A stretch of DNA of 61,793 nt, counting the filler, from Sanchytrium tribonematis (taxonomy: Eukaryota), in assembly GCA_018985235.1 (NCBI GenBank). It is 5 parts of 5 records of this genome, joined end to end, with 100 filler letters (N's around TTAATTAATTAA, not from the genome) between each part and the next. Parts side by side here need not be neighbours in the genome. Positions count along the whole stretch, not along the records: positions 24,817 to 37,110 come from JADGIG010000225.1; 4 more parts are not named here. One strand, 5' to 3'. This document shows, piece after piece, positions 1 through 61,793 of the stretch (positions are counted from its first letter, which is position 1; every line of letters starts with the position of its first letter). A program made the translations under genes and the position numbers. Under the pieces are notes generated by a model. The model saw only the letters and a list, made by a program, of their open reading frames with translations, was not told where the DNA came from and ran no database searches.

Positions 1-624
1 GATGGGGTCAAGTTCAAGATCGACCGCCGATCCAAAATTCAAGATGAGGCAAAAGATTTAATTGCGAGAGAAGTGTTAAAGACCCTGTTGGAGGCTGATT
101 TTGTCAAATCAAAGGAGACACAGTACAGAAAGCAATTAGCTCATGTGGCGAAGAGATATTCTGACGAGCCTCTTGTTTATAAACCGGTATATGTTTCGGA
201 TGGGCTTTTCAAAATTCAATTAAATTTTGGAGTAGACAATTTTTATGAATCTAAAGAATTTTACACAGACAAAGATTTTGCGGAGGAAAGTATGGCAAGC
301 AGTGTGCTTAGCCGCTTGGCTGCTTTTTCAAATACAGGCATCAAAAGGGCGGCTGATGGAACTCCCGCTTCTATGAAAAATTCGTTTAGCCAATTTAGAC
401 AAAAATTACACACTTACTTGGATCAAAGACACACCTTATATGAGTACCAAATTCGAGAATTCAAGAAGAACAAAAACTCGGTATATACAGCCTCATTGAT
501 TATTTCTTTGAATGATGATTGTAAAACTTTTACAGGTACTCTGAGACACAGCAGTAAAGATAAGGCAAAAGAGGAGGTAGCTCAGATTGCCTGGGACGCA
601 CTAAATCAAGTAATTATAGATTAA
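1..624 (+). CDS. Multi-dsRBD (double-stranded RNA-binding domain-like) protein, 5'-partial
   Basis: Frame is open from base 1. Repeated units end in dsRBD-like helix-2 motifs: SKIQDEAKDLIAREVLKTL, TDKDFAEESMASSVLSRL, SSKDKAKEEVAQIAWDAL. Confidence 0.55.
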   Translation, partial: DGVKFKIDRRSKIQDEAKDLIAREVLKTLLEADFVKSKETQYRKQLAHVAKRYSDEPLVYKPVYVSDGLFKIQLNFGVDNFYESKEFYTDKDFAEESMASSVLSRLAAFSNTGIKRAADGTPASMKNSFSQFRQKLHTYLDQRHTLYEYQIREFKKNKNSVYTASLIISLNDDCKTFTGTLRHSSKDKAKEEVAQIAWDALNQVIID

Positions 625-630
625 ATTTAT

Positions 631-3600
631 TCAGTCGTCTTCATTGATCACAGAGCTTATTAAACTATCGACGTTAAGCGCTAGTTGCCGCTGCCTATTT
701 TTGTTTGTATCAAACAAAAGTGGTTCAGTCAAAGCTTGGAATCCAGTTTCTTCAAGTAGAACACTGAGTTGTATATTGTATTTGCCTAGAACTTCCACTG
801 CTTTTATATAAAGATTTGTAATGTTTTGCTTAAAACCATCATTAAAAGTATTTTTCGCCAATTGCCGTAATCTGGCAATCAATTTCGGTGATATTGCAGC
901 AAAAATATCCGGCCGAAGTTGAACTCCATCATATAAAATTGTAAACAAGCTTTCAAGCATTTGCTCAGATAAATCTAAATATAGAAAATTAAGTGCCATG
1001 GTCATAATAAATAATATTGAAGTGTCGCTTTTAACCAGCATTACCTCATAAAGAGTTACATCGTGCTTTGACATCTCAGGCACAATTTCTCTCACATCGT
1101 ATTGGTCGCTGCAAGTTAAAAGCAAAACGAAACCTGTCAATTCGCTTCTTAGGCTCATATTTTTCTGGATATCGCATAAATTTAAAATGCTTACAACAAC
1201 AGTCTCTGTGATATTTTTCGTGTCTTTATCACTCAATCCTTTTGACAAGGCAGAACTTAACGCAAATCCGAAATCCAACTCAAAATTTAAACCACTGTGT
1301 TTATCCATGCTCTTGCTTACCTCTGCAAATGATCCTCTGACTTGTAACAAGCTATCTATTAGTCCAAGTTCAATAAAGTCACCATTTTGATCCAGTGAAT
1401 GTAATCCAGCCTCTAATAAATGAAGTGAATAGACAAAAAGCTTTTTGTGGCCCAATAATAGCACATAAATCGCAATCCAAATTATTTTTCTGGTAAAGTC
1501 TGATTGATACATACTTCCACTCATGATATTTGTCAGGCATATTATTGTAGAGCACGCAAGATCAGAGTCATCGGGTTCAAAATGAGTCAAACTATATTTC
1601 AACACCTAAATTAATAAACGGCACCATTAAAATTTGATATATCAAGTCGTCATCTGCATCGTCACTACTTAAAGCACCCAAAGCAACAAATGCGCGTGGT
1701 TGTAAAATTTTGTTGTATTGAAACGCACTACTACTAACTAATCCCATTAACCTCGCTCTATGAGCATGTAAATCATCCAAGCTTTTACTAGCACAGATCA
1801 ATATGTCTGCAATCAAATGAACTAGATGGCCTACATCTCCTAACGTTGGTTCTTTGTTCAAAACATCGGATCCGATTAAATTTTGTTTTGGAAGATATGC
1901 CAATCCAAAAAGATTTAGAACTGATTCATTTTCAGCTTGATCGGTGATGTATTGCAATAAATTTTCATCTAAACTGTCGTTGATACTATAAACTAGATTG
2001 CATAAAAGGCGGTACACATTAATTCGCTGTTGGGCATTTCCTTGACCAGCCAAACTTATAATAAGATACATGACATCTGCCAGATAATAGTCTACACTCA
2101 ATGAACCATTAAATGCATAGTTGGCTAGAATCTGTAAATGTATATCAATGCTATTCAGAGGATTGTCAGAATTTATAATCAAGGTTTTTCGAATACAACT
2201 GAGAATCTTTCCAACTACTACATTTATGTTCATACCAACTGCACAAAGTATTTCTAGAAATACTTCACTTTGAACATCATTCATATTCATAGCTAATATA
2301 ATGTCAGTAACAAGATTTGCAGCGGCTGGATTTTTAGACATCGGAGCCCATATTTTCTCAGTTAATATGCCAATGAATTCAAAATGGTTACTCGTCAGAT
2401 CAAGCAAACATTTCAGAACCTTGTTCATATTTTCAGTCGAGGTGTCGTCACTACCGCTATCAATTTTTTTACAAATTTGGTCAATGCAGGGCTCAAGCAA
2501 GCTCAAAAAGTCCAAGTTCGAGTAAAATTCCTGGTTTGACAAATACTGACAAGCTTCTAAAATAAAAGGCACAGCGACATTACTGGAGTCGCGTATTAAA
2601 TCTCCTACCAAATGCTCACTCAATATATTACTATTACTGCAGATAAACGAGTTTTTCTTTTCATCAATGGTAATCTCCAACTTTTCCACTAAAGCATGAT
2701 ACAATTGATAAGCTGAATTTTGTAAACTGGTGTTTGACTCTAGTAAATTTGAGAAAATAAGTACCAACAAACTCCCTTGAACTGAATCTAATCCAAATTC
2801 TTTTTCAATAGGCTCTGCTTTGACGATTGTTAGATTCTTCTTACTCTGAGTTATAATTTGATATATTTGATTAAAATTGGGCGATGAAAAATCGTATTCT
2901 TCTGAGTTTGTTTTAATAATAAACCTAACTTCACTCGAAGTTTCTTTTTTCTTGATTACTTCATCTACAGCAGCCACATCAATGACATCGTTGAGAACGG
3001 CCTGGATACCAGCAGTTATTTCAATTTTCTTTGTTGAGATAATTTGTATACAGTTTTTCCCTAATAGCAAATGCACAGGGTATGCGTTACCTTGCAGATT
3101 TCGAATTGTGTTTGAAAAAAGAACAGTTGGTTCATCGAGACTAAGGGTTAGACTTGGCAAGGTTAGTGAATTTGTTGGAAATAATTCTTTGAGCTGCTGA
3201 ACAGTTGAAAAAAAAGTTGCTTTTTTAAACATCTCAATGGTAGCTTTCGGAAAATTTTTAACCAGTCCTCTGAGAGTATTGTTGGGATTAAGTACAAAAA
3301 TGTTTTTGACATTGTTTATCATATTATTGGTTACAATTGCACTGATTTTCTCAATCACAATCTCTGAAATGGCATTCTCGACCGCGAATCCTGTCAAGTC
3401 GATCAATATATAGTACTTATCGTGCGCAATCGAGTTTAATAAAGAATATGTATAATATATAGCATGTTCTAGATCGATCTGAGAAACGTCGTATCTTCTC
3501 GCAATAAAAACTATTCCAGGTGTTCTTTCTTTCGTTCTACTACCTTCAGTTATAAAGCCTAGATTTTTAATTTTTGATCCATCTACACTTTCATATTTCT

Positions 3601-6600
3601 TTCGTAAATCGTTGACGACTTTACTCAAATTTTTGTCATCTGCAATACTTTGTTCTCCAGTGGAGGTGATTGATACTTTTGTAGGTACAGGAGCTCCTAA
3701 ATCAACAATTATTTGATCAAACTGTTCTTTAATCTTTTTTAAAGCTGTTGAACCACTCTCATGCTCCTCGTCTTTACTTTTTGTTAAAGATCTTGACTTC
3801 AAAGTTAGTTGGTTGTAAATCTTATCCTTCTGTTGATATAAATGTAAATAAATGTCATGCATGTCTAAGTCACTTGTGATATCTGGAATACTATCCAAGT
3901 GAAATTGATTTAAGTTATCTTTGTTTGGCTGAACACTTATTTCATTTAGAAAATCACTTGTCTTTGGTATGTGCTTTTCAACAAATACATTCAATGTAGT
4001 CATAAATTCTTCTTTGTTTCCGAAAAACACGAAATTAGCTAAATTCTGAATACATTTCGCTATCAAAACTAGGGATCTACTCAACTCTGGGTTTCTATTA
4101 GATAATGTAAGACCGCTCCCTTCAGGAGAAACAATGGCAGGGCAAACAAATCTTAAAAAGAAATACCCAGAAACAGCGTTGTTTTTTGCGTCTGGAAATT
4201 TTTGACCCACAATATTACTTATAATGTTACACACATTTCGAATTACAATTGGAATTTCGCTCTTGTTACCATATATCTTGTTCATTATAAACTCGCACAT
4301 GTCTTTCAAATTTTGAGTATTTCTTGCCAGTTCTTGAGGGTTTGACAGTTTTAAAGGATCAATTTCAAATTGGATATTGTTTTTTAGGTCTTCGGATATT
4401 TTGTTGACAATCGGCTGCACCACTGTTTTTAAATAAGCAATACCATATTTCTGATTTACCAAAGTCAATAGCTTAGTCGACATGGAGTTTCTTCGAAATA
4501 TAACATTTGCAGCGTCAGTCTTTCCAATATCTCTATCGATGCTGGTCCGGAGTAATTTATAAGGATCTTTGAATTCGTCAAACACAAGAAAGACTTTTTC
4601 CAAAATTTGCTCTCTAATTGATACATCAATATTCTCGTAAAGTATAACACAAATTATTGGATCATACTCGATCAAAAAACTTTTTAATGAAGCAAATGAT
4701 ATTGTTGGCTCTACAGTTTCAACTTTGTCTGATTGTTGGCTTTTAACAAGCGATTTTGACAAAATATTTAGAACAAAAGGTCTAAGCTTTGTAGAGGAAT
4801 TTTGAGCCATAGTGATAATAAATTTTAATCCGATGTCTTGATTAGCCGCGACCAATGAAGCAAAACTTTGAATTAAATCATCTGTTAAATAGTGGATCTC
4901 TTTGCCAGAATAGATGCTTGTTGAAGTGGCACCACTTTGTATAACGTGTGTCTTGTACAGCACCTTTTGAAGTACATTAACATAGTTATTAAATGTTCGT
5001 TCCTTCATTTCTTTCAGATCTGTTTTGGATAAATTATCATTATTTTGAGGCTTTAGTGACAATCCTTCAAATAAAAATTTAAGACACTTGATGCTAGTAG
5101 TATCTAACTCTTTAAAAATTAGGCATTGATCTGTGCTATATTCCATGTCGCTTATCCAAGAAGAAATAATTTGGGCAAGGAAATTTTTAATAGCTAAATC
5201 TTTGAAAACATCGGCCTTTTTCTCAAATAGCGTATAGACAAGCCGACAAAAAGCAAGTTTGGCTTCTACTGTATATGCATCCTTAGTGCCATCAATATCC
5301 AGAGAAATAAATGACAACATTTTGTCCATGGACATGGTCATTGTTTTCGCTGCAGTTTCGTTTTTGCTAATTGCTTTATGCATGATAGTTATAATTCGGC
5401 ACAAATATTCAGAGTCTTTTTGTGTAGAACTAACAGCGTTCAATTGAGAAGACAATTTCTTTTCAATAATACTCCAAAAACTATAATCCAATTCTTCACC
5501 AATTATATGTGGCAAATATTCCTTTAAAATCGGATTCTCACTTCTCAGTAGATTTACCAAATCACTTAAAAAGGCGTCTACAAGAAGATGGATACTTAGT
5601 CGCTCTGATGCCGTGTTAAAAAATGTATCGAATCTTAAAAATGTTGAGGCTTCGTATATTTGCTTCTCCAATGACTCATTAGGAATACAAAGAGGGAGAA
5701 GATAGCACATGCTCAGAGTTACACTCACCCACTCACTCTTTGTTTCTTTTTCTGCATCACTTTTGTGGCTCTGAGTATAGCTATATTTTGTAGACATTCT
5801 CTTTAAGCGGGAATCCATAAGCTCTTGTTGTCTACTCATATTAAGAGTTTTCCACCTTCGGTACAGTTGGTCAAAACAAACGATGGTGCTAAGGCTAGGT
5901 TTTCTCAAGCTAACAGTCAATGATTTAAACATATTCTGATAAGAAATTGGCTCTAAAAGCTTCTTGTAGATTGCTATATGAGGTATATTTAGTAAATCAA
6001 ATTCGTCTTTATCAAATTTTTCAAAAGCCACTAATATAATGCTCCAAACATTTTTAACTCCACAAAACAAGTCGATGTCTGTTAGTGCTAGACAATACAG
6101 CAAAGCACTTTCGACTGAGTGTATAGCAGCAGTCTTAAGTCTATTATCTGTAGGACTCAACATTATACTTGCATCCAAAGCCATGGTGGTTAATACACTG
6201 TCGAAAAAGTTTTGTAAAAATTCTAATAGCAAAACTATTTCCTCTTTTTTTGACTCAAAGATCAATTTCGAGATGCTCAATAGAATAAAAGAAAACGCTT
6301 TAACAAATAAAGACGAGTTTTTAGCCCAGACATTGATTAGACCATTTTGATATGTCTTTTGAATCACATTTAGAGCCACGGATCTGGTTTGTGGTGGAGC
6401 CTCTTCAAGTACACTGACAATGTCTCGTACTACAGAATCAAAATCGTCGACTACTGCTATCTTAGGTTCCATTTCTAAGATTTTAACTACATAGTAGACT
6501 ACATCTTTTCTCGGATCCTCTGCTTTCTTTTTCTTGTCGAACATGGCCAATTTTTTAGACGCTTCAAGTTCCTCTGGCAAAAGACTCTCGTGCAGTAGTG

Positions 6601-7780
6601 TTTTGACAAAAGTACACATGCTTGCGTTGTTTGAAATCGGAGAATTCCAAGGCTGGTGATCAGAACTGGCTAATGCGTAAAACACTTTCGCAAGTAGCCT
6701 CTTGTTATCAAACATAGATGAAAACACTTTTATAGTAGAAGGTGGAGAAATCCTATACAACCCAACTAGCCCGTCTAATAATAACCCTTCGTCGGTATCT
6801 TTGGCTTTTAGACCCAATTGTACTATCTCCCTGACATCACTCTCAAAATCAAACGCCAATGATCTCAGCTCAGATCTGTCTTTGAGAAATACGGCTGCCT
6901 TTAAAATATCGACTAATGACGAGGAAAACTCTTTTTTATGCTTCCTTAATAATTCAATAAATTGTATATAATGAGAAGCAGTAAGCTTTTGGCTATTTAA
7001 TATCATAAGCATTGTTTGCAATTGTACGAATTTTTTCTTTTCTTCATTTAAAGTCAAAAAAAATAAATCTATGACGTCATCTAGCTTTCTAGCTCCAGAG
7101 GCCAAATTGACAAAATCTACAGGGTACCATTCAATAAAATTCCAAATCAATTTACGGCATATAACACATGCATTAACTTGTGCTGGTTTCTTCAATTGCG
7201 GAAATGCATTGAAAATGTGCCGAATAACAACTATGAGTTTGTCTAGTTGAAAGGCGCAGTACTGTAAAATGTTCATTTCAGAGTCTTCTTTACTAATTCT
7301 CAGAATGTGGTCGATAATGATTTGCGGATTTGACATGCTCAGATAAAATAATGTCCTTATTACCTCATCTGAACTATGAATTAATTTTCGAGCAGTATTA
7401 AATATAATTAAGGATACATTTGGATCCATACTCACGATCTCAGGCATAGAAACCGATAACGAATGACCGATTGAAGTTCCCATGCTACTTAAGGATGCTA
7501 CACTCCCCCCTATAAGTGTCGCGCCTTGTAAGAACATTTGCGATCCAGATAAATTTGATTGTTTCAATTCTGGACTCATTTGGAAAAGGCATAAATTCAT
7601 CCAACTGACTATTTGTGTCATAGCTCTAATCTGGCCTTGATTCGATTCTTGAAAAACTGATAAAATTTGCTCTAGCTTACCGGCTAAAGCCTCAAAAACA
7701 GCTTTTGGCTTAATTTTGTACAACCTGGTGATCAAATCTTGATCGCCTTCTGTTATCGCATCAATTAAGATAGATTCCAT
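631..7780 (-). CDS. NF1: Neurofibromin/Ira-type RasGAP (GAP + Sec14-PH-like region), 2 exons, ~2376 aa
   Basis: Arginine-finger IFRRNSMSTK, FFLRFVCPAIVSP, LIAKCIQNLAN and C-terminal QPRAFVALGAL..DDDLIYQIL. ORFs 1592..7780 and 631..1605 join in frame after removing 1606-1624. Confidence 0.92.
1606..1624 (-). other. 19-nt spliceosomal intron GTGCCGTTTATTAATTTAG (NF1)
   Basis: Removal gives ILM|VLKYSL and fuses two long ORFs. GT-AG ends, TTAAT branch motif with A at -6. Confidence 0.88.
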
Positions 7781-7820
7781 TTTTTATAAAAGGTCGTGTT
7801 TCAGATATAACCAAAAAAAT

Positions 7821-8591
7821 TTATTCAAGTTTTCGGTAAGATCTTTTCTGAGGCAACGCAAAATAAGCGCAGTATACTAACAAGGCAATAACAAACGGAA
7901 TTTTATAAACCCCCACCAAAAAAGCTCGAATTAAACACATAGTAACATAAGCTCCTAAAGCGCCCATATAAGCATATCCATAATTAGGAATGAAGGTATT
8001 TGATTTGTATGAGAAGTATAAAACATAGAGGGAGTAAGGCAAAAGTAAAAAGTGATACAGAGTGAAAACAACATGTGGCTGAAGCAAAAAATCGTTCAAC
8101 GTAATCCCAAATATGGGAAATAAGGCTAGTAATATATGAATGTAATGGGAATTTTGCGTGGCTATTTTTGTAGTGTTTGGCATGGGTAGTCCAGAATCAA
8201 GAACTGTGGTCTTTTCGTTCATGCTTATATTAGGGATATTCGCGTTTTGGTCTCTCATTGGAAGTTGATTGTTTTTCATTTTTAATAATATTGCTCCCAA
8301 ATCAGATTCAAAACCAAAGCAACTAAAAGGTCTAGCGTTCTCTATATTTTGAAATTGATCCATAAAAGCAGATTGTATCGCATAAAGCGCATTCACTGCC
8401 ATCAGCTTGGGAATGCCGGGAGCTTCCAGTATAACAGTGATTACATTATTGTAATAAAAATATTTCTGATCAATTGATGCTAAGTTTGGCGATTGCTTTT
8501 TTACAAATCTCAAGACATTTTTGAGATGTTTCTGGTGAGGTAAACTAGCACACAAAATAGTACCAGCCGAATTTGCAATTATGCAAGACAT
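7821..8591 (-). CDS. Longin-like N-terminal domain plus multi-pass membrane C-terminus, no SNARE motif seen
   Basis: First ~105 aa end in ENARPFSCFGFESDL, similar to the Sec22/VAMP7 longin end. About four hydrophobic segments in the C-terminal ~110 aa. Confidence 0.45.
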   Translation of the reverse strand: MSCIIANSAGTILCASLPHQKHLKNVLRFVKKQSPNLASIDQKYFYYNNVITVILEAPGIPKLMAVNALYAIQSAFMDQFQNIENARPFSCFGFESDLGAILLKMKNNQLPMRDQNANIPNISMNEKTTVLDSGLPMPNTTKIATQNSHYIHILLALFPIFGITLNDFLLQPHVVFTLYHFLLLPYSLYVLYFSYKSNTFIPNYGYAYMGALGAYVTMCLIRAFLVGVYKIPFVIALLVYCAYFALPQKRSYRKLE

Positions 8592-8663
8592 GAATCCTAG
8601 TTACAAAAAATAAATGAAATTGGAACATAAAGCAGAAATTTTATTCCATTGAAATTAAGGCTG

Positions 8664-9026
8664 TCATTTGCTGCTATTGTGTCCTCTTCCTCTAGAACGT
8701 CCTCTTCCTCTATTTGCCCCTCTTCCACCGCGTTGACCTGATCTATTATTCTTTTTGTTGTAATTTGATTTTTTATCTGATTTAGGCTTATCAAGTGCTT
8801 CTTTGTTAAGTCTAATACACTTAACGCAATTACCCTTTACGTACACATCTTCGGCCTTGAGCTGTACAATAGGTTCCTGACTAGGCTTTACAATGACAAC
8901 GTCTTTTAATTTGCAGTTCATAAAATGATCGCATTTATCTAGTATGCCTGTATAAAAATCGCCATTTTTACATTCTATACTCACTAGATTGCCACAACTA
9001 TTCTCCAAAACATGAGATGGTAGCAT
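8664..9026 (-). CDS. LSM4: Sm-like protein, Lsm4 type
   Basis: MLP start, IECKNGDFYTGILDKCDHFMN (Sm1), VYVKGNCVKCIRL (Sm2), RG/RGG-rich tail. Confidence 0.75.
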   Translation of the reverse strand: MLPSHVLENSCGNLVSIECKNGDFYTGILDKCDHFMNCKLKDVVIVKPSQEPIVQLKAEDVYVKGNCVKCIRLNKEALDKPKSDKKSNYNKKNNRSGQRGGRGANRGRGRSRGRGHNSSK

Positions 9027-9180
9027 TTAATTCCTTTGTTACAAAAACAAAATTACTTAAAGTTTTCATATTTGACAATAAACATATGATCTAATGTAGC
9101 TCGCAAAAACGACTTACTTACGGCTTATCTGTTGATGATTTGTTATTATCTCAATATTATTGGAGAAAACATAAAACATT

Positions 9181-9870
9181 ATGCAGAGAGCTCAGGACAG
9201 AATTGGTTCCAAAGGTGCTAGTGCAATGGCTAGGAAAGAAGAATTGCAACTTAATAGAAGGGACAGACTTAAAAAATTAGCAATGGACACTGTAGATTTG
9301 AAATCGGATCCTTATTTTTTGAAAAATCATTTAGGAACATTTGAATGCAAATTGTGTCTCACAATACATAGCAACGAAGGAAGTTATCTTATTCATACTC
9401 AAGGAAAAAAACACCAGATGAATATATCTAGGCGTGCCGCCAAAGAAGCGTATCTTAGTACAAATACAGCTGGAATGGGTTTGTTTGAACAAAAAGCTAA
9501 TATTGTGGAGGCACGAAAACCAAAAAAGAGGTTCACAAAAATTGGGGTTCCTTCCTACAAGATTACCAAAGTACGGGATCCATTGACTTCCAACATGGGA
9601 ATTTTAATACAAGTTGATGTTCCAAAAATAGTAGATAAGGTAGAGCCAATGCATCGCTTCATGTCTTCATTTGAACAGAAAAATGAAACGGCAGATAAGT
9701 CTTGGCAATATATTCTAATTGCTGCTGAGCCTTACGAAACGATTGCTGTAAAAGTCCCAAGCTATGAACTTGATATCGAGCAAGTATTTAATTATTATGA
9801 TCCAGACGAAAAAGTTTTTATATTGCAGATAATGTATAACGGTACAATTAATGAATTGAAAATTGAATAG
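9181..9870 (+). CDS. SF3A2: Splicing factor 3A subunit 2 (Prp11/SAP62)
   Basis: DPYFLKNHLGTFECKLCLTIHSNEGSYLIHTQGKKHQ zinc finger; HRFMSSFEQK; IAAEPYETIA. Confidence 0.95.
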   Translation: MQRAQDRIGSKGASAMARKEELQLNRRDRLKKLAMDTVDLKSDPYFLKNHLGTFECKLCLTIHSNEGSYLIHTQGKKHQMNISRRAAKEAYLSTNTAGMGLFEQKANIVEARKPKKRFTKIGVPSYKITKVRDPLTSNMGILIQVDVPKIVDKVEPMHRFMSSFEQKNETADKSWQYILIAAEPYETIAVKVPSYELDIEQVFNYYDPDEKVFILQIMYNGTINELKIE

Positions 9871-9888
9871 TTTTTTTAACTCCTTGAA

Positions 9889-10431
9889 ATGAATTCTTCC
9901 CAAACATATTTTGTGTTTATTGACTTGGAAATGACTGGCCTTGAAGTAAAGCACCATAAAATATTAGAGTTTGCCATGATAATAACAAATGAGAATTTAG
10001 ATATTTTGAAAGAATTTCACTCACCTGTTCATCAAAGTCAAAATGTTATCGACAATATGACAAGTTGGTGCAAAGATCACTTTCTAGGTCCAGGTAATTT
10101 GGCAGAGGAATGTTTAAATTCAAAAATGACTGAGTCGAAGATTGAGATTGAAGTGGTCTCAATACTTCAAAAATATCCAGGTACGAAATATCTTGCTGGT
10201 AATTCAATATCAACAGACAAATACTTCCTCATGGAATACATGCCAGCCATAATTGATTGTCTACATTATAGAATAATCGATGTTTCTACTTTGAAAACTT
10301 TGGTTAATTGTTGGCTGCCTCAAGTACAACAATTTCCAAAAGCACTTCGACATCGCGCTTTGGATGACATAAAAGAAAGTATTGAAGAACTCTCGCATTT
10401 CAGAAAATTATTGTTTAATAAAGCAAATTAA
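9889..10431 (+). CDS. REX2: Oligoribonuclease (DEDDh exonuclease)
   Basis: FIDLEMTGL, LAGNSI, LHYRIIDVSTLK, HRALDDIKESIEEL. Confidence 0.95.
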   Translation: MNSSQTYFVFIDLEMTGLEVKHHKILEFAMIITNENLDILKEFHSPVHQSQNVIDNMTSWCKDHFLGPGNLAEECLNSKMTESKIEIEVVSILQKYPGTKYLAGNSISTDKYFLMEYMPAIIDCLHYRIIDVSTLKTLVNCWLPQVQQFPKALRHRALDDIKESIEELSHFRKLLFNKAN

Positions 10432-10445
10432 ACAAAATGAATTGT

Positions 10446-11477
10446 TTATTTAGTAGGAGTATTCACATTACTGGGTGCATTGTGCTTTTCACGCAGCAAA
10501 AGCTTTGACTGGAAAAACTTTTCTAGAGAATCTGCGCTTTTATAGTATGGAGTATTTGGCGCATTGTAAATTCTGCAATTGTCAAAAATAAGTTGGACAT
10601 CACGTTTAAATGCTTCCAAACTTACATATTCATTATTGGTAACTTTTTCTGCTAGTTTTCTTAAATCCATTGGATTTGTGATCAAGGTATAATAGTCTTT
10701 AACTTGTTCACCATCAACTGGTTCAGCAAATGGCCATGCACTGTGGTGATTTCTTAAATCATCAAGTAACTGAGTAAATAAATTTAAATTTGCACTTTTA
10801 GCTACTATGGAATGTTTTTCTGCGAGTTCTGGCGTCCAACCGCTTTCCTTTACACCAGGTATTGACATCGGATCGATAGGACCTTTTCTAAAATCCAAAC
10901 CTTTGTATCGTGTCTTTTGCGAGGTATGTTGGCTTATAATATCATTGATTGTACTTTTTTGCAATTCAATATCTTCTTTAATTGTCAAATAATTCACTTT
11001 TGGCAAAATCACGCACACCATTGGATTTGCCCCTTCGTAATCCTTAATATAACCTTTCCAAGTTTTTTCATCTAGAACTCCAAAATCTTGAGTAAATCCT
11101 TGCTTTTTAAAATAGCCAATTGCATAGTTGTCCGCATAAGTTATGAGATATCTATAATCTCCTAAGTTCGACACCGCGTGCTTAAGATTGTTCATAATTG
11201 CACTGCCATAACCTTTCACTTGTTCGCTACTTTTGACCGCCGCAAAAACAATTTCGACAAACCTCCGGTGTTGAAATGGTTTATAGCAAATACCGCCTAT
11301 GACAGACTCGTCATCACTGATTAGAATCATGGAATTGTGTGATCTATCATAAACAACTTTTGCAATATACTCACGAGGCATGTTGGGTAGTTGTTTTTGA
11401 AATATATTTTTTAGGCCTGTAAGCAATACTGTATTCTCTTCACTTCCATTATTTGTGCAGTGCTGAAATCGAGTCAT
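10446..11477 (-). CDS. GCN5: Histone acetyltransferase Gcn5 (GNAT + bromodomain)
   Basis: LTGLKNIFQKQLPNMPREYI, EQVKGYG, TYADNYAIGYFKKQGF; bromodomain SAWPFAEPV..DYY..NPMDL..NCRIYN. First ATG at 11477. Confidence 0.95.
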   Translation of the reverse strand: MTRFQHCTNNGSEENTVLLTGLKNIFQKQLPNMPREYIAKVVYDRSHNSMILISDDESVIGGICYKPFQHRRFVEIVFAAVKSSEQVKGYGSAIMNNLKHAVSNLGDYRYLITYADNYAIGYFKKQGFTQDFGVLDEKTWKGYIKDYEGANPMVCVILPKVNYLTIKEDIELQKSTINDIISQHTSQKTRYKGLDFRKGPIDPMSIPGVKESGWTPELAEKHSIVAKSANLNLFTQLLDDLRNHHSAWPFAEPVDGEQVKDYYTLITNPMDLRKLAEKVTNNEYVSLEAFKRDVQLIFDNCRIYNAPNTPYYKSADSLEKFFQSKLLLREKHNAPSNVNTPTK

Positions 11478-11528
11478 AATAATATCAAGTTTCAACTCCT
11501 CAAGCCTTGCAAAATATTTCCAACTTCG

Positions 11529-12305
11529 ATGTTGAATGTAGTGGTAGGATGGATATTACATAGTCTCGATTTATCTCTAGATCTCACTAGGCATGACTCT
11601 GCGATAGATTTTTTGCAAAATTCTCCATTTGATGTCAAGTTAAATCAAGAATTATGCATCTTTTTCGGAAATTTGTACAAATGGAGTACTGCCTATTCAC
11701 TTTATGACACAAGTCCGTTCCAATTTATATTGCTATTGGGAATTGATACTGGACTAAATTTATTTATTAATTTATTATATTTCACCTACGCTGGCCATTT
11801 CCTATTCTATGTTGTTATGTCAAGAGTGCAAAATTTGTTTTATAGCACAACCTACTCGCTCTTTTTGTTGTTTCGGTCGAAAAGGTACAACGTGCTTAAG
11901 AATCGCACAGAAAATACTTCCTTTGAAATGGATCAATTTATTTTAGGAACTATCATCTTTATTCCTTTTATTTTAGCATTCCCTACTGTTATTATATTTT
12001 ACTCTTATTCAGTTTACATGATACTAGAGTTATACATGATTCACTTTCTATACTTCTATGTGAAGTCCTTTTTACGTACTGAATTCAAATTGAGCTTCGA
12101 GTCCAAAAAAGTAACTTTTTTTTCAAATTATCCATGTTTTGAAACTATTCAGAATCACTTCATTACATCATACAACAACATGGAAATAAAAATGGAGCGC
12201 TTCAGCTTGTACCAAGTCAGCGAAACCTCTGAAAGAGCAAATTTGAAGCAAATCATACGCGGAGTTCCATTCAGATTAAAAGCCAAACATTTATTGACGC
12301 CATAA
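11529..12305 (+). CDS. GPI1: GPI-GlcNAc transferase subunit Gpi1/PIG-Q (short form)
   Basis: KLNQELCIFFG, LFLLFRSKRYNVLKNR, DQFILGTIIF..FPTVIIFY. Start codon uncertain. Confidence 0.85.
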   Translation: MLNVVVGWILHSLDLSLDLTRHDSAIDFLQNSPFDVKLNQELCIFFGNLYKWSTAYSLYDTSPFQFILLLGIDTGLNLFINLLYFTYAGHFLFYVVMSRVQNLFYSTTYSLFLLFRSKRYNVLKNRTENTSFEMDQFILGTIIFIPFILAFPTVIIFYSYSVYMILELYMIHFLYFYVKSFLRTEFKLSFESKKVTFFSNYPCFETIQNHFITSYNNMEIKMERFSLYQVSETSERANLKQIIRGVPFRLKAKHLLTP

Positions 12306-12315
12306 TGGCACCATT

Positions 12316-12415
12316 NNNNNNNNNNNNNNNNNNNNNNNNNNNNNNNNNNNNNNNNNNNNTTAATTAATTAANNNNNNNNNNNNNNNNNNNNNNNNNNNNN
12401 NNNNNNNNNNNNNNN
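12316..12415. other. Artificial contig linker (N44-TTAATTAATTAA-N44)
   Basis: Six-frame stop spacer flanked by N runs. Confidence 0.98.
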
Positions 12416-12416
12416 T

Positions 12417-12830
12417 CTACCTTGGGCTAAAAAAGTCCCAGACATAAAAGACAATCATTCACTTTCTCAAGAATCTTGTAATCAGTCTCAATTGGGTTTA
12501 AAGAAGGAAAAAGGCATTGATGATTCTCAGTCAGATTTAAAAACGCAGGACTCCATATCGAGCACCAAAATTGAATTTACAAACACAACCATCGTTTCTC
12601 CTATGGATCCTCCCAAATCTTTTCTAGAGCTATGTGGTGCACCCGAAATTGAGAATCTCAAAGTGGATTTGCCAGCACCAGAACCTCGAATTAAAAAAGC
12701 AATTTATTCTGATAGTAAATTTAGCGTTGTTAGTAGCCAAAGCTCAGAGTTTGAGAATCTCTTAAAGAGAATTTCACGAATCGAAAACTTTCTATCAAAT
12801 AACTTTGAAAACTTTAATAAATCTGATTAA
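12417..12830 (+). CDS. Hypothetical protein, 5'-partial
   Basis: Frame open from the contig edge; short C-terminal coiled-coil-like segment (LLKRISRIENFL). Confidence 0.5.
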   Translation, partial: LPWAKKVPDIKDNHSLSQESCNQSQLGLKKEKGIDDSQSDLKTQDSISSTKIEFTNTTIVSPMDPPKSFLELCGAPEIENLKVDLPAPEPRIKKAIYSDSKFSVVSSQSSEFENLLKRISRIENFLSNNFENFNKSD

Positions 12831-13007
12831 CTATTCAGAGGAATTCGTAGATTGATCATCGTCCAACATTTCAAGCCCAAGAATGTTTTCATTTTCTTCC
12901 AAGTCTAATACAGATACAGTTGCTACTATCAATCCCACAAATATCCAAATATTGAAGTAGTTGAGATAAGTACTTGTGTGGACATCAAAAATAGATTGAA
13001 TTAACAT
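12831..13007 (-). CDS. Possible 58-aa single-pass membrane microprotein (below ORF-track cutoff)
   Basis: Manual translation MLIQSIFDVHTSTYLNYFNIWIFVGLIVATVSVLDLEENENILGLEMLDDDQSTNSSE*; fills the gap between two genes. Confidence 0.35.
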   Translation of the reverse strand: MLIQSIFDVHTSTYLNYFNIWIFVGLIVATVSVLDLEENENILGLEMLDDDQSTNSSE

Positions 13008-13032
13008 GTTTCATTCGATCTCCAACAACAAT

Positions 13033-14886
13033 TTATTCGCGAAAACGGTAAAAAATTGCTACATCCTCAGAAGATATTTCCATTTGGTGGCTATTATGCT
13101 TTGAAGACAATTCGGCTTTTTTTAAATGCTCCACTTGTATATTTCTAGAGAACAAAAAATATATACTACACAGGGTAGCAGCTTCTGGTATTATGTACCC
13201 GTTCACGACAATTTCAATATCCTTGGTTATTTTGGAAGTTTCTTTAATATGCTTAATAATTTTGTATAATTTTATATATCTGTGAGCTGTTAATTTAGAT
13301 TTTGGAATTTTAGCTCCAGGAATTAGCGAAATTATTAAAACTGTTAATTTTGATACGATGCAAAAAGGAATCCTTTCCAAAAGGACAATTTGCTTTGCCC
13401 ATGATGGCAATTCCTCTAATTTAATGGATTCACACGTCTTATTTTTGGTAAATTGTTTGGGCAAAATTCGATTTTCCACACAACACGGAAAATCGAGGTA
13501 CGTTATTGGGCTTACTGAATAAGGCCACCCAGTTTTTGGATAGAATAAAGGTGTGCTATGCGATCTGTTGTCTTCGGTTAGAAGAGTGTTATCAATTGAG
13601 GTTTTTCTAAACGTCGGCGACTTGAATAAGTGGTTAGAAGGGCTTATTGGTGATACCGGGGAGTTTTTCAAGCTCGTGCGTATACGTACCGCAGAAGGAC
13701 TTGATATTTCTGTTTTGATTGTTTTCATTGATTTTTCTACCAAATTTCGAAACAAAGAATTAAAAACCCAGACTCCAATGTTGACTCTGTCTTCGCTAAA
13801 TTTGGGTTTTGCAATATTTTTCTGGGTATCTCCGAGATCTTCAAAATAGATCTCTGAATTGGATATTTTGCTCTCCTCGAACACAAGATATAGATTTCCA
13901 CAATGCGCCTTCAGTGTTGCCCATGCAGCTAAATAATTATCATCGATGAGCAAATCCTCCTTATTATAGCTAATGCTGTTGGTTATTAGGTCCCAACTAA
14001 ATTCTTTTCGAGATGTAGTGGTACAACATACTTTCAATTTATCATTTGAAAATTTTGCATGTAATATGCCATCTGTACCTTTCAAAACTATTGTTTCGGA
14101 AATGTCTTTACGTTCTATTATTAAGTCGCTAGATTTAGAATGAGAGCTAAGCAAAACTTTGCTGTTTTGATAAGCTGCAGTGACCCCACTTTCATGCGTT
14201 CTGAATTCTGTGCCAGTTAAATCTGTAATAAGCCCATTTGATAATGCGACCAAAAATGACGTGTCTGTGACTTCAAAGACACTTATCCGCGCTGGATAAG
14301 TTTTAATTATTTCCACCTCCTTTGCATTTCTCAAATCTGATTTGTAAATAGATGCACCAGAGCTATAGATAAGACAATCTTCCTGATCAAAATGAATTTT
14401 TTGAACCATGTCCGGTTGCTTGAGAGAAAATATTGATTCTTTAGTGCGAATGTCGAAAATTTTGATGTCTCCTTGTATAGTAGAACTGCCATAGAGATTT
14501 GGGCGATAATCGAATGAAAGCATATTTGAGTCAGTCTTCAGCCACTCCACCTTTTCTTTCCAGTAAGCTATACTTCCGTCTAAACTCCCAGTGAGAATTG
14601 ATCCATGATTGTCAGGAATCATTTGAATCACTTTGTCTGAATGGTATCCAATTGCAGAGTTGTTTTTAAATACTGATTTGTCATTGCTGCAACTAAAAAT
14701 ATTGCTATCACTGATATGAAAATCGGTCACCCAGTCATCATGAGTTGCAATAATTTTCATATTATTTGAACATTCGTATAGCTTACCGTCACGATTAGCA
14801 CCATATATGCAATCATTATAAATTCGTATTTTTTGATAGGGCAGTGAAGGCAGTTCTTTTGATGTAAGTGCAATTTGAACACTCAT
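13033..14886 (-). CDS. WD40 protein, WDR48/UAF1/Duf1 family (deubiquitinase cofactor)
   Basis: HDDWVTD and HSDKVIQM WD repeats; WATLKAHCGNLYLVFEE..SEIY and DRVNIGVWVFNSLF resemble the WDR48 ancillary domain. Confidence 0.7.
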   Translation of the reverse strand: MSVQIALTSKELPSLPYQKIRIYNDCIYGANRDGKLYECSNNMKIIATHDDWVTDFHISDSNIFSCSNDKSVFKNNSAIGYHSDKVIQMIPDNHGSILTGSLDGSIAYWKEKVEWLKTDSNMLSFDYRPNLYGSSTIQGDIKIFDIRTKESIFSLKQPDMVQKIHFDQEDCLIYSSGASIYKSDLRNAKEVEIIKTYPARISVFEVTDTSFLVALSNGLITDLTGTEFRTHESGVTAAYQNSKVLLSSHSKSSDLIIERKDISETIVLKGTDGILHAKFSNDKLKVCCTTTSRKEFSWDLITNSISYNKEDLLIDDNYLAAWATLKAHCGNLYLVFEESKISNSEIYFEDLGDTQKNIAKPKFSEDRVNIGVWVFNSLFRNLVEKSMKTIKTEISSPSAVRIRTSLKNSPVSPISPSNHLFKSPTFRKTSIDNTLLTEDNRSHSTPLFYPKTGWPYSVSPITYLDFPCCVENRILPKQFTKNKTCESIKLEELPSWAKQIVLLERIPFCIVSKLTVLIISLIPGAKIPKSKLTAHRYIKLYKIIKHIKETSKITKDIEIVVNGYIIPEAATLCSIYFLFSRNIQVEHLKKAELSSKHNSHQMEISSEDVAIFYRFRE

Positions 14887-14936
14887 AAAGTGTTTGAAGA
14901 TCTCCACAAATACAAAACGAAATAATTGTATAAAAT

Positions 14937-16514
14937 TTACTTACTTTTAACTTTTTTGCTTTTCTTAGAAGGTGTTTCGCTCTCGTTTTTTCTCTTCTTT
15001 GGCGTTTCTATAGGAGTTTCTGATTTTCGATTCTTTTTATCTTTCTTAGTCTTTTTCTGTTTTTCACTTGGGACATCAGCTTTGACTTCTTCCACTTTTT
15101 TATTTTCAATGGTTTTTTCTTCAACAGAAGAATCTTCAGGAGTCTTGGACTTTTTCTTTTTCTTGTCTTTCTTTTCTTTTTTAGACTTCGATTTTTTTGG
15201 TTCTTCATCAATTTCCATTTTGTCTGATGGTTTGGAAGTTGCAACTGCATTACCGTCCAAGGATATACCTTCTTTGGCCATCAACTCTTTAGCTTTAATC
15301 ATGACGTCTTCATTTTTGACGGGTTCCCTGCCCTCATTTAAATTATTAAGTCGTTGCTCAACTTGATCCTTCATGGCTCGGCCAAAGACATCAGAAACCT
15401 GTTCTTCTGCAGAAAAACAATCAATTCTAGATGCAATAGTACACTTATTAGCTAAAAATCTGCTAACTCTTCCTTTAAATTGTGGCTGTGCTCTTCCAAT
15501 AAATGAGGAGTGATAAAGCAATCCAAATTTAGGAGTATTACCCTTCTTTTTCAATGCACGGAAAAGAGCTTTCTCGGCTCCCAAAATTTGAACTGTGCTA
15601 GCAGGACATTTAGATAGATTAGTTAAAGAACCAGCATGTGCAATCAGTCGAGCACCTACCAGTTCTCCAATTAAGGCACTGAGATTTGGAGCAACGCCGT
15701 GCATTCTTTCCATAAGATAGGCGGAAAGTTCTTTTCTGTATTCAAACAGATCTACAACCTTTTTAGCAAAAGCAGATACTGAAACAATATCAGCAGAGCT
15801 TAAATCTTGACCAAAGGAAGAATTGGCTACCTTGATAATCTGCTGTTGTAACTCGTCGTCCATTACCAGCTCCTTAATCGCTTTAGTTTTTGCTTCTGTA
15901 ATTTTTGTTTTATCTTGTAAAATCAAGAGTAATCTACAATATAACAAGTGATCTTTCACAACATTCCCTAATTCAGGGAACCCCCAGGAATACCATTCTC
16001 TTGCGCGCATAGCAAAAGTGTTAATATCCTTGTCCAATTGATCTAACAACGCAATAGATTGTATGATCATATTATCAACTTTGTTTACGTTAAACTGAAC
16101 CTTGGTTCTGCTGAAAGCATGTCCTAGCCCCAATTGAGCTTTTTCCACGTCGTCTTTTTCGACATGGGAACTTAAAAACTTCGGCAAAAGTTGTCTACCA
16201 CTTCGGAGAAGCTGAAAAGTCAAATCATCCGCATTGCATTTGACGACGCCGTTCAATAAGGCGGCCATATTTTTTTCACATCCAAGAACGCTGTCTTTTG
16301 TTAAATGAAGTGAGAGAAAATTTTTCAACGTTCCTGGAAGTTTGTGTTCTGAAATAGATTGTATGACATCTAAGGCTTCCTTTCCCGAGGTAAATGGTTG
16401 AAATGCCACCAACTTAACATTTTTTCCAAATACTTGTAAGTCATTCGACTTGACTTTATCTTGCTTGCAATCAAGAAGAGCAAATCCAGAGGCGCTTTCT
16501 AAGAGTAAATGCAT
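14937..16514 (-). CDS. NOP56: Box C/D snoRNP protein Nop56
   Basis: LGLGHAFSRTKVQFNVNKVDNMIIQSIALLDQLDKDINTFAMRAREWYSWGFPEL; PASTVQILGAEKALFRALK; Lys/Glu-rich tail. Confidence 0.95.
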   Translation of the reverse strand: MHLLLESASGFALLDCKQDKVKSNDLQVFGKNVKLVAFQPFTSGKEALDVIQSISEHKLPGTLKNFLSLHLTKDSVLGCEKNMAALLNGVVKCNADDLTFQLLRSGRQLLPKFLSSHVEKDDVEKAQLGLGHAFSRTKVQFNVNKVDNMIIQSIALLDQLDKDINTFAMRAREWYSWGFPELGNVVKDHLLYCRLLLILQDKTKITEAKTKAIKELVMDDELQQQIIKVANSSFGQDLSSADIVSVSAFAKKVVDLFEYRKELSAYLMERMHGVAPNLSALIGELVGARLIAHAGSLTNLSKCPASTVQILGAEKALFRALKKKGNTPKFGLLYHSSFIGRAQPQFKGRVSRFLANKCTIASRIDCFSAEEQVSDVFGRAMKDQVEQRLNNLNEGREPVKNEDVMIKAKELMAKEGISLDGNAVATSKPSDKMEIDEEPKKSKSKKEKKDKKKKKSKTPEDSSVEEKTIENKKVEEVKADVPSEKQKKTKKDKKNRKSETPIETPKKRKNESETPSKKSKKVKSK

Positions 16515-16569
16515 CGAGGGGGATCTCCTATGATTGTATTCGTTTTTACAGGATCAAACAAATTTTCAC

Positions 16570-18900
16570 ATGAAACAATCCAATCTGCATATTCTTGTTC
16601 TACAGCAAAATATTCAAGAAATAGAAAATGAATTTAAATTAGATGGTCTGGACTTGTGGGAAGCGGATTCATCTGGATTTACCGTATTTGACCTTGCAGC
16701 TCCAAGGATTAAGCTACTAATTGATGAATATATAAAACGGCAAACTGGAATTCAAACTCAAAAATGCCTTCAATTTGTGATTGAAAATAATTTAAATGGA
16801 ATCCGGCAATATGTGCAACACCCATTGGTCAGATATGTAGATTTTGATATATTAGATGAAAAGAGTGGTCAGAGTATGTTACACCACGCCGTGCTGAATG
16901 AAAACTCTGAAATGTTAAAAATTATTGCACCGCATGTTAATTTATATCTACGAAATAGGGATGGATACACCTGCTCGGAAATAGGAATCAAAGGCGAGAT
17001 TCAGAATACTATTGAATATTTTATGAATAGTCAACCATTCAAATTACCTCTAAAGAGTCTACACAGAGGCTTTCTAATAAAAGGCAAAGGAATTTCGGCA
17101 AAAAGGAGGTTTTTTGAGCTCTGCAACGATGGTGTCCTGTCCTGTTATCGAAAGGAAGATTGCAAAAACTGCCGTGGAATTCTAAGCATTGAGGATTTAA
17201 GATTAGAAAGACTCAGCAGCAAAGAATTTAATCTTTGTACGCCTTATTTTAAGTGGAAGTTAAAAGCTGAAAATGAAAAATCTGCTACTGAATGGATCTC
17301 CATAATTAGCATCAATTCCAATAGAAAAGCTTCCCCGGACTCCCAAGACTCTCATTCACTAAACAGAAACAGCTCTTTGTCGATTCGGAGCACTGCATCT
17401 CTAATTAGTACAAAATCGACTCCATTTATTTTTGATTCACTTGATGATAAAATCTATGATTGTAGAAATGCAATCAAAAAAGAGTTGGATGCCCTACAAG
17501 ACGGTCTTAAAGAAAAATCTTTAGAAGAAATGAATAGAAATATCGTCAATATAAGACGTCAATTAACTGTTTTAGACACTTTGTTGGTACGAAAAGATAA
17601 TAACGTAATGAACAAAGTTGAAGCTCAAAATTCGTTCTCAATAGACAGTATTAGTGAAAGCGCTGATGACGAGTTTTTCGATGCCATTGAAAAGGTCAAA
17701 ATCGACTCATTTAATATACCACCGGGCTATGGGGCAACTTTTAGAAAATCATTTCCAGTTGACCACAGTCAAATTAAACATAACATTAATGTCATTTCGT
17801 TTTTAAGAGATTTAATAGGAACTGATTTATTACATGTCTTACTTCCAGTTAGCTTTTGCGAGCCATCCAGTATTCTGTTTCGTTTATGCGACGTAATGGA
17901 GTATTCCCATTTGTTAAACATCGCGGTACAAAGAAAGGATCCGCAAGAAAGGCTTCTCATGGTGTCTGCCTTTGCTTGCTCATCCTACTCGGGTGGAATC
18001 GACAGAACAAACAAGCCATTTGACCCCTTTGTAGGTGAAACATTTGAAATTGCCAGACCAGATCTTGGATTTAGAGGTGTTTGTGAGCAGATTAGTAGAA
18101 CGCCATCTACTTCAGCAGTTCATTTTGAGGGTCAAAATTGGAATTTTAGTATGGAGAGTAGAGTCAGCACTAAATTTCATGGATCTCATATTTCCGTTGC
18201 GCCTCAAGGTCATGCAATTCTTTGCTTAATTATAGATGGAGAAGAGGAATTTTACTCTTGGAAACCAGTCAAAGCAGTTTGCAATGGCATACTTACAGGA
18301 AAACGTTGGATAGACCATTTCGGGAATTGTGATATCACCTGTCACAAAACCAAACTAGTCTGTAATATAGAGTTTTCCTCTGCAAATTGGTTGAGGCAAA
18401 ATCAGTACAAAGTGCAAGGCAATATTGAAAATATATGGCATTTCAGTGGATTATGGAATGACCATCTATTAGCGAAAAAAGTGGACGGAACTTCAAATAA
18501 TTTTCATTTGTCGGATCCATCAGAAATTGAAGATAGTGCTGAAAGAACAACTGTTCTATGGCATTGTACATCAATGAAAGATAGGTCTCCCGCAAACTTT
18601 AATTTTTCTGAGTTTGCAATTTCTTTAAATGAAATATCTGATGAATTAAAGGTTCATTTACCTCCAACTGATACTCGATTTCGACCAGATATCAGGGCAA
18701 TGGAGGAGGGTGACTACACGGAGGCAGATAGTCAGTTGAAGTCAATTGAAAAACAGAATTTGGACAAAACTGCCACTCCATTGTGGTTTACCAAAGAAAT
18801 TCATCCTGTCACGAACCTGGAATACTATAAGTTTAACCCAGAATATTGGACTCATAGACAAAACAAAAGTTTTAATTCTGTGTGTCCAAATTTATTTTAA
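16570..18900 (+). CDS. Oxysterol-binding protein homolog (ankyrin-PH-FFAT-ORD; Osh1/Osh2 architecture)
   Basis: Ankyrin GQSMLHHAV, PH domain, FFAT DDEFFDAIE, LPVSFCEPSSIL, KPFDPFVGETFE, LPPTDTRFRPDIRAMEEG. Start codon uncertain. Confidence 0.9.
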   Translation: MKQSNLHILVLQQNIQEIENEFKLDGLDLWEADSSGFTVFDLAAPRIKLLIDEYIKRQTGIQTQKCLQFVIENNLNGIRQYVQHPLVRYVDFDILDEKSGQSMLHHAVLNENSEMLKIIAPHVNLYLRNRDGYTCSEIGIKGEIQNTIEYFMNSQPFKLPLKSLHRGFLIKGKGISAKRRFFELCNDGVLSCYRKEDCKNCRGILSIEDLRLERLSSKEFNLCTPYFKWKLKAENEKSATEWISIISINSNRKASPDSQDSHSLNRNSSLSIRSTASLISTKSTPFIFDSLDDKIYDCRNAIKKELDALQDGLKEKSLEEMNRNIVNIRRQLTVLDTLLVRKDNNVMNKVEAQNSFSIDSISESADDEFFDAIEKVKIDSFNIPPGYGATFRKSFPVDHSQIKHNINVISFLRDLIGTDLLHVLLPVSFCEPSSILFRLCDVMEYSHLLNIAVQRKDPQERLLMVSAFACSSYSGGIDRTNKPFDPFVGETFEIARPDLGFRGVCEQISRTPSTSAVHFEGQNWNFSMESRVSTKFHGSHISVAPQGHAILCLIIDGEEEFYSWKPVKAVCNGILTGKRWIDHFGNCDITCHKTKLVCNIEFSSANWLRQNQYKVQGNIENIWHFSGLWNDHLLAKKVDGTSNNFHLSDPSEIEDSAERTTVLWHCTSMKDRSPANFNFSEFAISLNEISDELKVHLPPTDTRFRPDIRAMEEGDYTEADSQLKSIEKQNLDKTATPLWFTKEIHPVTNLEYYKFNPEYWTHRQNKSFNSVCPNLF

Positions 18901-18951
18901 TAAAATAATTTATGAACTTTTACAAAAAAGGGGTTCAACACTTTAGTTACA

Positions 18952-19803
18952 ATGCCAACTCATTTGTTCAAAAAAGCAAGGAAGAATACAAGGTACGTAA
19001 GGCGATTTGAATACACCAACATTAAAGATACGCTGGAGAAACACGTAGCAACAAAATTAAAGCCTAGGACAAAATGGTTGAATGCAATGGATAAGTTTCC
19101 ACCCTCAGCTCTATTGGCGAAAGTGCCCTCTCACGTTATCGAGATTGGTCATCCAAGCTCCAATTTTCCCTATGCGATTAAGTATCCCTCCCCAAGTGGA
19201 AAGCATAAGCGGGACATTATGAAGAAGAAAATGATTCCACCGCAACTGGAATTTCAAGAAGGTCTTGACTTCAAATTAGCCTGTGACTTTCCTTTTGAAT
19301 TGTCTAAACCCAAATTTCTGTACAACACTGAGGAAGAATTAAAAAAAGATGATTCTTTGTACTCCAAGTTTTTTGAGCTAAAAAAATCAAAATCGTCTAT
19401 GTCAGAAATTTACGAAGAAATATCTAACCTATTTAAATCAAAACAATTAGAAGAATGCGCAAATTTATATAGTGTTTTTGAAAAAATGGATATTTCAGAG
19501 AAAGGAGGACGAGCAGTGCAAAAACTGGAATCCTCGATTGAAGGAAAAATAGTGAATGATCTTGAACCCAAGCTTTCTAATGACGATAAGCTGAAGATTA
19601 AGATGCTGATTTTGATGAAAACGAAGCATGAAAAGTTACAGGCAATGAAGCTTGCGGCTTCTAACTCTGTTGAAACCGAATTTAAAAACCCTTATTTGGA
19701 CCTGAAAGATACAAAGCCTGTTTCTTCTGTTTTGTTGGAGAAACAATACTATAGAAGAAGTTTGGCTCCTCAGAGAACATCTATAACAGGAAGACTTTTT
19801 TAA
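18952..19803 (+). CDS. Probable mitochondrial small-subunit ribosomal protein mS23 (Rsm25-like)
   Basis: Basic N-terminus; WLNAMDKFPP and PPQLEFQE..DFPFELSKPKFL resemble the Rsm25 W..PP and HPWEL.RP motifs. Confidence 0.55.
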   Translation: MPTHLFKKARKNTRYVRRFEYTNIKDTLEKHVATKLKPRTKWLNAMDKFPPSALLAKVPSHVIEIGHPSSNFPYAIKYPSPSGKHKRDIMKKKMIPPQLEFQEGLDFKLACDFPFELSKPKFLYNTEEELKKDDSLYSKFFELKKSKSSMSEIYEEISNLFKSKQLEECANLYSVFEKMDISEKGGRAVQKLESSIEGKIVNDLEPKLSNDDKLKIKMLILMKTKHEKLQAMKLAASNSVETEFKNPYLDLKDTKPVSSVLLEKQYYRRSLAPQRTSITGRLF

Positions 19804-19813
19804 TAAAGATTTA

Positions 19814-20005
19814 CTAAAAACTTGGCTTTTTAGAAGGTTCTGACTCTGATACTGAGACTCTATAACTTTCATCATATAGAGACTTTCGTTGCTCTCCATT
19901 TCTTGGTCGTCGACCTCTACAAATCCAAGACACCAGTATCAATACTATGATAAGAAATCCAGCTGCTCCAGCGCCTCCAAAGTAATATGAGTTAAAGTCT
20001 GCCAT
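19814..20005 (-). CDS. 63-aa single-pass membrane microprotein
   Basis: ATG start, clear TM helix (GAAGFLIIVLILVSWIC) followed by a basic cluster RGRRPR. Confidence 0.55.
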   Translation of the reverse strand: MADFNSYYFGGAGAAGFLIIVLILVSWICRGRRPRNGEQRKSLYDESYRVSVSESEPSKKPSF

Positions 20006-20185
20006 TTAAAATATCAAAGCCTTTTCTACAGTTGAGCCACTTTTTAGAATTTTAAAAAGAAATTCCTTATTTATTCGCCTCGATAAATATTTCTCAGATC
20101 CCAGAGAAGCACTATAATAAATAATAGGAAATTTTTCGGTCAATGATTTTGATGAAAAATAATAAACGTTTTAGGCCAAGTTTTG

Positions 20186-23100
20186 ATGGAAGGAGATCAA
20201 CCCCAACAGCCTAGAGTTCGAAAATATGGAGGTTTAAGGGATACCCCTTCGCTTGAACAAGAAAATAAAGATTCACAGTCACAGCCACAGCAGATGCCTG
20301 CAGGAGAAAAGAAAAAATCGCTTTATGGTCTACGAGCTCTCACGAATGACGCAGAAAACAAAAATAGTGCCGAAATGGAAACCAGCAATCAGACGAGTAT
20401 TGAGGAGGACCCCGCTGCTAATCAGAAAAAGCGACTTTATGGAGTAACTAGAATTTCTGCCAATGATCAACCTGAAGTTCAAGATACTGTAGATATTCCT
20501 GAAGAAGAAATCCTGGAAAGTATGCAACCCCAAACTGCGGCTGATTTCTTTTCTGGTAGCAAAAAAGATGATCCATCTAACATAAAAAAGGTTTTCCACA
20601 AAAGCGTTAGGCCTACTAAATTGAAGAAAAAGTTGACACCGGAAGAAACCATGATTGGCCATTTAACATTTAGAAGAAAAGCCTGGATGTTTTTCGTAGC
20701 CTTAATGACCTGTTGGATTCCAGAATGTTGCGTCAAAGCAAGAATAGATTCTCCGGAGAAACGTATAGCTTGGAGAGAAAAGGTCACACTCTGCCTGCTG
20801 ATGTTTTGTTTTAGTGTTGGTGGTGTGCTTTGGCTGGAAATTAAACGATTTATTACTTGTGTCGATGGAGATCCAAAATTAAACATTCGAAATCCAATAC
20901 ATAAGAATGTATTTTCAACTGTTAGCAGCTCCCAAGTCCTTATCCATGGACAACTTTATAGTGCAGACTCCAATGGTCCTCTTCGCTATGCAGCACAATA
21001 TGCTGGACTTGAGGCTTCCTCTCTATTTCCCAGAGTTTTTAAAGCTCCTTATGATCAGGACTTGCAATCATGCGTCAATATGACAATCATCAATAGGGAT
21101 ACGAATTACAATCAATTTATATCAGCCTATGCTCAAAAAAGAAAATATAATCTTACCAAAGATGTTAACGGAAACTATGCAGGTTGTAAAGACCCTAATG
21201 GAAATCCAACTTCTTGCTACTATGGGCAAGCCGTAGATGGTGATTTGAGTCAGAGCGTTCTCGGATCTCTCTTGAAAACTAAAGACACTCTAATGAATGA
21301 AACTGATAGAATGTGGTTCATTATTGGTGATACAGTGTATGATGCAACAGAGTATGTGAAAACGGCAACCGAATTCGATTGGGACAATCCTTTTATAAAA
21401 CCAGCAGGTGGTCCTCTTGATGTTTATAGCCGTCGATTTATTTTGAACGATGATATCACAGTTTTTCTAATGAACAATTTCTTTACAGATGCAACGGCAA
21501 ATTTCGTTAATTTGCAAGGTTATGCTGGTGTTCAAAAATGTTTTGATAAATTGTTCTTTTATGGTTACGTTGAACCTCAAAATAGGTTTGCTTGTTGGGT
21601 TTTAGATATACCATTTTATAGTATGTCGGTTGTCGTATTATGGGTTCTTTATTTTAGACTGATAACCGCTCTCCTCTGGTACATTATTACTCCAAGAGGC
21701 TATAGAAAAGATGCTTATGTCATTTGCTTCATTCCTTGCTACACTGAAGGTCCCTCGATGGCTGTTACTCTGGAAACCTTAGCAACCGCAGACTATCAAG
21801 ATGAAAAGAAACTACTCATGGTAGTATGTGATGGTAATATTACTGGTAAAGGAAATTCAAAACCAACACCAGAGGTCGCTCTAGACCTTCTAGGATGGAA
21901 AGGCGAGGACCCTAAACCTAGAGCTTATTTAGCTTTAGGAAAAGCCGACGCAAAAGTCAATATGGCAAAGGTTTATAGTGGCTTTTACGAATTTCAGGGC
22001 CATACAGTTCCCTATATGGTTATTGCAAAAGTGGGTAAGCCAAGCGAGAAAAGCACTCCAAAACCGGGAAATAGAGGAAAGAGAGACTCTCAACTCATTT
22101 TGATGAATTTTTACAACAAGCTAACTTATAAAAACAGAAAGATGTTTCCATTAGAATATGAGATTTATTTTCACATTAAAAATATTATTAAAGTAGATCC
22201 TCTAGAGTACGAATACTGTTTAATGGTGGATGCAGATACTAAAGTTGACGCTGGAAGTTTAAAACACTTGATTGGACCACTTATTGAAAATCCTATGGTG
22301 ATTGCTGGTTGCGGAGAAACGAATGTCAGCAACAAATATGCATCTTATACGTCTATGATTCAAATATATGAGTATTGGATCAATCATCATTATGGAAAAT
22401 GCTTTGAGAGCTTCTTTGGAAAAGTAACTTGTTTACCAGGATGTTTCTGCATTTACAGAATGAGATATCCGAGAGGAGAGCCATTTCTCTGTCATGATAA
22501 CATTATAAAAGATTACAGTATAAATCGAACCATGACACTCCATACCAAAAATCTACTTCATTTGGGAGAAGATCGTTATTTGACAACTTTAATTTTAAAA
22601 CATTTTCCAACAAAGAGATTAATATTTTTACCAATGGCAATCTGTTCTACTGATATTCCTGATAAATTTGCAGTTTTAAAATCGCAAAGAAGAAGATGGA
22701 TTAATTCGACCTTTCACAATCAGTATGTCTTGTTCAACATTCCCCGAATTTGCGGGAGATGGTGCTGTGATATGAAATTGTTAGTTATGTACGAGTTGTC
22801 CTCGTTTCTAGTTATGCCTGCCGCAACATTATATTTGTATAGTTTAGTTGTTCGTGGTGCTCTGCAAGGTAATTGCTTTTCATATAGGTGGAGATTATAC
22901 TATTACGCTAGCTGGTTTAGCTGTATTGTACGGTGTTCACATGGTTATTATTTTTGTGCAAAAGAGACCGTCATATTTACTGTGGCTGTTTGTCTACACC
23001 GTGTGCTCTTATCCAATTCATGGTCTTTATCTTCCGGTTTACAGCTTCTGGCACTTTGACGATTTTAGTTGGGGGAATACTAGACAGGTGAGTGCCAAAC

Positions 23101-23300
23101 AAGTGAAGGAAGAAAATGAGAAGGAAAACGAAGAAATTTTGAGAAGATTACCACAAGGAACAATTGCTGATTACCAACAGCAAGATGGCCGTCTTGATGA
23201 AGACGAGGAGCAAGATTGGAACGGAATTCTTAAATCAAAGAATCCACAATATAACAGCAATGAAAATTTGAAAGGTACAGGCAAATATAATGGACAATAA
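20186..23300 (+). CDS. Chitin synthase, division 2 (class IV/V-like, cytochrome b5-like region), 2 exons, ~1031 aa
   Basis: AWREKVTL, CFIPCYTEG, GNRGKRDSQ, MVDADT, TCLPGCF, LGEDRYLTTL, SQRRRWINST; second exon ends YSFWHFDDFSWGNTR. Exons join after removing 22869-22887. Confidence 0.95.
22869..22887 (+). other. 19-nt spliceosomal intron GTAATTGCTTTTCATATAG (chitin synthase)
   Basis: Removal gives ALQG-GDYT and brings the conserved FWHFDDFSWGNTR tail into frame. Confidence 0.9.
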
Positions 23301-23344
23301 TATAATAAATTCATGTAGTAACTCTTTGTTCAAAAAACTTGGAA

Positions 23345-24716
23345 ATGCTACATCCTCTTTGGGTTGACAATATGACAGACCTCGATGAATTTGGACAAAT
23401 GTGGTTCTATCCAGAATTGAGGGCAACTAAAGATCCCATATTTTTTAGCACAGAAAATCCCAAAAGGCTGGCAAATCTTAGTGGTCAAATATTTTGGATA
23501 GATGGAATGGTAATCGATGATTCCTACAACGATTTGGACTGTTTTCAATTTGGGTTAAGGTGGAATTATGTCCTAGCTGAGTTTTATTGGTGGGGATTCG
23601 CAATTCCAAATGATGATCAAACTTATGCTCCTTCAAAATCTGTTGCTAATCAACAAAATCTCTCTTGCGTCTTTTTATGTCCACCTGGCTATTATATGAC
23701 TAACATACAAAATATATGGGGTGTCACTTTGTGCAAAAGGTGTGATGAGAGTTGCTTTACATGCATAGGACCAAGTTTTGACGAGTGTAAAAGCTGCAGA
23801 GAAAAGTCTGATATTGTTAAAACTAATTGGATAAGATCACCAATAGGAAATGGGACTTGCTCTCCTAATTGTCTCTCTAATCAGTATTATTTAAATGGAA
23901 ACTGTTATAATTGTGGCAATAATTGCTCCAAATGTAATTCTTTCATATGCTTAGAATGTGCAACTGGTTTTTATCTTAATAATGGCAATTGCCTCGTTTG
24001 TCCACCAAATTGTGATTTATGCAATGTTAGTGGCTGTTTAAAGTGCAGCAATTCATATTTCATTAACACCATAGTCTACACTATGAGTCCAATTACTATT
24101 CAAATGGGATATGAAGGTTCCTCTTTAACACCATTTTCGGAGACAATATACTCTTGTTATTCCAATGGAGAATCTCCACAAGCTTCTTCAAAAGATGTCA
24201 CACTGATCACTACTTCCACACAAACCATCACATCTATAGCTTATAGCTTTGTGAATACCACTATATACTCAAAAGACACATTTTATCTTTCAGATTCTGC
24301 TACATTTATCAATTCTAATAGTACCACCATAACAGTTCAAGAAAATTCTACCGAACCCTGCCATTGGACTAGCAAAACTTTAACAAATTATATCGAAGAC
24401 CGAACTACTGTTTCTCATTTAATTGATGAACAGCAAGCAACACAATTAAACAACGTTTCTCATGTCCATCATTACCACTATATCAGTCAATTGGATTTAT
24501 TAAATATTTACCATCTCTGTAGTGATGATAATGCCACTTCTTATCTGACTAATGCAAATAGTCTACAGGATACGGCAAGTAATAATACTGCACATGTTAC
24601 AGCCATTCTTAATACTTTGAGCTCTGGCTCCATTTCTACTTCAAATTCGAGGTTGGGTGGTCAATTTTACTCGTCGGATTTGTCTTCAAATTTATTGGAG
24701 AATTTGATCCTCACTA
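23345..24716 (+). CDS. Cys-rich furin-like-repeat, Ser/Thr-rich probable surface protein, 3'-partial
   Basis: CDESCFTCIGPSFDECKSC, CGNNCSKCNSFICLECATGFYL repeats, then a Thr/Ser-rich stalk; runs into the linker. Confidence 0.65.
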
Positions 24717-24816
24717 NNNNNNNNNNNNNNNNNNNNNNNNNNNNNNNNNNNNNNNNNNNNTTAATTAATTAANNNNNNNNNNNNNNNNNNNNNNNNNNNN
24801 NNNNNNNNNNNNNNNN
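24717..24816. other. Artificial contig linker
   Basis: N44-TTAATTAATTAA-N44. Confidence 0.98.
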
Positions 24817-25808
24817 TCAGCCGCCAATTTGACAATATCTCCAACCTTTTCTCTAGCCTCAGCCACTCTTTTTTGATCAAAAAAACTTCCCATACGATTT
24901 ATACCCCATGAAGAGCCTGTCAAAGCGTTTCTGAGCGACTCTTTGCCATAATGCTTAAAGGGACAGCCATGGTTATCTGAGCTTCCCGGTTGATTTGCTG
25001 TTATAATTTTGGAGCAGCTAAGTGAAGTACTTCCACCATGTTTAAGATGAGCCTTTTGTTCAAGGTGATCTTGCAAACTTGCCATGCAAGGTGGGAACAT
25101 ATGCTTTGACTTTTTAATATCTTCAGCCACCTGCACATTCAATCCACTCGAGAAATCTAAAAGCGCAGTGTTGGTAGTGCTTTCAATGTGACAATTTGAA
25201 AACATCTTTAATATTTGATTCATTCTTGGATCATCTTCAAAACAATTGATAACTTTTCGGGACACCTCAATATTTTTAACCAATTCCATTCTAAAAAGCT
25301 CTTTTGCAAATTCTACAACCTGTATAGCAGGTACGAATGCAAACCCATTTTCTAACTGGATTTGCCTTTTTGCAACTAGTGATGGAACTTGCTCAAATGC
25401 AATTCTATACAAACTTCCCTTGTTTTCATCGTTTATGAGCTCAAAAGATCCACCAGCTCTTAAAAATTTCATTTGTTCTGCATTTGAAGCCTTCCGAAAT
25501 TTGCTCTCGAAAAATGATAACTCGTGAGAGAGCAACCAATTTGAAGCGTCTTCCGATGACGATAAAGATAGCCTTAATATCAAATGCGATATCAAATCGT
25601 CATCGTCCTTTTGAAAGTAATTTTTTTCAATCTCAGAATGCCATTGTTGCATTGGAATATCTAAAGTTTTTTCAGTGGTTGCTAAATCAGACACTTTTTT
25701 AAGCAAAAGAGCTCTCTTGGAAATGATCGATATTAAATGGTCCGTATTTGCTAAGTAATCTGGATTTGGGTAGGTATTGTATAAGTTTAAATGAAGCTCG
25801 GCAACCAT
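24817..25808 (-). CDS. PRI2: DNA primase large subunit, 3'-partial, with an apparent internal in-frame deletion
   Basis: DLISHLILRL, FEQVPSLVAKRQIQLENGFAFVP, FPPCM, HLKHGG, SCSKII, HGCPFKH. Likely ATG at 25808. Confidence 0.88.
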
Positions 25809-25830
25809 TGTAAGAAAAAATTTATTTTTG

Positions 25831-26623
25831 TCAAAATTCCAAAGTAAACCTGGCATCGGAAAATCCTAAATAAATAACAATTACCTGCAGACTCCATTAG
25901 TTTACCGTTTGAGTCAGTACCTTCGAAAACGACATTGAATTTAATCGGACATATAGGATCAGACGTTTTCCCACTATCTGGGTCTACATTCGGAACACAT
26001 TTTTCCGCCTTGTAATTGTCGATGCAATTATGATTAGCGTCAACATCAATTTGTGAGCAAGCTCTTATTGGTTTTTGCCAATACATGTTATTTAAGATGC
26101 CTTTCTTAAACTTCAATGATATAGTTCTACTGGATTGTACGTAAACATCAGAATTAAATGGCTGGAACCATTTTGTACCGTTAGAGGTGGCCAAATATTG
26201 GTTGCAATTTTTTCCACCCGGACACTGAAACACAGCAAGATTAACTATTCCTGTATTTCTTTGTGCCACTGTCCATAAAACAGAGTAAGTATCTACATCT
26301 ACCAAATGCTGTGAAGTGTATAGCTCAGTTTTATATCTCGGAAGGCCATCGGCACCCAACCCGGCATCAGTATCTTCATAAGTTGCATTATGCTGAATAA
26401 TTAAAAATATTGTGGAACCTTTACTATACGCAGCTGGATCTCTAGCATTTCTTTGATCGGGCCCAAAAGTTCCTGTGGAATTTCGACAACCACTGCAATA
26501 AGTAGTTACTTTGGATGCATTAACTATTCCCAACTGAGCCAAGTCCTGAGTTATATTTGCAGTGGAGTTCTGGACTCCAAAAGTTATTAATGAAGCTGCA
26601 GATATTAAAATATTAAAAATCAT
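25831..26623 (-). CDS. Secreted Cys-containing protein resembling the plant Expp1-type family, 2 exons, 257 aa
   Basis: Signal peptide; ISLKFKKGILNNMYW and FNVVFEGTDSNG recall that family (from memory). Splicing 25866-25884 gives the end SAGFSDARFTLEF*. Confidence 0.5.
25866..25884 (-). other. 19-nt spliceosomal intron GTAATTGTTATTTATTTAG
   Basis: CAG|GTAAT donor, TTTAT branch motif at the fixed position; removal abolishes the overlap with the PRI2 start. Confidence 0.8.
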
Positions 26624-26756
26624 GACCTGTGGCTTGAATAATTTTTTGTTTTAAACATTTTTGTCTGAAGATGGCTCTTTTCCAAATTACTACGTTGAAT
26701 TTTGTCCAATATGGTATTGAGATTCAGGTTAATAATTTAATTTCTCCCACTGTAAC

Positions 26757-27170
26757 ATGAGTTTTTTAAACAATTATTTCGAAAAAGGTATTAAAAGAGA
26801 TGAGCAAATAAATGATATGTCTGAAGAAGAATTTTCTAAGCCTGTAGCATTTGCTTTAGAAAAGAGACCAAGAAAATATGATGGAGTCGCATCAGATATT
26901 GCAGATTTTGACCCTAATCACTATCGTATTTTTGTTGGGAATCTTGGTGAAGATGTTACCGATATAATGATGGTAGATTTCTTTCAAATATATGATAGCT
27001 TTCAAAAGGCCAGAGTCGTTCGCGATAAAAATGGGAGATCCAAAGGATTTGGTTTTGCAACGTTCAAAGAAGGTAAAGATTTTTTGAAAGTCTTGAAGGA
27101 AAAAAATAACAAATTTCTGGGGAAAAGACCTGTCAAAATCAAGAAATCAAATTGGAAAGCAAAAAAATAA
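26757..27170 (+). CDS. RBM42: RRM protein, RBM42-like (tri-snRNP associated)
   Basis: DFDPNHYRIFVGNLGEDVTD..SFQKARVVRDK..KGFGFATF..GKRPVKIKKSNWK matches the RBM42 C-terminal RRM. Confidence 0.8.
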   Translation: MSFLNNYFEKGIKRDEQINDMSEEEFSKPVAFALEKRPRKYDGVASDIADFDPNHYRIFVGNLGEDVTDIMMVDFFQIYDSFQKARVVRDKNGRSKGFGFATFKEGKDFLKVLKEKNNKFLGKRPVKIKKSNWKAKK

Positions 27171-27201
27171 TATAATTTAATAACTTTGACATTAACGGTT
27201 G

Positions 27202-28029
27202 CTATTGACCATCCTCCATTTCCTCAAAAAGAAGTTTGGTGAAGTCCGTATCATCGTCAATTGCTTGTGGATTGTCTGAAGCAACAAGAGGTTGATTTGG
27301 AGAAGGGTTTTGAGAGCCATATGGCGAGGGATATTGTTGATCAGGCGAAAATGCTGGCATCATAAACATTGGATTCTGCTGCATGGCATATTGCTGTTGT
27401 ACATAGAGTTGTTGCATCTGCTGTGGAGATATAGGCTGTGTAGCTGCTTGTTGTTGTGGCGAGAGTTGCTGTGGTATCACATCTGTAGAAGGTTGTGGTA
27501 TCGTCTGCATATACTGCTGATTAGGCTGGGGTTGCTGGTAGTAATATGGGTAATATTGTTGGTATGCCACTGCAGATGCAAAATTGGTATCCAAAAATGG
27601 TAGTTGGTCATTTGGCTGTATATTTTGAGCTTCGAGTGATTTCTTCTCAGCCTCGTTAGTAAATTCATCAATTTCGGAACCAGCTTCTTTATTTGATTCT
27701 TCCTCTAATTCTGATAAGTCAGGGATAATTAACGAATCGTGATAATCGTCCATTGCTTTTAAAACCATATTTAATCGAGATTTAAGTAGGTCTGCTGTGA
27801 CGTTCACCGGCATCCAATCTTTATTAAGCTTTACACTATCAATAATATCTGTAGACCACTCAGATATGTGTCTGGCCATGTCACAAAGTCTTCCTTGTAA
27901 AACATCATTTGATGGCCTTATCTGGTCGGGTACTGGCCTGGGAATTAGTCTGTGGTTTTCAAATTTCAAAGGTAAAGCTTGCTTATGATCTGCATCATTA
28001 TTTGGAGAAATTGAGCCGAGTGATGACAT
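27202..28029 (-). CDS. Hypothetical protein with Gln/Pro-rich low-complexity region and acidic tail
   Basis: 275-aa ATG-started ORF; composition suggests a transcriptional activation-type region. Confidence 0.6.
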   Translation of the reverse strand: MSSLGSISPNNDADHKQALPLKFENHRLIPRPVPDQIRPSNDVLQGRLCDMARHISEWSTDIIDSVKLNKDWMPVNVTADLLKSRLNMVLKAMDDYHDSLIIPDLSELEEESNKEAGSEIDEFTNEAEKKSLEAQNIQPNDQLPFLDTNFASAVAYQQYYPYYYQQPQPNQQYMQTIPQPSTDVIPQQLSPQQQAATQPISPQQMQQLYVQQQYAMQQNPMFMMPAFSPDQQYPSPYGSQNPSPNQPLVASDNPQAIDDDTDFTKLLFEEMEDGQ

Positions 28030-28223
28030 TCGATTTGTTTGGTGACGTTCTCCGTTTATCCCTATTTTCTAATGTAAATCGAGGATTTCTTGTAAGTAAA
28101 CCAAATATTATGGTATTGATACTAAAATACCGGAGGCAAAACAACAGTTGCCTTATGTCAAATTGATTTTACAATTTTGTCGTAAAATTTTGAATGGTAA
28201 CTTGAAACATTGCAAATTTCATT

Positions 28224-28760
28224 ATGAATAATATTTATGAGAGACTTCGAATATATGAACAATCACCAACTGATCCAAATTGCAACTCTCTGAAGTCATT
28301 AATTGAAGAGCAATACTTATTAATTCAACATGAACATCCAGCCTTAAAGAAAAAAATAACGGGAGAATTACAGTCAATTCGAGATCGTATAGCTGTTATA
28401 TCTAACAAAGAAAAAAATAGGCTCAAATCAGAAAGAGAAGTTCACCAAAGGCAAACTTTATTTCAAGGTGCCGCTGATCATACAGGCATCCAAATGGGTG
28501 ATTTACAAATGGATTATGCGCATGCTCAAGTGGACGGAATGATTGACCAAGGTAGGAAATTTATAAGTGAAATATCTTCTCAAAACATGGCGCTTAAACG
28601 AATGAAGAATAAGGTTCTAACCAGTCTCTCCACTTTGGGAGTTTCTCAATCACTAATTGCCAAGATTAATACACAATTGTCCAGCGACATGGTGGTTTTT
28701 TGGCTTCTTGTATTAGTTTTTTTTGGCATAGTACTTCTATTTTACATTTATATCCTTTGA
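28224..28760 (+). CDS. Qb-SNARE, Bos1/membrin-like
   Basis: QRQTLF, VDGMIDQG..ISSQNMALK..LSTLGVSQSLIAKI, C-terminal TM anchor. Confidence 0.75.
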   Translation: MNNIYERLRIYEQSPTDPNCNSLKSLIEEQYLLIQHEHPALKKKITGELQSIRDRIAVISNKEKNRLKSEREVHQRQTLFQGAADHTGIQMGDLQMDYAHAQVDGMIDQGRKFISEISSQNMALKRMKNKVLTSLSTLGVSQSLIAKINTQLSSDMVVFWLLVLVFFGIVLLFYIYIL

Positions 28761-28782
28761 CATAAATTAAATAAAATAGAGT

Positions 28783-30220
28783 TTACTTTTTCAGCATCCA
28801 ATCAATTACATCGATTTTAGTCACAATTCCACGAATTTCATCTTTATCTGTAATAATCGCTGCAGAGTGCTTGTCAAAAAATTTGATCAATTCTGGTAAT
28901 TTTGTTGATTCTTCCATATTAACGTAATGCTTAGAGTTGTCAAATTTGAACATGACCTTATCCACAGCAGTGTCTTTTCCAATTTTCCCGCTAGTGAGTT
29001 TTGACAAAATGTTTCCAAGTGTAATTAATCCTTTAATTTTCGAACCTAAAACGACTGGTAATTGATCAAAACCGTGACTTTTCATAATTTCAATTGCTTT
29101 TCCACAAGAGGTCTAAATTAATCGTAGATACTTCTAACTGAACTGTAATTGGACTTTCCAGTTTTAAGTCTTTCACAGTATAACCCTTATAGGCTTCTAA
29201 TTCGTCAGGAACTGGCGACACAACCTTTGCATCGCCTTCTAAAAATCCATTTTTCTTCATCCATTCGTCAGACAGATGCTTAGTCAAATAGTTTCTGACA
29301 GAATCTGGTAACAAAACCACTACAGTTTTTGTAGAATCTTGATCATAGCCATGATCTCTAATAGCTTTAAATGCATTCGCTAGAGCTGAGCCAGAGCTAC
29401 CACCACACAGTAAGCCTTCCTCAGCAATAAGTTTTCTGGCATAGTAAAACGATTCTTTATCATTTGACTTGTACCATTTATCAATCAAAGTTCGATCTAA
29501 TACATCTGGAATAAAGTCGTAACCTATACCTTCGACTTGATATCCTCCTTCTTCCGTATTCAAAGAATTAGGCTCTGCCAAAATGCTACCAACAGGATCT
29601 ACTCCAATTACAATGACCTTGGAATTTAATTCTTTCAATTTTTTGGAAGTACCACTGATTGTACCACCAGTTCCAGCACCAGCAACAAACATGTCAACTT
29701 TTTGACCACTTTGCTCCCATATTTCAGTTGCAGTGTATTTATAATGTGCGTTTGGATTTGAAGGATTTTTGTATTGATCTAAAATTACGCTATCCTTGAT
29801 TTTCTCGTTTAAGCGTTTCGCAACACTAATGTGTGACTCTGGAGAGTCCCAAGCTGCTTCGGTTGGAGTTCTTATTATTTCAGCTCCTAAAGCCTTGAGA
29901 ACAGCCACTTTTTCTTGAGACATTTTTTCCGGAAGCGTAATTATACATCTGTAACCTTTGACGGCAGCGCAAAGCGCTATACCAATTCCAGTGTTACCTG
30001 AAGTTGGTTCAATAAGCGTACATCCTGGCTTTAGACGGCCTTCCTTTTCAGCCATTAGAACCATTTCCTTGGCAATTCTGTCCTTCACAGACCCGCCTGC
30101 ATTAAAAAATTCACATTTGGCAAGAACTTTACATTTGATGCCTTCTGCCTGAGGAATACACTTGAGTTCTACTAAGGGAGTGTTACCGATTCTTTCCAAA
30201 ATTGATTGATTTAATTCCAT
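28783..30220 (-). CDS. CYS4: Cystathionine beta-synthase (no heme domain; C-terminal CBS pair), 2 exons, 472 aa
   Basis: [44 protein letters not shown] domains join in frame after removing 29113-29131. Confidence 0.96.
29113..29131 (-). other. 19-nt spliceosomal intron GTATCTACGATTAATTTAG (CBS)
   Basis: Removal gives [28 protein letters not shown], a normal CBS-domain start. Confidence 0.92.
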
Positions 30221-30384
30221 AAAATCCTTAGTTTCAGCTGAGCAAAATTACTAAAAGGAGAATTGACGAAAGAGACCACACTAGTGAATTTTGTTCTAAA
30301 TTAAAAGAGGTGAAAATTTAATGTTGGCAGAAGTGATCTATTAATTTTTGTAAAGTTTAAAAAATTATTTAGAAACAAGTTTGG

Positions 30385-31587
30385 ATGGATTTTCACTCCA
30401 TATGCATAAGAAAGCTGCCTCCAGGGACGCAAAAAACTCAAGTTTATATTGTAGACAAGCAAAAAAGTATTAGAAGATCAGAGTGGCAACCCAACCGAAA
30501 TCTTGAATTTGCTATAAAAGGAACTATCGCCTCAGACTTGGTCATTGGAGTAGATTATTACTTAGATGGCAGGCTGATGCATGTTAAAAAACAAATGATG
30601 AACGTTGTTTTTATTGGGCCAAGAATACCAAATATTTCATTTCCACCGATTCACATATTTTTGCAAAATCACAAAGGCTATTATATGGAATCTGGTCATG
30701 AAAAAGTTAAAATTCATAAACAGGAATTTTCAAGAACGTTTGGCAAAACAAACCAAGAAACTTGCGATAGTATACTAAGTTTGAAAATGCAAATAGATCA
30801 AATCAGAAAAGAAATTGAAATCATAAAGTTAGTCAAAGATTTAAATGTGCTTGAAAGGATTCAATCTGTGAGGTCTGATGTCGAAAGGCGCAGAACCCAA
30901 GTATCTGTATTACAACGCAAAATTATATCTTACAAAACTTATTTGAGAACCAAAGAAGAACATTTTATTAAGCAAAAACTGTGTCTCTCCGAAATGAAAG
31001 AATCGCTTCTTGATAGTATTGCTTTGTACAGTCAAAATAGACAAAATCTATTGCAAATTATATCAGATTCTCAAAAAATTCAAATGAGTATAATTCGAGA
31101 TATCAGTTTTGTTTATCATATTGATATGAGTGAGGGAAAATGCTTTATAAATGGCAGTTTCTTACCAAATAGTGTCTTTATGAATGTTGATTATCGAGAA
31201 ATTATGATATCTCTTGGCCAGGTTGCTCATCTGATATCTTTGCTGTCGGAATATCTATTTATAGACTTGAAATATCCAATAATATGTCGAGGATCGCATT
31301 CATTTATAATGGATCCAATAACTCAATATCCCGAACAATTTAAGTTAGGCAAAATGATTCGATTATGGCACGCACCGGACTCTAGACTCGACTGGTCCGT
31401 ATATCTTTTGAATAAGGATATTGAGCTTATAATGTTTCTAAGAGGACAAAGGGTTAGAGATTTACGAAAAACTTTGCCAAATTTAAAATTAATTTTGGAT
31501 GTAGTCCAAGAAAAGCTATTTATGGAAAGTGAAACTGTAACCACTTTGTCTGATAATTACAGCCAATTTAATTTTAATGCAAAATAA
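30385..31587 (+). CDS. UVRAG: UVRAG/Vps38 (PI3K complex II subunit)
   Basis: Coiled coil, then LGQVAHLISLLSEYLFIDLKYPIICRGSHSFIMD, VYLLNKDI, DLRKTLPNLK. Confidence 0.8.
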   Translation: MDFHSICIRKLPPGTQKTQVYIVDKQKSIRRSEWQPNRNLEFAIKGTIASDLVIGVDYYLDGRLMHVKKQMMNVVFIGPRIPNISFPPIHIFLQNHKGYYMESGHEKVKIHKQEFSRTFGKTNQETCDSILSLKMQIDQIRKEIEIIKLVKDLNVLERIQSVRSDVERRRTQVSVLQRKIISYKTYLRTKEEHFIKQKLCLSEMKESLLDSIALYSQNRQNLLQIISDSQKIQMSIIRDISFVYHIDMSEGKCFINGSFLPNSVFMNVDYREIMISLGQVAHLISLLSEYLFIDLKYPIICRGSHSFIMDPITQYPEQFKLGKMIRLWHAPDSRLDWSVYLLNKDIELIMFLRGQRVRDLRKTLPNLKLILDVVQEKLFMESETVTTLSDNYSQFNFNAK

Positions 31588-31592
31588 TAGCT

Positions 31593-34500
31593 TTAATACA
31601 AAATCGACTTTACTTGATCTATGGCTTTTGTAATATGTGCATTGATTTGAGCTTCTTCCATTTGTTTGTTACTAAGTAACGTTTTCTTTTTGAGCTCTAA
31701 TAGGTATTTCAGATCGTCTTGCTTATATTTGTATGATTCCTTCAATAAATAATCACCGAGGTCATCAAAATGACGATAGGCTCCATAAAAATGTTCAGCT
31801 TTCAATAATGACACATCTTGGATATCTCTCAGATGCTGTTCTATTGATATTATATTTTTCCTCATTTTCAATATGCCACTATCATCAATGGTCTTAATGT
31901 ATTTCAGATTTGATGTGAACAGATTCTCGAATAAAACTTGCAAATCACTAAAAATAAACTCAAAATCATTGGGATGTAAATTCTCTCTGCAGATGTCTTC
32001 CAACATACTTAAGGAATGATTTAAAATGTAGACATAGTGATCTGGCTCCGGCTTATTGCCAGTAAATTCGTAGTTTCCTTCACGAAAAATTAAATCCATG
32101 TAAAAATAAATTTGTCCTCGAATCTCCATTTTTAATGCGAATAAACAAAATTTTGACAATTTAATCACATCGGCTTTGACACCTTGAAAAGTTCGAAAAT
32201 TGTCAGCGCTAATTGGTACTTGCTGTGATTGATCGTCTGACAAAATAATCTTGTCTAAATAAGAATCACTTGCAGCAATAGTTTCTTCCATTAAGCTTAC
32301 CATTGAACCAATGCTAGTCAAATTGGGTTCAATTTTGACATTTTTGGTTGTCATGGTAGACACTTCTGTAAGTAGCCAAGTCAAGCTTGTGTTCAATTTT
32401 GCTATGGTAATCAATGCTGAGATATCATTTTGAAGAGAATCTTTAGAGATATCTTTGTGCACATTACTTGATTTTTCCGCTAAAAATAAATCTACACTTG
32501 AGGAGTTTTTTTCCAATAATAGATTTAAACATGTCAGAATATTTTCGTGTTGCAAAAACTTGGCAGTACTTTTTTGTGTGATCTGGTACACTTCTAGGTT
32601 AATTTAAAATACCATTTAAGAATGTTTTACATCTATCATACACTTTTTTGATCAAATTGAAAAGAATCAGTGAATATTCATTATTGTGAAACGGAAGTAG
32701 ACTCATTAATGTAGCGAGACTTTTAATAAGTCTCGAAGTACGCTTTGTAATTCTGAGGATGCTATCTTGGTTGTTTTCAAGATGAAATGCATCTGTATCT
32801 GCAACAATGTTATCAAGAATATCATTGATTTGAGATTGTACTTGAGGAAAATAATATTGCTGAAAACAGTCGTCTAAAAACATTATAAGATCAGAGTCTT
32901 TCAATGGAGTCAGCCTCATTGCAACATCTAGAAAAGAGACTGTATTTGGAAAAATGGAAAGCATATTAAATATATTAGAATTGGCCAGATTGCTACTATT
33001 TGAATCCACCTTGACACTGTATGGATCAAAACTAAGCAAGGCATTTGAAGGTGGTTTGAATAAAGTTGAGCTGGGTGAAAAATTAACATGCTTGAGCTTA
33101 AACATTAGTGTTCTTGCTTTTTCGTTTTTTAAAGAATCTAGATTTGCAATTGTATTTCCTAAAAGATAATTTTCCATGAAGGCCAGTAATTCTTTTCTAA
33201 ATATTGCCCAAGAGTCATCAAATATCCTGACTTTTGTAAATTTACGAAGCACTTCTTCTGTGATATATATAAAATGCATGATCCCTACAATTTTGGAAAA
33301 TAAAAACTGCAGGTAAGAATCAAGAACTTTGATGGCAAGTTCATCAATCGTTAATGTGTCGGGTTGCATAGGTAAAATCTTATAGTTTGAAAATTCTTTC
33401 AGTATAAGAGACTTTGCCATTTCCATAATTTCATCCATTTGGGCCTGGATGCTCCTGGTAATACTCTCTATTAACTCATTTGATCGTTCTAGTTCGACAA
33501 CACTTAAAACTAGTAGATGCAGATATTCCATCACGTCTACGTTTTCATAATTGTCATAGTCTTCAATTAATTTGGGGTTATAATTATTATCTTTAATTGT
33601 CTTTAACAATAATGGGTTCATATCGTCAATGATCTTCTCTTTCCTATTTTGGTCTTTCGATGCAAAAGCGTCCTCAAACTGAAGACTTCTAGATGCACAT
33701 TTTGGATGTTTTAGGAAAATAATATCTTGTAATTCATGAATTGCTTTTTCGATAGTTATGTTCATTTTTCTGACTATGTCTTTTCTTAAATTATCCATTT
33801 GGTAAACTTTTTGCAAATCAAAATTTTGGCAATTATGCAGAGCCTTCTTTAAAGTCCTTGCCATTGTTAAAAACTTGCGTTTCTCATTTAGAGATTCGAC
33901 TGATTCTATTTGAATTTGTATCTTTCTGATTATATCTACTTGACCTAATGTATCTCTAAGATGCAGCGACTTGTTATGTAGGGTCAAGAGATCTTCATTT
34001 CTTTCAACTAGTGTTTCTTTGATTTCCATACCTCTTGCATATGCTCTTTTGGATGATTCCATTGAAATACTGACATTTTCAATCAAGCTTGTATAAGTCT
34101 CTAGAGACTTTTGAAATTGATCATAACGGTCACTAACTAGTACTTCAAAGGCTTTTTCCGCTTTAAGAATTAAATGTGATAGATTTTGCAAATCTTTTAT
34201 AGGTCCTTTCTCAAGCATTATAGATAATGCTAATACAACTGGTGAAAAATCCTCTTCAAAAATGTATGGGAAATCGCTCGAAAAATAATCAAATAATTCT
34301 TGCGCTTCTTTTGGCCATTTCTTATCTCTTTGTAAATTTGTTTTTGTTTTACTCGTGATGGCGTTAAGATTGTTCGTTGCATCTGCATCAGCAATAAATT
34401 CGTCTTCACTATGCTGACTTCTGTTCCTCTTAATCGATGGTTCAGTTTTTGGAATAGATTGTGGTACTGGAGGAACATCTTCCGATTTTACTTCAGGCTC

Positions 34501-35313
34501 TGACTTTTGAGACGGCCTTCTTCTTGTACTTCTACCAGATGCCTTTCTGTCTCTTCGAACAAGAGTTGGGTCACTGCCATCTACCTCTCGGTCTTGAATT
34601 AGATTTTTCGGCAATTCTCTTGCTGGTATGGAAGGACTCACCTCTCCACTTCGATTCATACTTTTGTAAACAATTCCCGTTGGGACCGGGGGCGGTGGAT
34701 CTTCTTTCCTTCTCATGTTTTCTCTAGATGCATCCCTTGAACTTTTTCTAGACCGAACTGAAGATGCACTTCTATCACGGGCCATTGTACGCTGCTGCGG
34801 CGATTCAATACTATCATTAGATCTATTTCTTACATCCCTGGGTCTTGTGCGGGTTTGAACTTCTTCACTGCTCTTTCGCATTAGAGCTGTGGAAAAATCT
34901 TCCTTTGGCTCTTCAGTAGCTGGCTCACGAGGTTTAGATGGCCGCCTTCTTTGAGATCTGGAGCTTCCACTGCGTGATCTGGGGCCATCATCAGCAAATT
35001 TCTCCCTACTACTTGATTTTGGCGGAGGATCTTCGGGTATTGGAGCCTCAGTTTCCTCAATAACGTCCCCTGAAGTACCCAAATTTTCAGTACTTGGGCC
35101 TCCACCGGTCTTCTTTTTGCCCATTGAATACCAATGCTTCTTCTTTTCTTTTTCATCCATATTGTCGGGGGAGAGGCTTGGCGTGGAAGACATATCACTA
35201 TCCCTATTTTTCTTTTTAAACATTTTCTTCAACTTGTTTTCTTTATCGGGGCTTTGGCTGTCAATACTTTGGGTGTCGTCTTCCTTATCTTTTTTCTTTT
35301 TGATTAATCCCAT
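31593..35313 (-). CDS. SEC8: Exocyst subunit Sec8 with long charged N-terminal extension, 2 exons, ~1233 aa
   Basis: EEDFSPVVLAL, LVSDRYDQFQKSLETY, IHELQDIIFLK; second exon CLFALKMEIRGQIYFYMD, PEPDHYV, GILKMRKNIISIEQHL. Confidence 0.82.
32594..32612 (-). other. 19-nt spliceosomal intron GTATTTTAAATTAACCTAG (SEC8)
   Basis: Removal gives KTFLN-E-VYQIT and fuses the 906-aa and 332-aa ORFs; TTAAC branch motif. Confidence 0.9.
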
Positions 35314-35484
35314 CAGCAAAAAATTGTTTCAAATATTTATTTTGAACACAATTTCTTTAATTTGCACCTTAGATTATTAATACAGTAATTGATCTTTTAG
35401 AATTAGGTAGATCAAGAAGGAGCAATAATTCGCCAAGTTGATTCTTTTGAAAAAGTTCAAAGGGGTTCAAACGACAGAAACAAA

Positions 35485-36166
35485 ATGCAACCGAATTTAC
35501 AATTGAAAATACAATTGCCGTATCATTGGACAGAGGAAACTGCAAAAAAATACTTTCACAGACACTGTCCAACTGCTCATCTTAATTTGGATGGTAAAAG
35601 TGGTATTTTAGTATTCAAATGTTATGCAGATATGCTGGATGCAATGAAGTGTGCTTCAATTCCACATCTTGATTCTGCCCCAACTTTGCAATTATACTAT
35701 GATACCAAATATTTCCTAGTGCACGAGTCTATTTTCAATTCGCATCATCAGCAAGGAACTTTTAAATTTTCATTGTCGAAACAAAAAAGACTTAATGAAT
35801 GCTTTCTGGTATATAAAACTAATTTAGAAGTATGAATCTGTTGTTTTCCTTGTACATAATTGTCAAGATATTATCAAAAATGGTTTATTAATGTCTCCAC
35901 TTTCTTCTGGAAACAAATTTGTTTATTCGGCTGATATCCGATTGTTTACTACAGATATACCATTTGATTTTATCAAAAAGCAATTGAAGCAGAGGCTGAG
36001 GCAGGACGATGGAATGTTCCCCTATATGGATCCTTTGGGATTGCTTGATATGATTTTTAAAAGTCAAGCGACTTTTTTAGAATTGGATGACGACATAGGG
36101 AAATTTATTTATTCTCTCTTCGCATCTCCAAAAGGGCATGCCATCCTGTCTATTAATAACAACTAG
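35485..36166 (+). CDS. Hypothetical protein, 2 exons, 220 aa
   Basis: ORFs 35485..35835 and 35891..36166 join in frame (ECFL|KYESVV) after removing 35809-35827. Confidence 0.65.
35809..35827 (+). other. 19-nt spliceosomal intron GTATATAAAACTAATTTAG
   Basis: ACTAAT branch motif with A at -6; removal fuses two ORFs. Confidence 0.82.
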
Positions 36167-36357
36167 TTTATATAATGTTTAATAAAATAATTTTAATATT
36201 TGTCGTGTCATTTGTCAAGGGGCAGCTCCGAAATTGCATTGTTAAGATATTGTCTATTCAATTGTGCTACAAATATTGTTGTTGAATCGATGGGTAAATA
36301 TCAACCAATTACCTTCTGTACATCTCATCAAAAGTAAAATTTACTCGAAACGCCAAG

Positions 36358-36813
36358 ATGGCTGAAGTTCTACCCAAGATACACTACGCTTTTATCATTG
36401 ATGGAGAAACCTTTGGGCTAACAATAACTGATTCTCCTATCAGAAAATCTAAAGAAAAAATGAATTTAAAAGTGTTTTATGACGCGAAAACTCCAGTTTT
36501 CTATATTAATTTTCCTCTAAAAGAATGTTCTAATTACACGAGTACTTATATGGCATTAGATGAAGGCTGTATAGAATTGTATACTTACTTATTTGTAAAT
36601 GATGAACAGATTTTGGTAATTCATGAAAGAAACAAATACTTAAATCCTCTTGAAAACTTTTGGAATAATGTTCTAAGTTTTGAGGACACCTCTTTACAGA
36701 ATATTACCGTCATCCATAAGGTTCTTAGCCATCATTACGAAGAACCAATACTTTTGATTGTAAAATTCAACTTGGAACCAAATTGTTTCCCTAAATATCA
36801 TAGAATTCAGTGA
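36358..36813 (+). CDS. Hypothetical protein
   Basis: 151-aa ATG-started ORF; no recognised motif. Confidence 0.45.
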   Translation: MAEVLPKIHYAFIIDGETFGLTITDSPIRKSKEKMNLKVFYDAKTPVFYINFPLKECSNYTSTYMALDEGCIELYTYLFVNDEQILVIHERNKYLNPLENFWNNVLSFEDTSLQNITVIHKVLSHHYEEPILLIVKFNLEPNCFPKYHRIQ

Positions 36814-36862
36814 AATCATATAATAAATCACATAAAAATTGCTTTATTATAATTGTACAGAG

Positions 36863-37110
36863 TCAATCTTTAGCTTTAATCTTATTTACAAATGATTTGA
36901 ACCAATTTCTATCAGAGTCTTTTGTTAATACCCTTTTGTACCTATCAATGTAAACAATTTGTAAGTTATTAAAAGCACCTCTGCGCTTCTCACGGATAAA
37001 TTCTACAGCATCCAGATTTGCCATTCCATGTTCAATTAAGGCTATAGCAATTAAAACAGGTGCCCTGCCTAGTCCTGCAACACTAAATAAATTGGAATTA
37101 CCAATGCACA
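36863..37110 (-). CDS. PRL/PTP4A-type protein tyrosine phosphatase, 5'-partial (absent from the ORF track)
   Basis: Manual translation after splicing: [75 protein letters not shown]. Confidence 0.92.
37083..37101 (-). other. 19-nt spliceosomal intron GTAATTCCAATTTATTTAG (PRL phosphatase)
   Basis: Splits the catalytic Cys codon (TG|T) of [11 protein letters not shown]. Confidence 0.95.
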
Positions 37111-37210
37111 NNNNNNNNNNNNNNNNNNNNNNNNNNNNNNNNNNNNNNNNNNNNTTAATTAATTAANNNNNNNNNNNNNNNNNNNNNNNNNNNNNNNNNN
37201 NNNNNNNNNN
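37111..37210. other. Artificial contig linker
   Basis: N44-TTAATTAATTAA-N44. Confidence 0.98.
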
Positions 37211-37706
37211 TCTGAATTGTGTATCAAGTCTAAGTTTTTAAAACACCAATCAAATTTCGAATTTTGAGCTGACGTTTTAAGCGCATCGCAAAATTCAGGC
37301 ATTTCCGTCGTGTATGGTACGACGAATTGAGTATGCAGAGTATACGTCGAAGTGACATTCAAGACTATTCTTTACAGCACTAACGAATGATTTATTATTT
37401 AACAGTTGAATCTCAAGTCTGATAATTCACCCATTCCATATAGCACTAAATGACGCCCCTAACACCTCTAATTATACAGGGAGCAACATTTATAAGACAT
37501 TGGTGTAGCATTCGGAAGACGACAATGGTATTTGCGCTTTATACCAAGATCAAAAGGATGGACACAACTACTATAGAGAGCACGGTGTCAATACTTCAAA
37601 GATAACTACAAACGATTGTAAATTTGTAGTGGGGTGACATTTTTACACATCAGGCCATATGCTCGTACTTATTCTACAGCAATCGCAATTAAAAGAATTC
37701 AATCCA

Positions 37707-37740
37707 GTTGTATAATATCTCTGGTTGTATAATATCTCTG
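37707..37740 (+). repeat. Perfect 17-bp tandem duplication GTTGTATAATATCTCTG x2
   Basis: Read directly from the sequence. Confidence 0.9.
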
Positions 37741-38155
37741 TAACTGTATGTAGTAAAGGCAAAGAAAATAACTACATTCTTGAAATGCCATTGGATATTA
37801 ATAGCGAATTATGTTATTTATGGAAATTCGATAACAGACTTCATCAGGTTTGTGACATTTTTCTTAAAGCAAGGACAGAAAAAAGCTACATTTACCACCT
37901 GACTCCATATAAAAAATCGACGTATTTCCTTCCTCTAGCGACCAAATGTTGATGTTTCTTGCATATTTTAGTGTAAATTATTGTGTATCCACTTATTCTG
38001 CGATTTTAAGTAGTAGTAAGGATATATAAGCAATTTTAAGATACTTGATAAGGTGATTAGAAAGACAAAGATTGTATCGCGATTAAACCAGACAAAATTG
38101 TGACGATTCACAACAATCAAAAAATATTCATGTCTCTATCTGTTCATGAGAAAGA

Positions 38156-40435
38156 TCACCATATGAAATTTGTTTCCAATGTTCGTCTTAACGACATATT
38201 TAAAATAAAAGGTGGGATGTTGTTTTTAAGTTCCTCCTCCAAATGTTGCAAGGACTTAATAATGACTCTATTTCTTACTTGTAGAATTCTTTCGACTGCA
38301 TCTTCCCCAATATCTGGAAGCATCTTCATGGCCGAAGGACTTGCAACGTTTATTAGAAGCCGGTCATTCCTTGATAAAACTTCATTTCTGGCGCAAATAA
38401 TGGAGGTCATAAACTTTTTAAACCTTGGTCCTTCTACAAAATAGAACTCTAAACCATTTTTGACCAGTTCGTGAAATTTAAGTGGAAAATTTATAAGGTT
38501 GCAATTATTGACCAGAGCAATATAAAGTTGTCTATATATTTTGATATAGAAAGTTTTTTCATACCAGGAGACCAATAATTTAATCGGAACCACTGAGTTT
38601 TCCAAAGATTTCTCAAGGCTGGATTTGCAAGCAGAAGCGGAATTATAATTCTTAAATTGATAAAAAATCAATATAGGTTCCATGCTTTCAGAGATTAGCA
38701 GCTGAACGCAATCAATGCCATCCTGATTGGATGCACACGCAACTATGAATGGTGCATCTTTCTGAATCTCAGCTGTTTTGTAGCCAGCATAATACTTGAG
38801 ATTTTTAAATCCATTGCGGGATATTTTCAAGTTAGTTTTTAAAAGTGGAATAGGGTCCACAACCAGAATAAAGTCATGTCGTTCAACCTCAACGCAAATG
38901 TACTTAGATAATAAAATTGTGTTTCCCAATAAACTTTTATCATTAATTTCAAAAAACAAAAAAGTTTTAAAGCTAATTAATTGAGCCGCTAAATTTTCAA
39001 ATTCATTACCTGAAGATGAATCAAATGAATCTAAGTAAAGTCTACTGAGGAGCCGCTTGATGTTCAATGGCAGATTCGAGTAGTATTTGGACGAATAATC
39101 TACCCAATACATCGGAAATCTGACTAGCATTTCACCATCAATGTCGGAAGGAAACAGGAAAGCTTGTCCACATTTTGTGTATTGGTCCCAAAATGGGTCC
39201 AATGCACTAACAGGCCATTCAAGAAACGAATAAGCAACGATCTTATTTAATTCACTAACAGGGATATGGTCTCTCTGTGGGAAGCTAGCCTTGGAAAGTA
39301 AAATATCTATTTCTTTGCAAGTCCGAGTCAAATTTTTTTCTTTCTTGATTACATTATACAGTCTTGGTATACCAGAAATATCCTGCAGAACTTTGTAAAT
39401 TTCTTTTAAATGCTCGGGATCGCTGATCCGGTTTGTCAAATCTTTCATCATGGATGACAATTGTAAAGGTGGAATAGAAAACGAGATGGAAAAATATCTT
39501 GATTCTCTAAAAATTTGATTGATTTTTCCGGCTATTGTTCCTGCCGTAATAATGATAAGCAATGACCTGTTTTCTTTCGGACTAAGAATTGCTCCACAGA
39601 AATCAACAAATTCGGTTAATCTCCCATGATCTTCGAGTTTTTTAAATTCATCGATGAGCAACAAAACGCATTTGTTTGGATCGGGAAATATTGAAGTCAA
39701 TCTAAGATTGTCAGTGTCGTAAGCATCAAGTAAATTGCCGCTTTTAACAGTTCCCAAACTTTCCAGACACCTGGCTGCTATGACTTTTTCCATATCGTAT
39801 TGACCTTCTATTTTACTATATGATTGACTGCTATTGAAACTTATAAAAACTGGATGAATTGATTTGTGCAGATGATTACCCTCAAAATAAATATATCTTA
39901 TCTCTTTAAGCAACTCTGTTTTGCCAATACCTGTAGCCCCACTACAAACAAATATCGGAAAATCTTCTCTTTTAAAATTTATGTAGTCTATTTCACCTCT
40001 GAATCTCTCAATTTGGTTTGAAACTTCTTTCGTTATTTTACTAATGATATCAGCTCTGTCAAGTAATTTGGATCTCGCATTTCTTTCAAGATAATCTTTA
40101 GATGGCCACTTCACTATCAATCTCTTCGACTCTATATAAGACTTAATTTTCGAAAAAGGATCATTTTTGAGTAAACTATCTTCCTCCTTTTGTATTGTTG
40201 AACCTTCTAATTCTAAGTCCCAAGAGAAAAACTTTTTTTTTAATAGTTCGATCCATCTCTCAAACACTATACTAGTGTTCCATTGTTCATTTAGTAAAAT
40301 ATTGAAATTTATGTTTTTACACACATTTGGAATTTCAACACAAATTGATAAATTGGAACCAATTATTTCAAAATCAATCGAAGCCCTTTTTCCTTTATGC
40401 TTGTAATCATTTACTGCAAATGAATATCTAAACAT
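38156..40435 (-). CDS. Crinkler/RHS-like protein: P-loop NTPase + restriction-endonuclease-like domain + C-terminal helix-hairpin-helix
   Basis: Walker A SGATGIGKT, Walker B LLLIDEF, SGIPRL, GNEFENL, GIDC...IFYQFK, and ComEA-like LINVASPSAMKMLPDIGEDAVERIL. ATG is 40435 or 40501. Confidence 0.7.
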   Translation of the reverse strand: MFRYSFAVNDYKHKGKRASIDFEIIGSNLSICVEIPNVCKNINFNILLNEQWNTSIVFERWIELLKKKFFSWDLELEGSTIQKEEDSLLKNDPFSKIKSYIESKRLIVKWPSKDYLERNARSKLLDRADIISKITKEVSNQIERFRGEIDYINFKREDFPIFVCSGATGIGKTELLKEIRYIYFEGNHLHKSIHPVFISFNSSQSYSKIEGQYDMEKVIAARCLESLGTVKSGNLLDAYDTDNLRLTSIFPDPNKCVLLLIDEFKKLEDHGRLTEFVDFCGAILSPKENRSLLIIITAGTIAGKINQIFRESRYFSISFSIPPLQLSSMMKDLTNRISDPEHLKEIYKVLQDISGIPRLYNVIKKEKNLTRTCKEIDILLSKASFPQRDHIPVSELNKIVAYSFLEWPVSALDPFWDQYTKCGQAFLFPSDIDGEMLVRFPMYWVDYSSKYYSNLPLNIKRLLSRLYLDSFDSSSGNEFENLAAQLISFKTFLFFEINDKSLLGNTILLSKYICVEVERHDFILVVDPIPLLKTNLKISRNGFKNLKYYAGYKTAEIQKDAPFIVACASNQDGIDCVQLLISESMEPILIFYQFKNYNSASACKSSLEKSLENSVVPIKLLVSWYEKTFYIKIYRQLYIALVNNCNLINFPLKFHELVKNGLEFYFVEGPRFKKFMTSIICARNEVLSRNDRLLINVASPSAMKMLPDIGEDAVERILQVRNRVIIKSLQHLEEELKNNIPPFILNMSLRRTLETNFIW

Positions 40436-40609
40436 TTTCAAATAGCTTCGTGGGGTATTGTTGGAGGACAAATTTATTAATAAAACAAAAATCCAAGGCA
40501 TTATATTCGATTTTCATTAAAGAACTTCCTTTAAATACAAATTTACATGGTATCAGAAGTAAGCACTCTATGTAAATAATATTTATCACAACTGAAAAAC
40601 TGATTTTGC

Positions 40610-40751
40610 AGCCAAAGAAAGATTAAAATTCATATTTTTACACACATTTGTGAAAGGAAATTGATAAATTGGATCCAACTAACTTTAAATCAACAGCTAC
40701 AATCTTTCCCTTGCGCTTTAATTCGTTCGCTGCAATTGGATAGCTAAGCAT
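40610..40751 (-). pseudogene. Degenerate second copy of the N-terminal header of the Crinkler-like gene
   Basis: MLSYPIAANELKRKGKIVAVDLKLVGSNLSI vs MFRYSFAVNDYKHKGKRASIDFEIIGSNLSI; shared DNA blocks TTTTTACACACATTTG and AAATTGATAAATTGGA. Confidence 0.8.
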
Positions 40752-40827
40752 TTTGACACAAATTTTAAGGGGAATAATCAGACACTATTTTCTAACAACT
40801 CAGTCAACCTCCGTATTCAGGGCAATA

Positions 40828-42077
40828 TCATTTTACACCTATATACCCTTTTGTAGAATTTGGATTACTGGCATATTTTCGAGAGAGATCGGCAAAATTT
40901 AAAATATATCCAGGATGACCAATACAGTACATATCCGTTCCTCTATTTTCGATAACATTCTGATCGCAAAGAACTTGAATTTCATCCACACATCGTTTTG
41001 GTGACCAGTTAAGAGTGTTTTCATTTGCTGCATCAATAATCTCTTTCAAATCAGAGTGACTCATTTCTTGAAACTTCCAAGGAAAGTCTTTACAATCGTA
41101 TTTGGAGACAAATACAGCAATAATAGTCCAAACAAAAGGACTTCAAGCATCCATAGCTTCTGTCAATTTATCATTTTTCAGCACCAAATCACCAGTGGCA
41201 CCACCGTATTTTAAAAACCGATCAGTCGCATCTTCATTGCTGATTTCTTCTCCATCTACTATTTTGAACAATTCTTTAATTTCATCAATAGTTTGAAGGG
41301 TAAGTCAATAACACAAACGATATTTTTTACCATTCAAATCACCATATACTCCATAATAAAGATCGTGTTCCCCTTTTGAATACAGTGAACGTAATACCTG
41401 GGAGCTTCCAATAAGCCAGCCAACACAACCAACAATTTCAGATACATGTAACAATTCAACAATAAGACTATTAACACTTGCTAATTCCTCATATCTCGAT
41501 ATACCCGCTTTTTTTATGTAAACCTCTTGATACTCATCAATTATCAAAAGTAGTTTAAAATTTGGAACTTTTTCACTTACTAAAGACAGGAAGTCTGTCA
41601 TATTATCAGTGCTGATGTTAGCAGGGACTTTTTGAGGAAACTCTTTTTCAATCTCTTTCAAGATTAATGGAATCAAAGTATATTGTTTTTTACGACTAAA
41701 TCATTCGCATCTAATAAAATCAACACTGCGTCTTTATATACCGATTTAATGGCGTTTTTCAATTCCCTTACAATTGTGGTCTTGCCAGTCATTTTTGATC
41801 CCAATAAAACTCTAGAAAGTCTTTTATGATGCAGTGGTGAAATACTATCGTCAAAACTACGTATAATATCTTCTAGTAACTTAAATACTGAATTACTATT
41901 TTCTTTTGAAATAAAACAACCTTTATCAATCCCTTTGACAATATTTGTCATTTTCTCTTTATAGTCTTCTTTTCCAACATTGCCAGCCAATTCTAGTGCA
42001 TGAATATGATTATTGTTATCATTGATGTTTAATTTGCTAAAATCCAAAACCCTAGTAATATCAGGAGTCGGCGTCAA
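40828..42077 (-). pseudogene. Disrupted P-loop NTPase (Crinkler/STAND-like) gene
   Basis: Walker A GSKMTGKT and Walker B LLIIDEYQ. One frameshift near 41675 with no GT-AG segment, plus two in-frame TGA codons (41305-41307 and ~41143-41145). Confidence 0.72.
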
Positions 42078-42426
42078 TATTCAAGAGTAAAAAAAGCCTC
42101 CTTATATTGAACGAGGAAGATATTCTTTATTTGCAATACAAGAAATTAATCTTAACAGTTAAACTAAATTGTTCCATATATTACTATCAGGTCGTTGGCG
42201 ATTCAAAACCAATATGTTATTTTGTAAATATGAATAAGATGAACCCTTTATTAATTCTAGTACTCTATCTGATGACCAAACGAGGCAGAATTGCTCATAT
42301 GCATCCTTTTAGGTTTCGTGTAAACTGTAATTGGATTCACAAGAGATCAAGATTTTTTCTAGTCTCGTTTCCAAAGAGCGTGTCCCATATTATTTATTTT
42401 TCACATTATTTCACCACACTGGTTTT

Positions 42427-43845
42427 TTATAGATTCTTACTTTTAACGTATTTATCCAGCTGATTTTTAACTGGTTTTTCAAACTTGTAATGGACAAAGA
42501 CTGATCCCAAATATATCAGAAATATAACCTTGAATAGATCAGTGTCATTCTCTACTTTCTTCATAAACCCTGCACCAATGGCTATGATGATCACTTGAAG
42601 TGCCGGCATGTGGATAAGATACATTGCAAAGCTAATGGTTCCAAAATGATGAAATAATCCAATTAAATATTTACAAATTAAGCTGTTATCTAAAGTGATT
42701 ATAAAGAATAACCCATAGACCCCTATGTTGTAATAAGAGTATTCATCAAGCAGGACCATTTCATAAAAATGGGTCAATAAATACAAGGTACACGCATCCC
42801 AAAATAATTGAAATATTGGTCGATTTGTATGAAAATAGCTAAATGACTTGTAATAGATCACGCCGATAAAAAAAGGATGGCCTAATAAACATGTTGATGA
42901 TTTGAGTTGAAAATACCCATATGCGCAGTAATAAGCAGCCATTTCGAATATAAATAATGCCCAATAAATTGGAAAAATTCGAATTACAAAATACATAAAC
43001 AAATTGAGCAGCCATTCTACAGACAAACTCCACGCCGGAGGATTGCATCCGGACGCCCTCACACTACTTAATCTATCAACGCCCCAGTACATGGTAAGAC
43101 CCCAACAATTTAAAAGTGAATCTGCAGTCATTCTTTCCCACTTGTCTTTGAAATAATGCAGAAAGGTGTAGCTGGTAAAAGTCTTGAATATCACATCACA
43201 TAGCAGATGCATTGGATAAAATCTGGTGGCTCTACCAATAATCAAACGGGGCAAGTTAGTCGATCTTTTCTCTGTCCAATGTACCTGGCAAATAATATAC
43301 CCACTTAGTACCATAAACAAAGGCACCATGTCTTTACCATGCTCTCTAATAAACCAATGTAATTTAGATTTTGTAGGAAATGCTTTTAAATATCCTTCAT
43401 CTACAAATTGCTGTAATTCAGGTAAAACATGGAAAATCACCACGATGATTGCAGCGAACCCGCGTAATGCATCTAAATGGTGAGATCTTGCAGAACGTGA
43501 TCCAGAGGTCCATAAATAGTCTTTAATGGTACGGAATTTCCAAGTTGAAGTTTTACTTTTGGTTTTAAACATTTCACGCTCATTGTCGATCTTCTCATGC
43601 TCTTTGATATGGGCTGTCGGAAGTAAGGTGTATCGATATGGAAGATATTTGCTTGCCATATCAACAATAATTTGAACATATCCATAGTCTTTTAAACACC
43701 AGAAGAGCTTGCTCATTGTTAGAATAATTTGTAAGTACATAGGAAATTCGAAGTATTGGTAAAATGTGACTGAAATCAACAGCATCATCACCAAGTCATA
43801 AACAAATTCAATGCGAGAAAAATTAAATGGATATAAAATCTTCAT
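42427..43845 (-). CDS. Acyltransferase-3 family (OafA/YrhL-like) membrane O-acyltransferase
   Basis: HLDALRGFAAIIVVIFH, FMVLSGY, RATRFYP, WSLSVEW, GTISFAMYLIHMP, HYKFEKP. Confidence 0.9.
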   Translation of the reverse strand: MKILYPFNFSRIEFVYDLVMMLLISVTFYQYFEFPMYLQIILTMSKLFWCLKDYGYVQIIVDMASKYLPYRYTLLPTAHIKEHEKIDNEREMFKTKSKTSTWKFRTIKDYLWTSGSRSARSHHLDALRGFAAIIVVIFHVLPELQQFVDEGYLKAFPTKSKLHWFIREHGKDMVPLFMVLSGYIICQVHWTEKRSTNLPRLIIGRATRFYPMHLLCDVIFKTFTSYTFLHYFKDKWERMTADSLLNCWGLTMYWGVDRLSSVRASGCNPPAWSLSVEWLLNLFMYFVIRIFPIYWALFIFEMAAYYCAYGYFQLKSSTCLLGHPFFIGVIYYKSFSYFHTNRPIFQLFWDACTLYLLTHFYEMVLLDEYSYYNIGVYGLFFIITLDNSLICKYLIGLFHHFGTISFAMYLIHMPALQVIIIAIGAGFMKKVENDTDLFKVIFLIYLGSVFVHYKFEKPVKNQLDKYVKSKNL

Positions 43846-44875
43846 GACCTAATTATTACACGCGGATACGTTTCGTTGAATCCCTGAAAGTTGTCCGTCC
43901 AATCAATGTGAACCAGGAGACTGGACGTAATTCCATGTTAAATAAAATTTGATTTTTATAGAATCGAAGAAAGATTAACGATCATTGAAATATTCATCTA
44001 GAATTATTATTTGATATTTTAAAAGGATCAACTTAAATCAATATAAAATCCGGATATATGCAGAGAGTTAAGTTTTCTCGTTATACTTATACTGCATGAT
44101 ATCCAATTCAAATTCCTATGACAACATAGACTTTAAATTTGTGATATTAAATAAAGTTTGAGAAGCTAATTGGTAGACTGTTGCAGGTGCGGTATTTAAG
44201 TTTAGGATGTCACTTTTAAATGATATTTATCTTAAACAATATAACTCTAAGTTAGATGGCTTTTCATCGATTAATTAAAGAATTAAATGCTTGACTGTAC
44301 TACACACTTTTATGTAAATTTTTCAATAAATCATGATGAAAATAATGTAACTATTTGACCGAAAATTTACGATTACTTTTCACATGGGAAAATAGATTGA
44401 ATTTTGGAAAATAGCAAGATTTTGCAAGGTTTCAACGGATTTTCAAATTAAATTTTTTCTTGAAGCATTACTTTTGTTTTAAGGACAGCCATATTGCCAT
44501 TCAGGTTTGAAATTATAGTTTACGCTTTTAAAATTAGTATTTATTTGAATTCTGAAATTTGTTGAATTTTCGAAACGATACAACCTTTTCCAGCTTTACT
44601 TTATCTGATTCGTCGCATCAATTTATTACCGCCTAAACTTGCGCGACTAGATCAATTTATTCAATACGTCATTTAGTACCAACATATCCAATTTTCTACT
44701 TTTGATGATATGTTTTATTTCAATAATACCTTCAAACAAAACTATACATTGGGACTTTATGGGTGATCTATTCGGCACCTCATTAATCAATTTCTAAAAT
44801 TTCCAAGAGTCACATGATTTAGACGTCAAATGTGTAGTTTTTTGGATATAAGCCTGTTTCCCCTTTCATACTCTA

Positions 44876-46327
44876 ATGACCATAAAAAGCAGTAAATATA
44901 CCAGAATTCTTGATGATGATGATATTACTATTAAAGCAAGTAAATGGAATCAAATGCAACGCATCAAACAAAAGCTCGTTGGTCACGAAAAGTTATATAG
45001 AGTTATATATTTGATAATAACAATTTATTTGACCATTCAATTCATGAAATATTCACTTTTCAGCAATCAATCAATAGGAATCATAGTAGCTGGACAACTA
45101 ATCTGGTATTTATTTGAGTATAAAATTGAATTACCGATTCATAAAATTCTCCCCAAAATACCAAATAAATGGCAGGATAGTAAGTATTACCACAAGGAAT
45201 CATCAAGATCATATCACCTAGATGGTATTCGCGGTATAGCTTCCATTATTGTTTATAATAATCACGCTTTTAGTGATCAATTCTCCACTGAAAATCACAT
45301 AAAAAAATCTTCCTATGGTCCTGAATTTCGCAATTTAAGCGTGTGCATGGTTGTAGTATTTGTTTGTCTAAGTGGTTATGTATTAACGCAAGTATATTGG
45401 AATGATAAAAGATCAAATAATCTCTACAAGTTGATATTTGGTAGATTGTGTAGATTTTATCCCCTTCATATAGTTACCAGTGTTTTGTATTTTGCTGCAT
45501 GTGTCTATATTGGCAGATTCATGGATTCCTCATTCACCGATAGAGTGAGTGAATATAATGTCGTTAAATGCTTTTCTCTAACGCATTTATGGGACAAGTA
45601 CTGGTATCATTATGGAAATAAAATTGACGGAATCGAATGGATGCACACATGCAACATACCTGCCTGGTCTTTATCAACAGAATTGCTTCTTAATTTGTTT
45701 ATGTTTGTATGTATTAGATATATACCTGTATTTCTCAATATATTTTTATTTGTAGTCGCTAGCCAGATTGGAATCGTTGCTATTCAAGATGGCTCGTTGC
45801 TATATGAATATTTTTATCATTTTTTTGTGGCCGTTTTGGCGACAAAGATTTTTGGATGGATTAAAGTATCATTTATCCCTTTTCGATTAATATTTGATGT
45901 GGTTTGCGTGTATCAATTATCTCAAATCAAACACGCGTTTGAAATAGGTGGTGTATATAATCCACTTCTTGTTGCGACACATGTCAATGTCACTCACTAT
46001 TTTGTCGTATTAATGATATTATTGCAGCATTCTTATTTTATAGGAAAATTTGTAGGAAATCCACTATTTAGGTATCTGGGACGAATCAGTTTCAGTCTGT
46101 ACTTGATTCATTTTCCATTGCTGCTATTATTGAGCATTTGGCACCAAGGAATTCAATTTGTAGATAATGATGAGCAACATGTCTATATTATGCTTTTTGT
46201 AATTTTTATATCCGATTTAACTAATAGATTTGTAGAAGAACCACTAACAAAGAATTTCAATGAGAAATTTGGAATTTACAGTGAAAAATTAAAGCCCGTT
46301 TTACCAAAAGATAAAAGGGACGTGTAA
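44876..46327 (+). CDS. Acyltransferase-3 family (OafA/YrhL-like) membrane O-acyltransferase, paralog
   Basis: HLDGIRGIASIIVYNNH, FVCLSGYVL, RLCRFYP, WSLSTE, LGRISFSLYLIHFP, RFVEEP. Confidence 0.9.
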   Translation: MTIKSSKYTRILDDDDITIKASKWNQMQRIKQKLVGHEKLYRVIYLIITIYLTIQFMKYSLFSNQSIGIIVAGQLIWYLFEYKIELPIHKILPKIPNKWQDSKYYHKESSRSYHLDGIRGIASIIVYNNHAFSDQFSTENHIKKSSYGPEFRNLSVCMVVVFVCLSGYVLTQVYWNDKRSNNLYKLIFGRLCRFYPLHIVTSVLYFAACVYIGRFMDSSFTDRVSEYNVVKCFSLTHLWDKYWYHYGNKIDGIEWMHTCNIPAWSLSTELLLNLFMFVCIRYIPVFLNIFLFVVASQIGIVAIQDGSLLYEYFYHFFVAVLATKIFGWIKVSFIPFRLIFDVVCVYQLSQIKHAFEIGGVYNPLLVATHVNVTHYFVVLMILLQHSYFIGKFVGNPLFRYLGRISFSLYLIHFPLLLLLSIWHQGIQFVDNDEQHVYIMLFVIFISDLTNRFVEEPLTKNFNEKFGIYSEKLKPVLPKDKRDV

Positions 46328-46957
46328 AATAAATACTTGTATGTAATTAATTATAAAGTCAATACTAGCGGAACTTCTTGGGCAGAATAGGTGTACTCTA
46401 CTCTCCCCAATCTCTTTAATTGAAAATAAACAGCTAAACAATGTCGCCCAGTTAGCCAGCCAATCAAAGCTAATCTTCCAGCCCACAGATCGCCCTGTAC
46501 TGAAAGGCATCTATTCCATCAAGAATTTTCGAAATAATGTGTAAATACGTGACACCATATAGGATTAGTATATTGGAAGTGGTATTCAATTTGGATCCTC
46601 TATTGGCCTTGTTTTCATCCCACATGTTTCGCAATTATTCATTTATCTGTATATCAAAATCCTCAATGGTATTGGCGTTAAGTGGGATATAACCATTTAC
46701 TTTTTCACCAAAGGATATATAGATTTAAGCGATTTTATGTAAAAAGAGAGTGTTCTCAAATCCGATTGCATTTAAAAAATGCATTTTTTGAGCAGATTCT
46801 GTATGGAAATCCTAGATTTATGTTATAATTGATGTTCATTTGAATAAGTCTTGTTTAAATAATTTATTGATTGCTTCTTTTTGAATTGACTCTAATTTAT
46901 CCAAATATTTGACATTCCATAAAAGAAGGCAATAGCTTAAAATAAATCCAATCTCTG

Positions 46958-47039
46958 TGTAACAGGAATGTCATCTAGAACATTCTACATTCCAGTTATA
47001 AAGGAATCTTCCCCCAATAAATACCTTTCCCCCTTTACA
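46958..47039 (+). repeat. Putative 5' LTR, 82 bp
   Basis: TGTAA...TTACA inverted termini, internal TATAAA then AATAAA, directly followed by the PBS. Confidence 0.72.
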
Positions 47040-47049
47040 TGGTAGCGAG
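47040..47049 (+). promoter_or_regulatory. Primer-binding site TGGTAGCGAG (initiator tRNA-Met type)
   Basis: Abuts the LTR-terminal CA; TGGTAGCG matches the tRNA-iMet PBS core of yeast Ty1/Ty3. Confidence 0.75.
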
Positions 47050-49486
47050 TGATCTACGTGAAACCGACCCACAGGAACAACACAGAACTTCCACGAACAT
47101 CTATGAAGAACAATTAGATTTAGAAACAAATTCAAATGGAGAAACTTTGGTTCGAATTCCAAAAACTTCCAATGAAAATGAACCCACTAGTACACCAGTG
47201 ACAACAATTGATGAAGATCCTACTAATTTAGAAACGATGATGAAAGAATTCAAAGAGATGAAAAAAAGTATTGAACAAATTACTAAGTATCCAAGTCCTG
47301 GTCAAATGTAACCACCACCTTGGGTAATATCCAACAGCGTCAACGATATTGTTAAAGACTTTAAAAACAACATTCCCGGATTTGACGAAAAGAGAGATAA
47401 AATCGAAGATTGGCTTTCTAAAATGGAAGACAATAATAAGGAACTACTCGGATGGGATCAGGACAGACTCTATAAAGAAGTCAAATTAAGACTGCCATCG
47501 TCCCTTTTCAAACACATTCAATATTGTGAAAAGAATTATAAAAGTTTGAAAGACACTTTACTGTTGGAATTGAAACCACCAAGCAATGATATAAAATTCA
47601 CCAATGAATTTTTTCGCTTGTCTCAGAGACAAATCAATCAATTCAGCAGTACGTGAAAGTGCTCAAAGAATTTCATCAGAAATGCAATTTTGATACAGAG
47701 GATCCAAATGAGTGTGTAATTTTCTTTCGAAAATTTTGTTCATCTCTACAAGACTCTAGAATTATGAGACAGATAAAAGCAGAATACTCACAAGATCGAT
47801 GCAAAAACTTCCGCGATGCGTACGAGTTGGCAATTAACTTAGAATCAGAAGCAACAAATTCTTTCAAGACCAACATTCCTAATAAGCGAAAGTTTACAAA
47901 TGACAAGAGCTTCTTTTAACCGCAAAAGAAAGCATTTAAAAGTTAAATCCACTGAACGTGCCAACGGCTTAAATCTTAACATTTTAGGCTTTGTACAATG
48001 TAATGTTTACTACAGAAATACAACCATAAAACAAAATTTTCATGTCATTAAAAATTTGACAAACGAGATCATCATTGACAGAGACAGCAAGAGACTTCAG
48101 AATATGAAGATTGATTTTGAACGAAACTTAATATGGATTAATGGAATTTCAATACGCATGAGTCGTAGCCAAGATGAAGTTGCCATACAAACCGCTGTAT
48201 AAACTACGTAAGTACTACTAAAAACAGTAAATTGGAGAAATTTTGAATACAAGAAATATATAAGGATATGAAAAATGATATACGCAGATGAAAACGGTGA
48301 GAATACTATTAATGAGCTAGTATAAATCGTGAATTGTCAAAAAAAGATCAAAGCACTTTATTTAATATAGCGAACAAATATACATTACTTTTCAGAATGG
48401 AGTCTAAACAAGTGTTAAAACCAGACATCACATTCGGACAGAATGTGAACCGATTAGATCCGGAATCCCTAGACTTAGTACTAGAGAATGTGAAATAGTG
48501 AGAGAGGAATGTGATAATATGTTTCAAAATGACGTTATTGAGCCGTCTAATTCGGATTGGAGATCCGCAGTGGTTTTAATGCCAAAACCAAATGGATCTG
48601 TTCGATTTTGTGTAAACTATAAGCAATTAAACAAACAGACGAAGTTTGACGCGTATCCGTTACCGAATTTACATTCTCTACTAGACAAATTAAATGGATC
48701 CAAATATTTTATTTCTTTAGATCTGAAATCGGGATATTGGCAAATTAATTTAGCAGATCCCGACAAAGAAAAAACGGCCTTTGTGACACCATTCGGGCTT
48801 TATCAATTCAAAGTAATGCCATTTGGATTATCAACCGCTCCGGCTACATTTCAAAGACTAATGAATGAAATATTTGACAAAATGATAGGTAAAGACTTAT
48901 TAGTATAACTAGATGATTTATTGATTTTTGCAAAATCTATGGAAGAATTAATAGAAAAGTTTGAAAGGGTTCTAATTTAACTTGAATCCCACGGTTTAAC
49001 TTTGAGTGCAAAGAAATGTAAAATTGGAATGACAGAGATCGATTTTCTGGGATTCAAAGTGTCCGGAAAGGGAATACAAGCTTCAAACCAGAAAATAGAG
49101 GCGACCAAAAAGTTACAAACACCAAAATCAGTTACTCAGGTCAGACAATTCCTGGGCCTGACAAGCTTTTATCGTTGCTTTATTCATAGATACGCAACAA
49201 TAAGTCAGCCACTGTTGGAATTGACTAAAAAGAATGCGATTTTTAGATGGTCCGATGACTGTACAAAAGCCTTCGAAAGTCTAAAGAAGATAATTGTATC
49301 AGATCAAGTAACTTTAGCACATCCGAAATTTGATCAGCCATTTTACGTATACACAGATGCAAGTAAATACGGAATCGGAGCCGTATTAGCTCAAGATAAA
49401 CGACCAGTATGGTTTATATCAAGAGTATTACAGGGTGCTGAGACCAACTATGATGTCAGAGAGAAAGAATGCTTAGCGATTCTATA

Positions 49487-49586
49487 NNNNNNNNNNNNNN
49501 NNNNNNNNNNNNNNNNNNNNNNNNNNNNNNTTAATTAATTAANNNNNNNNNNNNNNNNNNNNNNNNNNNNNNNNNNNNNNNNNNNN
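49487..49586. other. Artificial contig linker
   Basis: N44-TTAATTAATTAA-N44. Confidence 0.98.
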
Positions 49587-49588
49587 CT

Positions 49589-50884
49589 CAACCTGACTTT
49601 CCAGATTCAGAATCATCCTTAAGCTTAGAACCTATTAGAAATAACAAATTGAGAAGATCTAAGGAACAACACAAAGCCCGTGTTCCTGAAGGAATTATTG
49701 CCATGATACAAAAATTTATTGGTACTGAGAATATATGGAATTGTATAAAGAATGGAGGTATTGAAGCATTTCTTCATGAATTGTCCATTGTCAAACCTCC
49801 TCAGCAATTTCGAGGGATTTTAGCAGTGGTTGCTGTAGCTTATGTTGAAATGACTCGACTGTTATCCAGTGGAAGAATTGGAGAATTTATCGTGGATGAT
49901 AGCTCGTCAATTCCTAATTATTATTCCCAAGACCTTAAAGACACGACTTATGCGGAGCTTATGAAAGTAGGTGCATCATCTAAGAAGGTGCATTATAATT
50001 ATAATGATTACCTGTCATTTATCAATTCTCCTGCAATACTTGGAAAACTAAATTCAGAAGAAGAATTTTTGGAATTTTTATCAGCAGACTTCATATATAC
50101 TGATGTCACCGCTGGAACAGTAATAGATTGCGCTGTAGTTAAATCTGATATTTTAAACAGAAAGATAGATAGCTACGCAAGGAATTACGTAGTCAAGCGA
50201 GTGATCAGTCACCAAAATTCTGGGTTTTTCTCGGCACTTCTCGTTCCCTATGGTGGACAGTCTAATTTAAAGCAGTACAAGCACATTCTCGTCACCCGAG
50301 GAACTAGCCTATTAAAATCAAAAAAGGAATCAGAACAGAATGTATGCAACGGTGTCTTTACTCTAGATCTGGACCTTTCAGGTGTGGGAAATAGTTTTTC
50401 ACAATGGTTGGACTTTCATAATATTTTAGGTGAAACCTTAAAGCCCTATGCAAATGCCCCATTTGTTTTTACTGGCCATTCTTTAGGAGGTGTGATGAGT
50501 ATGAGAATTCTAAATATTATGCACAACATGTTTAATGGCATCTTTCAACAAAGCTATGTGTTTTCATTTAACAATCCTAAAATAGAAGTACATTCAATGA
50601 AGAATGTACTCGAGAATCCAAACAAAGTTGTCGTATTCAAAAGCAATAATGACTTTATTAGCTTTATGCCGGGTCATTTGCCAGATTCCGGATTTTTGAC
50701 GTTTCAACGAAATTTGGATTCAATTAGAAAGGTATTGGGAATTAAAGTGGATATTGTAAGTAGACATACTCTTGCACCATTGGTAGCACTAGCCATTTCA
50801 GATCAAAAGTTTCAAGACTTTACGATTAGAAATGTTCAGCTATTAGATGACGTAAAACAACATTTACAAGAAATAAACACGTAA
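49589..50884 (+). CDS. Lipase class-3-like alpha/beta hydrolase, 5'-partial
   Basis: LVTRGT, FTGHSLGG nucleophile elbow, FNNP, NDFISFMP, distal His (SRHT). Confidence 0.75.
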   Translation, partial: QPDFPDSESSLSLEPIRNNKLRRSKEQHKARVPEGIIAMIQKFIGTENIWNCIKNGGIEAFLHELSIVKPPQQFRGILAVVAVAYVEMTRLLSSGRIGEFIVDDSSSIPNYYSQDLKDTTYAELMKVGASSKKVHYNYNDYLSFINSPAILGKLNSEEEFLEFLSADFIYTDVTAGTVIDCAVVKSDILNRKIDSYARNYVVKRVISHQNSGFFSALLVPYGGQSNLKQYKHILVTRGTSLLKSKKESEQNVCNGVFTLDLDLSGVGNSFSQWLDFHNILGETLKPYANAPFVFTGHSLGGVMSMRILNIMHNMFNGIFQQSYVFSFNNPKIEVHSMKNVLENPNKVVVFKSNNDFISFMPGHLPDSGFLTFQRNLDSIRKVLGIKVDIVSRHTLAPLVALAISDQKFQDFTIRNVQLLDDVKQHLQEINT

Positions 50885-50885
50885 A

Positions 50886-51590
50886 TTATTTTATTGGTGG
50901 TTGAACAGGAACCAAATTTTTTTCAGGTGGTGGGTAAGTTCTGTCACTGTCTAATGGTGAAAGGTCCCCACAGAATACAAAAGGCGTTATTTCTCTAGAC
51001 TTACATTTTTTGCATATAATAAACGCTTCCAAGCTAGATTGTCTTGAAGATTGCGGTTTTGCAACATTAATTTCCTCAAAAATTTCCTCTAGCTGAGAAT
51101 ATAATAAACCAATATCCCTTCCTCGGAATATTTTTGCAACAAATGTTCCATCATCCTTAAGAAGTTCAACTACCAACTTCACTGCTGACAAAATTAATTG
51201 GGACTGTATATATTCATCTAGATCGTGAAGACCAGTAACATCTGGGGCACCATCACAAACAATTAGATCAACCTTTTCATCAAAAAACTCATTAATTTTT
51301 GCGAGTGTCGAAGGATGGGTGATGTCACCTTTTAACAAAACTACACCTTTAATTGGGGCCATCGTTTGAAGATCTACTGTCAATATTTTAGATCCCTCGG
51401 GTAATTTTTGCGATAGTACCTGACTCCAACTTCCAGGTGCTCCACATAAATCTATGGCAGTTTTTGCTGTAGATAGAAAATTAAATTGGGTGTCTAATTG
51501 GAGTAATTTATATGCACTTCGGGCTCTATAGCCCTCTTCTTTCGCGAGCCGATAATATATATCTCTTTTGTCTTTGCTGCTTCTTCCCAT
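50886..51590 (-). CDS. TRM7: tRNA 2'-O-ribose methyltransferase Trm7/FTSJ1
   Basis: [63 protein letters not shown]. Confidence 0.96.
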
Positions 51591-51632
51591 TTTCTTTGTG
51601 CGTTTTCAATTGAAGGAGAATTTTGTTTTATC

Positions 51633-52709
51633 ATGACTACTCTAGAAGTCAATATGACTTTAAATGTTGAGCGCAATGGAGAGTGGATACCTGGAAAGAT
51701 TAAAAAAATAGAAAATGATTTGTATTACATTGAATACTTGAAAATCAATCGTCGTTATGATGAATGGGTTAGCTTGGATCGACTAGATGCTTCAACAGCT
51801 CAAATGGTGCAAGAAAAGAAGAAAGATCATCATGAGACGTATCCTAAAAATATCAACAAGCTTATTTTTGGTGACTACATACTAGAGCCTTGGTATTTTA
51901 GCGCATTTCCAGAAGAAATTTGTGATACAAAGACAGTTTATATTTGTGAATTTTGTCTTAAACCTTTAGATGAGGATCGCTTCATTAGGCACCAAGAGAA
52001 ATGTCAATTTTTTCACCCACCTGGAAATGAAATATATAAACACGAGGATCTCTCATTTTTTGAATTAGACGGTAGATACCATAAGCAGTATTGTAGATAC
52101 TTATCTCTAATTAGCAAGTGCTTTTTAGATCACAAAACATTAGCATTTGATGTTGATCCGTTTCTATTTTATTTATTAGTTCAATGGGATGATAATGGTG
52201 CACATTTAATTGGATATTTCTCAAAAGAAAAAGATAGCCAGCAACAATATAATCTTGCGTGTATTCTGACTATGCCGCAGCATATGAAAAAAGGTTATGG
52301 TCGGCTATTGATTCAATTTTCTTATGAATTGAGCAAAATTGAAAAAAAGATTGGCAGTCCCGAGAAGCCTTTGTCTGATCTAGGTCTTCTCTCTTATATA
52401 GATTACTGGTCTGAAACTATAATGGATAAATTGTTTGAAATCTATAGTAAGCCAGAGCTGGGAGAGGCTGCAGAAATCAGTTTAGACCATCTTAGCAGAT
52501 TAACTAGCATCACAATTGACGATCTGCTCCGAGCCTTCCAAATTATGGGTGCATTAAAATGGCACAATGGGCAGCAAACTATAATCATACCCACTAAAAT
52601 AAGAGAATTATACGAGAACAAAAAGAAGAAGATGAGAAGAGAAATCGATCCATCATGTATTAAGTGGACACCTCCGAACTATTTGAAAATGGAAAAATAT
52701 CTTAATTAA
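51633..52709 (+). CDS. ESA1: MYST histone acetyltransferase (chromo-barrel + MYST), Esa1/Tip60-like
   Basis: NRRYDEWV, PWYFSAFP, YICEFCL, HPPGNEIY, FLDHKTL, YNLACIL, GSPEKPLSDLG. Confidence 0.9.
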   Translation: MTTLEVNMTLNVERNGEWIPGKIKKIENDLYYIEYLKINRRYDEWVSLDRLDASTAQMVQEKKKDHHETYPKNINKLIFGDYILEPWYFSAFPEEICDTKTVYICEFCLKPLDEDRFIRHQEKCQFFHPPGNEIYKHEDLSFFELDGRYHKQYCRYLSLISKCFLDHKTLAFDVDPFLFYLLVQWDDNGAHLIGYFSKEKDSQQQYNLACILTMPQHMKKGYGRLLIQFSYELSKIEKKIGSPEKPLSDLGLLSYIDYWSETIMDKLFEIYSKPELGEAAEISLDHLSRLTSITIDDLLRAFQIMGALKWHNGQQTIIIPTKIRELYENKKKKMRREIDPSCIKWTPPNYLKMEKYLN

Positions 52710-52760
52710 GTAAATATAATTTATCTGAACTACGGAGGCAACAAAGTTTTACTTCGACAA

Positions 52761-54041
52761 ATGGACCAGCCGCCCAACACTTTCACTATATCTCAATATG
52801 CAAAGAAAGCCGCACAAGACTTGCAAGTAATGTCAGTCGAAGAAAGAAACGAGCTTCTTGATAAATTATATAAAGCATTGATCAACAAAAAGGATGAGAT
52901 ATTAAATGCAAATTTATTGGACATCCAACAAAATAATGAACAATCATTAGAAGCCCGTCTTCTTTTAACAAGTGAAAAATTTGATAGCATGACTCAAGGG
53001 ATACTGGACATCATCTCATTACCGGATCCTTTTGTCAATCATTGGTGCAAAGAATTAGATGATGGCTTAGTATTATACAAAGTTGCTTGTCCAATCGGTG
53101 TCATCCTAGCCATATTTGAGGCCAGACCAGAGGTGGTTATTCAGATTGCGTCCTTATGCATAAAGAGTGGCAATGCGTGCATTCTAAAGGGTGGAAAGGA
53201 ATCCATTAACACTGTAAAATATTTTCAGGAAATTATTACAAATCTATATCAAAGTGTTAAACCAGTTCAATTTGTGCATTCGAGAGAGTCAATTTCAAGC
53301 TTAATTACTATGGAGGAGGTCGATCTAATTATTCCACGAGGAAGCAAATCTTTGGTAAAGCATATTCAGCAAAATTCCACCAGGCCGGTACTAGGACATG
53401 CTGACGGTATAAATTCAATTTTCGTAGATGACAGCGCAGATGTCAAAATGGCAATTCATTGCATAATTGACGCTAAGACAGATTATCCAGCAGCATGTAA
53501 CTCGGTTGAAACTCTATTAATACATCGCAATTGGAACCCGGAAAATACCAGTCTGCTATTTAATGCTTTGGCGGATGCAAAAGTTGAGATTAAAGCGAGT
53601 GAGGATGTTTTGAACAAATTTCCTAATTCAAATTTAACATTGGCAATAGAGGCAGATTTCGACACCGAATTCCTGGACTTGAAGATTGCAGTTAAATATG
53701 TCAATGATGTGCATGATGCGATTTCTCATATAGGTATCCATGGGTCTAAGCATACCGATTGCATAATCAGCGAGTCAAAAAATAATGCAAATTTATTTCT
53801 CAGATCAGTTGACGCTGCTGGAGTGTACTGGAATTGCTCTACCAGGTTTGCCGATGGATTTAGATACGGCTTTGGTGCTGAAGTGGGAGTGTCGACTAAT
53901 AAAATACACGCGAGGGGACCAGTCGGCCTAGAAGGTCTGTTAATCTACAAATATCTTTTAAAAGGAAACGGCCAAGGTGCTTCTGACTATAAAAAGAAAT
54001 CCTTTAAACACATAATGCTTGAAAATAAAACTTTTAAATAG
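52761..54041 (+). CDS. PRO2: Gamma-glutamyl phosphate reductase
   Basis: PIGVILAIFEARP, LKGGKES, IPRGS, YPAACNSVETLL, STRFADGFRYGFGAEVGVSTNKIHARGPVGLEGL. Confidence 0.96.
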   Translation: MDQPPNTFTISQYAKKAAQDLQVMSVEERNELLDKLYKALINKKDEILNANLLDIQQNNEQSLEARLLLTSEKFDSMTQGILDIISLPDPFVNHWCKELDDGLVLYKVACPIGVILAIFEARPEVVIQIASLCIKSGNACILKGGKESINTVKYFQEIITNLYQSVKPVQFVHSRESISSLITMEEVDLIIPRGSKSLVKHIQQNSTRPVLGHADGINSIFVDDSADVKMAIHCIIDAKTDYPAACNSVETLLIHRNWNPENTSLLFNALADAKVEIKASEDVLNKFPNSNLTLAIEADFDTEFLDLKIAVKYVNDVHDAISHIGIHGSKHTDCIISESKNNANLFLRSVDAAGVYWNCSTRFADGFRYGFGAEVGVSTNKIHARGPVGLEGLLIYKYLLKGNGQGASDYKKKSFKHIMLENKTFK

Positions 54042-54059
54042 AAATCTTATGAATTCAAT

Positions 54060-54485
54060 TTATTTTCCAGTGCTACCAAAACCACCAGAACCTCTCACTG
54101 AATCAGGAAGGGTGGCAACTTCTTTTACCTCTGGAGTTCCAATTTTCTCAATCACTAACTGTGCAACTCTATCGCCTTTTTTTACTTCATAATCTTCAGA
54201 GTTGAAATTGAAAAGCACAACACCAACTGGTCCACGATAGTCACTGTCAATAACACCTGCGCCAACATCTATAAAATGCTTAGCAGCCAAAGAACTTCTT
54301 GGAGCTATTCTACCATAGTAGCCATTTGGGATCGCCATAGAAATATCAGTTGGTACAATTCCTTTTCCTTGAGCTTTCAAAACGGTATCTTTAGCAGCAA
54401 AAATGTCATATCCTGCAGCAAATTCCGAGTGTCTCTCAGGCAATTTGGCATTCTCGCTTAATTTTTGCACAAGTAGGGGGTCCAT
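54060..54485 (-). CDS. DUT1: dUTP pyrophosphatase
   Basis: [43 protein letters not shown]. Confidence 0.97.
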
Positions 54486-54503
54486 CAGGTTGTTAGAAAT
54501 AAT

Positions 54504-55358
54504 TTATTGTACCTTTGACTTTCCCACTGGTGTGAGATATCGCACTACCTGTCTTCGAAAAGGAATTAATGGATTCAGAATTCTCACCAATGGCCAATAA
54601 ATTAATACTGGTGTAAACCAAGAATTAAAACGGTATCTCATTGCAAAGGCAATTTCTTTAGCAGCATATTCACTAGTAACTTTTAAACTATCGCCTTTCA
54701 TATAGCTAGTCATTTCTGTCTTAATAAATCCTGGTTTAATATTTGTAAACCAAAAACCCTCTGATTCAAGTTCCATCGCTGCACTCTCAAGAAAAATGCT
54801 TAAAGCAGCTTTGCTAGCACTATAAGCTCCTTTTTGTGAGCGAGCAATATCAGCTGCTACACTAGTTACAACCACAACATGTGGATCTTTGATGTGAAAT
54901 TGTTTAGCGTAACTAACAAACACATTTATACATGACATAGGTCCAAGTAAATTTGTCTCCAATACACTCAAATCCTTATCAAACGCTCCTTTACTTCCAA
55001 CAGCATGCGTACTATTTACACCAGCATTTAATACGATTGTGTCAATGGGACCCGCCAAATGGGTTGCACGCTCAAACAATTCATCATAATGGTCAAATTC
55101 AGTCACGTCAAAAGGTACTGCATACGCTTTTACATTGTATTTCGAAACAATCTCTTCTTTGACCGCCCTAAGCTGTTTTTCGTTTCTTGCAGTTAAAATG
55201 ACATCAAGTCCATTTTTGGCCAATTCTAATGCAACATCTCTTCCAATCCCTTTCGAAGCTCCAGTAACTAAAACAGTCTTTCCTTTGGGTGCAAATGGAA
55301 GCAATCTATAAACGTAATACAAAAATTGAATGAATTTGTAAACAATTGATTGCAACAT
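54504..55358 (-). CDS. Short-chain dehydrogenase/reductase
   Basis: TGASKGIG, LNAG, YSASK, PGFIKTEM. Confidence 0.9.
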   Translation of the reverse strand: MLQSIVYKFIQFLYYVYRLLPFAPKGKTVLVTGASKGIGRDVALELAKNGLDVILTARNEKQLRAVKEEIVSKYNVKAYAVPFDVTEFDHYDELFERATHLAGPIDTIVLNAGVNSTHAVGSKGAFDKDLSVLETNLLGPMSCINVFVSYAKQFHIKDPHVVVVTSVAADIARSQKGAYSASKAALSIFLESAAMELESEGFWFTNIKPGFIKTEMTSYMKGDSLKVTSEYAAKEIAFAMRYRFNSWFTPVLIYWPLVRILNPLIPFRRQVVRYLTPVGKSKVQ

Positions 55359-55489
55359 GGAGAACTTAAAATAAAGTTTGATTGATTTAATTTCTTGCTT
55401 TTAATGGTATAGAAGTTTTAATATCTACAATCAAATGCAATAAAAGATTAAACATGGTATGTTGTCTACCTCGGAAGTAAAAATAATAT

Positions 55490-55563
55490 CGCTCCCGGGT
55501 GGGCTTGAACCACCATCCTTTCGGTTAACAGCCGAACGCGCTAGCCGATTGCGCCACGGAAGC
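55490..55563 (-). tRNA. tRNA-Asn (GTT), intronless
   Basis: Reverse complement GCTTCCGTGGCGCAATCGGCTAGCGCGTTCGGCTGTTAACCGAAAGGATGGTGGTTCAAGCCCACCCGGGAGCG folds as a cloverleaf; anticodon arm TTCGG-CTGTTAA-CCGAA. Confidence 0.96.
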
Positions 55564-55670
55564 TTGAAACTTTATTAAAATTTTCCTATGAGTCCAGATT
55601 TTCTAGACACATTTTTGAGTTGTTGATTGGCTATATTGCGATATTAAAAGTCGAGTCGACTCCTTCAATC

Positions 55671-56309
55671 ATGAACAAATTGTTACACTGGTCGATTGAA
55701 AACAAAGGGCAAAGCGATGAAAAAGTAACGAATATTGACCCTAAATGGATTGACATTATATTAGGCAAAACTGACTCTGTACATGTTCAAGAACAATTTG
55801 AAGAAATTCAAAATAGTGATATTGATCATCAGCGCCAATTATTAATTGACCTTGAAGACTATGCATGTGATATTGACAAAGCAAACGCTATCAAAGACTG
55901 GAAATTTTTGATAAATTTGTTAAACACAAAAGAATTGAAAGATTTAATTTACAGTCTTCTTGGAACCATAATGCAAAATAATCCTGAAGCACAAAAACCT
56001 TTTTTAAATTTTATGAAATGGGATATTATATTCGAAGATTTAAAATTGGACAATCAGGTCATCACGGACAAAATTATGTATTGCCTTTCTAGTGTAATGC
56101 CAACTAACAATGAAATTATGAAATCATTTGAGGACAATAATGGTTTTCAAAAGGTTGTTGAGTCTGTAATGCGATCAGTCGTAGATTCTAAAAAGCTTAT
56201 TTATTTTTTAACCAAAAACAAGTCGCAAACGACTAAGATTTTAACTCCAGCCAATATCGAAAAATTAAATAGTTTGCCTAATTCTGCAGCTTTATTGAAA
56301 ATTGAATAA
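55671..56309 (+). CDS. FES1: Hsp70 nucleotide exchange factor Fes1/HspBP1
   Basis: MNKLLHWSIEN, IDPKWIDIILG, DIDKANAI, LGTIMQNNPEAQ. Confidence 0.85.
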   Translation: MNKLLHWSIENKGQSDEKVTNIDPKWIDIILGKTDSVHVQEQFEEIQNSDIDHQRQLLIDLEDYACDIDKANAIKDWKFLINLLNTKELKDLIYSLLGTIMQNNPEAQKPFLNFMKWDIIFEDLKLDNQVITDKIMYCLSSVMPTNNEIMKSFEDNNGFQKVVESVMRSVVDSKKLIYFLTKNKSQTTKILTPANIEKLNSLPNSAALLKIE

Positions 56310-56315
56310 ATCATT

Positions 56316-56771
56316 TTATGCAACAGAAGGGCATTTTTGAGTAAGAAATTTCTGAATTTCGATTGTATCATTTTTCAGCTTTAAAGTTTTAAAATCGTTT
56401 ATCTCGAATACCTTTATGGTATTAAGTGTCTGAGTTCCAGTCAATGGTTGAGATTTGTCAGGCAAACTATTCACATCAAGATAACTTAGAAATGCTGTAT
56501 CAGTGCCTTTCACATAAAATTTAAATTCACAAGTTTCTGAGTCAAACTGTACGCTTGACCATGATATAAGCCCAGTATTTGCTGGAAGTACTTGAGCTAG
56601 TTCTACCCTTTCAGAATAACAACTTGAGGTTTGATTGTACAAAATCAAGCCAACAATATTGTGATTAAAATTAGGTACGTCTCGTAATCTGATTTTATTA
56701 TCAAAATCAATTCCCTTAATATTTAGTTCCGCGTGGTAGTATTTGCTCATAACGAGGGCATTAAATAACAT
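56316..56771 (-). CDS. Hypothetical protein, possibly secreted
   Basis: 151-aa ATG ORF with a short hydrophobic N-terminus; no recognised family. Confidence 0.5.
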   Translation of the reverse strand: MLFNALVMSKYYHAELNIKGIDFDNKIRLRDVPNFNHNIVGLILYNQTSSCYSERVELAQVLPANTGLISWSSVQFDSETCEFKFYVKGTDTAFLSYLDVNSLPDKSQPLTGTQTLNTIKVFEINDFKTLKLKNDTIEIQKFLTQKCPSVA

Positions 56772-56935
56772 TGTCTTAAAAAAGCCAGTGCTTTAAATAG
56801 ACTTTAGCGTAATACAGTGAGTCGCAAACATATTTGTATTTAGGTGAGACAATGCACAAGGAATTACAGTGACACTTGTCTTAATTTGCACACATTGGGT
56901 ACTAAGATAGTCCCTCCTGTCACATCTAAAATTCA

Positions 56936-58054
56936 ATGACACAGACGTTCACTGTTTATCATACCGAATGGTCAACCTATGGAAGAAATTATCAAATTTC
57001 AGACCTGCCTATTGATGAAATACCAAATATTAGCTATGCGTTTATAAATGTGGATGAACAAGGAAATCTGAAAATTATGGATCCCTATGCTACACTAGAA
57101 AAGAGATTTACTGAAAATGGTGTGTTGCCACTTGATACTTGGAATGAAAACGACAAGCTTCCATATTATGGTAACTTTAATCAACTACGCAAGTTGAAAA
57201 TGCAACATAAATTTCAATTAACATTGGCTATAGGAGGTTGGACTTTAAGCAAAAATTTCAGCTCTGCGGTAAAGCCTGAAAATGCAAACAATTTTGTAAA
57301 TTCTCTTTTGCAATTTCTTGAGAAATATACGATATTTGATGGGGTATCGTTTGACTGGGAATATCTAAGTAACGATGGCGTAAATTACGGGAATGGTGGA
57401 AACGTCTGCTCTCCTTCAGATGACATCAACTTTGTCAATTTTCTTGAGTTGTTTAAACGTAGCTTGAACAAGCCTTTAATCATTTCATTTTGTTGTACGG
57501 CAGATCCACAGAAAATCAAATTTGATGTCCCTCGGATCAATTCCTTAATTGACGAATGGCACATAATGACATACGATTTTCATTCTGGAAATTGGGGCGA
57601 AAAGATATGTGCACACCAATCAAATTTATATCCAGTTCCTTATGCTAGATTGTCCATTAAAGAATCCGTTGACTCTTATATAAAGCTCGGAGCAGATGCG
57701 TGTAAAATTATGATTGGTGCTGTGGGATATAGTCGAGGATTTTCCAATACTGATGGTCCTGGTAAAGCTGCCAGTGGAGGTTCTCCAGATCGAACTTGGG
57801 AAGATGGTGTCGTTGATTACAAAAAGCTTCCTTTGAGTGGCTCCATTGAATATTTTGATGAAGGTGCTGGTGCATCGTATAGTTATGATTCATCAAGAAG
57901 AGTGTTCAACAGCTACGACACCCCTCAAAGTATAGAACTAAAATGCAAATTTATCAAAGATATGAATTTGAAAGGCTGCATATTTTGGGAAAGTAGCGGT
58001 GATGCTAAAAACGACAGATCTCTTATAACTGCTCTTCACAAATACTTGAAATAA
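56936..58054 (+). CDS. GH18 chitinase, no signal peptide
   Basis: WSTYGRNY, ISYAF, GNFNQLRKLK, IGGWT, FDGVSFDWEY, IMTYDF, SYDTP, IFWESSGD. Confidence 0.93.
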   Translation: MTQTFTVYHTEWSTYGRNYQISDLPIDEIPNISYAFINVDEQGNLKIMDPYATLEKRFTENGVLPLDTWNENDKLPYYGNFNQLRKLKMQHKFQLTLAIGGWTLSKNFSSAVKPENANNFVNSLLQFLEKYTIFDGVSFDWEYLSNDGVNYGNGGNVCSPSDDINFVNFLELFKRSLNKPLIISFCCTADPQKIKFDVPRINSLIDEWHIMTYDFHSGNWGEKICAHQSNLYPVPYARLSIKESVDSYIKLGADACKIMIGAVGYSRGFSNTDGPGKAASGGSPDRTWEDGVVDYKKLPLSGSIEYFDEGAGASYSYDSSRRVFNSYDTPQSIELKCKFIKDMNLKGCIFWESSGDAKNDRSLITALHKYLK

Positions 58055-58345
58055 AGTTTTTCATTGAAATAAGAATACCCCAAACCCCACAAATTTTCAC
58101 GTCCGAACCAAATTCGATTCATTCAAATATCTGCATTAATAAATTTCAAGTATCTATAACATGAAGGGTATATTAACTTGTGGTGTAAGACCATTTTCAT
58201 CCAAAAAAGAAAAGTTGAGAATAAAGCAAAGATTTCATCCATTACACTTTGAGCGAAACTTGTAGTTACTCATTTTGAAGTAAATTTTGGGTCTTGGTTA
58301 AATTGATTGTAACATTGTAGGGGCAGTTTCTCACTCGAAACATCA

Positions 58346-59150
58346 ATGTCTGACAAACCTCTTCCAAAACCCTCAGATTTAATGTCAAAACTGCCAAGTC
58401 TCAGTAATACTCTGCAAAATAATAAAGTAAATCAGCAACTGCCACCTGCAGATGGTAGCAATGCTCCACTTCCAAGTTCCTCCAGTTTATTAAGCAATTT
58501 ACCAAAGCCGCCATCTGTCTCCACACCGAATTCTGCATTACCATCTGCGAGGGCTCTCGGCATTACTTTCCCTTGGCATGAAGAACGTTATAGACAGAAT
58601 TTGAGCTCCTACAAAAAAGAAACGAAATCCTCAGTACTCCCACCAATGCAAACTCCATCTTCGTTACCATCTCAAAATAGTACTTTTCAGCAATTACCAC
58701 CTTCTATGCAAAATTCCTCCGCGTTGAATCCGTTAAACCACCAACCAAAAACATTTCAAAATACCCCGTTGCAGGGACTGCGTACCAATAATTTGGGAAA
58801 AAGATATCTTGAAGAGCAGCAGGTAATTTTGTTTCACTCAGTTTGTTCCTAGCAAAATTCAAAAGGTTGAAAAAACTCAACCAGCGCATATTCATAAATC
58901 GATTCCACCAAGCTCAACCAATCAGCAACAGCAAAAGAAGGTCAATGAAGTCGAAGTCACTAATTCGTCCTTTCTCTGCAGATTTATGGATCTTCCAGGC
59001 GTGATTACCCTCCAAAAATTGCCTGGTTGCGTCAAATTAGATGATCAAACAATAAGCTGTACCTCGGTCCAACAGCAAATCGAAATGACACGGCAATTTA
59101 TTTTAGAATACGATCGCCTCAAAACTGGAAAATATCAGGTAGTTCGATAA
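58346..59150 (+). CDS. Pro/Ser-rich hypothetical protein, 2 exons, 261 aa
   Basis: Removing 58823-58841 extends the ORF by 102 codons (EEQQ|FVPSKIQK...GKYQVVR*) to 17 nt from the convergent neighbour. Confidence 0.7.
58823..58841 (+). other. 19-nt spliceosomal intron GTAATTTTGTTTCACTCAG
   Basis: CAG|GTAAT donor, TTCAC branch motif with A at -6, CAG acceptor. Confidence 0.82.
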
Positions 59151-59167
59151 TAAACTTTTACCTAACC

Positions 59168-59917
59168 TTAAATCGCTCTCATGAAATTTTTGTACAAAAG
59201 TTGTAATGGTAATTTTGCATCTCGAACATAAAGCCGCTTGTCTGTTACATCAAATTGGACTAAATCTAAATTCTTGAGATAGTTAATACAAGGCACAACA
59301 TGAAGCATAACTGGAAATACTTCTTTAGGAAGAGATTTGATATGATCTAAAGCAGTTTCCTTGTGTTGATGAGCCAAACAGGCAATTTCGTGAACCAAAT
59401 CAGGAAGATTTGATAAATTTTGTCTAAAAACATCTTCTTGGCTCAACTTGTATTTTTCCAGCAGTGATAAAGGCAAATAACATTTTTTTCGTCTGGAAAA
59501 ATGTCCAATTCCACGGATTGTATTCAGCAATCCTGTACATTTACCAATGTGAGATATGGCATGATCGGCATTCACATCCTTTGCACCTATTGTTTCCAAA
59601 GATAAATATAACAAACTACTAAAAGAGGCTTCACAATAATTCTCTAAGTCCTCCATACTTTCGTACCTTTCAATAGTCTTCGAGGTTATCATACGACTTA
59701 ACCAAAATCCATTCATATCGGGTGGTAGATTCTTTGTTATATCTGTAGATCTATTGTCTACATCAAGTTTATAAAATTCTGCTTTTCTAATATTGGTCGA
59801 ACACTCAGCGTTTAAAGCTCTCAAAGCCCAAATATGCGGTTGAACTTTTTTTGGGTAGAATAAAGACACCAAATAGCCTTCATAGTCCAATTGCTTGCAA
59901 ACATTGCGGACATTCAT
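59168..59917 (-). CDS. NDUFAF6: Complex I assembly factor NDUFAF6 (squalene/phytoene synthase-like fold)
   Basis: DYEGYLVSLF..WALRALNAE, LENYCEASFSSLLYLSLE, ADHAISHIGKCTGL, FDVTDKRL. Confidence 0.88.
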   Translation of the reverse strand: MNVRNVCKQLDYEGYLVSLFYPKKVQPHIWALRALNAECSTNIRKAEFYKLDVDNRSTDITKNLPPDMNGFWLSRMITSKTIERYESMEDLENYCEASFSSLLYLSLETIGAKDVNADHAISHIGKCTGLLNTIRGIGHFSRRKKCYLPLSLLEKYKLSQEDVFRQNLSNLPDLVHEIACLAHQHKETALDHIKSLPKEVFPVMLHVVPCINYLKNLDLVQFDVTDKRLYVRDAKLPLQLLYKNFMRAI

Positions 59918-59954
59918 TGTCCCTTTTGTTTCTCTTTAAAATAAAGACGCAATA

Positions 59955-61793
59955 TTACAGATCCAATTTATTATCATTAATCATTCTCAAAAGGCCGACA
60001 TGAATTCCCATAATTTGCTTTTGAGCACTCATAAAACTCAGCTGCTTTATTTCGATCATATTCATCGGCTTTCTTCTTGCAATTTCACTTATTTCTTCCT
60101 CGGTCAATATCTGGACGTCTTCAACATGATGTTTCTCAGCAAGCCGTTTACAAAGGGCTTTAAGCTCGACTTTCCAGCTGAACTTTTTCTTCTTCTTGCT
60201 ACCTGAGGTATTCCTATCTGCAGTAGACTTTCGCTTGGCAACTGTTTTCTTTTCGGGAGACTCTTTTTCAGTGGTTTCTAAGATGTGGAAATTAAATTTT
60301 ATGTTCCTTCCACTTAGAACAGTATAACCTTTATCTCCAACATACAAGTACTTGCTGTTAAAACCTGCTTTCGTCATTTCTGTTTTCTCTCGAAGATATT
60401 TTTGATTTACCAGTGAATGAAGAAATCTCATTACATCTGATTTGGTCATGCTTTTAGCCTCATTGTAACCTGGGAGAGTATTGTGACCTTGTTGTAAAAC
60501 CTTTTTCGTTTTAGATCCTCGTAACAGATCGACTGCATAAAGTAGTGTGTATTTGCCATCTTTATTCAATTCTCCAATCATTTTAATGCTAGCATTAGCC
60601 AAATCACTATAGTCTTTCGAGATCATTTGTTGAGACCTCATACAATTATCGCATGTCTTGTTACAATCTTTCGGATCAAATCGCTCATCAAAATATTGCA
60701 AAATTTGTTTCCTACGGCAGTCAACTTTATTATCGCAGTATGCCAACATTTGTCTAACGTTATCGATTTGCCTTTGCTTTTGCTCTCGACTGCCGTCTCC
60801 ACGTTGGATTAATGATTCTAAAGTTTTCGTATCTCCGTAATTGTAGTACATCAATACGTCGCTTAATAGACCATCTCTTCCGGCCCTTCCAGTTTCCTGA
60901 TAATATCCTTCTACACTACTTGGAAGAGCATGATGAATTACAAATCTGACATCTGCTTTGTCAATGCCCATCCCAAAGGCGACAGTTGCCACTATTATGT
61001 GTGTAATTCCCGAGCTCCAATCTGACTGAATACTCATTCTGTCTTTTTTGTTGAGTCCTGCGTGGTAGCAGTTGGCTTTAAGCCCTGCCTCTTGGAGATT
61101 CTTTGCCACGTCTTCACACTTACCTCTTGTTTGACAATAAACAATGCCAGATTCATTGGGATATTTCATTTGAATGAAAGATACAATATCTTGGATAAAC
61201 GATTTTCTATAAACACAACTGTAGACTAAATTGCTTCTATTGAATGATTGCTTAATCATTTTCGTAATTTTCAAATTTAAAGTGCTAATAATATCTTGTC
61301 TAACTTGAATGTTAGCAGTTGCAGTTAAAGCCATAATGGGAACACTATAAGTTCGCTTTAACATACCAAGCGCTTTATAATCTGGTCGAAAATCATGCCC
61401 CCATTGACTTAAACAATGTGCTTCATCAATTACAAATCTTGATAAATCTCCTCTTCTATGTATCACTGTCAATTGGTTCTGCAATGATTGGCTTTTCATA
61501 AGCATTTCAGGTGTAACATACAGTATATTTAGATTTAGGGGAGCTTCGTCAAGTTGGTCCCTTAATTCTCTTTTCTGCTTTGCTCCCATTTCTCCCCAAA
61601 ATGCACCTACCTTAACTCCTTTGCTTAACAGAGCATTGACTTGATCCATCATCAACGAAAGGAGAGGCGTGATAACAATCGTAATGCCTGAGATAAGAGA
61701 GGGAAGTTGAAAACATAATGATTTTCCACCACCTGTGGGCATTAACACAAATGTATCATGCCCTTGTAGGGTATAATTAATAGCTTGTAGCTG
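59955..61793 (-). CDS. SGS1: RecQ helicase (Sgs1/BLM-like), 5'-partial
   Basis: [64 protein letters not shown] zinc site CRR..CDNC, HRDC-like tail. Confidence 0.93.

What the first reader, a model, noticed from the sequence alone, without database searches (positions are those of the whole stretch)
1606..58841. All eight detected introns are exactly 19 nt: a fixed-length ultra-short spliceosomal intron system in a fungal-type nuclear genome
Seen: eight genes on four contigs each contain a GT..AG segment of exactly 19 nt whose removal restores or completes the reading frame: 1606-1624(-) GTGCCGTTTATTAATTTAG; 22869-22887(+) GTAATTGCTTTTCATATAG; 25866-25884(-) GTAATTGTTATTTATTTAG; 29113-29131(-) GTATCTACGATTAATTTAG; 32594-32612(-) GTATTTTAAATTAACCTAG; 35809-35827(+) GTATATAAAACTAATTTAG; 37083-37101(-) GTAATTCCAATTTATTTAG; 58823-58841(+) GTAATTTTGTTTCACTCAG. 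Five restore recognisable conserved proteins (NF1, chitin synthase, CBS, Sec8, PRL). I found no longer intron. Known: typical fungal introns are tens of nt longer. Comparable tiny uniform introns occur in Stentor (15-16 nt) and chlorarachniophyte nucleomorphs (18-21 nt, mostly 19), while microsporidian and Paramecium introns are mostly ~23-25 nt or longer. Inference: an independent origin of ruler-like micro-intron splicing in an opisthokont nucleus. Gene predictors with a minimum intron of ~20 nt or more would call these frameshifts. I could not check the literature for this organism.
Basis: partly seen in the sequence, partly recalled or inferred. Interest (0 to 1): 0.95.

Follow-up and report, generated by a model that had tools for sequence, protein, structure and literature searches.

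The report
Nineteen-base introns in an algal-parasite fungus
Eight genes in this DNA from a sanchytrid fungus (a lineage of algal parasites) are each interrupted by a 19-base insert carrying splice signals; these are likely true introns and likely among the shortest known in fungi or animals, and gene lists made without splicing cut such genes short.

Summary
Confirmed. All eight 19-nt GT..AG segments exist. The DNA is from a sanchytrid fungus: it forms a clade with Amoeboradix gromovi at full support. Comparative evidence makes errors unlikely. A chitin synthase ortholog lacks the insert and matches the spliced product without a gap (68 of 73 residues). ORF-called relatives break at the same codon in CBS (3 of 3) and in a secreted protein (3 of 3). 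Their read-through peptides back-read as 19 nt (6 of 10), 20 (2), 21 (1) or unresolved (1). Length is therefore near-fixed, not invariant across the clade. Best reading: U2-type introns shrunk to a steric floor, with the branch point anchored at -6 as in Stentor. No RNA run was listed, so splicing is inferred. My searches found no description in print or in this scan; the scan's Rozella and Neolecta introns are longer. A new, independent origin of a known kind of intron.

The parts
1606..1624 (-). 19-nt intron, phase 0, in neurofibromin/IRA gene (CDS 7780-631; 2376 aa spliced, 2062 unspliced), 86% along the CDS
   Evidence: Both sides match human NF1 in order: upstream to residue 2237, downstream from 2270; RasGAP and CRAL-TRIO. 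The exact junction is not pinned by homology.
22869..22887 (+). 19-nt intron, phase 1, in chitin synthase (CDS 20186-23300; 1031 aa spliced)
   Evidence: Pfam Chitin_synth_2 positions 23-426 then 429-510. Ortholog P0242 has no insert here and matches the spliced product at 68 of 73 residues with no gap. P0243 and P0250 break at this codon.
25866..25884 (-). 19-nt intron, phase 1, in a DDB_G0273449-like protein with a hydrophobic, signal-like N-terminus (CDS 26623-25831); last exon 11 codons
   Evidence: 3 of 3 relatives (42-44% identity) lose similarity and stop within 3-8 residues of the same glycine codon, and all three back-read as 19 nt. Family lead PF28132. Splicing removes an overlap with the primase start.
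29113..29131 (-). 19-nt intron, phase 0, in cystathionine beta-synthase (CDS 30220-28783; 472 aa spliced)
   Evidence: Best of 14 candidate introns against 111 full-length homologs (344.7; next 330.6; best 1-nt deletion 332.8). 3 of 3 sanchytrid relatives break at the same codon with a read-through starting in Val.
32594..32612 (-). 19-nt intron, phase 1, in exocyst SEC8 (CDS 35313-31593; 1233 aa spliced)
   Evidence: Sec8_N upstream; downstream exon matches exocyst component 4, E 9e-15. A 22-nt alternative acceptor exists.
35809..35827 (+). 19-nt intron, phase 0, in a gene of unknown family (CDS 35485-36166)
   Evidence: Joins two ORFs; motif match. No Pfam hit, no homolog test; 22-nt alternative acceptor exists.
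37083..37101 (-). 19-nt intron, phase 2, splitting the catalytic Cys codon of a PRL (PTP4A) phosphatase; 5' part of the gene is beyond the contig end
   Evidence: Removal gives HCVAGLGR, the motif seen in PRL-1 chains.
58823..58841 (+). 19-nt intron, phase 0, in a low-complexity gene of unknown family (CDS 58346-59150)
   Evidence: Joins two ORFs; motif match. No Pfam hit, no homolog test.
9175..9870 (+). SF3A2/Prp11, a U2 snRNP protein (context: spliceosome genes are retained)
   Evidence: Pfam SF3A2, E 5e-32
8664..9026 (-). Sm/LSm-domain protein with an RG-rich tail (context)
   Evidence: Pfam LSM, E 6e-12; tail seen in the translation

Best explanation
The eight 19-base GT..AG inserts, each ending in YTNAYNYAG, are likely U2-type spliceosomal introns of a sanchytrid fungus that have likely shrunk to about the smallest size its spliceosome can process. 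Shown: sequence, signals, frame restoration, shared positions in relatives. Inferred mechanism: the intron is recognised as one unit. GTR(A/T)TT at the 5' end would pair with U1 and then U6. U2 would pair with YTNAY and bulge the A at position 14. With no room for a pyrimidine tract, the acceptor is simply the YAG five bases after the branch A. The product would be a 14-nt lariat loop with a 5-nt tail. Two constraints give the uniform length: a fixed branch-to-AG distance, and a floor on the donor-to-branch distance against which deletion bias has pushed every intron. Relatives that back-read as 20-21 nt fit the same 3' motif with a slightly longer loop.
For: A at -6, T at -8 and Y at -9, -5, -3 in 8 of 8; exon ends in G in 7 of 8. 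Ortholog P0242 is uninterrupted at the CHS site and equals the spliced product without a gap. Removal restores the PRL catalytic motif. Same-codon breaks in 3 of 3 relatives for CBS and 3 of 3 for the secreted protein. Back-reading of 10 read-through peptides from other records: 6 fit all 7 motif positions at 19, 19, 19, 19, 20 and 21 nt, 3 fit the 3 testable positions at 19, 19 and 20, and 1 is unresolved; both window controls return 19 uniquely. Null for a 7-of-7 fit at 19-21 nt is 257 of 16971 GT sites x phases, 1.5%. Two of the fits are at a second CHS position, one in a protein labelled Sanchytrium tribonematis. Spliceosome genes: SF3A2 and an LSm protein here; BRR2, PRP8 and U2AF rows in the A. 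gromovi annotation table. Unitigs of run X1 span 6 of 8 sites with no indel, though X1 may be the source of this DNA.
Against: No spliced transcript or lariat was seen. The branch role of A(-6) is inferred from conservation. Relative lengths come from proteins, not DNA; they assume the same motif and donor codon, longer unconstrained lengths remain possible in 9 of 10, and the null comes mostly from coding DNA, which may understate chance fits for AT-rich introns. On distant homologs alone a GC-AG 19-mer ties with the CHS intron (553.4 vs 553.1) and a 1-nt deletion scores close (548.8). Two introns have no homolog support. No U snRNA lies in the window. All eight lie at 0.49-0.96 of the CDS (PRL about 0.6 by chain numbering), the opposite of the 5' bias in Encephalitozoon; this model does not explain that.
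Confidence: 0.87

Rival explanations
1. Real introns, but 19 nt is only the mode of a wider distribution (for example 19-30 nt); the eight are a small sample biased toward frameshifting 3n+1 lengths.
For: n = 8 allows up to about 31% other lengths (my arithmetic). Relatives back-read at 20 and 21. In-frame introns without a stop are invisible to ORF breaks; a 15-nt in-frame candidate in SEC8 at 32269 scored 7.8 and could not be tested.
Against: 3n+2 lengths would show as readily as 3n+1, yet all six gene-joining breaks shift by +1. No sense-strand 18-, 20- or 21-nt candidate scores above 5.6, against 8.8-12.8 for the eight (4.1-11.3 leave-one-out for seven, -0.3 for NF1).
Confidence: 0.25
2. 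A pure caliper: the spliceosome measures 19 nt between GT and AG without a defined branch point, as proposed for chlorarachniophyte nucleomorphs.
For: All eight are the same length; the caliper idea is in print for 18-21-nt nucleomorph introns.
Against: Nucleomorph introns have no discernible branch A, whereas these have A(-6) in 8 of 8 within YTNAY. The 20- and 21-nt fits in relatives are compatible with the motif tied to the 3' end.
Confidence: 0.07
3. Assembly or amplification indel errors, or pseudogene frameshifts, with GT..AG picked by eye.
For: No independent DNA run was listed. The window has decayed elements with true frameshifts (Ty3 relic 47021-49486) and one unexplained deletion in the primase gene.
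Against: Errors cannot recur at the same codon in three other genomes. A 1-nt error would leave six extra residues that P0242 and PRL lack. Unitigs show no indel at 6 of 8 sites.
Confidence: 0.02
4. Non-spliceosomal removal (Ire1/tRNA-ligase type, whose HAC1 introns are about this size; recalled, not checked) or +1 ribosomal frameshifting.
For: Size and the +1 shift are compatible.
Against: GT..YAG ends, G|GT context and a branch-like motif are spliceosomal marks. Frameshifting would keep six extra residues inside the PRL active site. I did not fold the junctions for Ire1-type hairpins.
Confidence: 0.02

Closest known systems
Tiny introns of Stentor coeruleus and heterotrich ciliates (PMC9505925, passages)
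   Same: Uniform length, GU..AG, AU-rich, branch A at position 10 of 15 or 11 of 16, which leaves a 5-nt tail: the same -6 geometry as here.
   Different: 15-16 nt against 19; Stentor's branch region has no strong consensus, while here YTNAY is clear; Stentor exons tend not to end in G, here 7 of 8 do; 8806 introns against about 0.2 per gene; unrelated lineage.
Mikrocytos mackini introns (PMC10245619, section 7 read)
   Same: Parasite, few introns (224), nearly one length (217 of 224 at 16 nt), conserved sequence; the authors propose the same floor-plus-deletion-bias model.
   Different: Rhizarian, 16-17 nt, reduced spliceosome, no introns in metabolic genes; here introns sit in metabolic genes (CBS, chitin synthase), and spliceosome reduction is untested.
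Chlorarachniophyte nucleomorph introns (PMC6009652, passages)
   Same: 18-21 nt, the same size class; AU-rich, GU-AG.
   Different: No discernible branch A, about 3 introns per gene, relic endosymbiont nucleus; here a main nucleus, intron-poor, with a fixed branch-like A.
Microsporidian short introns (PMC6349667 and PMC10759460, passages)
   Same: Holomycotan parasites with few, very short GT-AG introns.
   Different: About 25 nt in E. cuniculi and a minimum of 24 in V. necatrix, strongly 5'-biased and mostly in ribosomal protein genes; here 19 nt and in the middle or 3' part of diverse genes; separate lineage.
Myxobolid and dicyemid introns (PMC13644364, parts 1-2 of 3 read)
   Same: Opisthokont parasites with convergent ultra-short U2 introns.
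   Different: Median 22-27 nt with a spread of lengths, weak A-stretch that moves with length; here 19 nt with A anchored at -6.

Membership tests
U2-type spliceosomal intron | GT..AG ends with a 5' consensus | tested here: met
   8 of 8 GT..YAG; GTA in 7, T at +6 in 7
U2-type spliceosomal intron | Branch-point motif upstream of the acceptor | tested here: met
   YTNAY with A at -6 in 8 of 8; 7-of-7 fits in 6 of 10 other records against a 1.5% null. Use as branch point is inferred.
U2-type spliceosomal intron | Precise removal restores the orthologous protein | tested here: met
   CHS, CBS, PRL to the residue; NF1 and SEC8 by domain order only; not tested for 35809 and 58823
U2-type spliceosomal intron | Removed from mRNA through a lariat | not testable with these tools
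U2-type spliceosomal intron | Host encodes the major spliceosome (snRNAs and core proteins) | tested here: inconclusive
   SF3A2 and LSm in the window; BRR2, PRP8, U2AF in the A. gromovi table; no snRNA in the window; no whole genome held
Tiny length-constrained intron systems (Stentor, Mikrocytos, nucleomorph type) | Length at or below about 21 nt | tested here: met
   8 of 8 at 19 nt
Tiny length-constrained intron systems (Stentor, Mikrocytos, nucleomorph type) | Nearly all introns of the genome fall in a 1-4 nt range | tested here: inconclusive
   True for 8 of 8 in 62 kb and for 9 of 10 back-read records (19-21 nt); genome-wide histogram not possible
Introner elements (transposon-derived introns) | Many near-identical, recently inserted copies at lineage-specific positions | tested here: not met
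   Positions 7-9 vary freely and positions are shared across the clade
Sanchytriomycota (host taxon) | Monophyly with a named sanchytrid | tested here: met
   Clade with A. gromovi and two ENA proteins, 100/99 for CBS and 100/100 for PRO2 (names). Species not established.

The most novel reading that the evidence does not exclude
Sanchytrids have the shortest nuclear introns of any fungus or animal: a phylum-wide system fixed at 19 nt in this lineage and drifting to 20-21 nt in the Amoeboradix branch, with a branch A hard-wired at -6, converging on Stentor's geometry from a fungal spliceosome. Remaining introns are skewed to the 3' half of genes, and roughly one gene in five in the public ORF-only sanchytrid proteomes is truncated or split.
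Probability: 0.55. Interest if true: 0.82.

Novelty: new variant of a known kind. Interest (0 to 1): 0.72.

Why it matters
The minimum intron a spliceosome can process is an open structural question, and the sub-22-nt cases so far (heterotrich ciliates, Mikrocytos, nucleomorphs) are far from yeast and humans. A 19-nt system in a fungus allows direct comparison of its U2, U6, Prp8 and branching factors with yeast structures. Close relatives at 19, 20 and 21 nt would let the change be mapped to specific spliceosome differences. It is also practical: the published sanchytrid proteins were called as plain ORFs on genomic contigs, and the A. gromovi CBS entry lacks its CBS domain for this reason, so domain-loss and gene-count statements for this phylum need rechecking.

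Tried and rejected
No whole genome is held for this window, so no genome-wide histogram. No RNA holder listed; one DNA run, possibly the source; this is no evidence on expression. Rfam: one tRNA only. ESM Atlas did not complete for the 35809 gene. Rejected candidates: 25 nt at 610 (poly(A)-signal complement, convergent stops); 19-mers at 25018-25036, 47054-47072 and 56495-56513 (inside an open frame, antisense, or at the primase deletion); 18-nt match in CBS and 24-nt matches in LSm and an acyltransferase (inside Pfam-matched coding sequence); a 35-nt option at 25884 that would fuse the secreted protein to primase. P0250 (57% identity, taxon unknown) breaks at the CHS site but gives no length; it is counted as the unresolved 1 of 10. 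Literature: searches 'Sanchytrium+intron' (8 papers), 'Sanchytriomycota+intron' (4), 'sanchytrids+introns' (0) and searches found no description. In PMC8371127, PMC10459994, PMC6899921, PMC9010356 (first half held) and PMC9730499 the word intron does not refer to sanchytrid nuclear introns (passages). PMC11107855, PMC11210418, PMC12225711 and PMC7539958 were seen as listings only. In the supplements of PMC8371127 one file was unreadable and the annotation table was cut. Subscription papers are not searched.

Full report
Observation. The window holds five contig pieces joined by N-linkers, G+C 34.9% without linkers, with about 43 densely packed gene models. All eight segments are present as stated. 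Enumerating 53 adjacent same-strand ORF pairs, a 19-nt GT-AG join exists in 7: the six reader sites that join long ORFs, where 19 is the shortest option, and one antisense pair without the motif. Intron density is 8 in about 56 kb of ORF span, 0.14 per kb; Allomyces is listed at 1.30 per kb on orthologs (PMC8476143, passages).

Signals. Aligned, the eight show GTR at the start, T at +6 in 7 of 8, and an invariant end Y-T-N-A-Y-N-Y-A-G, with A at -6 and T at -8 in 8 of 8. The upstream exon ends in G in 7 of 8; phases are 0 (4), 1 (3) and 2 (1). The pattern occurs 11 times at 19 nt against 1.48 in shuffles and 0-6 times at other lengths. Because the motif came from these sites, this shows internal consistency rather than independent significance.

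Taxon. PRO2 has three hits at 65-68% identity and then a drop to about 50%; one is labelled Amoeboradix gromovi. CBS behaves the same way. Trees place the window with A. gromovi and two ENA proteins at 100/99 and 100/100, as sister to those three (24 and 18 rows chosen by me from 120 hits each). The DNA is therefore from a sanchytrid other than A. gromovi. Its G+C is close to the 34.64% published for Sanchytrium tribonematis, so that species or a near relative is likely; this is inference. The trees do not resolve the position of the clade within fungi.

Are they introns? Three sites are pinned to the residue. CHS: ortholog P0242 (76% overall) has no insert here and matches the spliced product at 68 of 73 residues without a gap. 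PRL: the insert splits the catalytic Cys codon, and removal gives the HCVAGLGR motif of PRL-1. CBS: the 19-mer is the best of 14 candidates against 111 full-length homologs and beats any single-base deletion. NF1 and SEC8 are restored in domain order. Against: on distant CHS homologs alone the GT 19-mer only ties with a GC-AG 19-mer, and SEC8 and 35809 have a second acceptor three bases on.

Relatives. Public proteins of these organisms were called as plain ORFs (for the two named species; inferred for the unnamed records), so they read into introns and stop. All three CBS relatives lose similarity at the window's intron codon and continue with Val, as a GT donor requires. All three relatives of the 25866 protein stop within 3-8 residues of the same glycine. 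P0243 and P0250 break at the window's CHS site; P0242 and the S. tribonematis paralog P0312 break at another site after HFDDF, where the window gene is continuous. I asked which lengths from 12 to 40 are compatible with each read-through peptide and the full motif. Both window controls return 19 only. Of 10 other records, six fit all seven motif positions (19, 19, 19, 19, 20, 21), three fit the three testable positions (19, 19, 20) and one is unresolved. A 7-of-7 fit at 19-21 nt arises at 1.5% of other GT sites. In two cases (P0123, P0364) the out-of-frame remainder can be read by eye as the expected next exon, which fixes 19 nt by frame. These lengths are predictions from protein, not DNA, and longer solutions remain open in 9 of 10. 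On the CBS tree the window and P0123 are 19 while the A. gromovi plus P0122 pair is 20-21, which suggests 19 is ancestral; this rests on one gene.

Artefact check. Shared breaks in other genomes are the stronger argument.

Mechanism. Shown: geometry and conservation. Inferred: U2-type splicing by intron definition, U2 pairing at YTNAY, branching at A14, acceptor chosen as the YAG five bases downstream with no pyrimidine tract, 14-nt loop and 5-nt tail. Stentor has the same 5-nt tail with a 10-11-nt loop, which suggests the tail is a shared lower limit and the loop is what each lineage has shrunk. The floor-plus-deletion-bias account is that of the Mikrocytos paper. Spliceosome genes exist in the window and in A. 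gromovi; snRNAs could not be sought. Unexplained: the introns lie at 0.49-0.96 of the CDS, and the motif scan found no 19-mer at gene starts, whereas E. cuniculi introns are strongly 5'-biased. With eight sites this is a lead only.

Comparison and novelty. Tiny uniform introns are known from Stentor (15-16), Mikrocytos (16-17) and nucleomorphs (18-21). Within opisthokonts the values I read are about 25 nt for E. cuniculi, a minimum of 24 for V. necatrix and a median of 22 for myxobolids; individual myxozoan introns may be shorter than that median. Earlier unchecked notes of this scan give 25-32 nt for Rozella and about 36 for Neolecta, and none concerns sanchytrids. Ten literature searches were run; the seven aimed at sanchytrid or fungal introns found no description, within the limits of an open-access library. 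Verdict: a real, apparently undescribed, independently evolved variant of a known kind. Confidence that these are spliceosomal introns 0.87-0.9; that 19 nt dominates genome-wide about 0.7; interest 0.72.

Noticed in passing
window 24819-25808 (-), break near 25029/25030: The primase large subunit lacks about 55 residues of its conserved C-terminal domain (chain residues 313-367). Two unitigs of X1 abut without overlap at exactly this place, so an assembly deletion or an indel allele is more likely than real loss.
   Followed up: partly
P0242, P0243, P0312, P0250 against window 22869-23100: Differential intron presence in chitin synthase: the window and P0243 are interrupted at one site, P0242 at another about 50 codons downstream that is shared with a paralog. 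This suggests old positions and recent independent losses.
   Followed up: partly
window, all eight introns: Introns lie in the middle or 3' part of genes (0.49-0.96 of CDS), unlike the 5' bias of microsporidian introns.
   Followed up: partly
window 47021-49486 (+): Decayed Ty3/gypsy-like retrotransposon with gag-, protease-, reverse transcriptase- and RNase H-like frames broken by stops and frameshifts (read from translations; labels from my own recognition, not scanned).
   Followed up: no
window 38156-42080 (-): A 785-aa ORF with a weak NACHT-like P-loop match (E 1e-4, below the Pfam cut-off) next to a broken P-loop-like paralog; resembles fast-evolving CRN-like families of zoosporic fungi (recalled, untested).
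   Followed up: no
window 42427-43848 (-) and 44852-46327 (+): Two divergently oriented Acyl_transf_3 (OafA-like) membrane acyltransferase genes; origin not examined.
   Followed up: no
window 56930-58054 (+): Intronless GH18 chitinase (E 8e-63) with no obvious signal peptide; origin not examined.
   Followed up: no
window 10446-12305: GCN5 appears to start just before its acetyltransferase domain and lies head to head with a short GPI1 gene; both look N-terminally reduced.
   Followed up: no
window 55490-55563 (-): One tRNA gene between the SDR and FES1 genes.
   Followed up: no
window 12416-37110, run X1: Clustered two-allele bubbles at roughly 25-45% depth: heterozygosity or a mixed population.
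   Followed up: no

What the first reader, a model, noticed from the sequence alone, without database searches (positions are those of the whole stretch)
36863..37110. Hidden PRL phosphatase whose catalytic Cys codon is split by a 19-nt intron
Seen: the minus strand reads GTG CAT TG|GTAATTCCAATTTATTTAG|T GTT GCA GGA CTA GGC AGG GCA CCT. Splicing gives [11 protein letters not shown], the PRL/PTP4A active-site loop. Because this motif tolerates no insertion, it fixes the intron length at exactly 19 nt and is the strongest internal control for the micro-intron claim. The protein ends KIKAKD*, without the CAAX prenylation box of animal PRLs.
Basis: partly seen in the sequence, partly recalled or inferred. 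Interest (0 to 1): 0.7.

Follow-up and report, generated by a model that had tools for sequence, protein, structure and literature searches.

The report
19-base introns in a sanchytrid fungus
A phosphatase gene of a small parasitic fungus (a sanchytrid) is broken in its active-site codon by a 19-base insert that is most likely a spliced intron, and seven other genes nearby carry same-sized inserts with the same end signal, which would make these introns shorter than any fungal ones found in the papers searched.

Summary
Confirmed. At 37101-37083 (minus strand) a 19-nt GT-AG segment splits the catalytic Cys codon of a PRL/PTP4A phosphatase gene. It is the only GT-AG choice restoring H-C-x5-R, a spacing kept in 223 of 227 homologs. 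Only 9 nt of the upstream exon are held, because the window is cut by an N linker at 37110. The nearest named homologs are from the sanchytrid fungi Amoeboradix and Sanchytrium, and a Sanchytrium ORF stops at the same donor. Seven more window genes have a 19-nt solution. All eight end Y-T-N-A-Y-N-Y-AG, putting a likely branch A at -6, as in Stentor's 15-16-nt introns. Homology fixes the length for PRL and CBS and favours it for chitin synthase. Two others allow 22 nt, and three rest on frame plus motif. Relatives' truncated ORFs back-translate to 19-21-nt introns. The missing CAAX box is ordinary for this fungal PRL group (1 of 104 hits has one). No RNA run was listed, so splicing is inferred. 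I found no description of sanchytrid introns in print. The scan noted 26-31-nt introns in Rozella on other DNA, none in sanchytrids.

The parts
37102..37110 (-). Last 9 nt of the upstream PRL exon (Val-His and the first two bases of the catalytic Cys codon); the rest of the exon lies beyond the window's linker
   Evidence: the Sanchytrium tribonematis ORF P0122 ends IAVHW-stop, the read-through expected at this donor
37083..37101 (-). 19-nt GT-AG intron (inferred), phase 2 in the catalytic Cys codon; likely branch A at position 14 (-6)
36863..37082 (-). Last PRL exon: end of the P-loop with Ala after the catalytic Arg, basic tail, no CAAX box, stop
   Evidence: PDB PRL-1 E=1e-17; P0001 86% and P0005 98% identical
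37111..37210 (.). Artificial 100-nt N linker joining pieces of the window; cuts the PRL gene
   Evidence: four identical linkers at 12316, 24717, 37111 and 49487
29113..29131 (-). 19-nt intron (inferred), phase 0, cystathionine beta-synthase gene; length fixed by homology
   Evidence: 19-nt splice scores best against 111 of 111 full-length homologs; gap-free against human CBS
22869..22887 (+). 19-nt intron (inferred), phase 1, chitin synthase gene
   Evidence: Pfam Chitin_synth_2 profile 23-426 on the first ORF and 429-510 on the second; junction options
1606..1624 (-). 19-nt intron (inferred), phase 0, neurofibromin-like RasGAP gene; weak donor
   Evidence: joins ORFs of 2053 and 324 codons; both sides match neurofibromin only weakly at the junction; RasGAP and CRAL-TRIO domains
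32594..32612 (-). 19-nt intron (inferred; 22 nt to the next AG also fits), phase 1, exocyst Sec8 gene
   Evidence: the unbroken relative P0349 spans the junction but does not decide 19 versus 22
35809..35827 (+). 19-nt intron (inferred; 22 nt also fits), phase 0, gene of unknown family
   Evidence: frame and motif only
58823..58841 (+). 19-nt intron (inferred), phase 0, CAG acceptor, gene of unknown family
   Evidence: frame and motif only
25866..25884 (-). 19-nt intron (inferred), phase 1, before a 10-codon last exon of a PF28132-like gene
   Evidence: found by motif; family lead from the Atlas; junction not tested by homology

Best explanation
This is a PRL-type (PTP4A) phosphatase gene, likely intact, of a sanchytrid-like fungus, whose catalytic cysteine codon is interrupted by a 19-base segment that is most likely a real spliceosomal intron, one of eight same-length segments in the window that would be removed by a fixed-geometry rule. 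Shown by sequence: length 19, GT start (GTA in 7 of 8, T at +6 in 7 of 8), and the end Y-T-N-A-Y-N-Y-AG in 8 of 8, with no room for a polypyrimidine tract. Inferred: the major (U2-type) spliceosome pairs U2 with the YTNAY, uses the A at position 14 as branch point, forms a 14-nt lariat with a 5-nt tail and takes the AG five bases after the branch A. Inferred: an unspliced message reads Trp-stop in place of the catalytic Cys, so splicing is required for any active or CNNM-binding enzyme. Inferred from the family: the protein forms a long-lived phosphocysteine (Ala after the catalytic Arg) and binds membranes, if at all, through its basic tail (8 Lys/Arg in the last 25 residues) rather than a farnesyl group.
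For: Unique motif-restoring splice. H-C-x5-R is kept in 223 of 227 homologs; 3 of the 4 exceptions are ORFs that break off inside this motif. A named Sanchytrium ORF ends at the same donor. All 6 frame-broken host genes picked from ORF structure alone have a 19-nt GT-AG solution; the simulated rate is 0.112 each, 2e-6 for six. A scan of 278 length-by-branch-spacing cells peaks at 19 nt with the branch A at -6: 12 hits against a mean of 3.27, Bonferroni P=0.043. The CBS junction is fixed at 19 nt by 111 of 111 homologs, and three relatives break at the same site. Read-through tails of relatives fit 19 nt with the next exon recovered: P0121 3 of 3 residues, P0230 11 of 15. PRL and CBS lie on one contig in A. 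gromovi (NODE_4 p26 and p12) as they lie 7 kb apart here, so this looks like the syntenic ortholog. Spliceosomal genes SF3A2 and an LSm protein are in the window.
Against: No RNA evidence. The upstream exon is not held and no whole genome is available, so a second, intronless copy cannot be excluded. Motif scans alone are weak: P=0.11 and 0.15 for loose patterns, 0.01-0.02 for tighter ones, and the runner-up cell in the grid has 10 hits. About 4 of the 12 motif hits are background. Sec8 and the 35809 gene allow 22 nt, and the closest Sec8 relative leaves a 1-residue gap with 22 nt against 2 with 19 nt. One relative's CBS intron fits 21 nt, not 19 (P0229), so 19 is not a phylum-wide constant.
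Confidence: 0.9

Rival explanations
1. The copy is a pseudogene or an assembly error, and the 19 bases are a chance insertion.
For: No RNA or read data could be checked. The window holds decayed sequence elsewhere (40828-42080, 47021-49487) and an odd in-frame deletion in the primase gene.
Against: The downstream exon is intact and 86-98% identical to relatives. The locus appears syntenic with CBS. The insert has GT-AG ends and the motif shared by seven other genes, and all eight shift the frame by +1. Relatives break at the same CBS site with different insert sequences.
Confidence: 0.04
2. The introns are real but are spliced poorly, as in microsporidia, so most PRL messages keep the 19 bases and are destroyed or give a dead protein. 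This can be true together with the best explanation.
For: Short E. cuniculi introns are spliced at under 20% (PMC6349667, passages) and Mikrocytos 16-nt introns at 63% (PMC10245619, section 7). Retention here gives an immediate stop.
Against: The introns sit deep inside large housekeeping genes (Sec8, chitin synthase, CBS, a RasGAP), where low splicing would be costly (inference). The branch motif is present in 8 of 8.
Confidence: 0.3
3. The true intron is longer, with its donor further upstream in sequence that the window does not hold, and 19 nt is an artefact of the cut.
For: Only 9 nt upstream of the donor are held. A second GT at 37109 gives an open frame with a 27-nt intron.
Against: The 9 nt encode Val-His and the start of Cys in the expected frame. 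The 27-nt option removes His-Cys. P0122 runs in frame through IAVH into W-stop.
Confidence: 0.02
4. The 19 bases are skipped without a spliceosome, by ribosomal frameshifting, bypassing or a self-splicing element.
For: All eight inserts shift the frame by the same +1.
Against: GT-AG ends and a branch-point consensus in all eight. No unusual folding at the PRL site (z=-0.36). No Rfam intron or ribozyme in the window. A simple +1 shift would add six residues inside the invariant H-C-x5-R loop.
Confidence: 0.02

Closest known systems
Stentor coeruleus 15-16-nt introns (PMC9505925, passages read)
   Same: Near-fixed length, AU-rich, GU-AG ends, branch A at the 10th of 15 or 11th of 16 bases, which leaves the same 5-nt tail as position 14 of 19 here.
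   Different: Ciliate, thousands of introns, 3-4 nt shorter, no strong branch consensus; here YTNAY is present in 8 of 8 and introns are sparse (0.13 per kb).
Mikrocytos mackini 16-17-nt introns (PMC10245619, passages and section 7)
   Same: Reduced parasite, few hundred introns of nearly one length with conserved sequence.
   Different: Rhizarian; shorter; none in metabolic enzyme genes there, whereas CBS and chitin synthase carry them here; verified by RNA there.
Chlorarachniophyte nucleomorph introns, 18-21 nt (PMC10245619 section 7; PMC2483917 passages)
   Same: Same size class, 19 nt typical.
   Different: Remnant endosymbiont nucleus, intron-rich, reported to lack a branch-point signature; here a main nucleus with a clear branch motif.
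Microsporidian introns (E. cuniculi about 25 nt, PMC6349667; CTAAYTT branch motif, PMC2483917) and Rozella introns (about 30 nt, PMC6349667)
   Same: Fungal or fungus-related parasites, short GT-AG introns, branch motif close to the acceptor.
   Different: About 6 or more bases longer, of varied length, strongly 5'-biased in E. cuniculi; here exactly 19 and often far inside the gene.
Myxobolid and Dicyema introns, lowest median 22 nt (PMC13644364, parts 1-2 of 3 read)
   Same: Opisthokont parasites with ultra-short introns and a GTa donor.
   Different: Animals; a spread of lengths; weak branch signal whose distance to the AG grows with length.
PRL/PTP4A phosphatases (PMC8728433 and PMC10040874, passages)
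   Same: P-loop H-C-V-A-G-L-G-R-A with Ala after Arg; all 22 PDB hits are PRL-family or the Leishmania PRL-like chain; basic C-terminal tail.
   Different: No CAAX box. It belongs with a CAAX-less group of early-fungal PRLs; the sanchytrid-like clade (100/100) groups weakly (91/83) with CAAX-less blastoclad copies, while blastoclads also keep a separate CAAX-bearing copy.

Membership tests
PRL/PTP4A phosphatases | P-loop H-C-x5-R with Ala after the Arg (PMC8728433, PMC10040874) | tested here: met
   After removing the 19 nt; the Gly-Arg-Ala part is in the held exon without any splice.
PRL/PTP4A phosphatases | C-terminal CAAX farnesylation box | tested here: not met
   Ends KIKAKD-stop; relatives P0001-P0004 end likewise; 1 of 104 further homologs has CAAX. 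By the strict published definition this is a PRL-like, CAAX-less fungal member.
PRL/PTP4A phosphatases | Second active-site cysteine and acidic loop | tested here: inconclusive
   Not in the window (gene cut at 37110). All 8 sanchytrid-like relatives have V-R-[VL]-C-E and D-G-G-T-P; that this Cys is the disulfide partner is recalled, not shown by a call.
PRL/PTP4A phosphatases | Long-lived phosphocysteine and CNNM binding | not testable with these tools
   Needs protein assays; no CNNM partner was searched for.
U2-type spliceosomal introns | GT-AG ends | tested here: met
   8 of 8.
U2-type spliceosomal introns | Branch-point motif before the acceptor | tested here: met
   Y-T-N-A-Y at -9 to -5 in 8 of 8; grid peak. 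Use of that A as branch point is inferred.
U2-type spliceosomal introns | Removed from the mRNA | not testable with these tools
   No RNA run was listed.
U2-type spliceosomal introns | Spliceosome encoded in the genome | tested here: inconclusive
   SF3A2 (9175-9870) and an LSm gene (8664-9026) are in the window; no snRNA in the window; whole genome not held.
Tiny fixed-length intron lineages (Stentor, Mikrocytos, nucleomorph) | Nearly all introns of the genome fall within 1-4 nt of one length under 22 nt | tested here: inconclusive
   8 of 8 in 61 kb admit 19 nt, 2 of them also 22; in-frame or UTR introns would be missed; no genome-wide count.

The most novel reading that the evidence does not exclude
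Sanchytrid fungi are a further, undescribed origin of tiny fixed-length introns, at 19 nt in this species the shortest typical nuclear introns of any fungus or animal, with the same branch-point-to-acceptor spacing that Stentor evolved independently. The three different intron sites within 150 bases of the PRL gene among close relatives would mean that such minimal introns are still being gained or moved, not only lost.
Probability: 0.45. Interest if true: 0.7.

Novelty: new member of a known kind. Interest (0 to 1): 0.55.

Why it matters
The single intron is ordinary in mechanism, but it is a clean length standard for a lineage-wide trait. (1) It would add a fungal lineage, related to blastoclads with usual introns, to the short list of eukaryotes at the lower size limit of splicing, with a 14-nt lariat and 5-nt tail that can be compared directly with Stentor and Mikrocytos. 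(2) The published sanchytrid proteomes were made with TransDecoder on genomic contigs (PMC8371127, passages), and the named PRL and CBS entries retrieved here are cut off at these sites (P0005, P0122, P0228). Gene-content and gene-loss statements for this phylum may therefore need rechecking with an intron-aware annotation that allows introns under 20 nt. (3) Variable intron sites among close relatives offer a test case for intron gain or sliding.

Tried and rejected
RNA evidence: no RNA holder was listed for 32600-37110; this is no evidence either way, and no reads could be laid. Whole genome: none held. JGI metagenome scan with the PRL alignment: 80 loci kept of 206, best identity 49%, no sanchytrid; 80 of 80 have an unbroken P-loop, but the search favours unbroken matches, so it says little about intron ancestry. 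Viral contigs: none. Mononucleotide-shuffle length spectrum: uninformative because TAG is depleted in coding DNA. Junctions without a 19-nt solution, 6 of 13: three in decayed elements (42080/41700, 47312/47608, 48408/48981) and three pairs that I judged separate genes (8836/8600, 9026/8600, 35828/36298); these were left out of the 6-of-6 count. The two 25866 queries were set in the wrong frame; that intron comes. Short first exons: a scan of 36 ORF starts gave 8 candidates of 23-42 nt, none convincing and none of 19 nt. A hidden last exon with a CAAX box: rejected because relatives end at the same place. RNA structure at the site: none beyond shuffles. Neurofibromin alignments were too weak to fix that junction. 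Back-translation gave no testable next-exon residue for P0005 (19 nt if its stop is the acceptor), P0123 (17), P0229 (21) and P0228 (15); longer introns with an internal stop fit these equally. Which species or assembly the window belongs to was left open.

Full report
Observation. The minus strand from 37110 reads Val-His, two bases of a Cys codon, a 19-nt GT...AG segment (37101-37083), then the last base of the Cys codon and Val-Ala-Gly-Leu-Gly-Arg-Ala-Pro. Of 16 GT/GC-AG choices of 12-60 nt that leave one open frame, only this one restores the motif. Unspliced, the frame reads Val-His-Trp-stop. The window is five pieces joined by identical 100-nt N linkers, and the third linker starts at 37111, so only 9 nt of the upstream exon are held. 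No whole genome is held.

Gene identity. The 72-residue last exon matches 22 PDB sequences, led by PRL-1 (E=1e-17). In the 227 homologs, H-C-x5-R is kept in 223. The exceptions are P0121, P0122, P0123, which break off inside the motif, and P0045. Published definitions of the family are an Ala after the catalytic Arg, a second Cys and a CAAX box (PMC8728433, PMC10040874; passages). The Ala is present. The CAAX box is absent, but so it is in 103 of the 104 further homologs, which are mostly early-diverging fungi and include some partial entries. In a tree of 32 chosen N-terminal domains the eight sanchytrid-like ORFs form a clade (100/100) that groups weakly (91/83) with CAAX-less blastoclad copies, and blastoclads keep a separate CAAX-bearing copy (the window's fragment could not be placed because it lacks that region). 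The missing CAAX is therefore a trait of a fungal PRL group, not of this gene.

Lineage. The nearest named homologs are EukProt entries for Amoeboradix gromovi (P0005, 98% over about 48 residues) and Sanchytrium tribonematis (P0122). P0122 ends IAVHW-stop, exactly the read-through expected at this donor; it may be the same gene or an ortholog with the same intron. CBS and PRL are on one contig in A. gromovi (NODE_4 p12 and p26) and 7 kb apart in the window, and an environmental PRL and CBS share the same longest-contig length (P0001, P0229), which points to a syntenic ortholog. The window is thus from a sanchytrid or close relative; the species was left open.

The other introns. From ORF structure alone six host genes are broken by a frame change: a neurofibromin-like RasGAP, chitin synthase, CBS, Sec8 and two unknown genes. 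All six have a 19-nt GT-AG solution. In 4000 simulated frameshifts a 19-nt rescue occurred in 11.2%, or 2e-6 for six of six. Six other junctions examined had none: three in decayed elements and three that I judged to be separate genes. With PRL and one intron found by motif (25884-25866) there are eight in 61 kb (0.13 per kb). Column counts: G1 and T2 8 of 8, A3 7 of 8, T6 7 of 8, Y at -9, T at -8, A at -6, Y at -5 and Y at -3 all 8 of 8. A scan that did not fix length or spacing (GT...YTNAY-Nk-YAG, 278 cells) peaks at 19 nt with the A at -6: 12 hits, mean 3.27, Bonferroni P=0.043, runner-up 10. Looser patterns were not significant. How firm each length is: PRL and CBS are fixed by homology (CBS 111 of 111 full-length homologs; gap-free against human CBS); chitin synthase is favoured by Pfam coordinates; Sec8 and the 35809 gene also allow 22 nt, and for Sec8 the closest relative slightly favours 22 while the wider vote was 29 for 19, 11 for 22, 16 tied and 10 other of 66 (a rough test); the other three rest on frame and motif.

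Relatives. Because ORF callers read into introns, truncated homologs carry traces of them. Three sanchytrid-like CBS ORFs (P0228 from A. gromovi, P0229, P0230) stop at the same phase-0 site as the window. Back-translation over lengths 12-40 gives 19 nt for P0230 with 11 of 15 next-exon residues recovered (alternatives 2 of 10 and 4 of 9) and 19 nt for the PRL P0121 with 3 of 3. P0229 fits 21 nt, P0005 19, P0123 17 and P0228 15 only if their stop codon is the acceptor, which cannot be tested. So tiny introns are shared across the group, and 19 is not universal. In PRL the site varies: Cys codon (window, P0122), Gly codon 8 nt downstream (P0121, P0123), an Arg codon 47 codons downstream (P0005), none (P0001-P0004).

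Mechanism. Most likely the major spliceosome removes these segments: a GTA-type donor, U2 pairing with YTNAY, branching at position 14, a 14-nt lariat and a 5-nt tail ending at the first AG. The sequence features are shown; every step of splicing is inferred, since no RNA run was listed. SF3A2 and an LSm gene lie in the window. For PRL, retention replaces the catalytic Cys by Trp-stop.

Comparison with print. Stentor: 15-16 nt, branch A leaving a 5-nt tail (PMC9505925, passages). Mikrocytos: 16-17 nt; nucleomorph 18-21 nt (PMC10245619, passages and section 7; PMC2483917, passages). E. cuniculi about 25 nt and Rozella about 30 nt (PMC6349667, passages). Myxobolids: lowest animal median 22 nt (PMC13644364, parts 1-2 of 3). 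PMC4675715 (passages) gives 30 nt as the shortest validated intron in animals, fungi and plants of NCBI Gene in 2015. The sanchytrid genome paper uses the word intron only in a reference title and predicted proteins with TransDecoder on contigs (PMC8371127, passages); in its 9 text supplements the words occur only in one annotation table (3 of 5 places seen, file cut when stored, one scanned PDF not searchable). PMC10459994 likewise (passages). Searches for sanchytrid introns and for shortest, smallest or ultra-short fungal introns (listings only, unless cited above) showed no description of them. The library omits most subscription papers, so this is not proof of absence. Earlier notes of this scan describe 26-31-nt introns in Rozella and about 38-nt introns in Neolecta, none in sanchytrids; these are unchecked and were used only as context.

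Verdict. The PRL gene itself is ordinary for early-diverging fungi. The interest lies in the lineage-wide trait, a probable new fungal origin of tiny fixed-length introns, which is a new member of a known kind and still lacks RNA proof. Interest 0.55.

Noticed in passing
window 25018-25036 (minus), in the primase large-subunit gene 24817-25808: About 53 residues of the Fe-S C-terminal domain are missing in frame (human 307 to 361), exactly where a 19-nt GT...AG element with the lineage's 3' motif lies. Splicing it would shift the frame; keeping it preserves the frame. It could be an exon lost between two introns, an assembly collapse or chance. Short motifs of the missing part were not found elsewhere in the window.
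   Followed up: partly
P0005, P0121, P0122, P0123 against P0001-P0004: PRL intron traces at three different sites among close relatives and none in four others, although the window averages well under one intron per gene.
   Followed up: partly
P0005, P0122, P0228 (EukProt sanchytrid entries): Labelled complete but cut off at intron sites, a result of intron-blind ORF calling on genomic contigs.
   Followed up: partly
window 11415-11555: A GCN5-like gene (minus) and a GPI1 gene (plus) diverge with overlapping open frames; the GCN5-like frame looks coding upstream of its first Met, and no 19-nt first intron was found.
   Followed up: partly
window 47021-49487 (plus): Decayed retroelement with a reverse-transcriptase domain (PF00078), broken by stops and frameshifts that have no 19-nt solution.
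   Followed up: no
window 38156-40513 and 40828-42080 (minus): A 785-codon ORF with a weak NACHT/AAA-type ATPase match beside a fragmented ORF cluster with in-frame stops that also holds a P-loop-like motif.
   Followed up: no
window 42427-43848 (minus) and 44852-46327 (plus): Two divergent Acyl_transf_3 genes, a possible local duplication.
   Followed up: no
window 25866-26623 (minus): Gene with Atlas look-alikes in PF28132 (DDB_G0273449-like; score 0.95, low recognition value); read through without its intron it would overlap the primase start.
   Followed up: partly
window 55490-55563 (minus): One tRNA gene, the only Rfam hit in the window.
   Followed up: no
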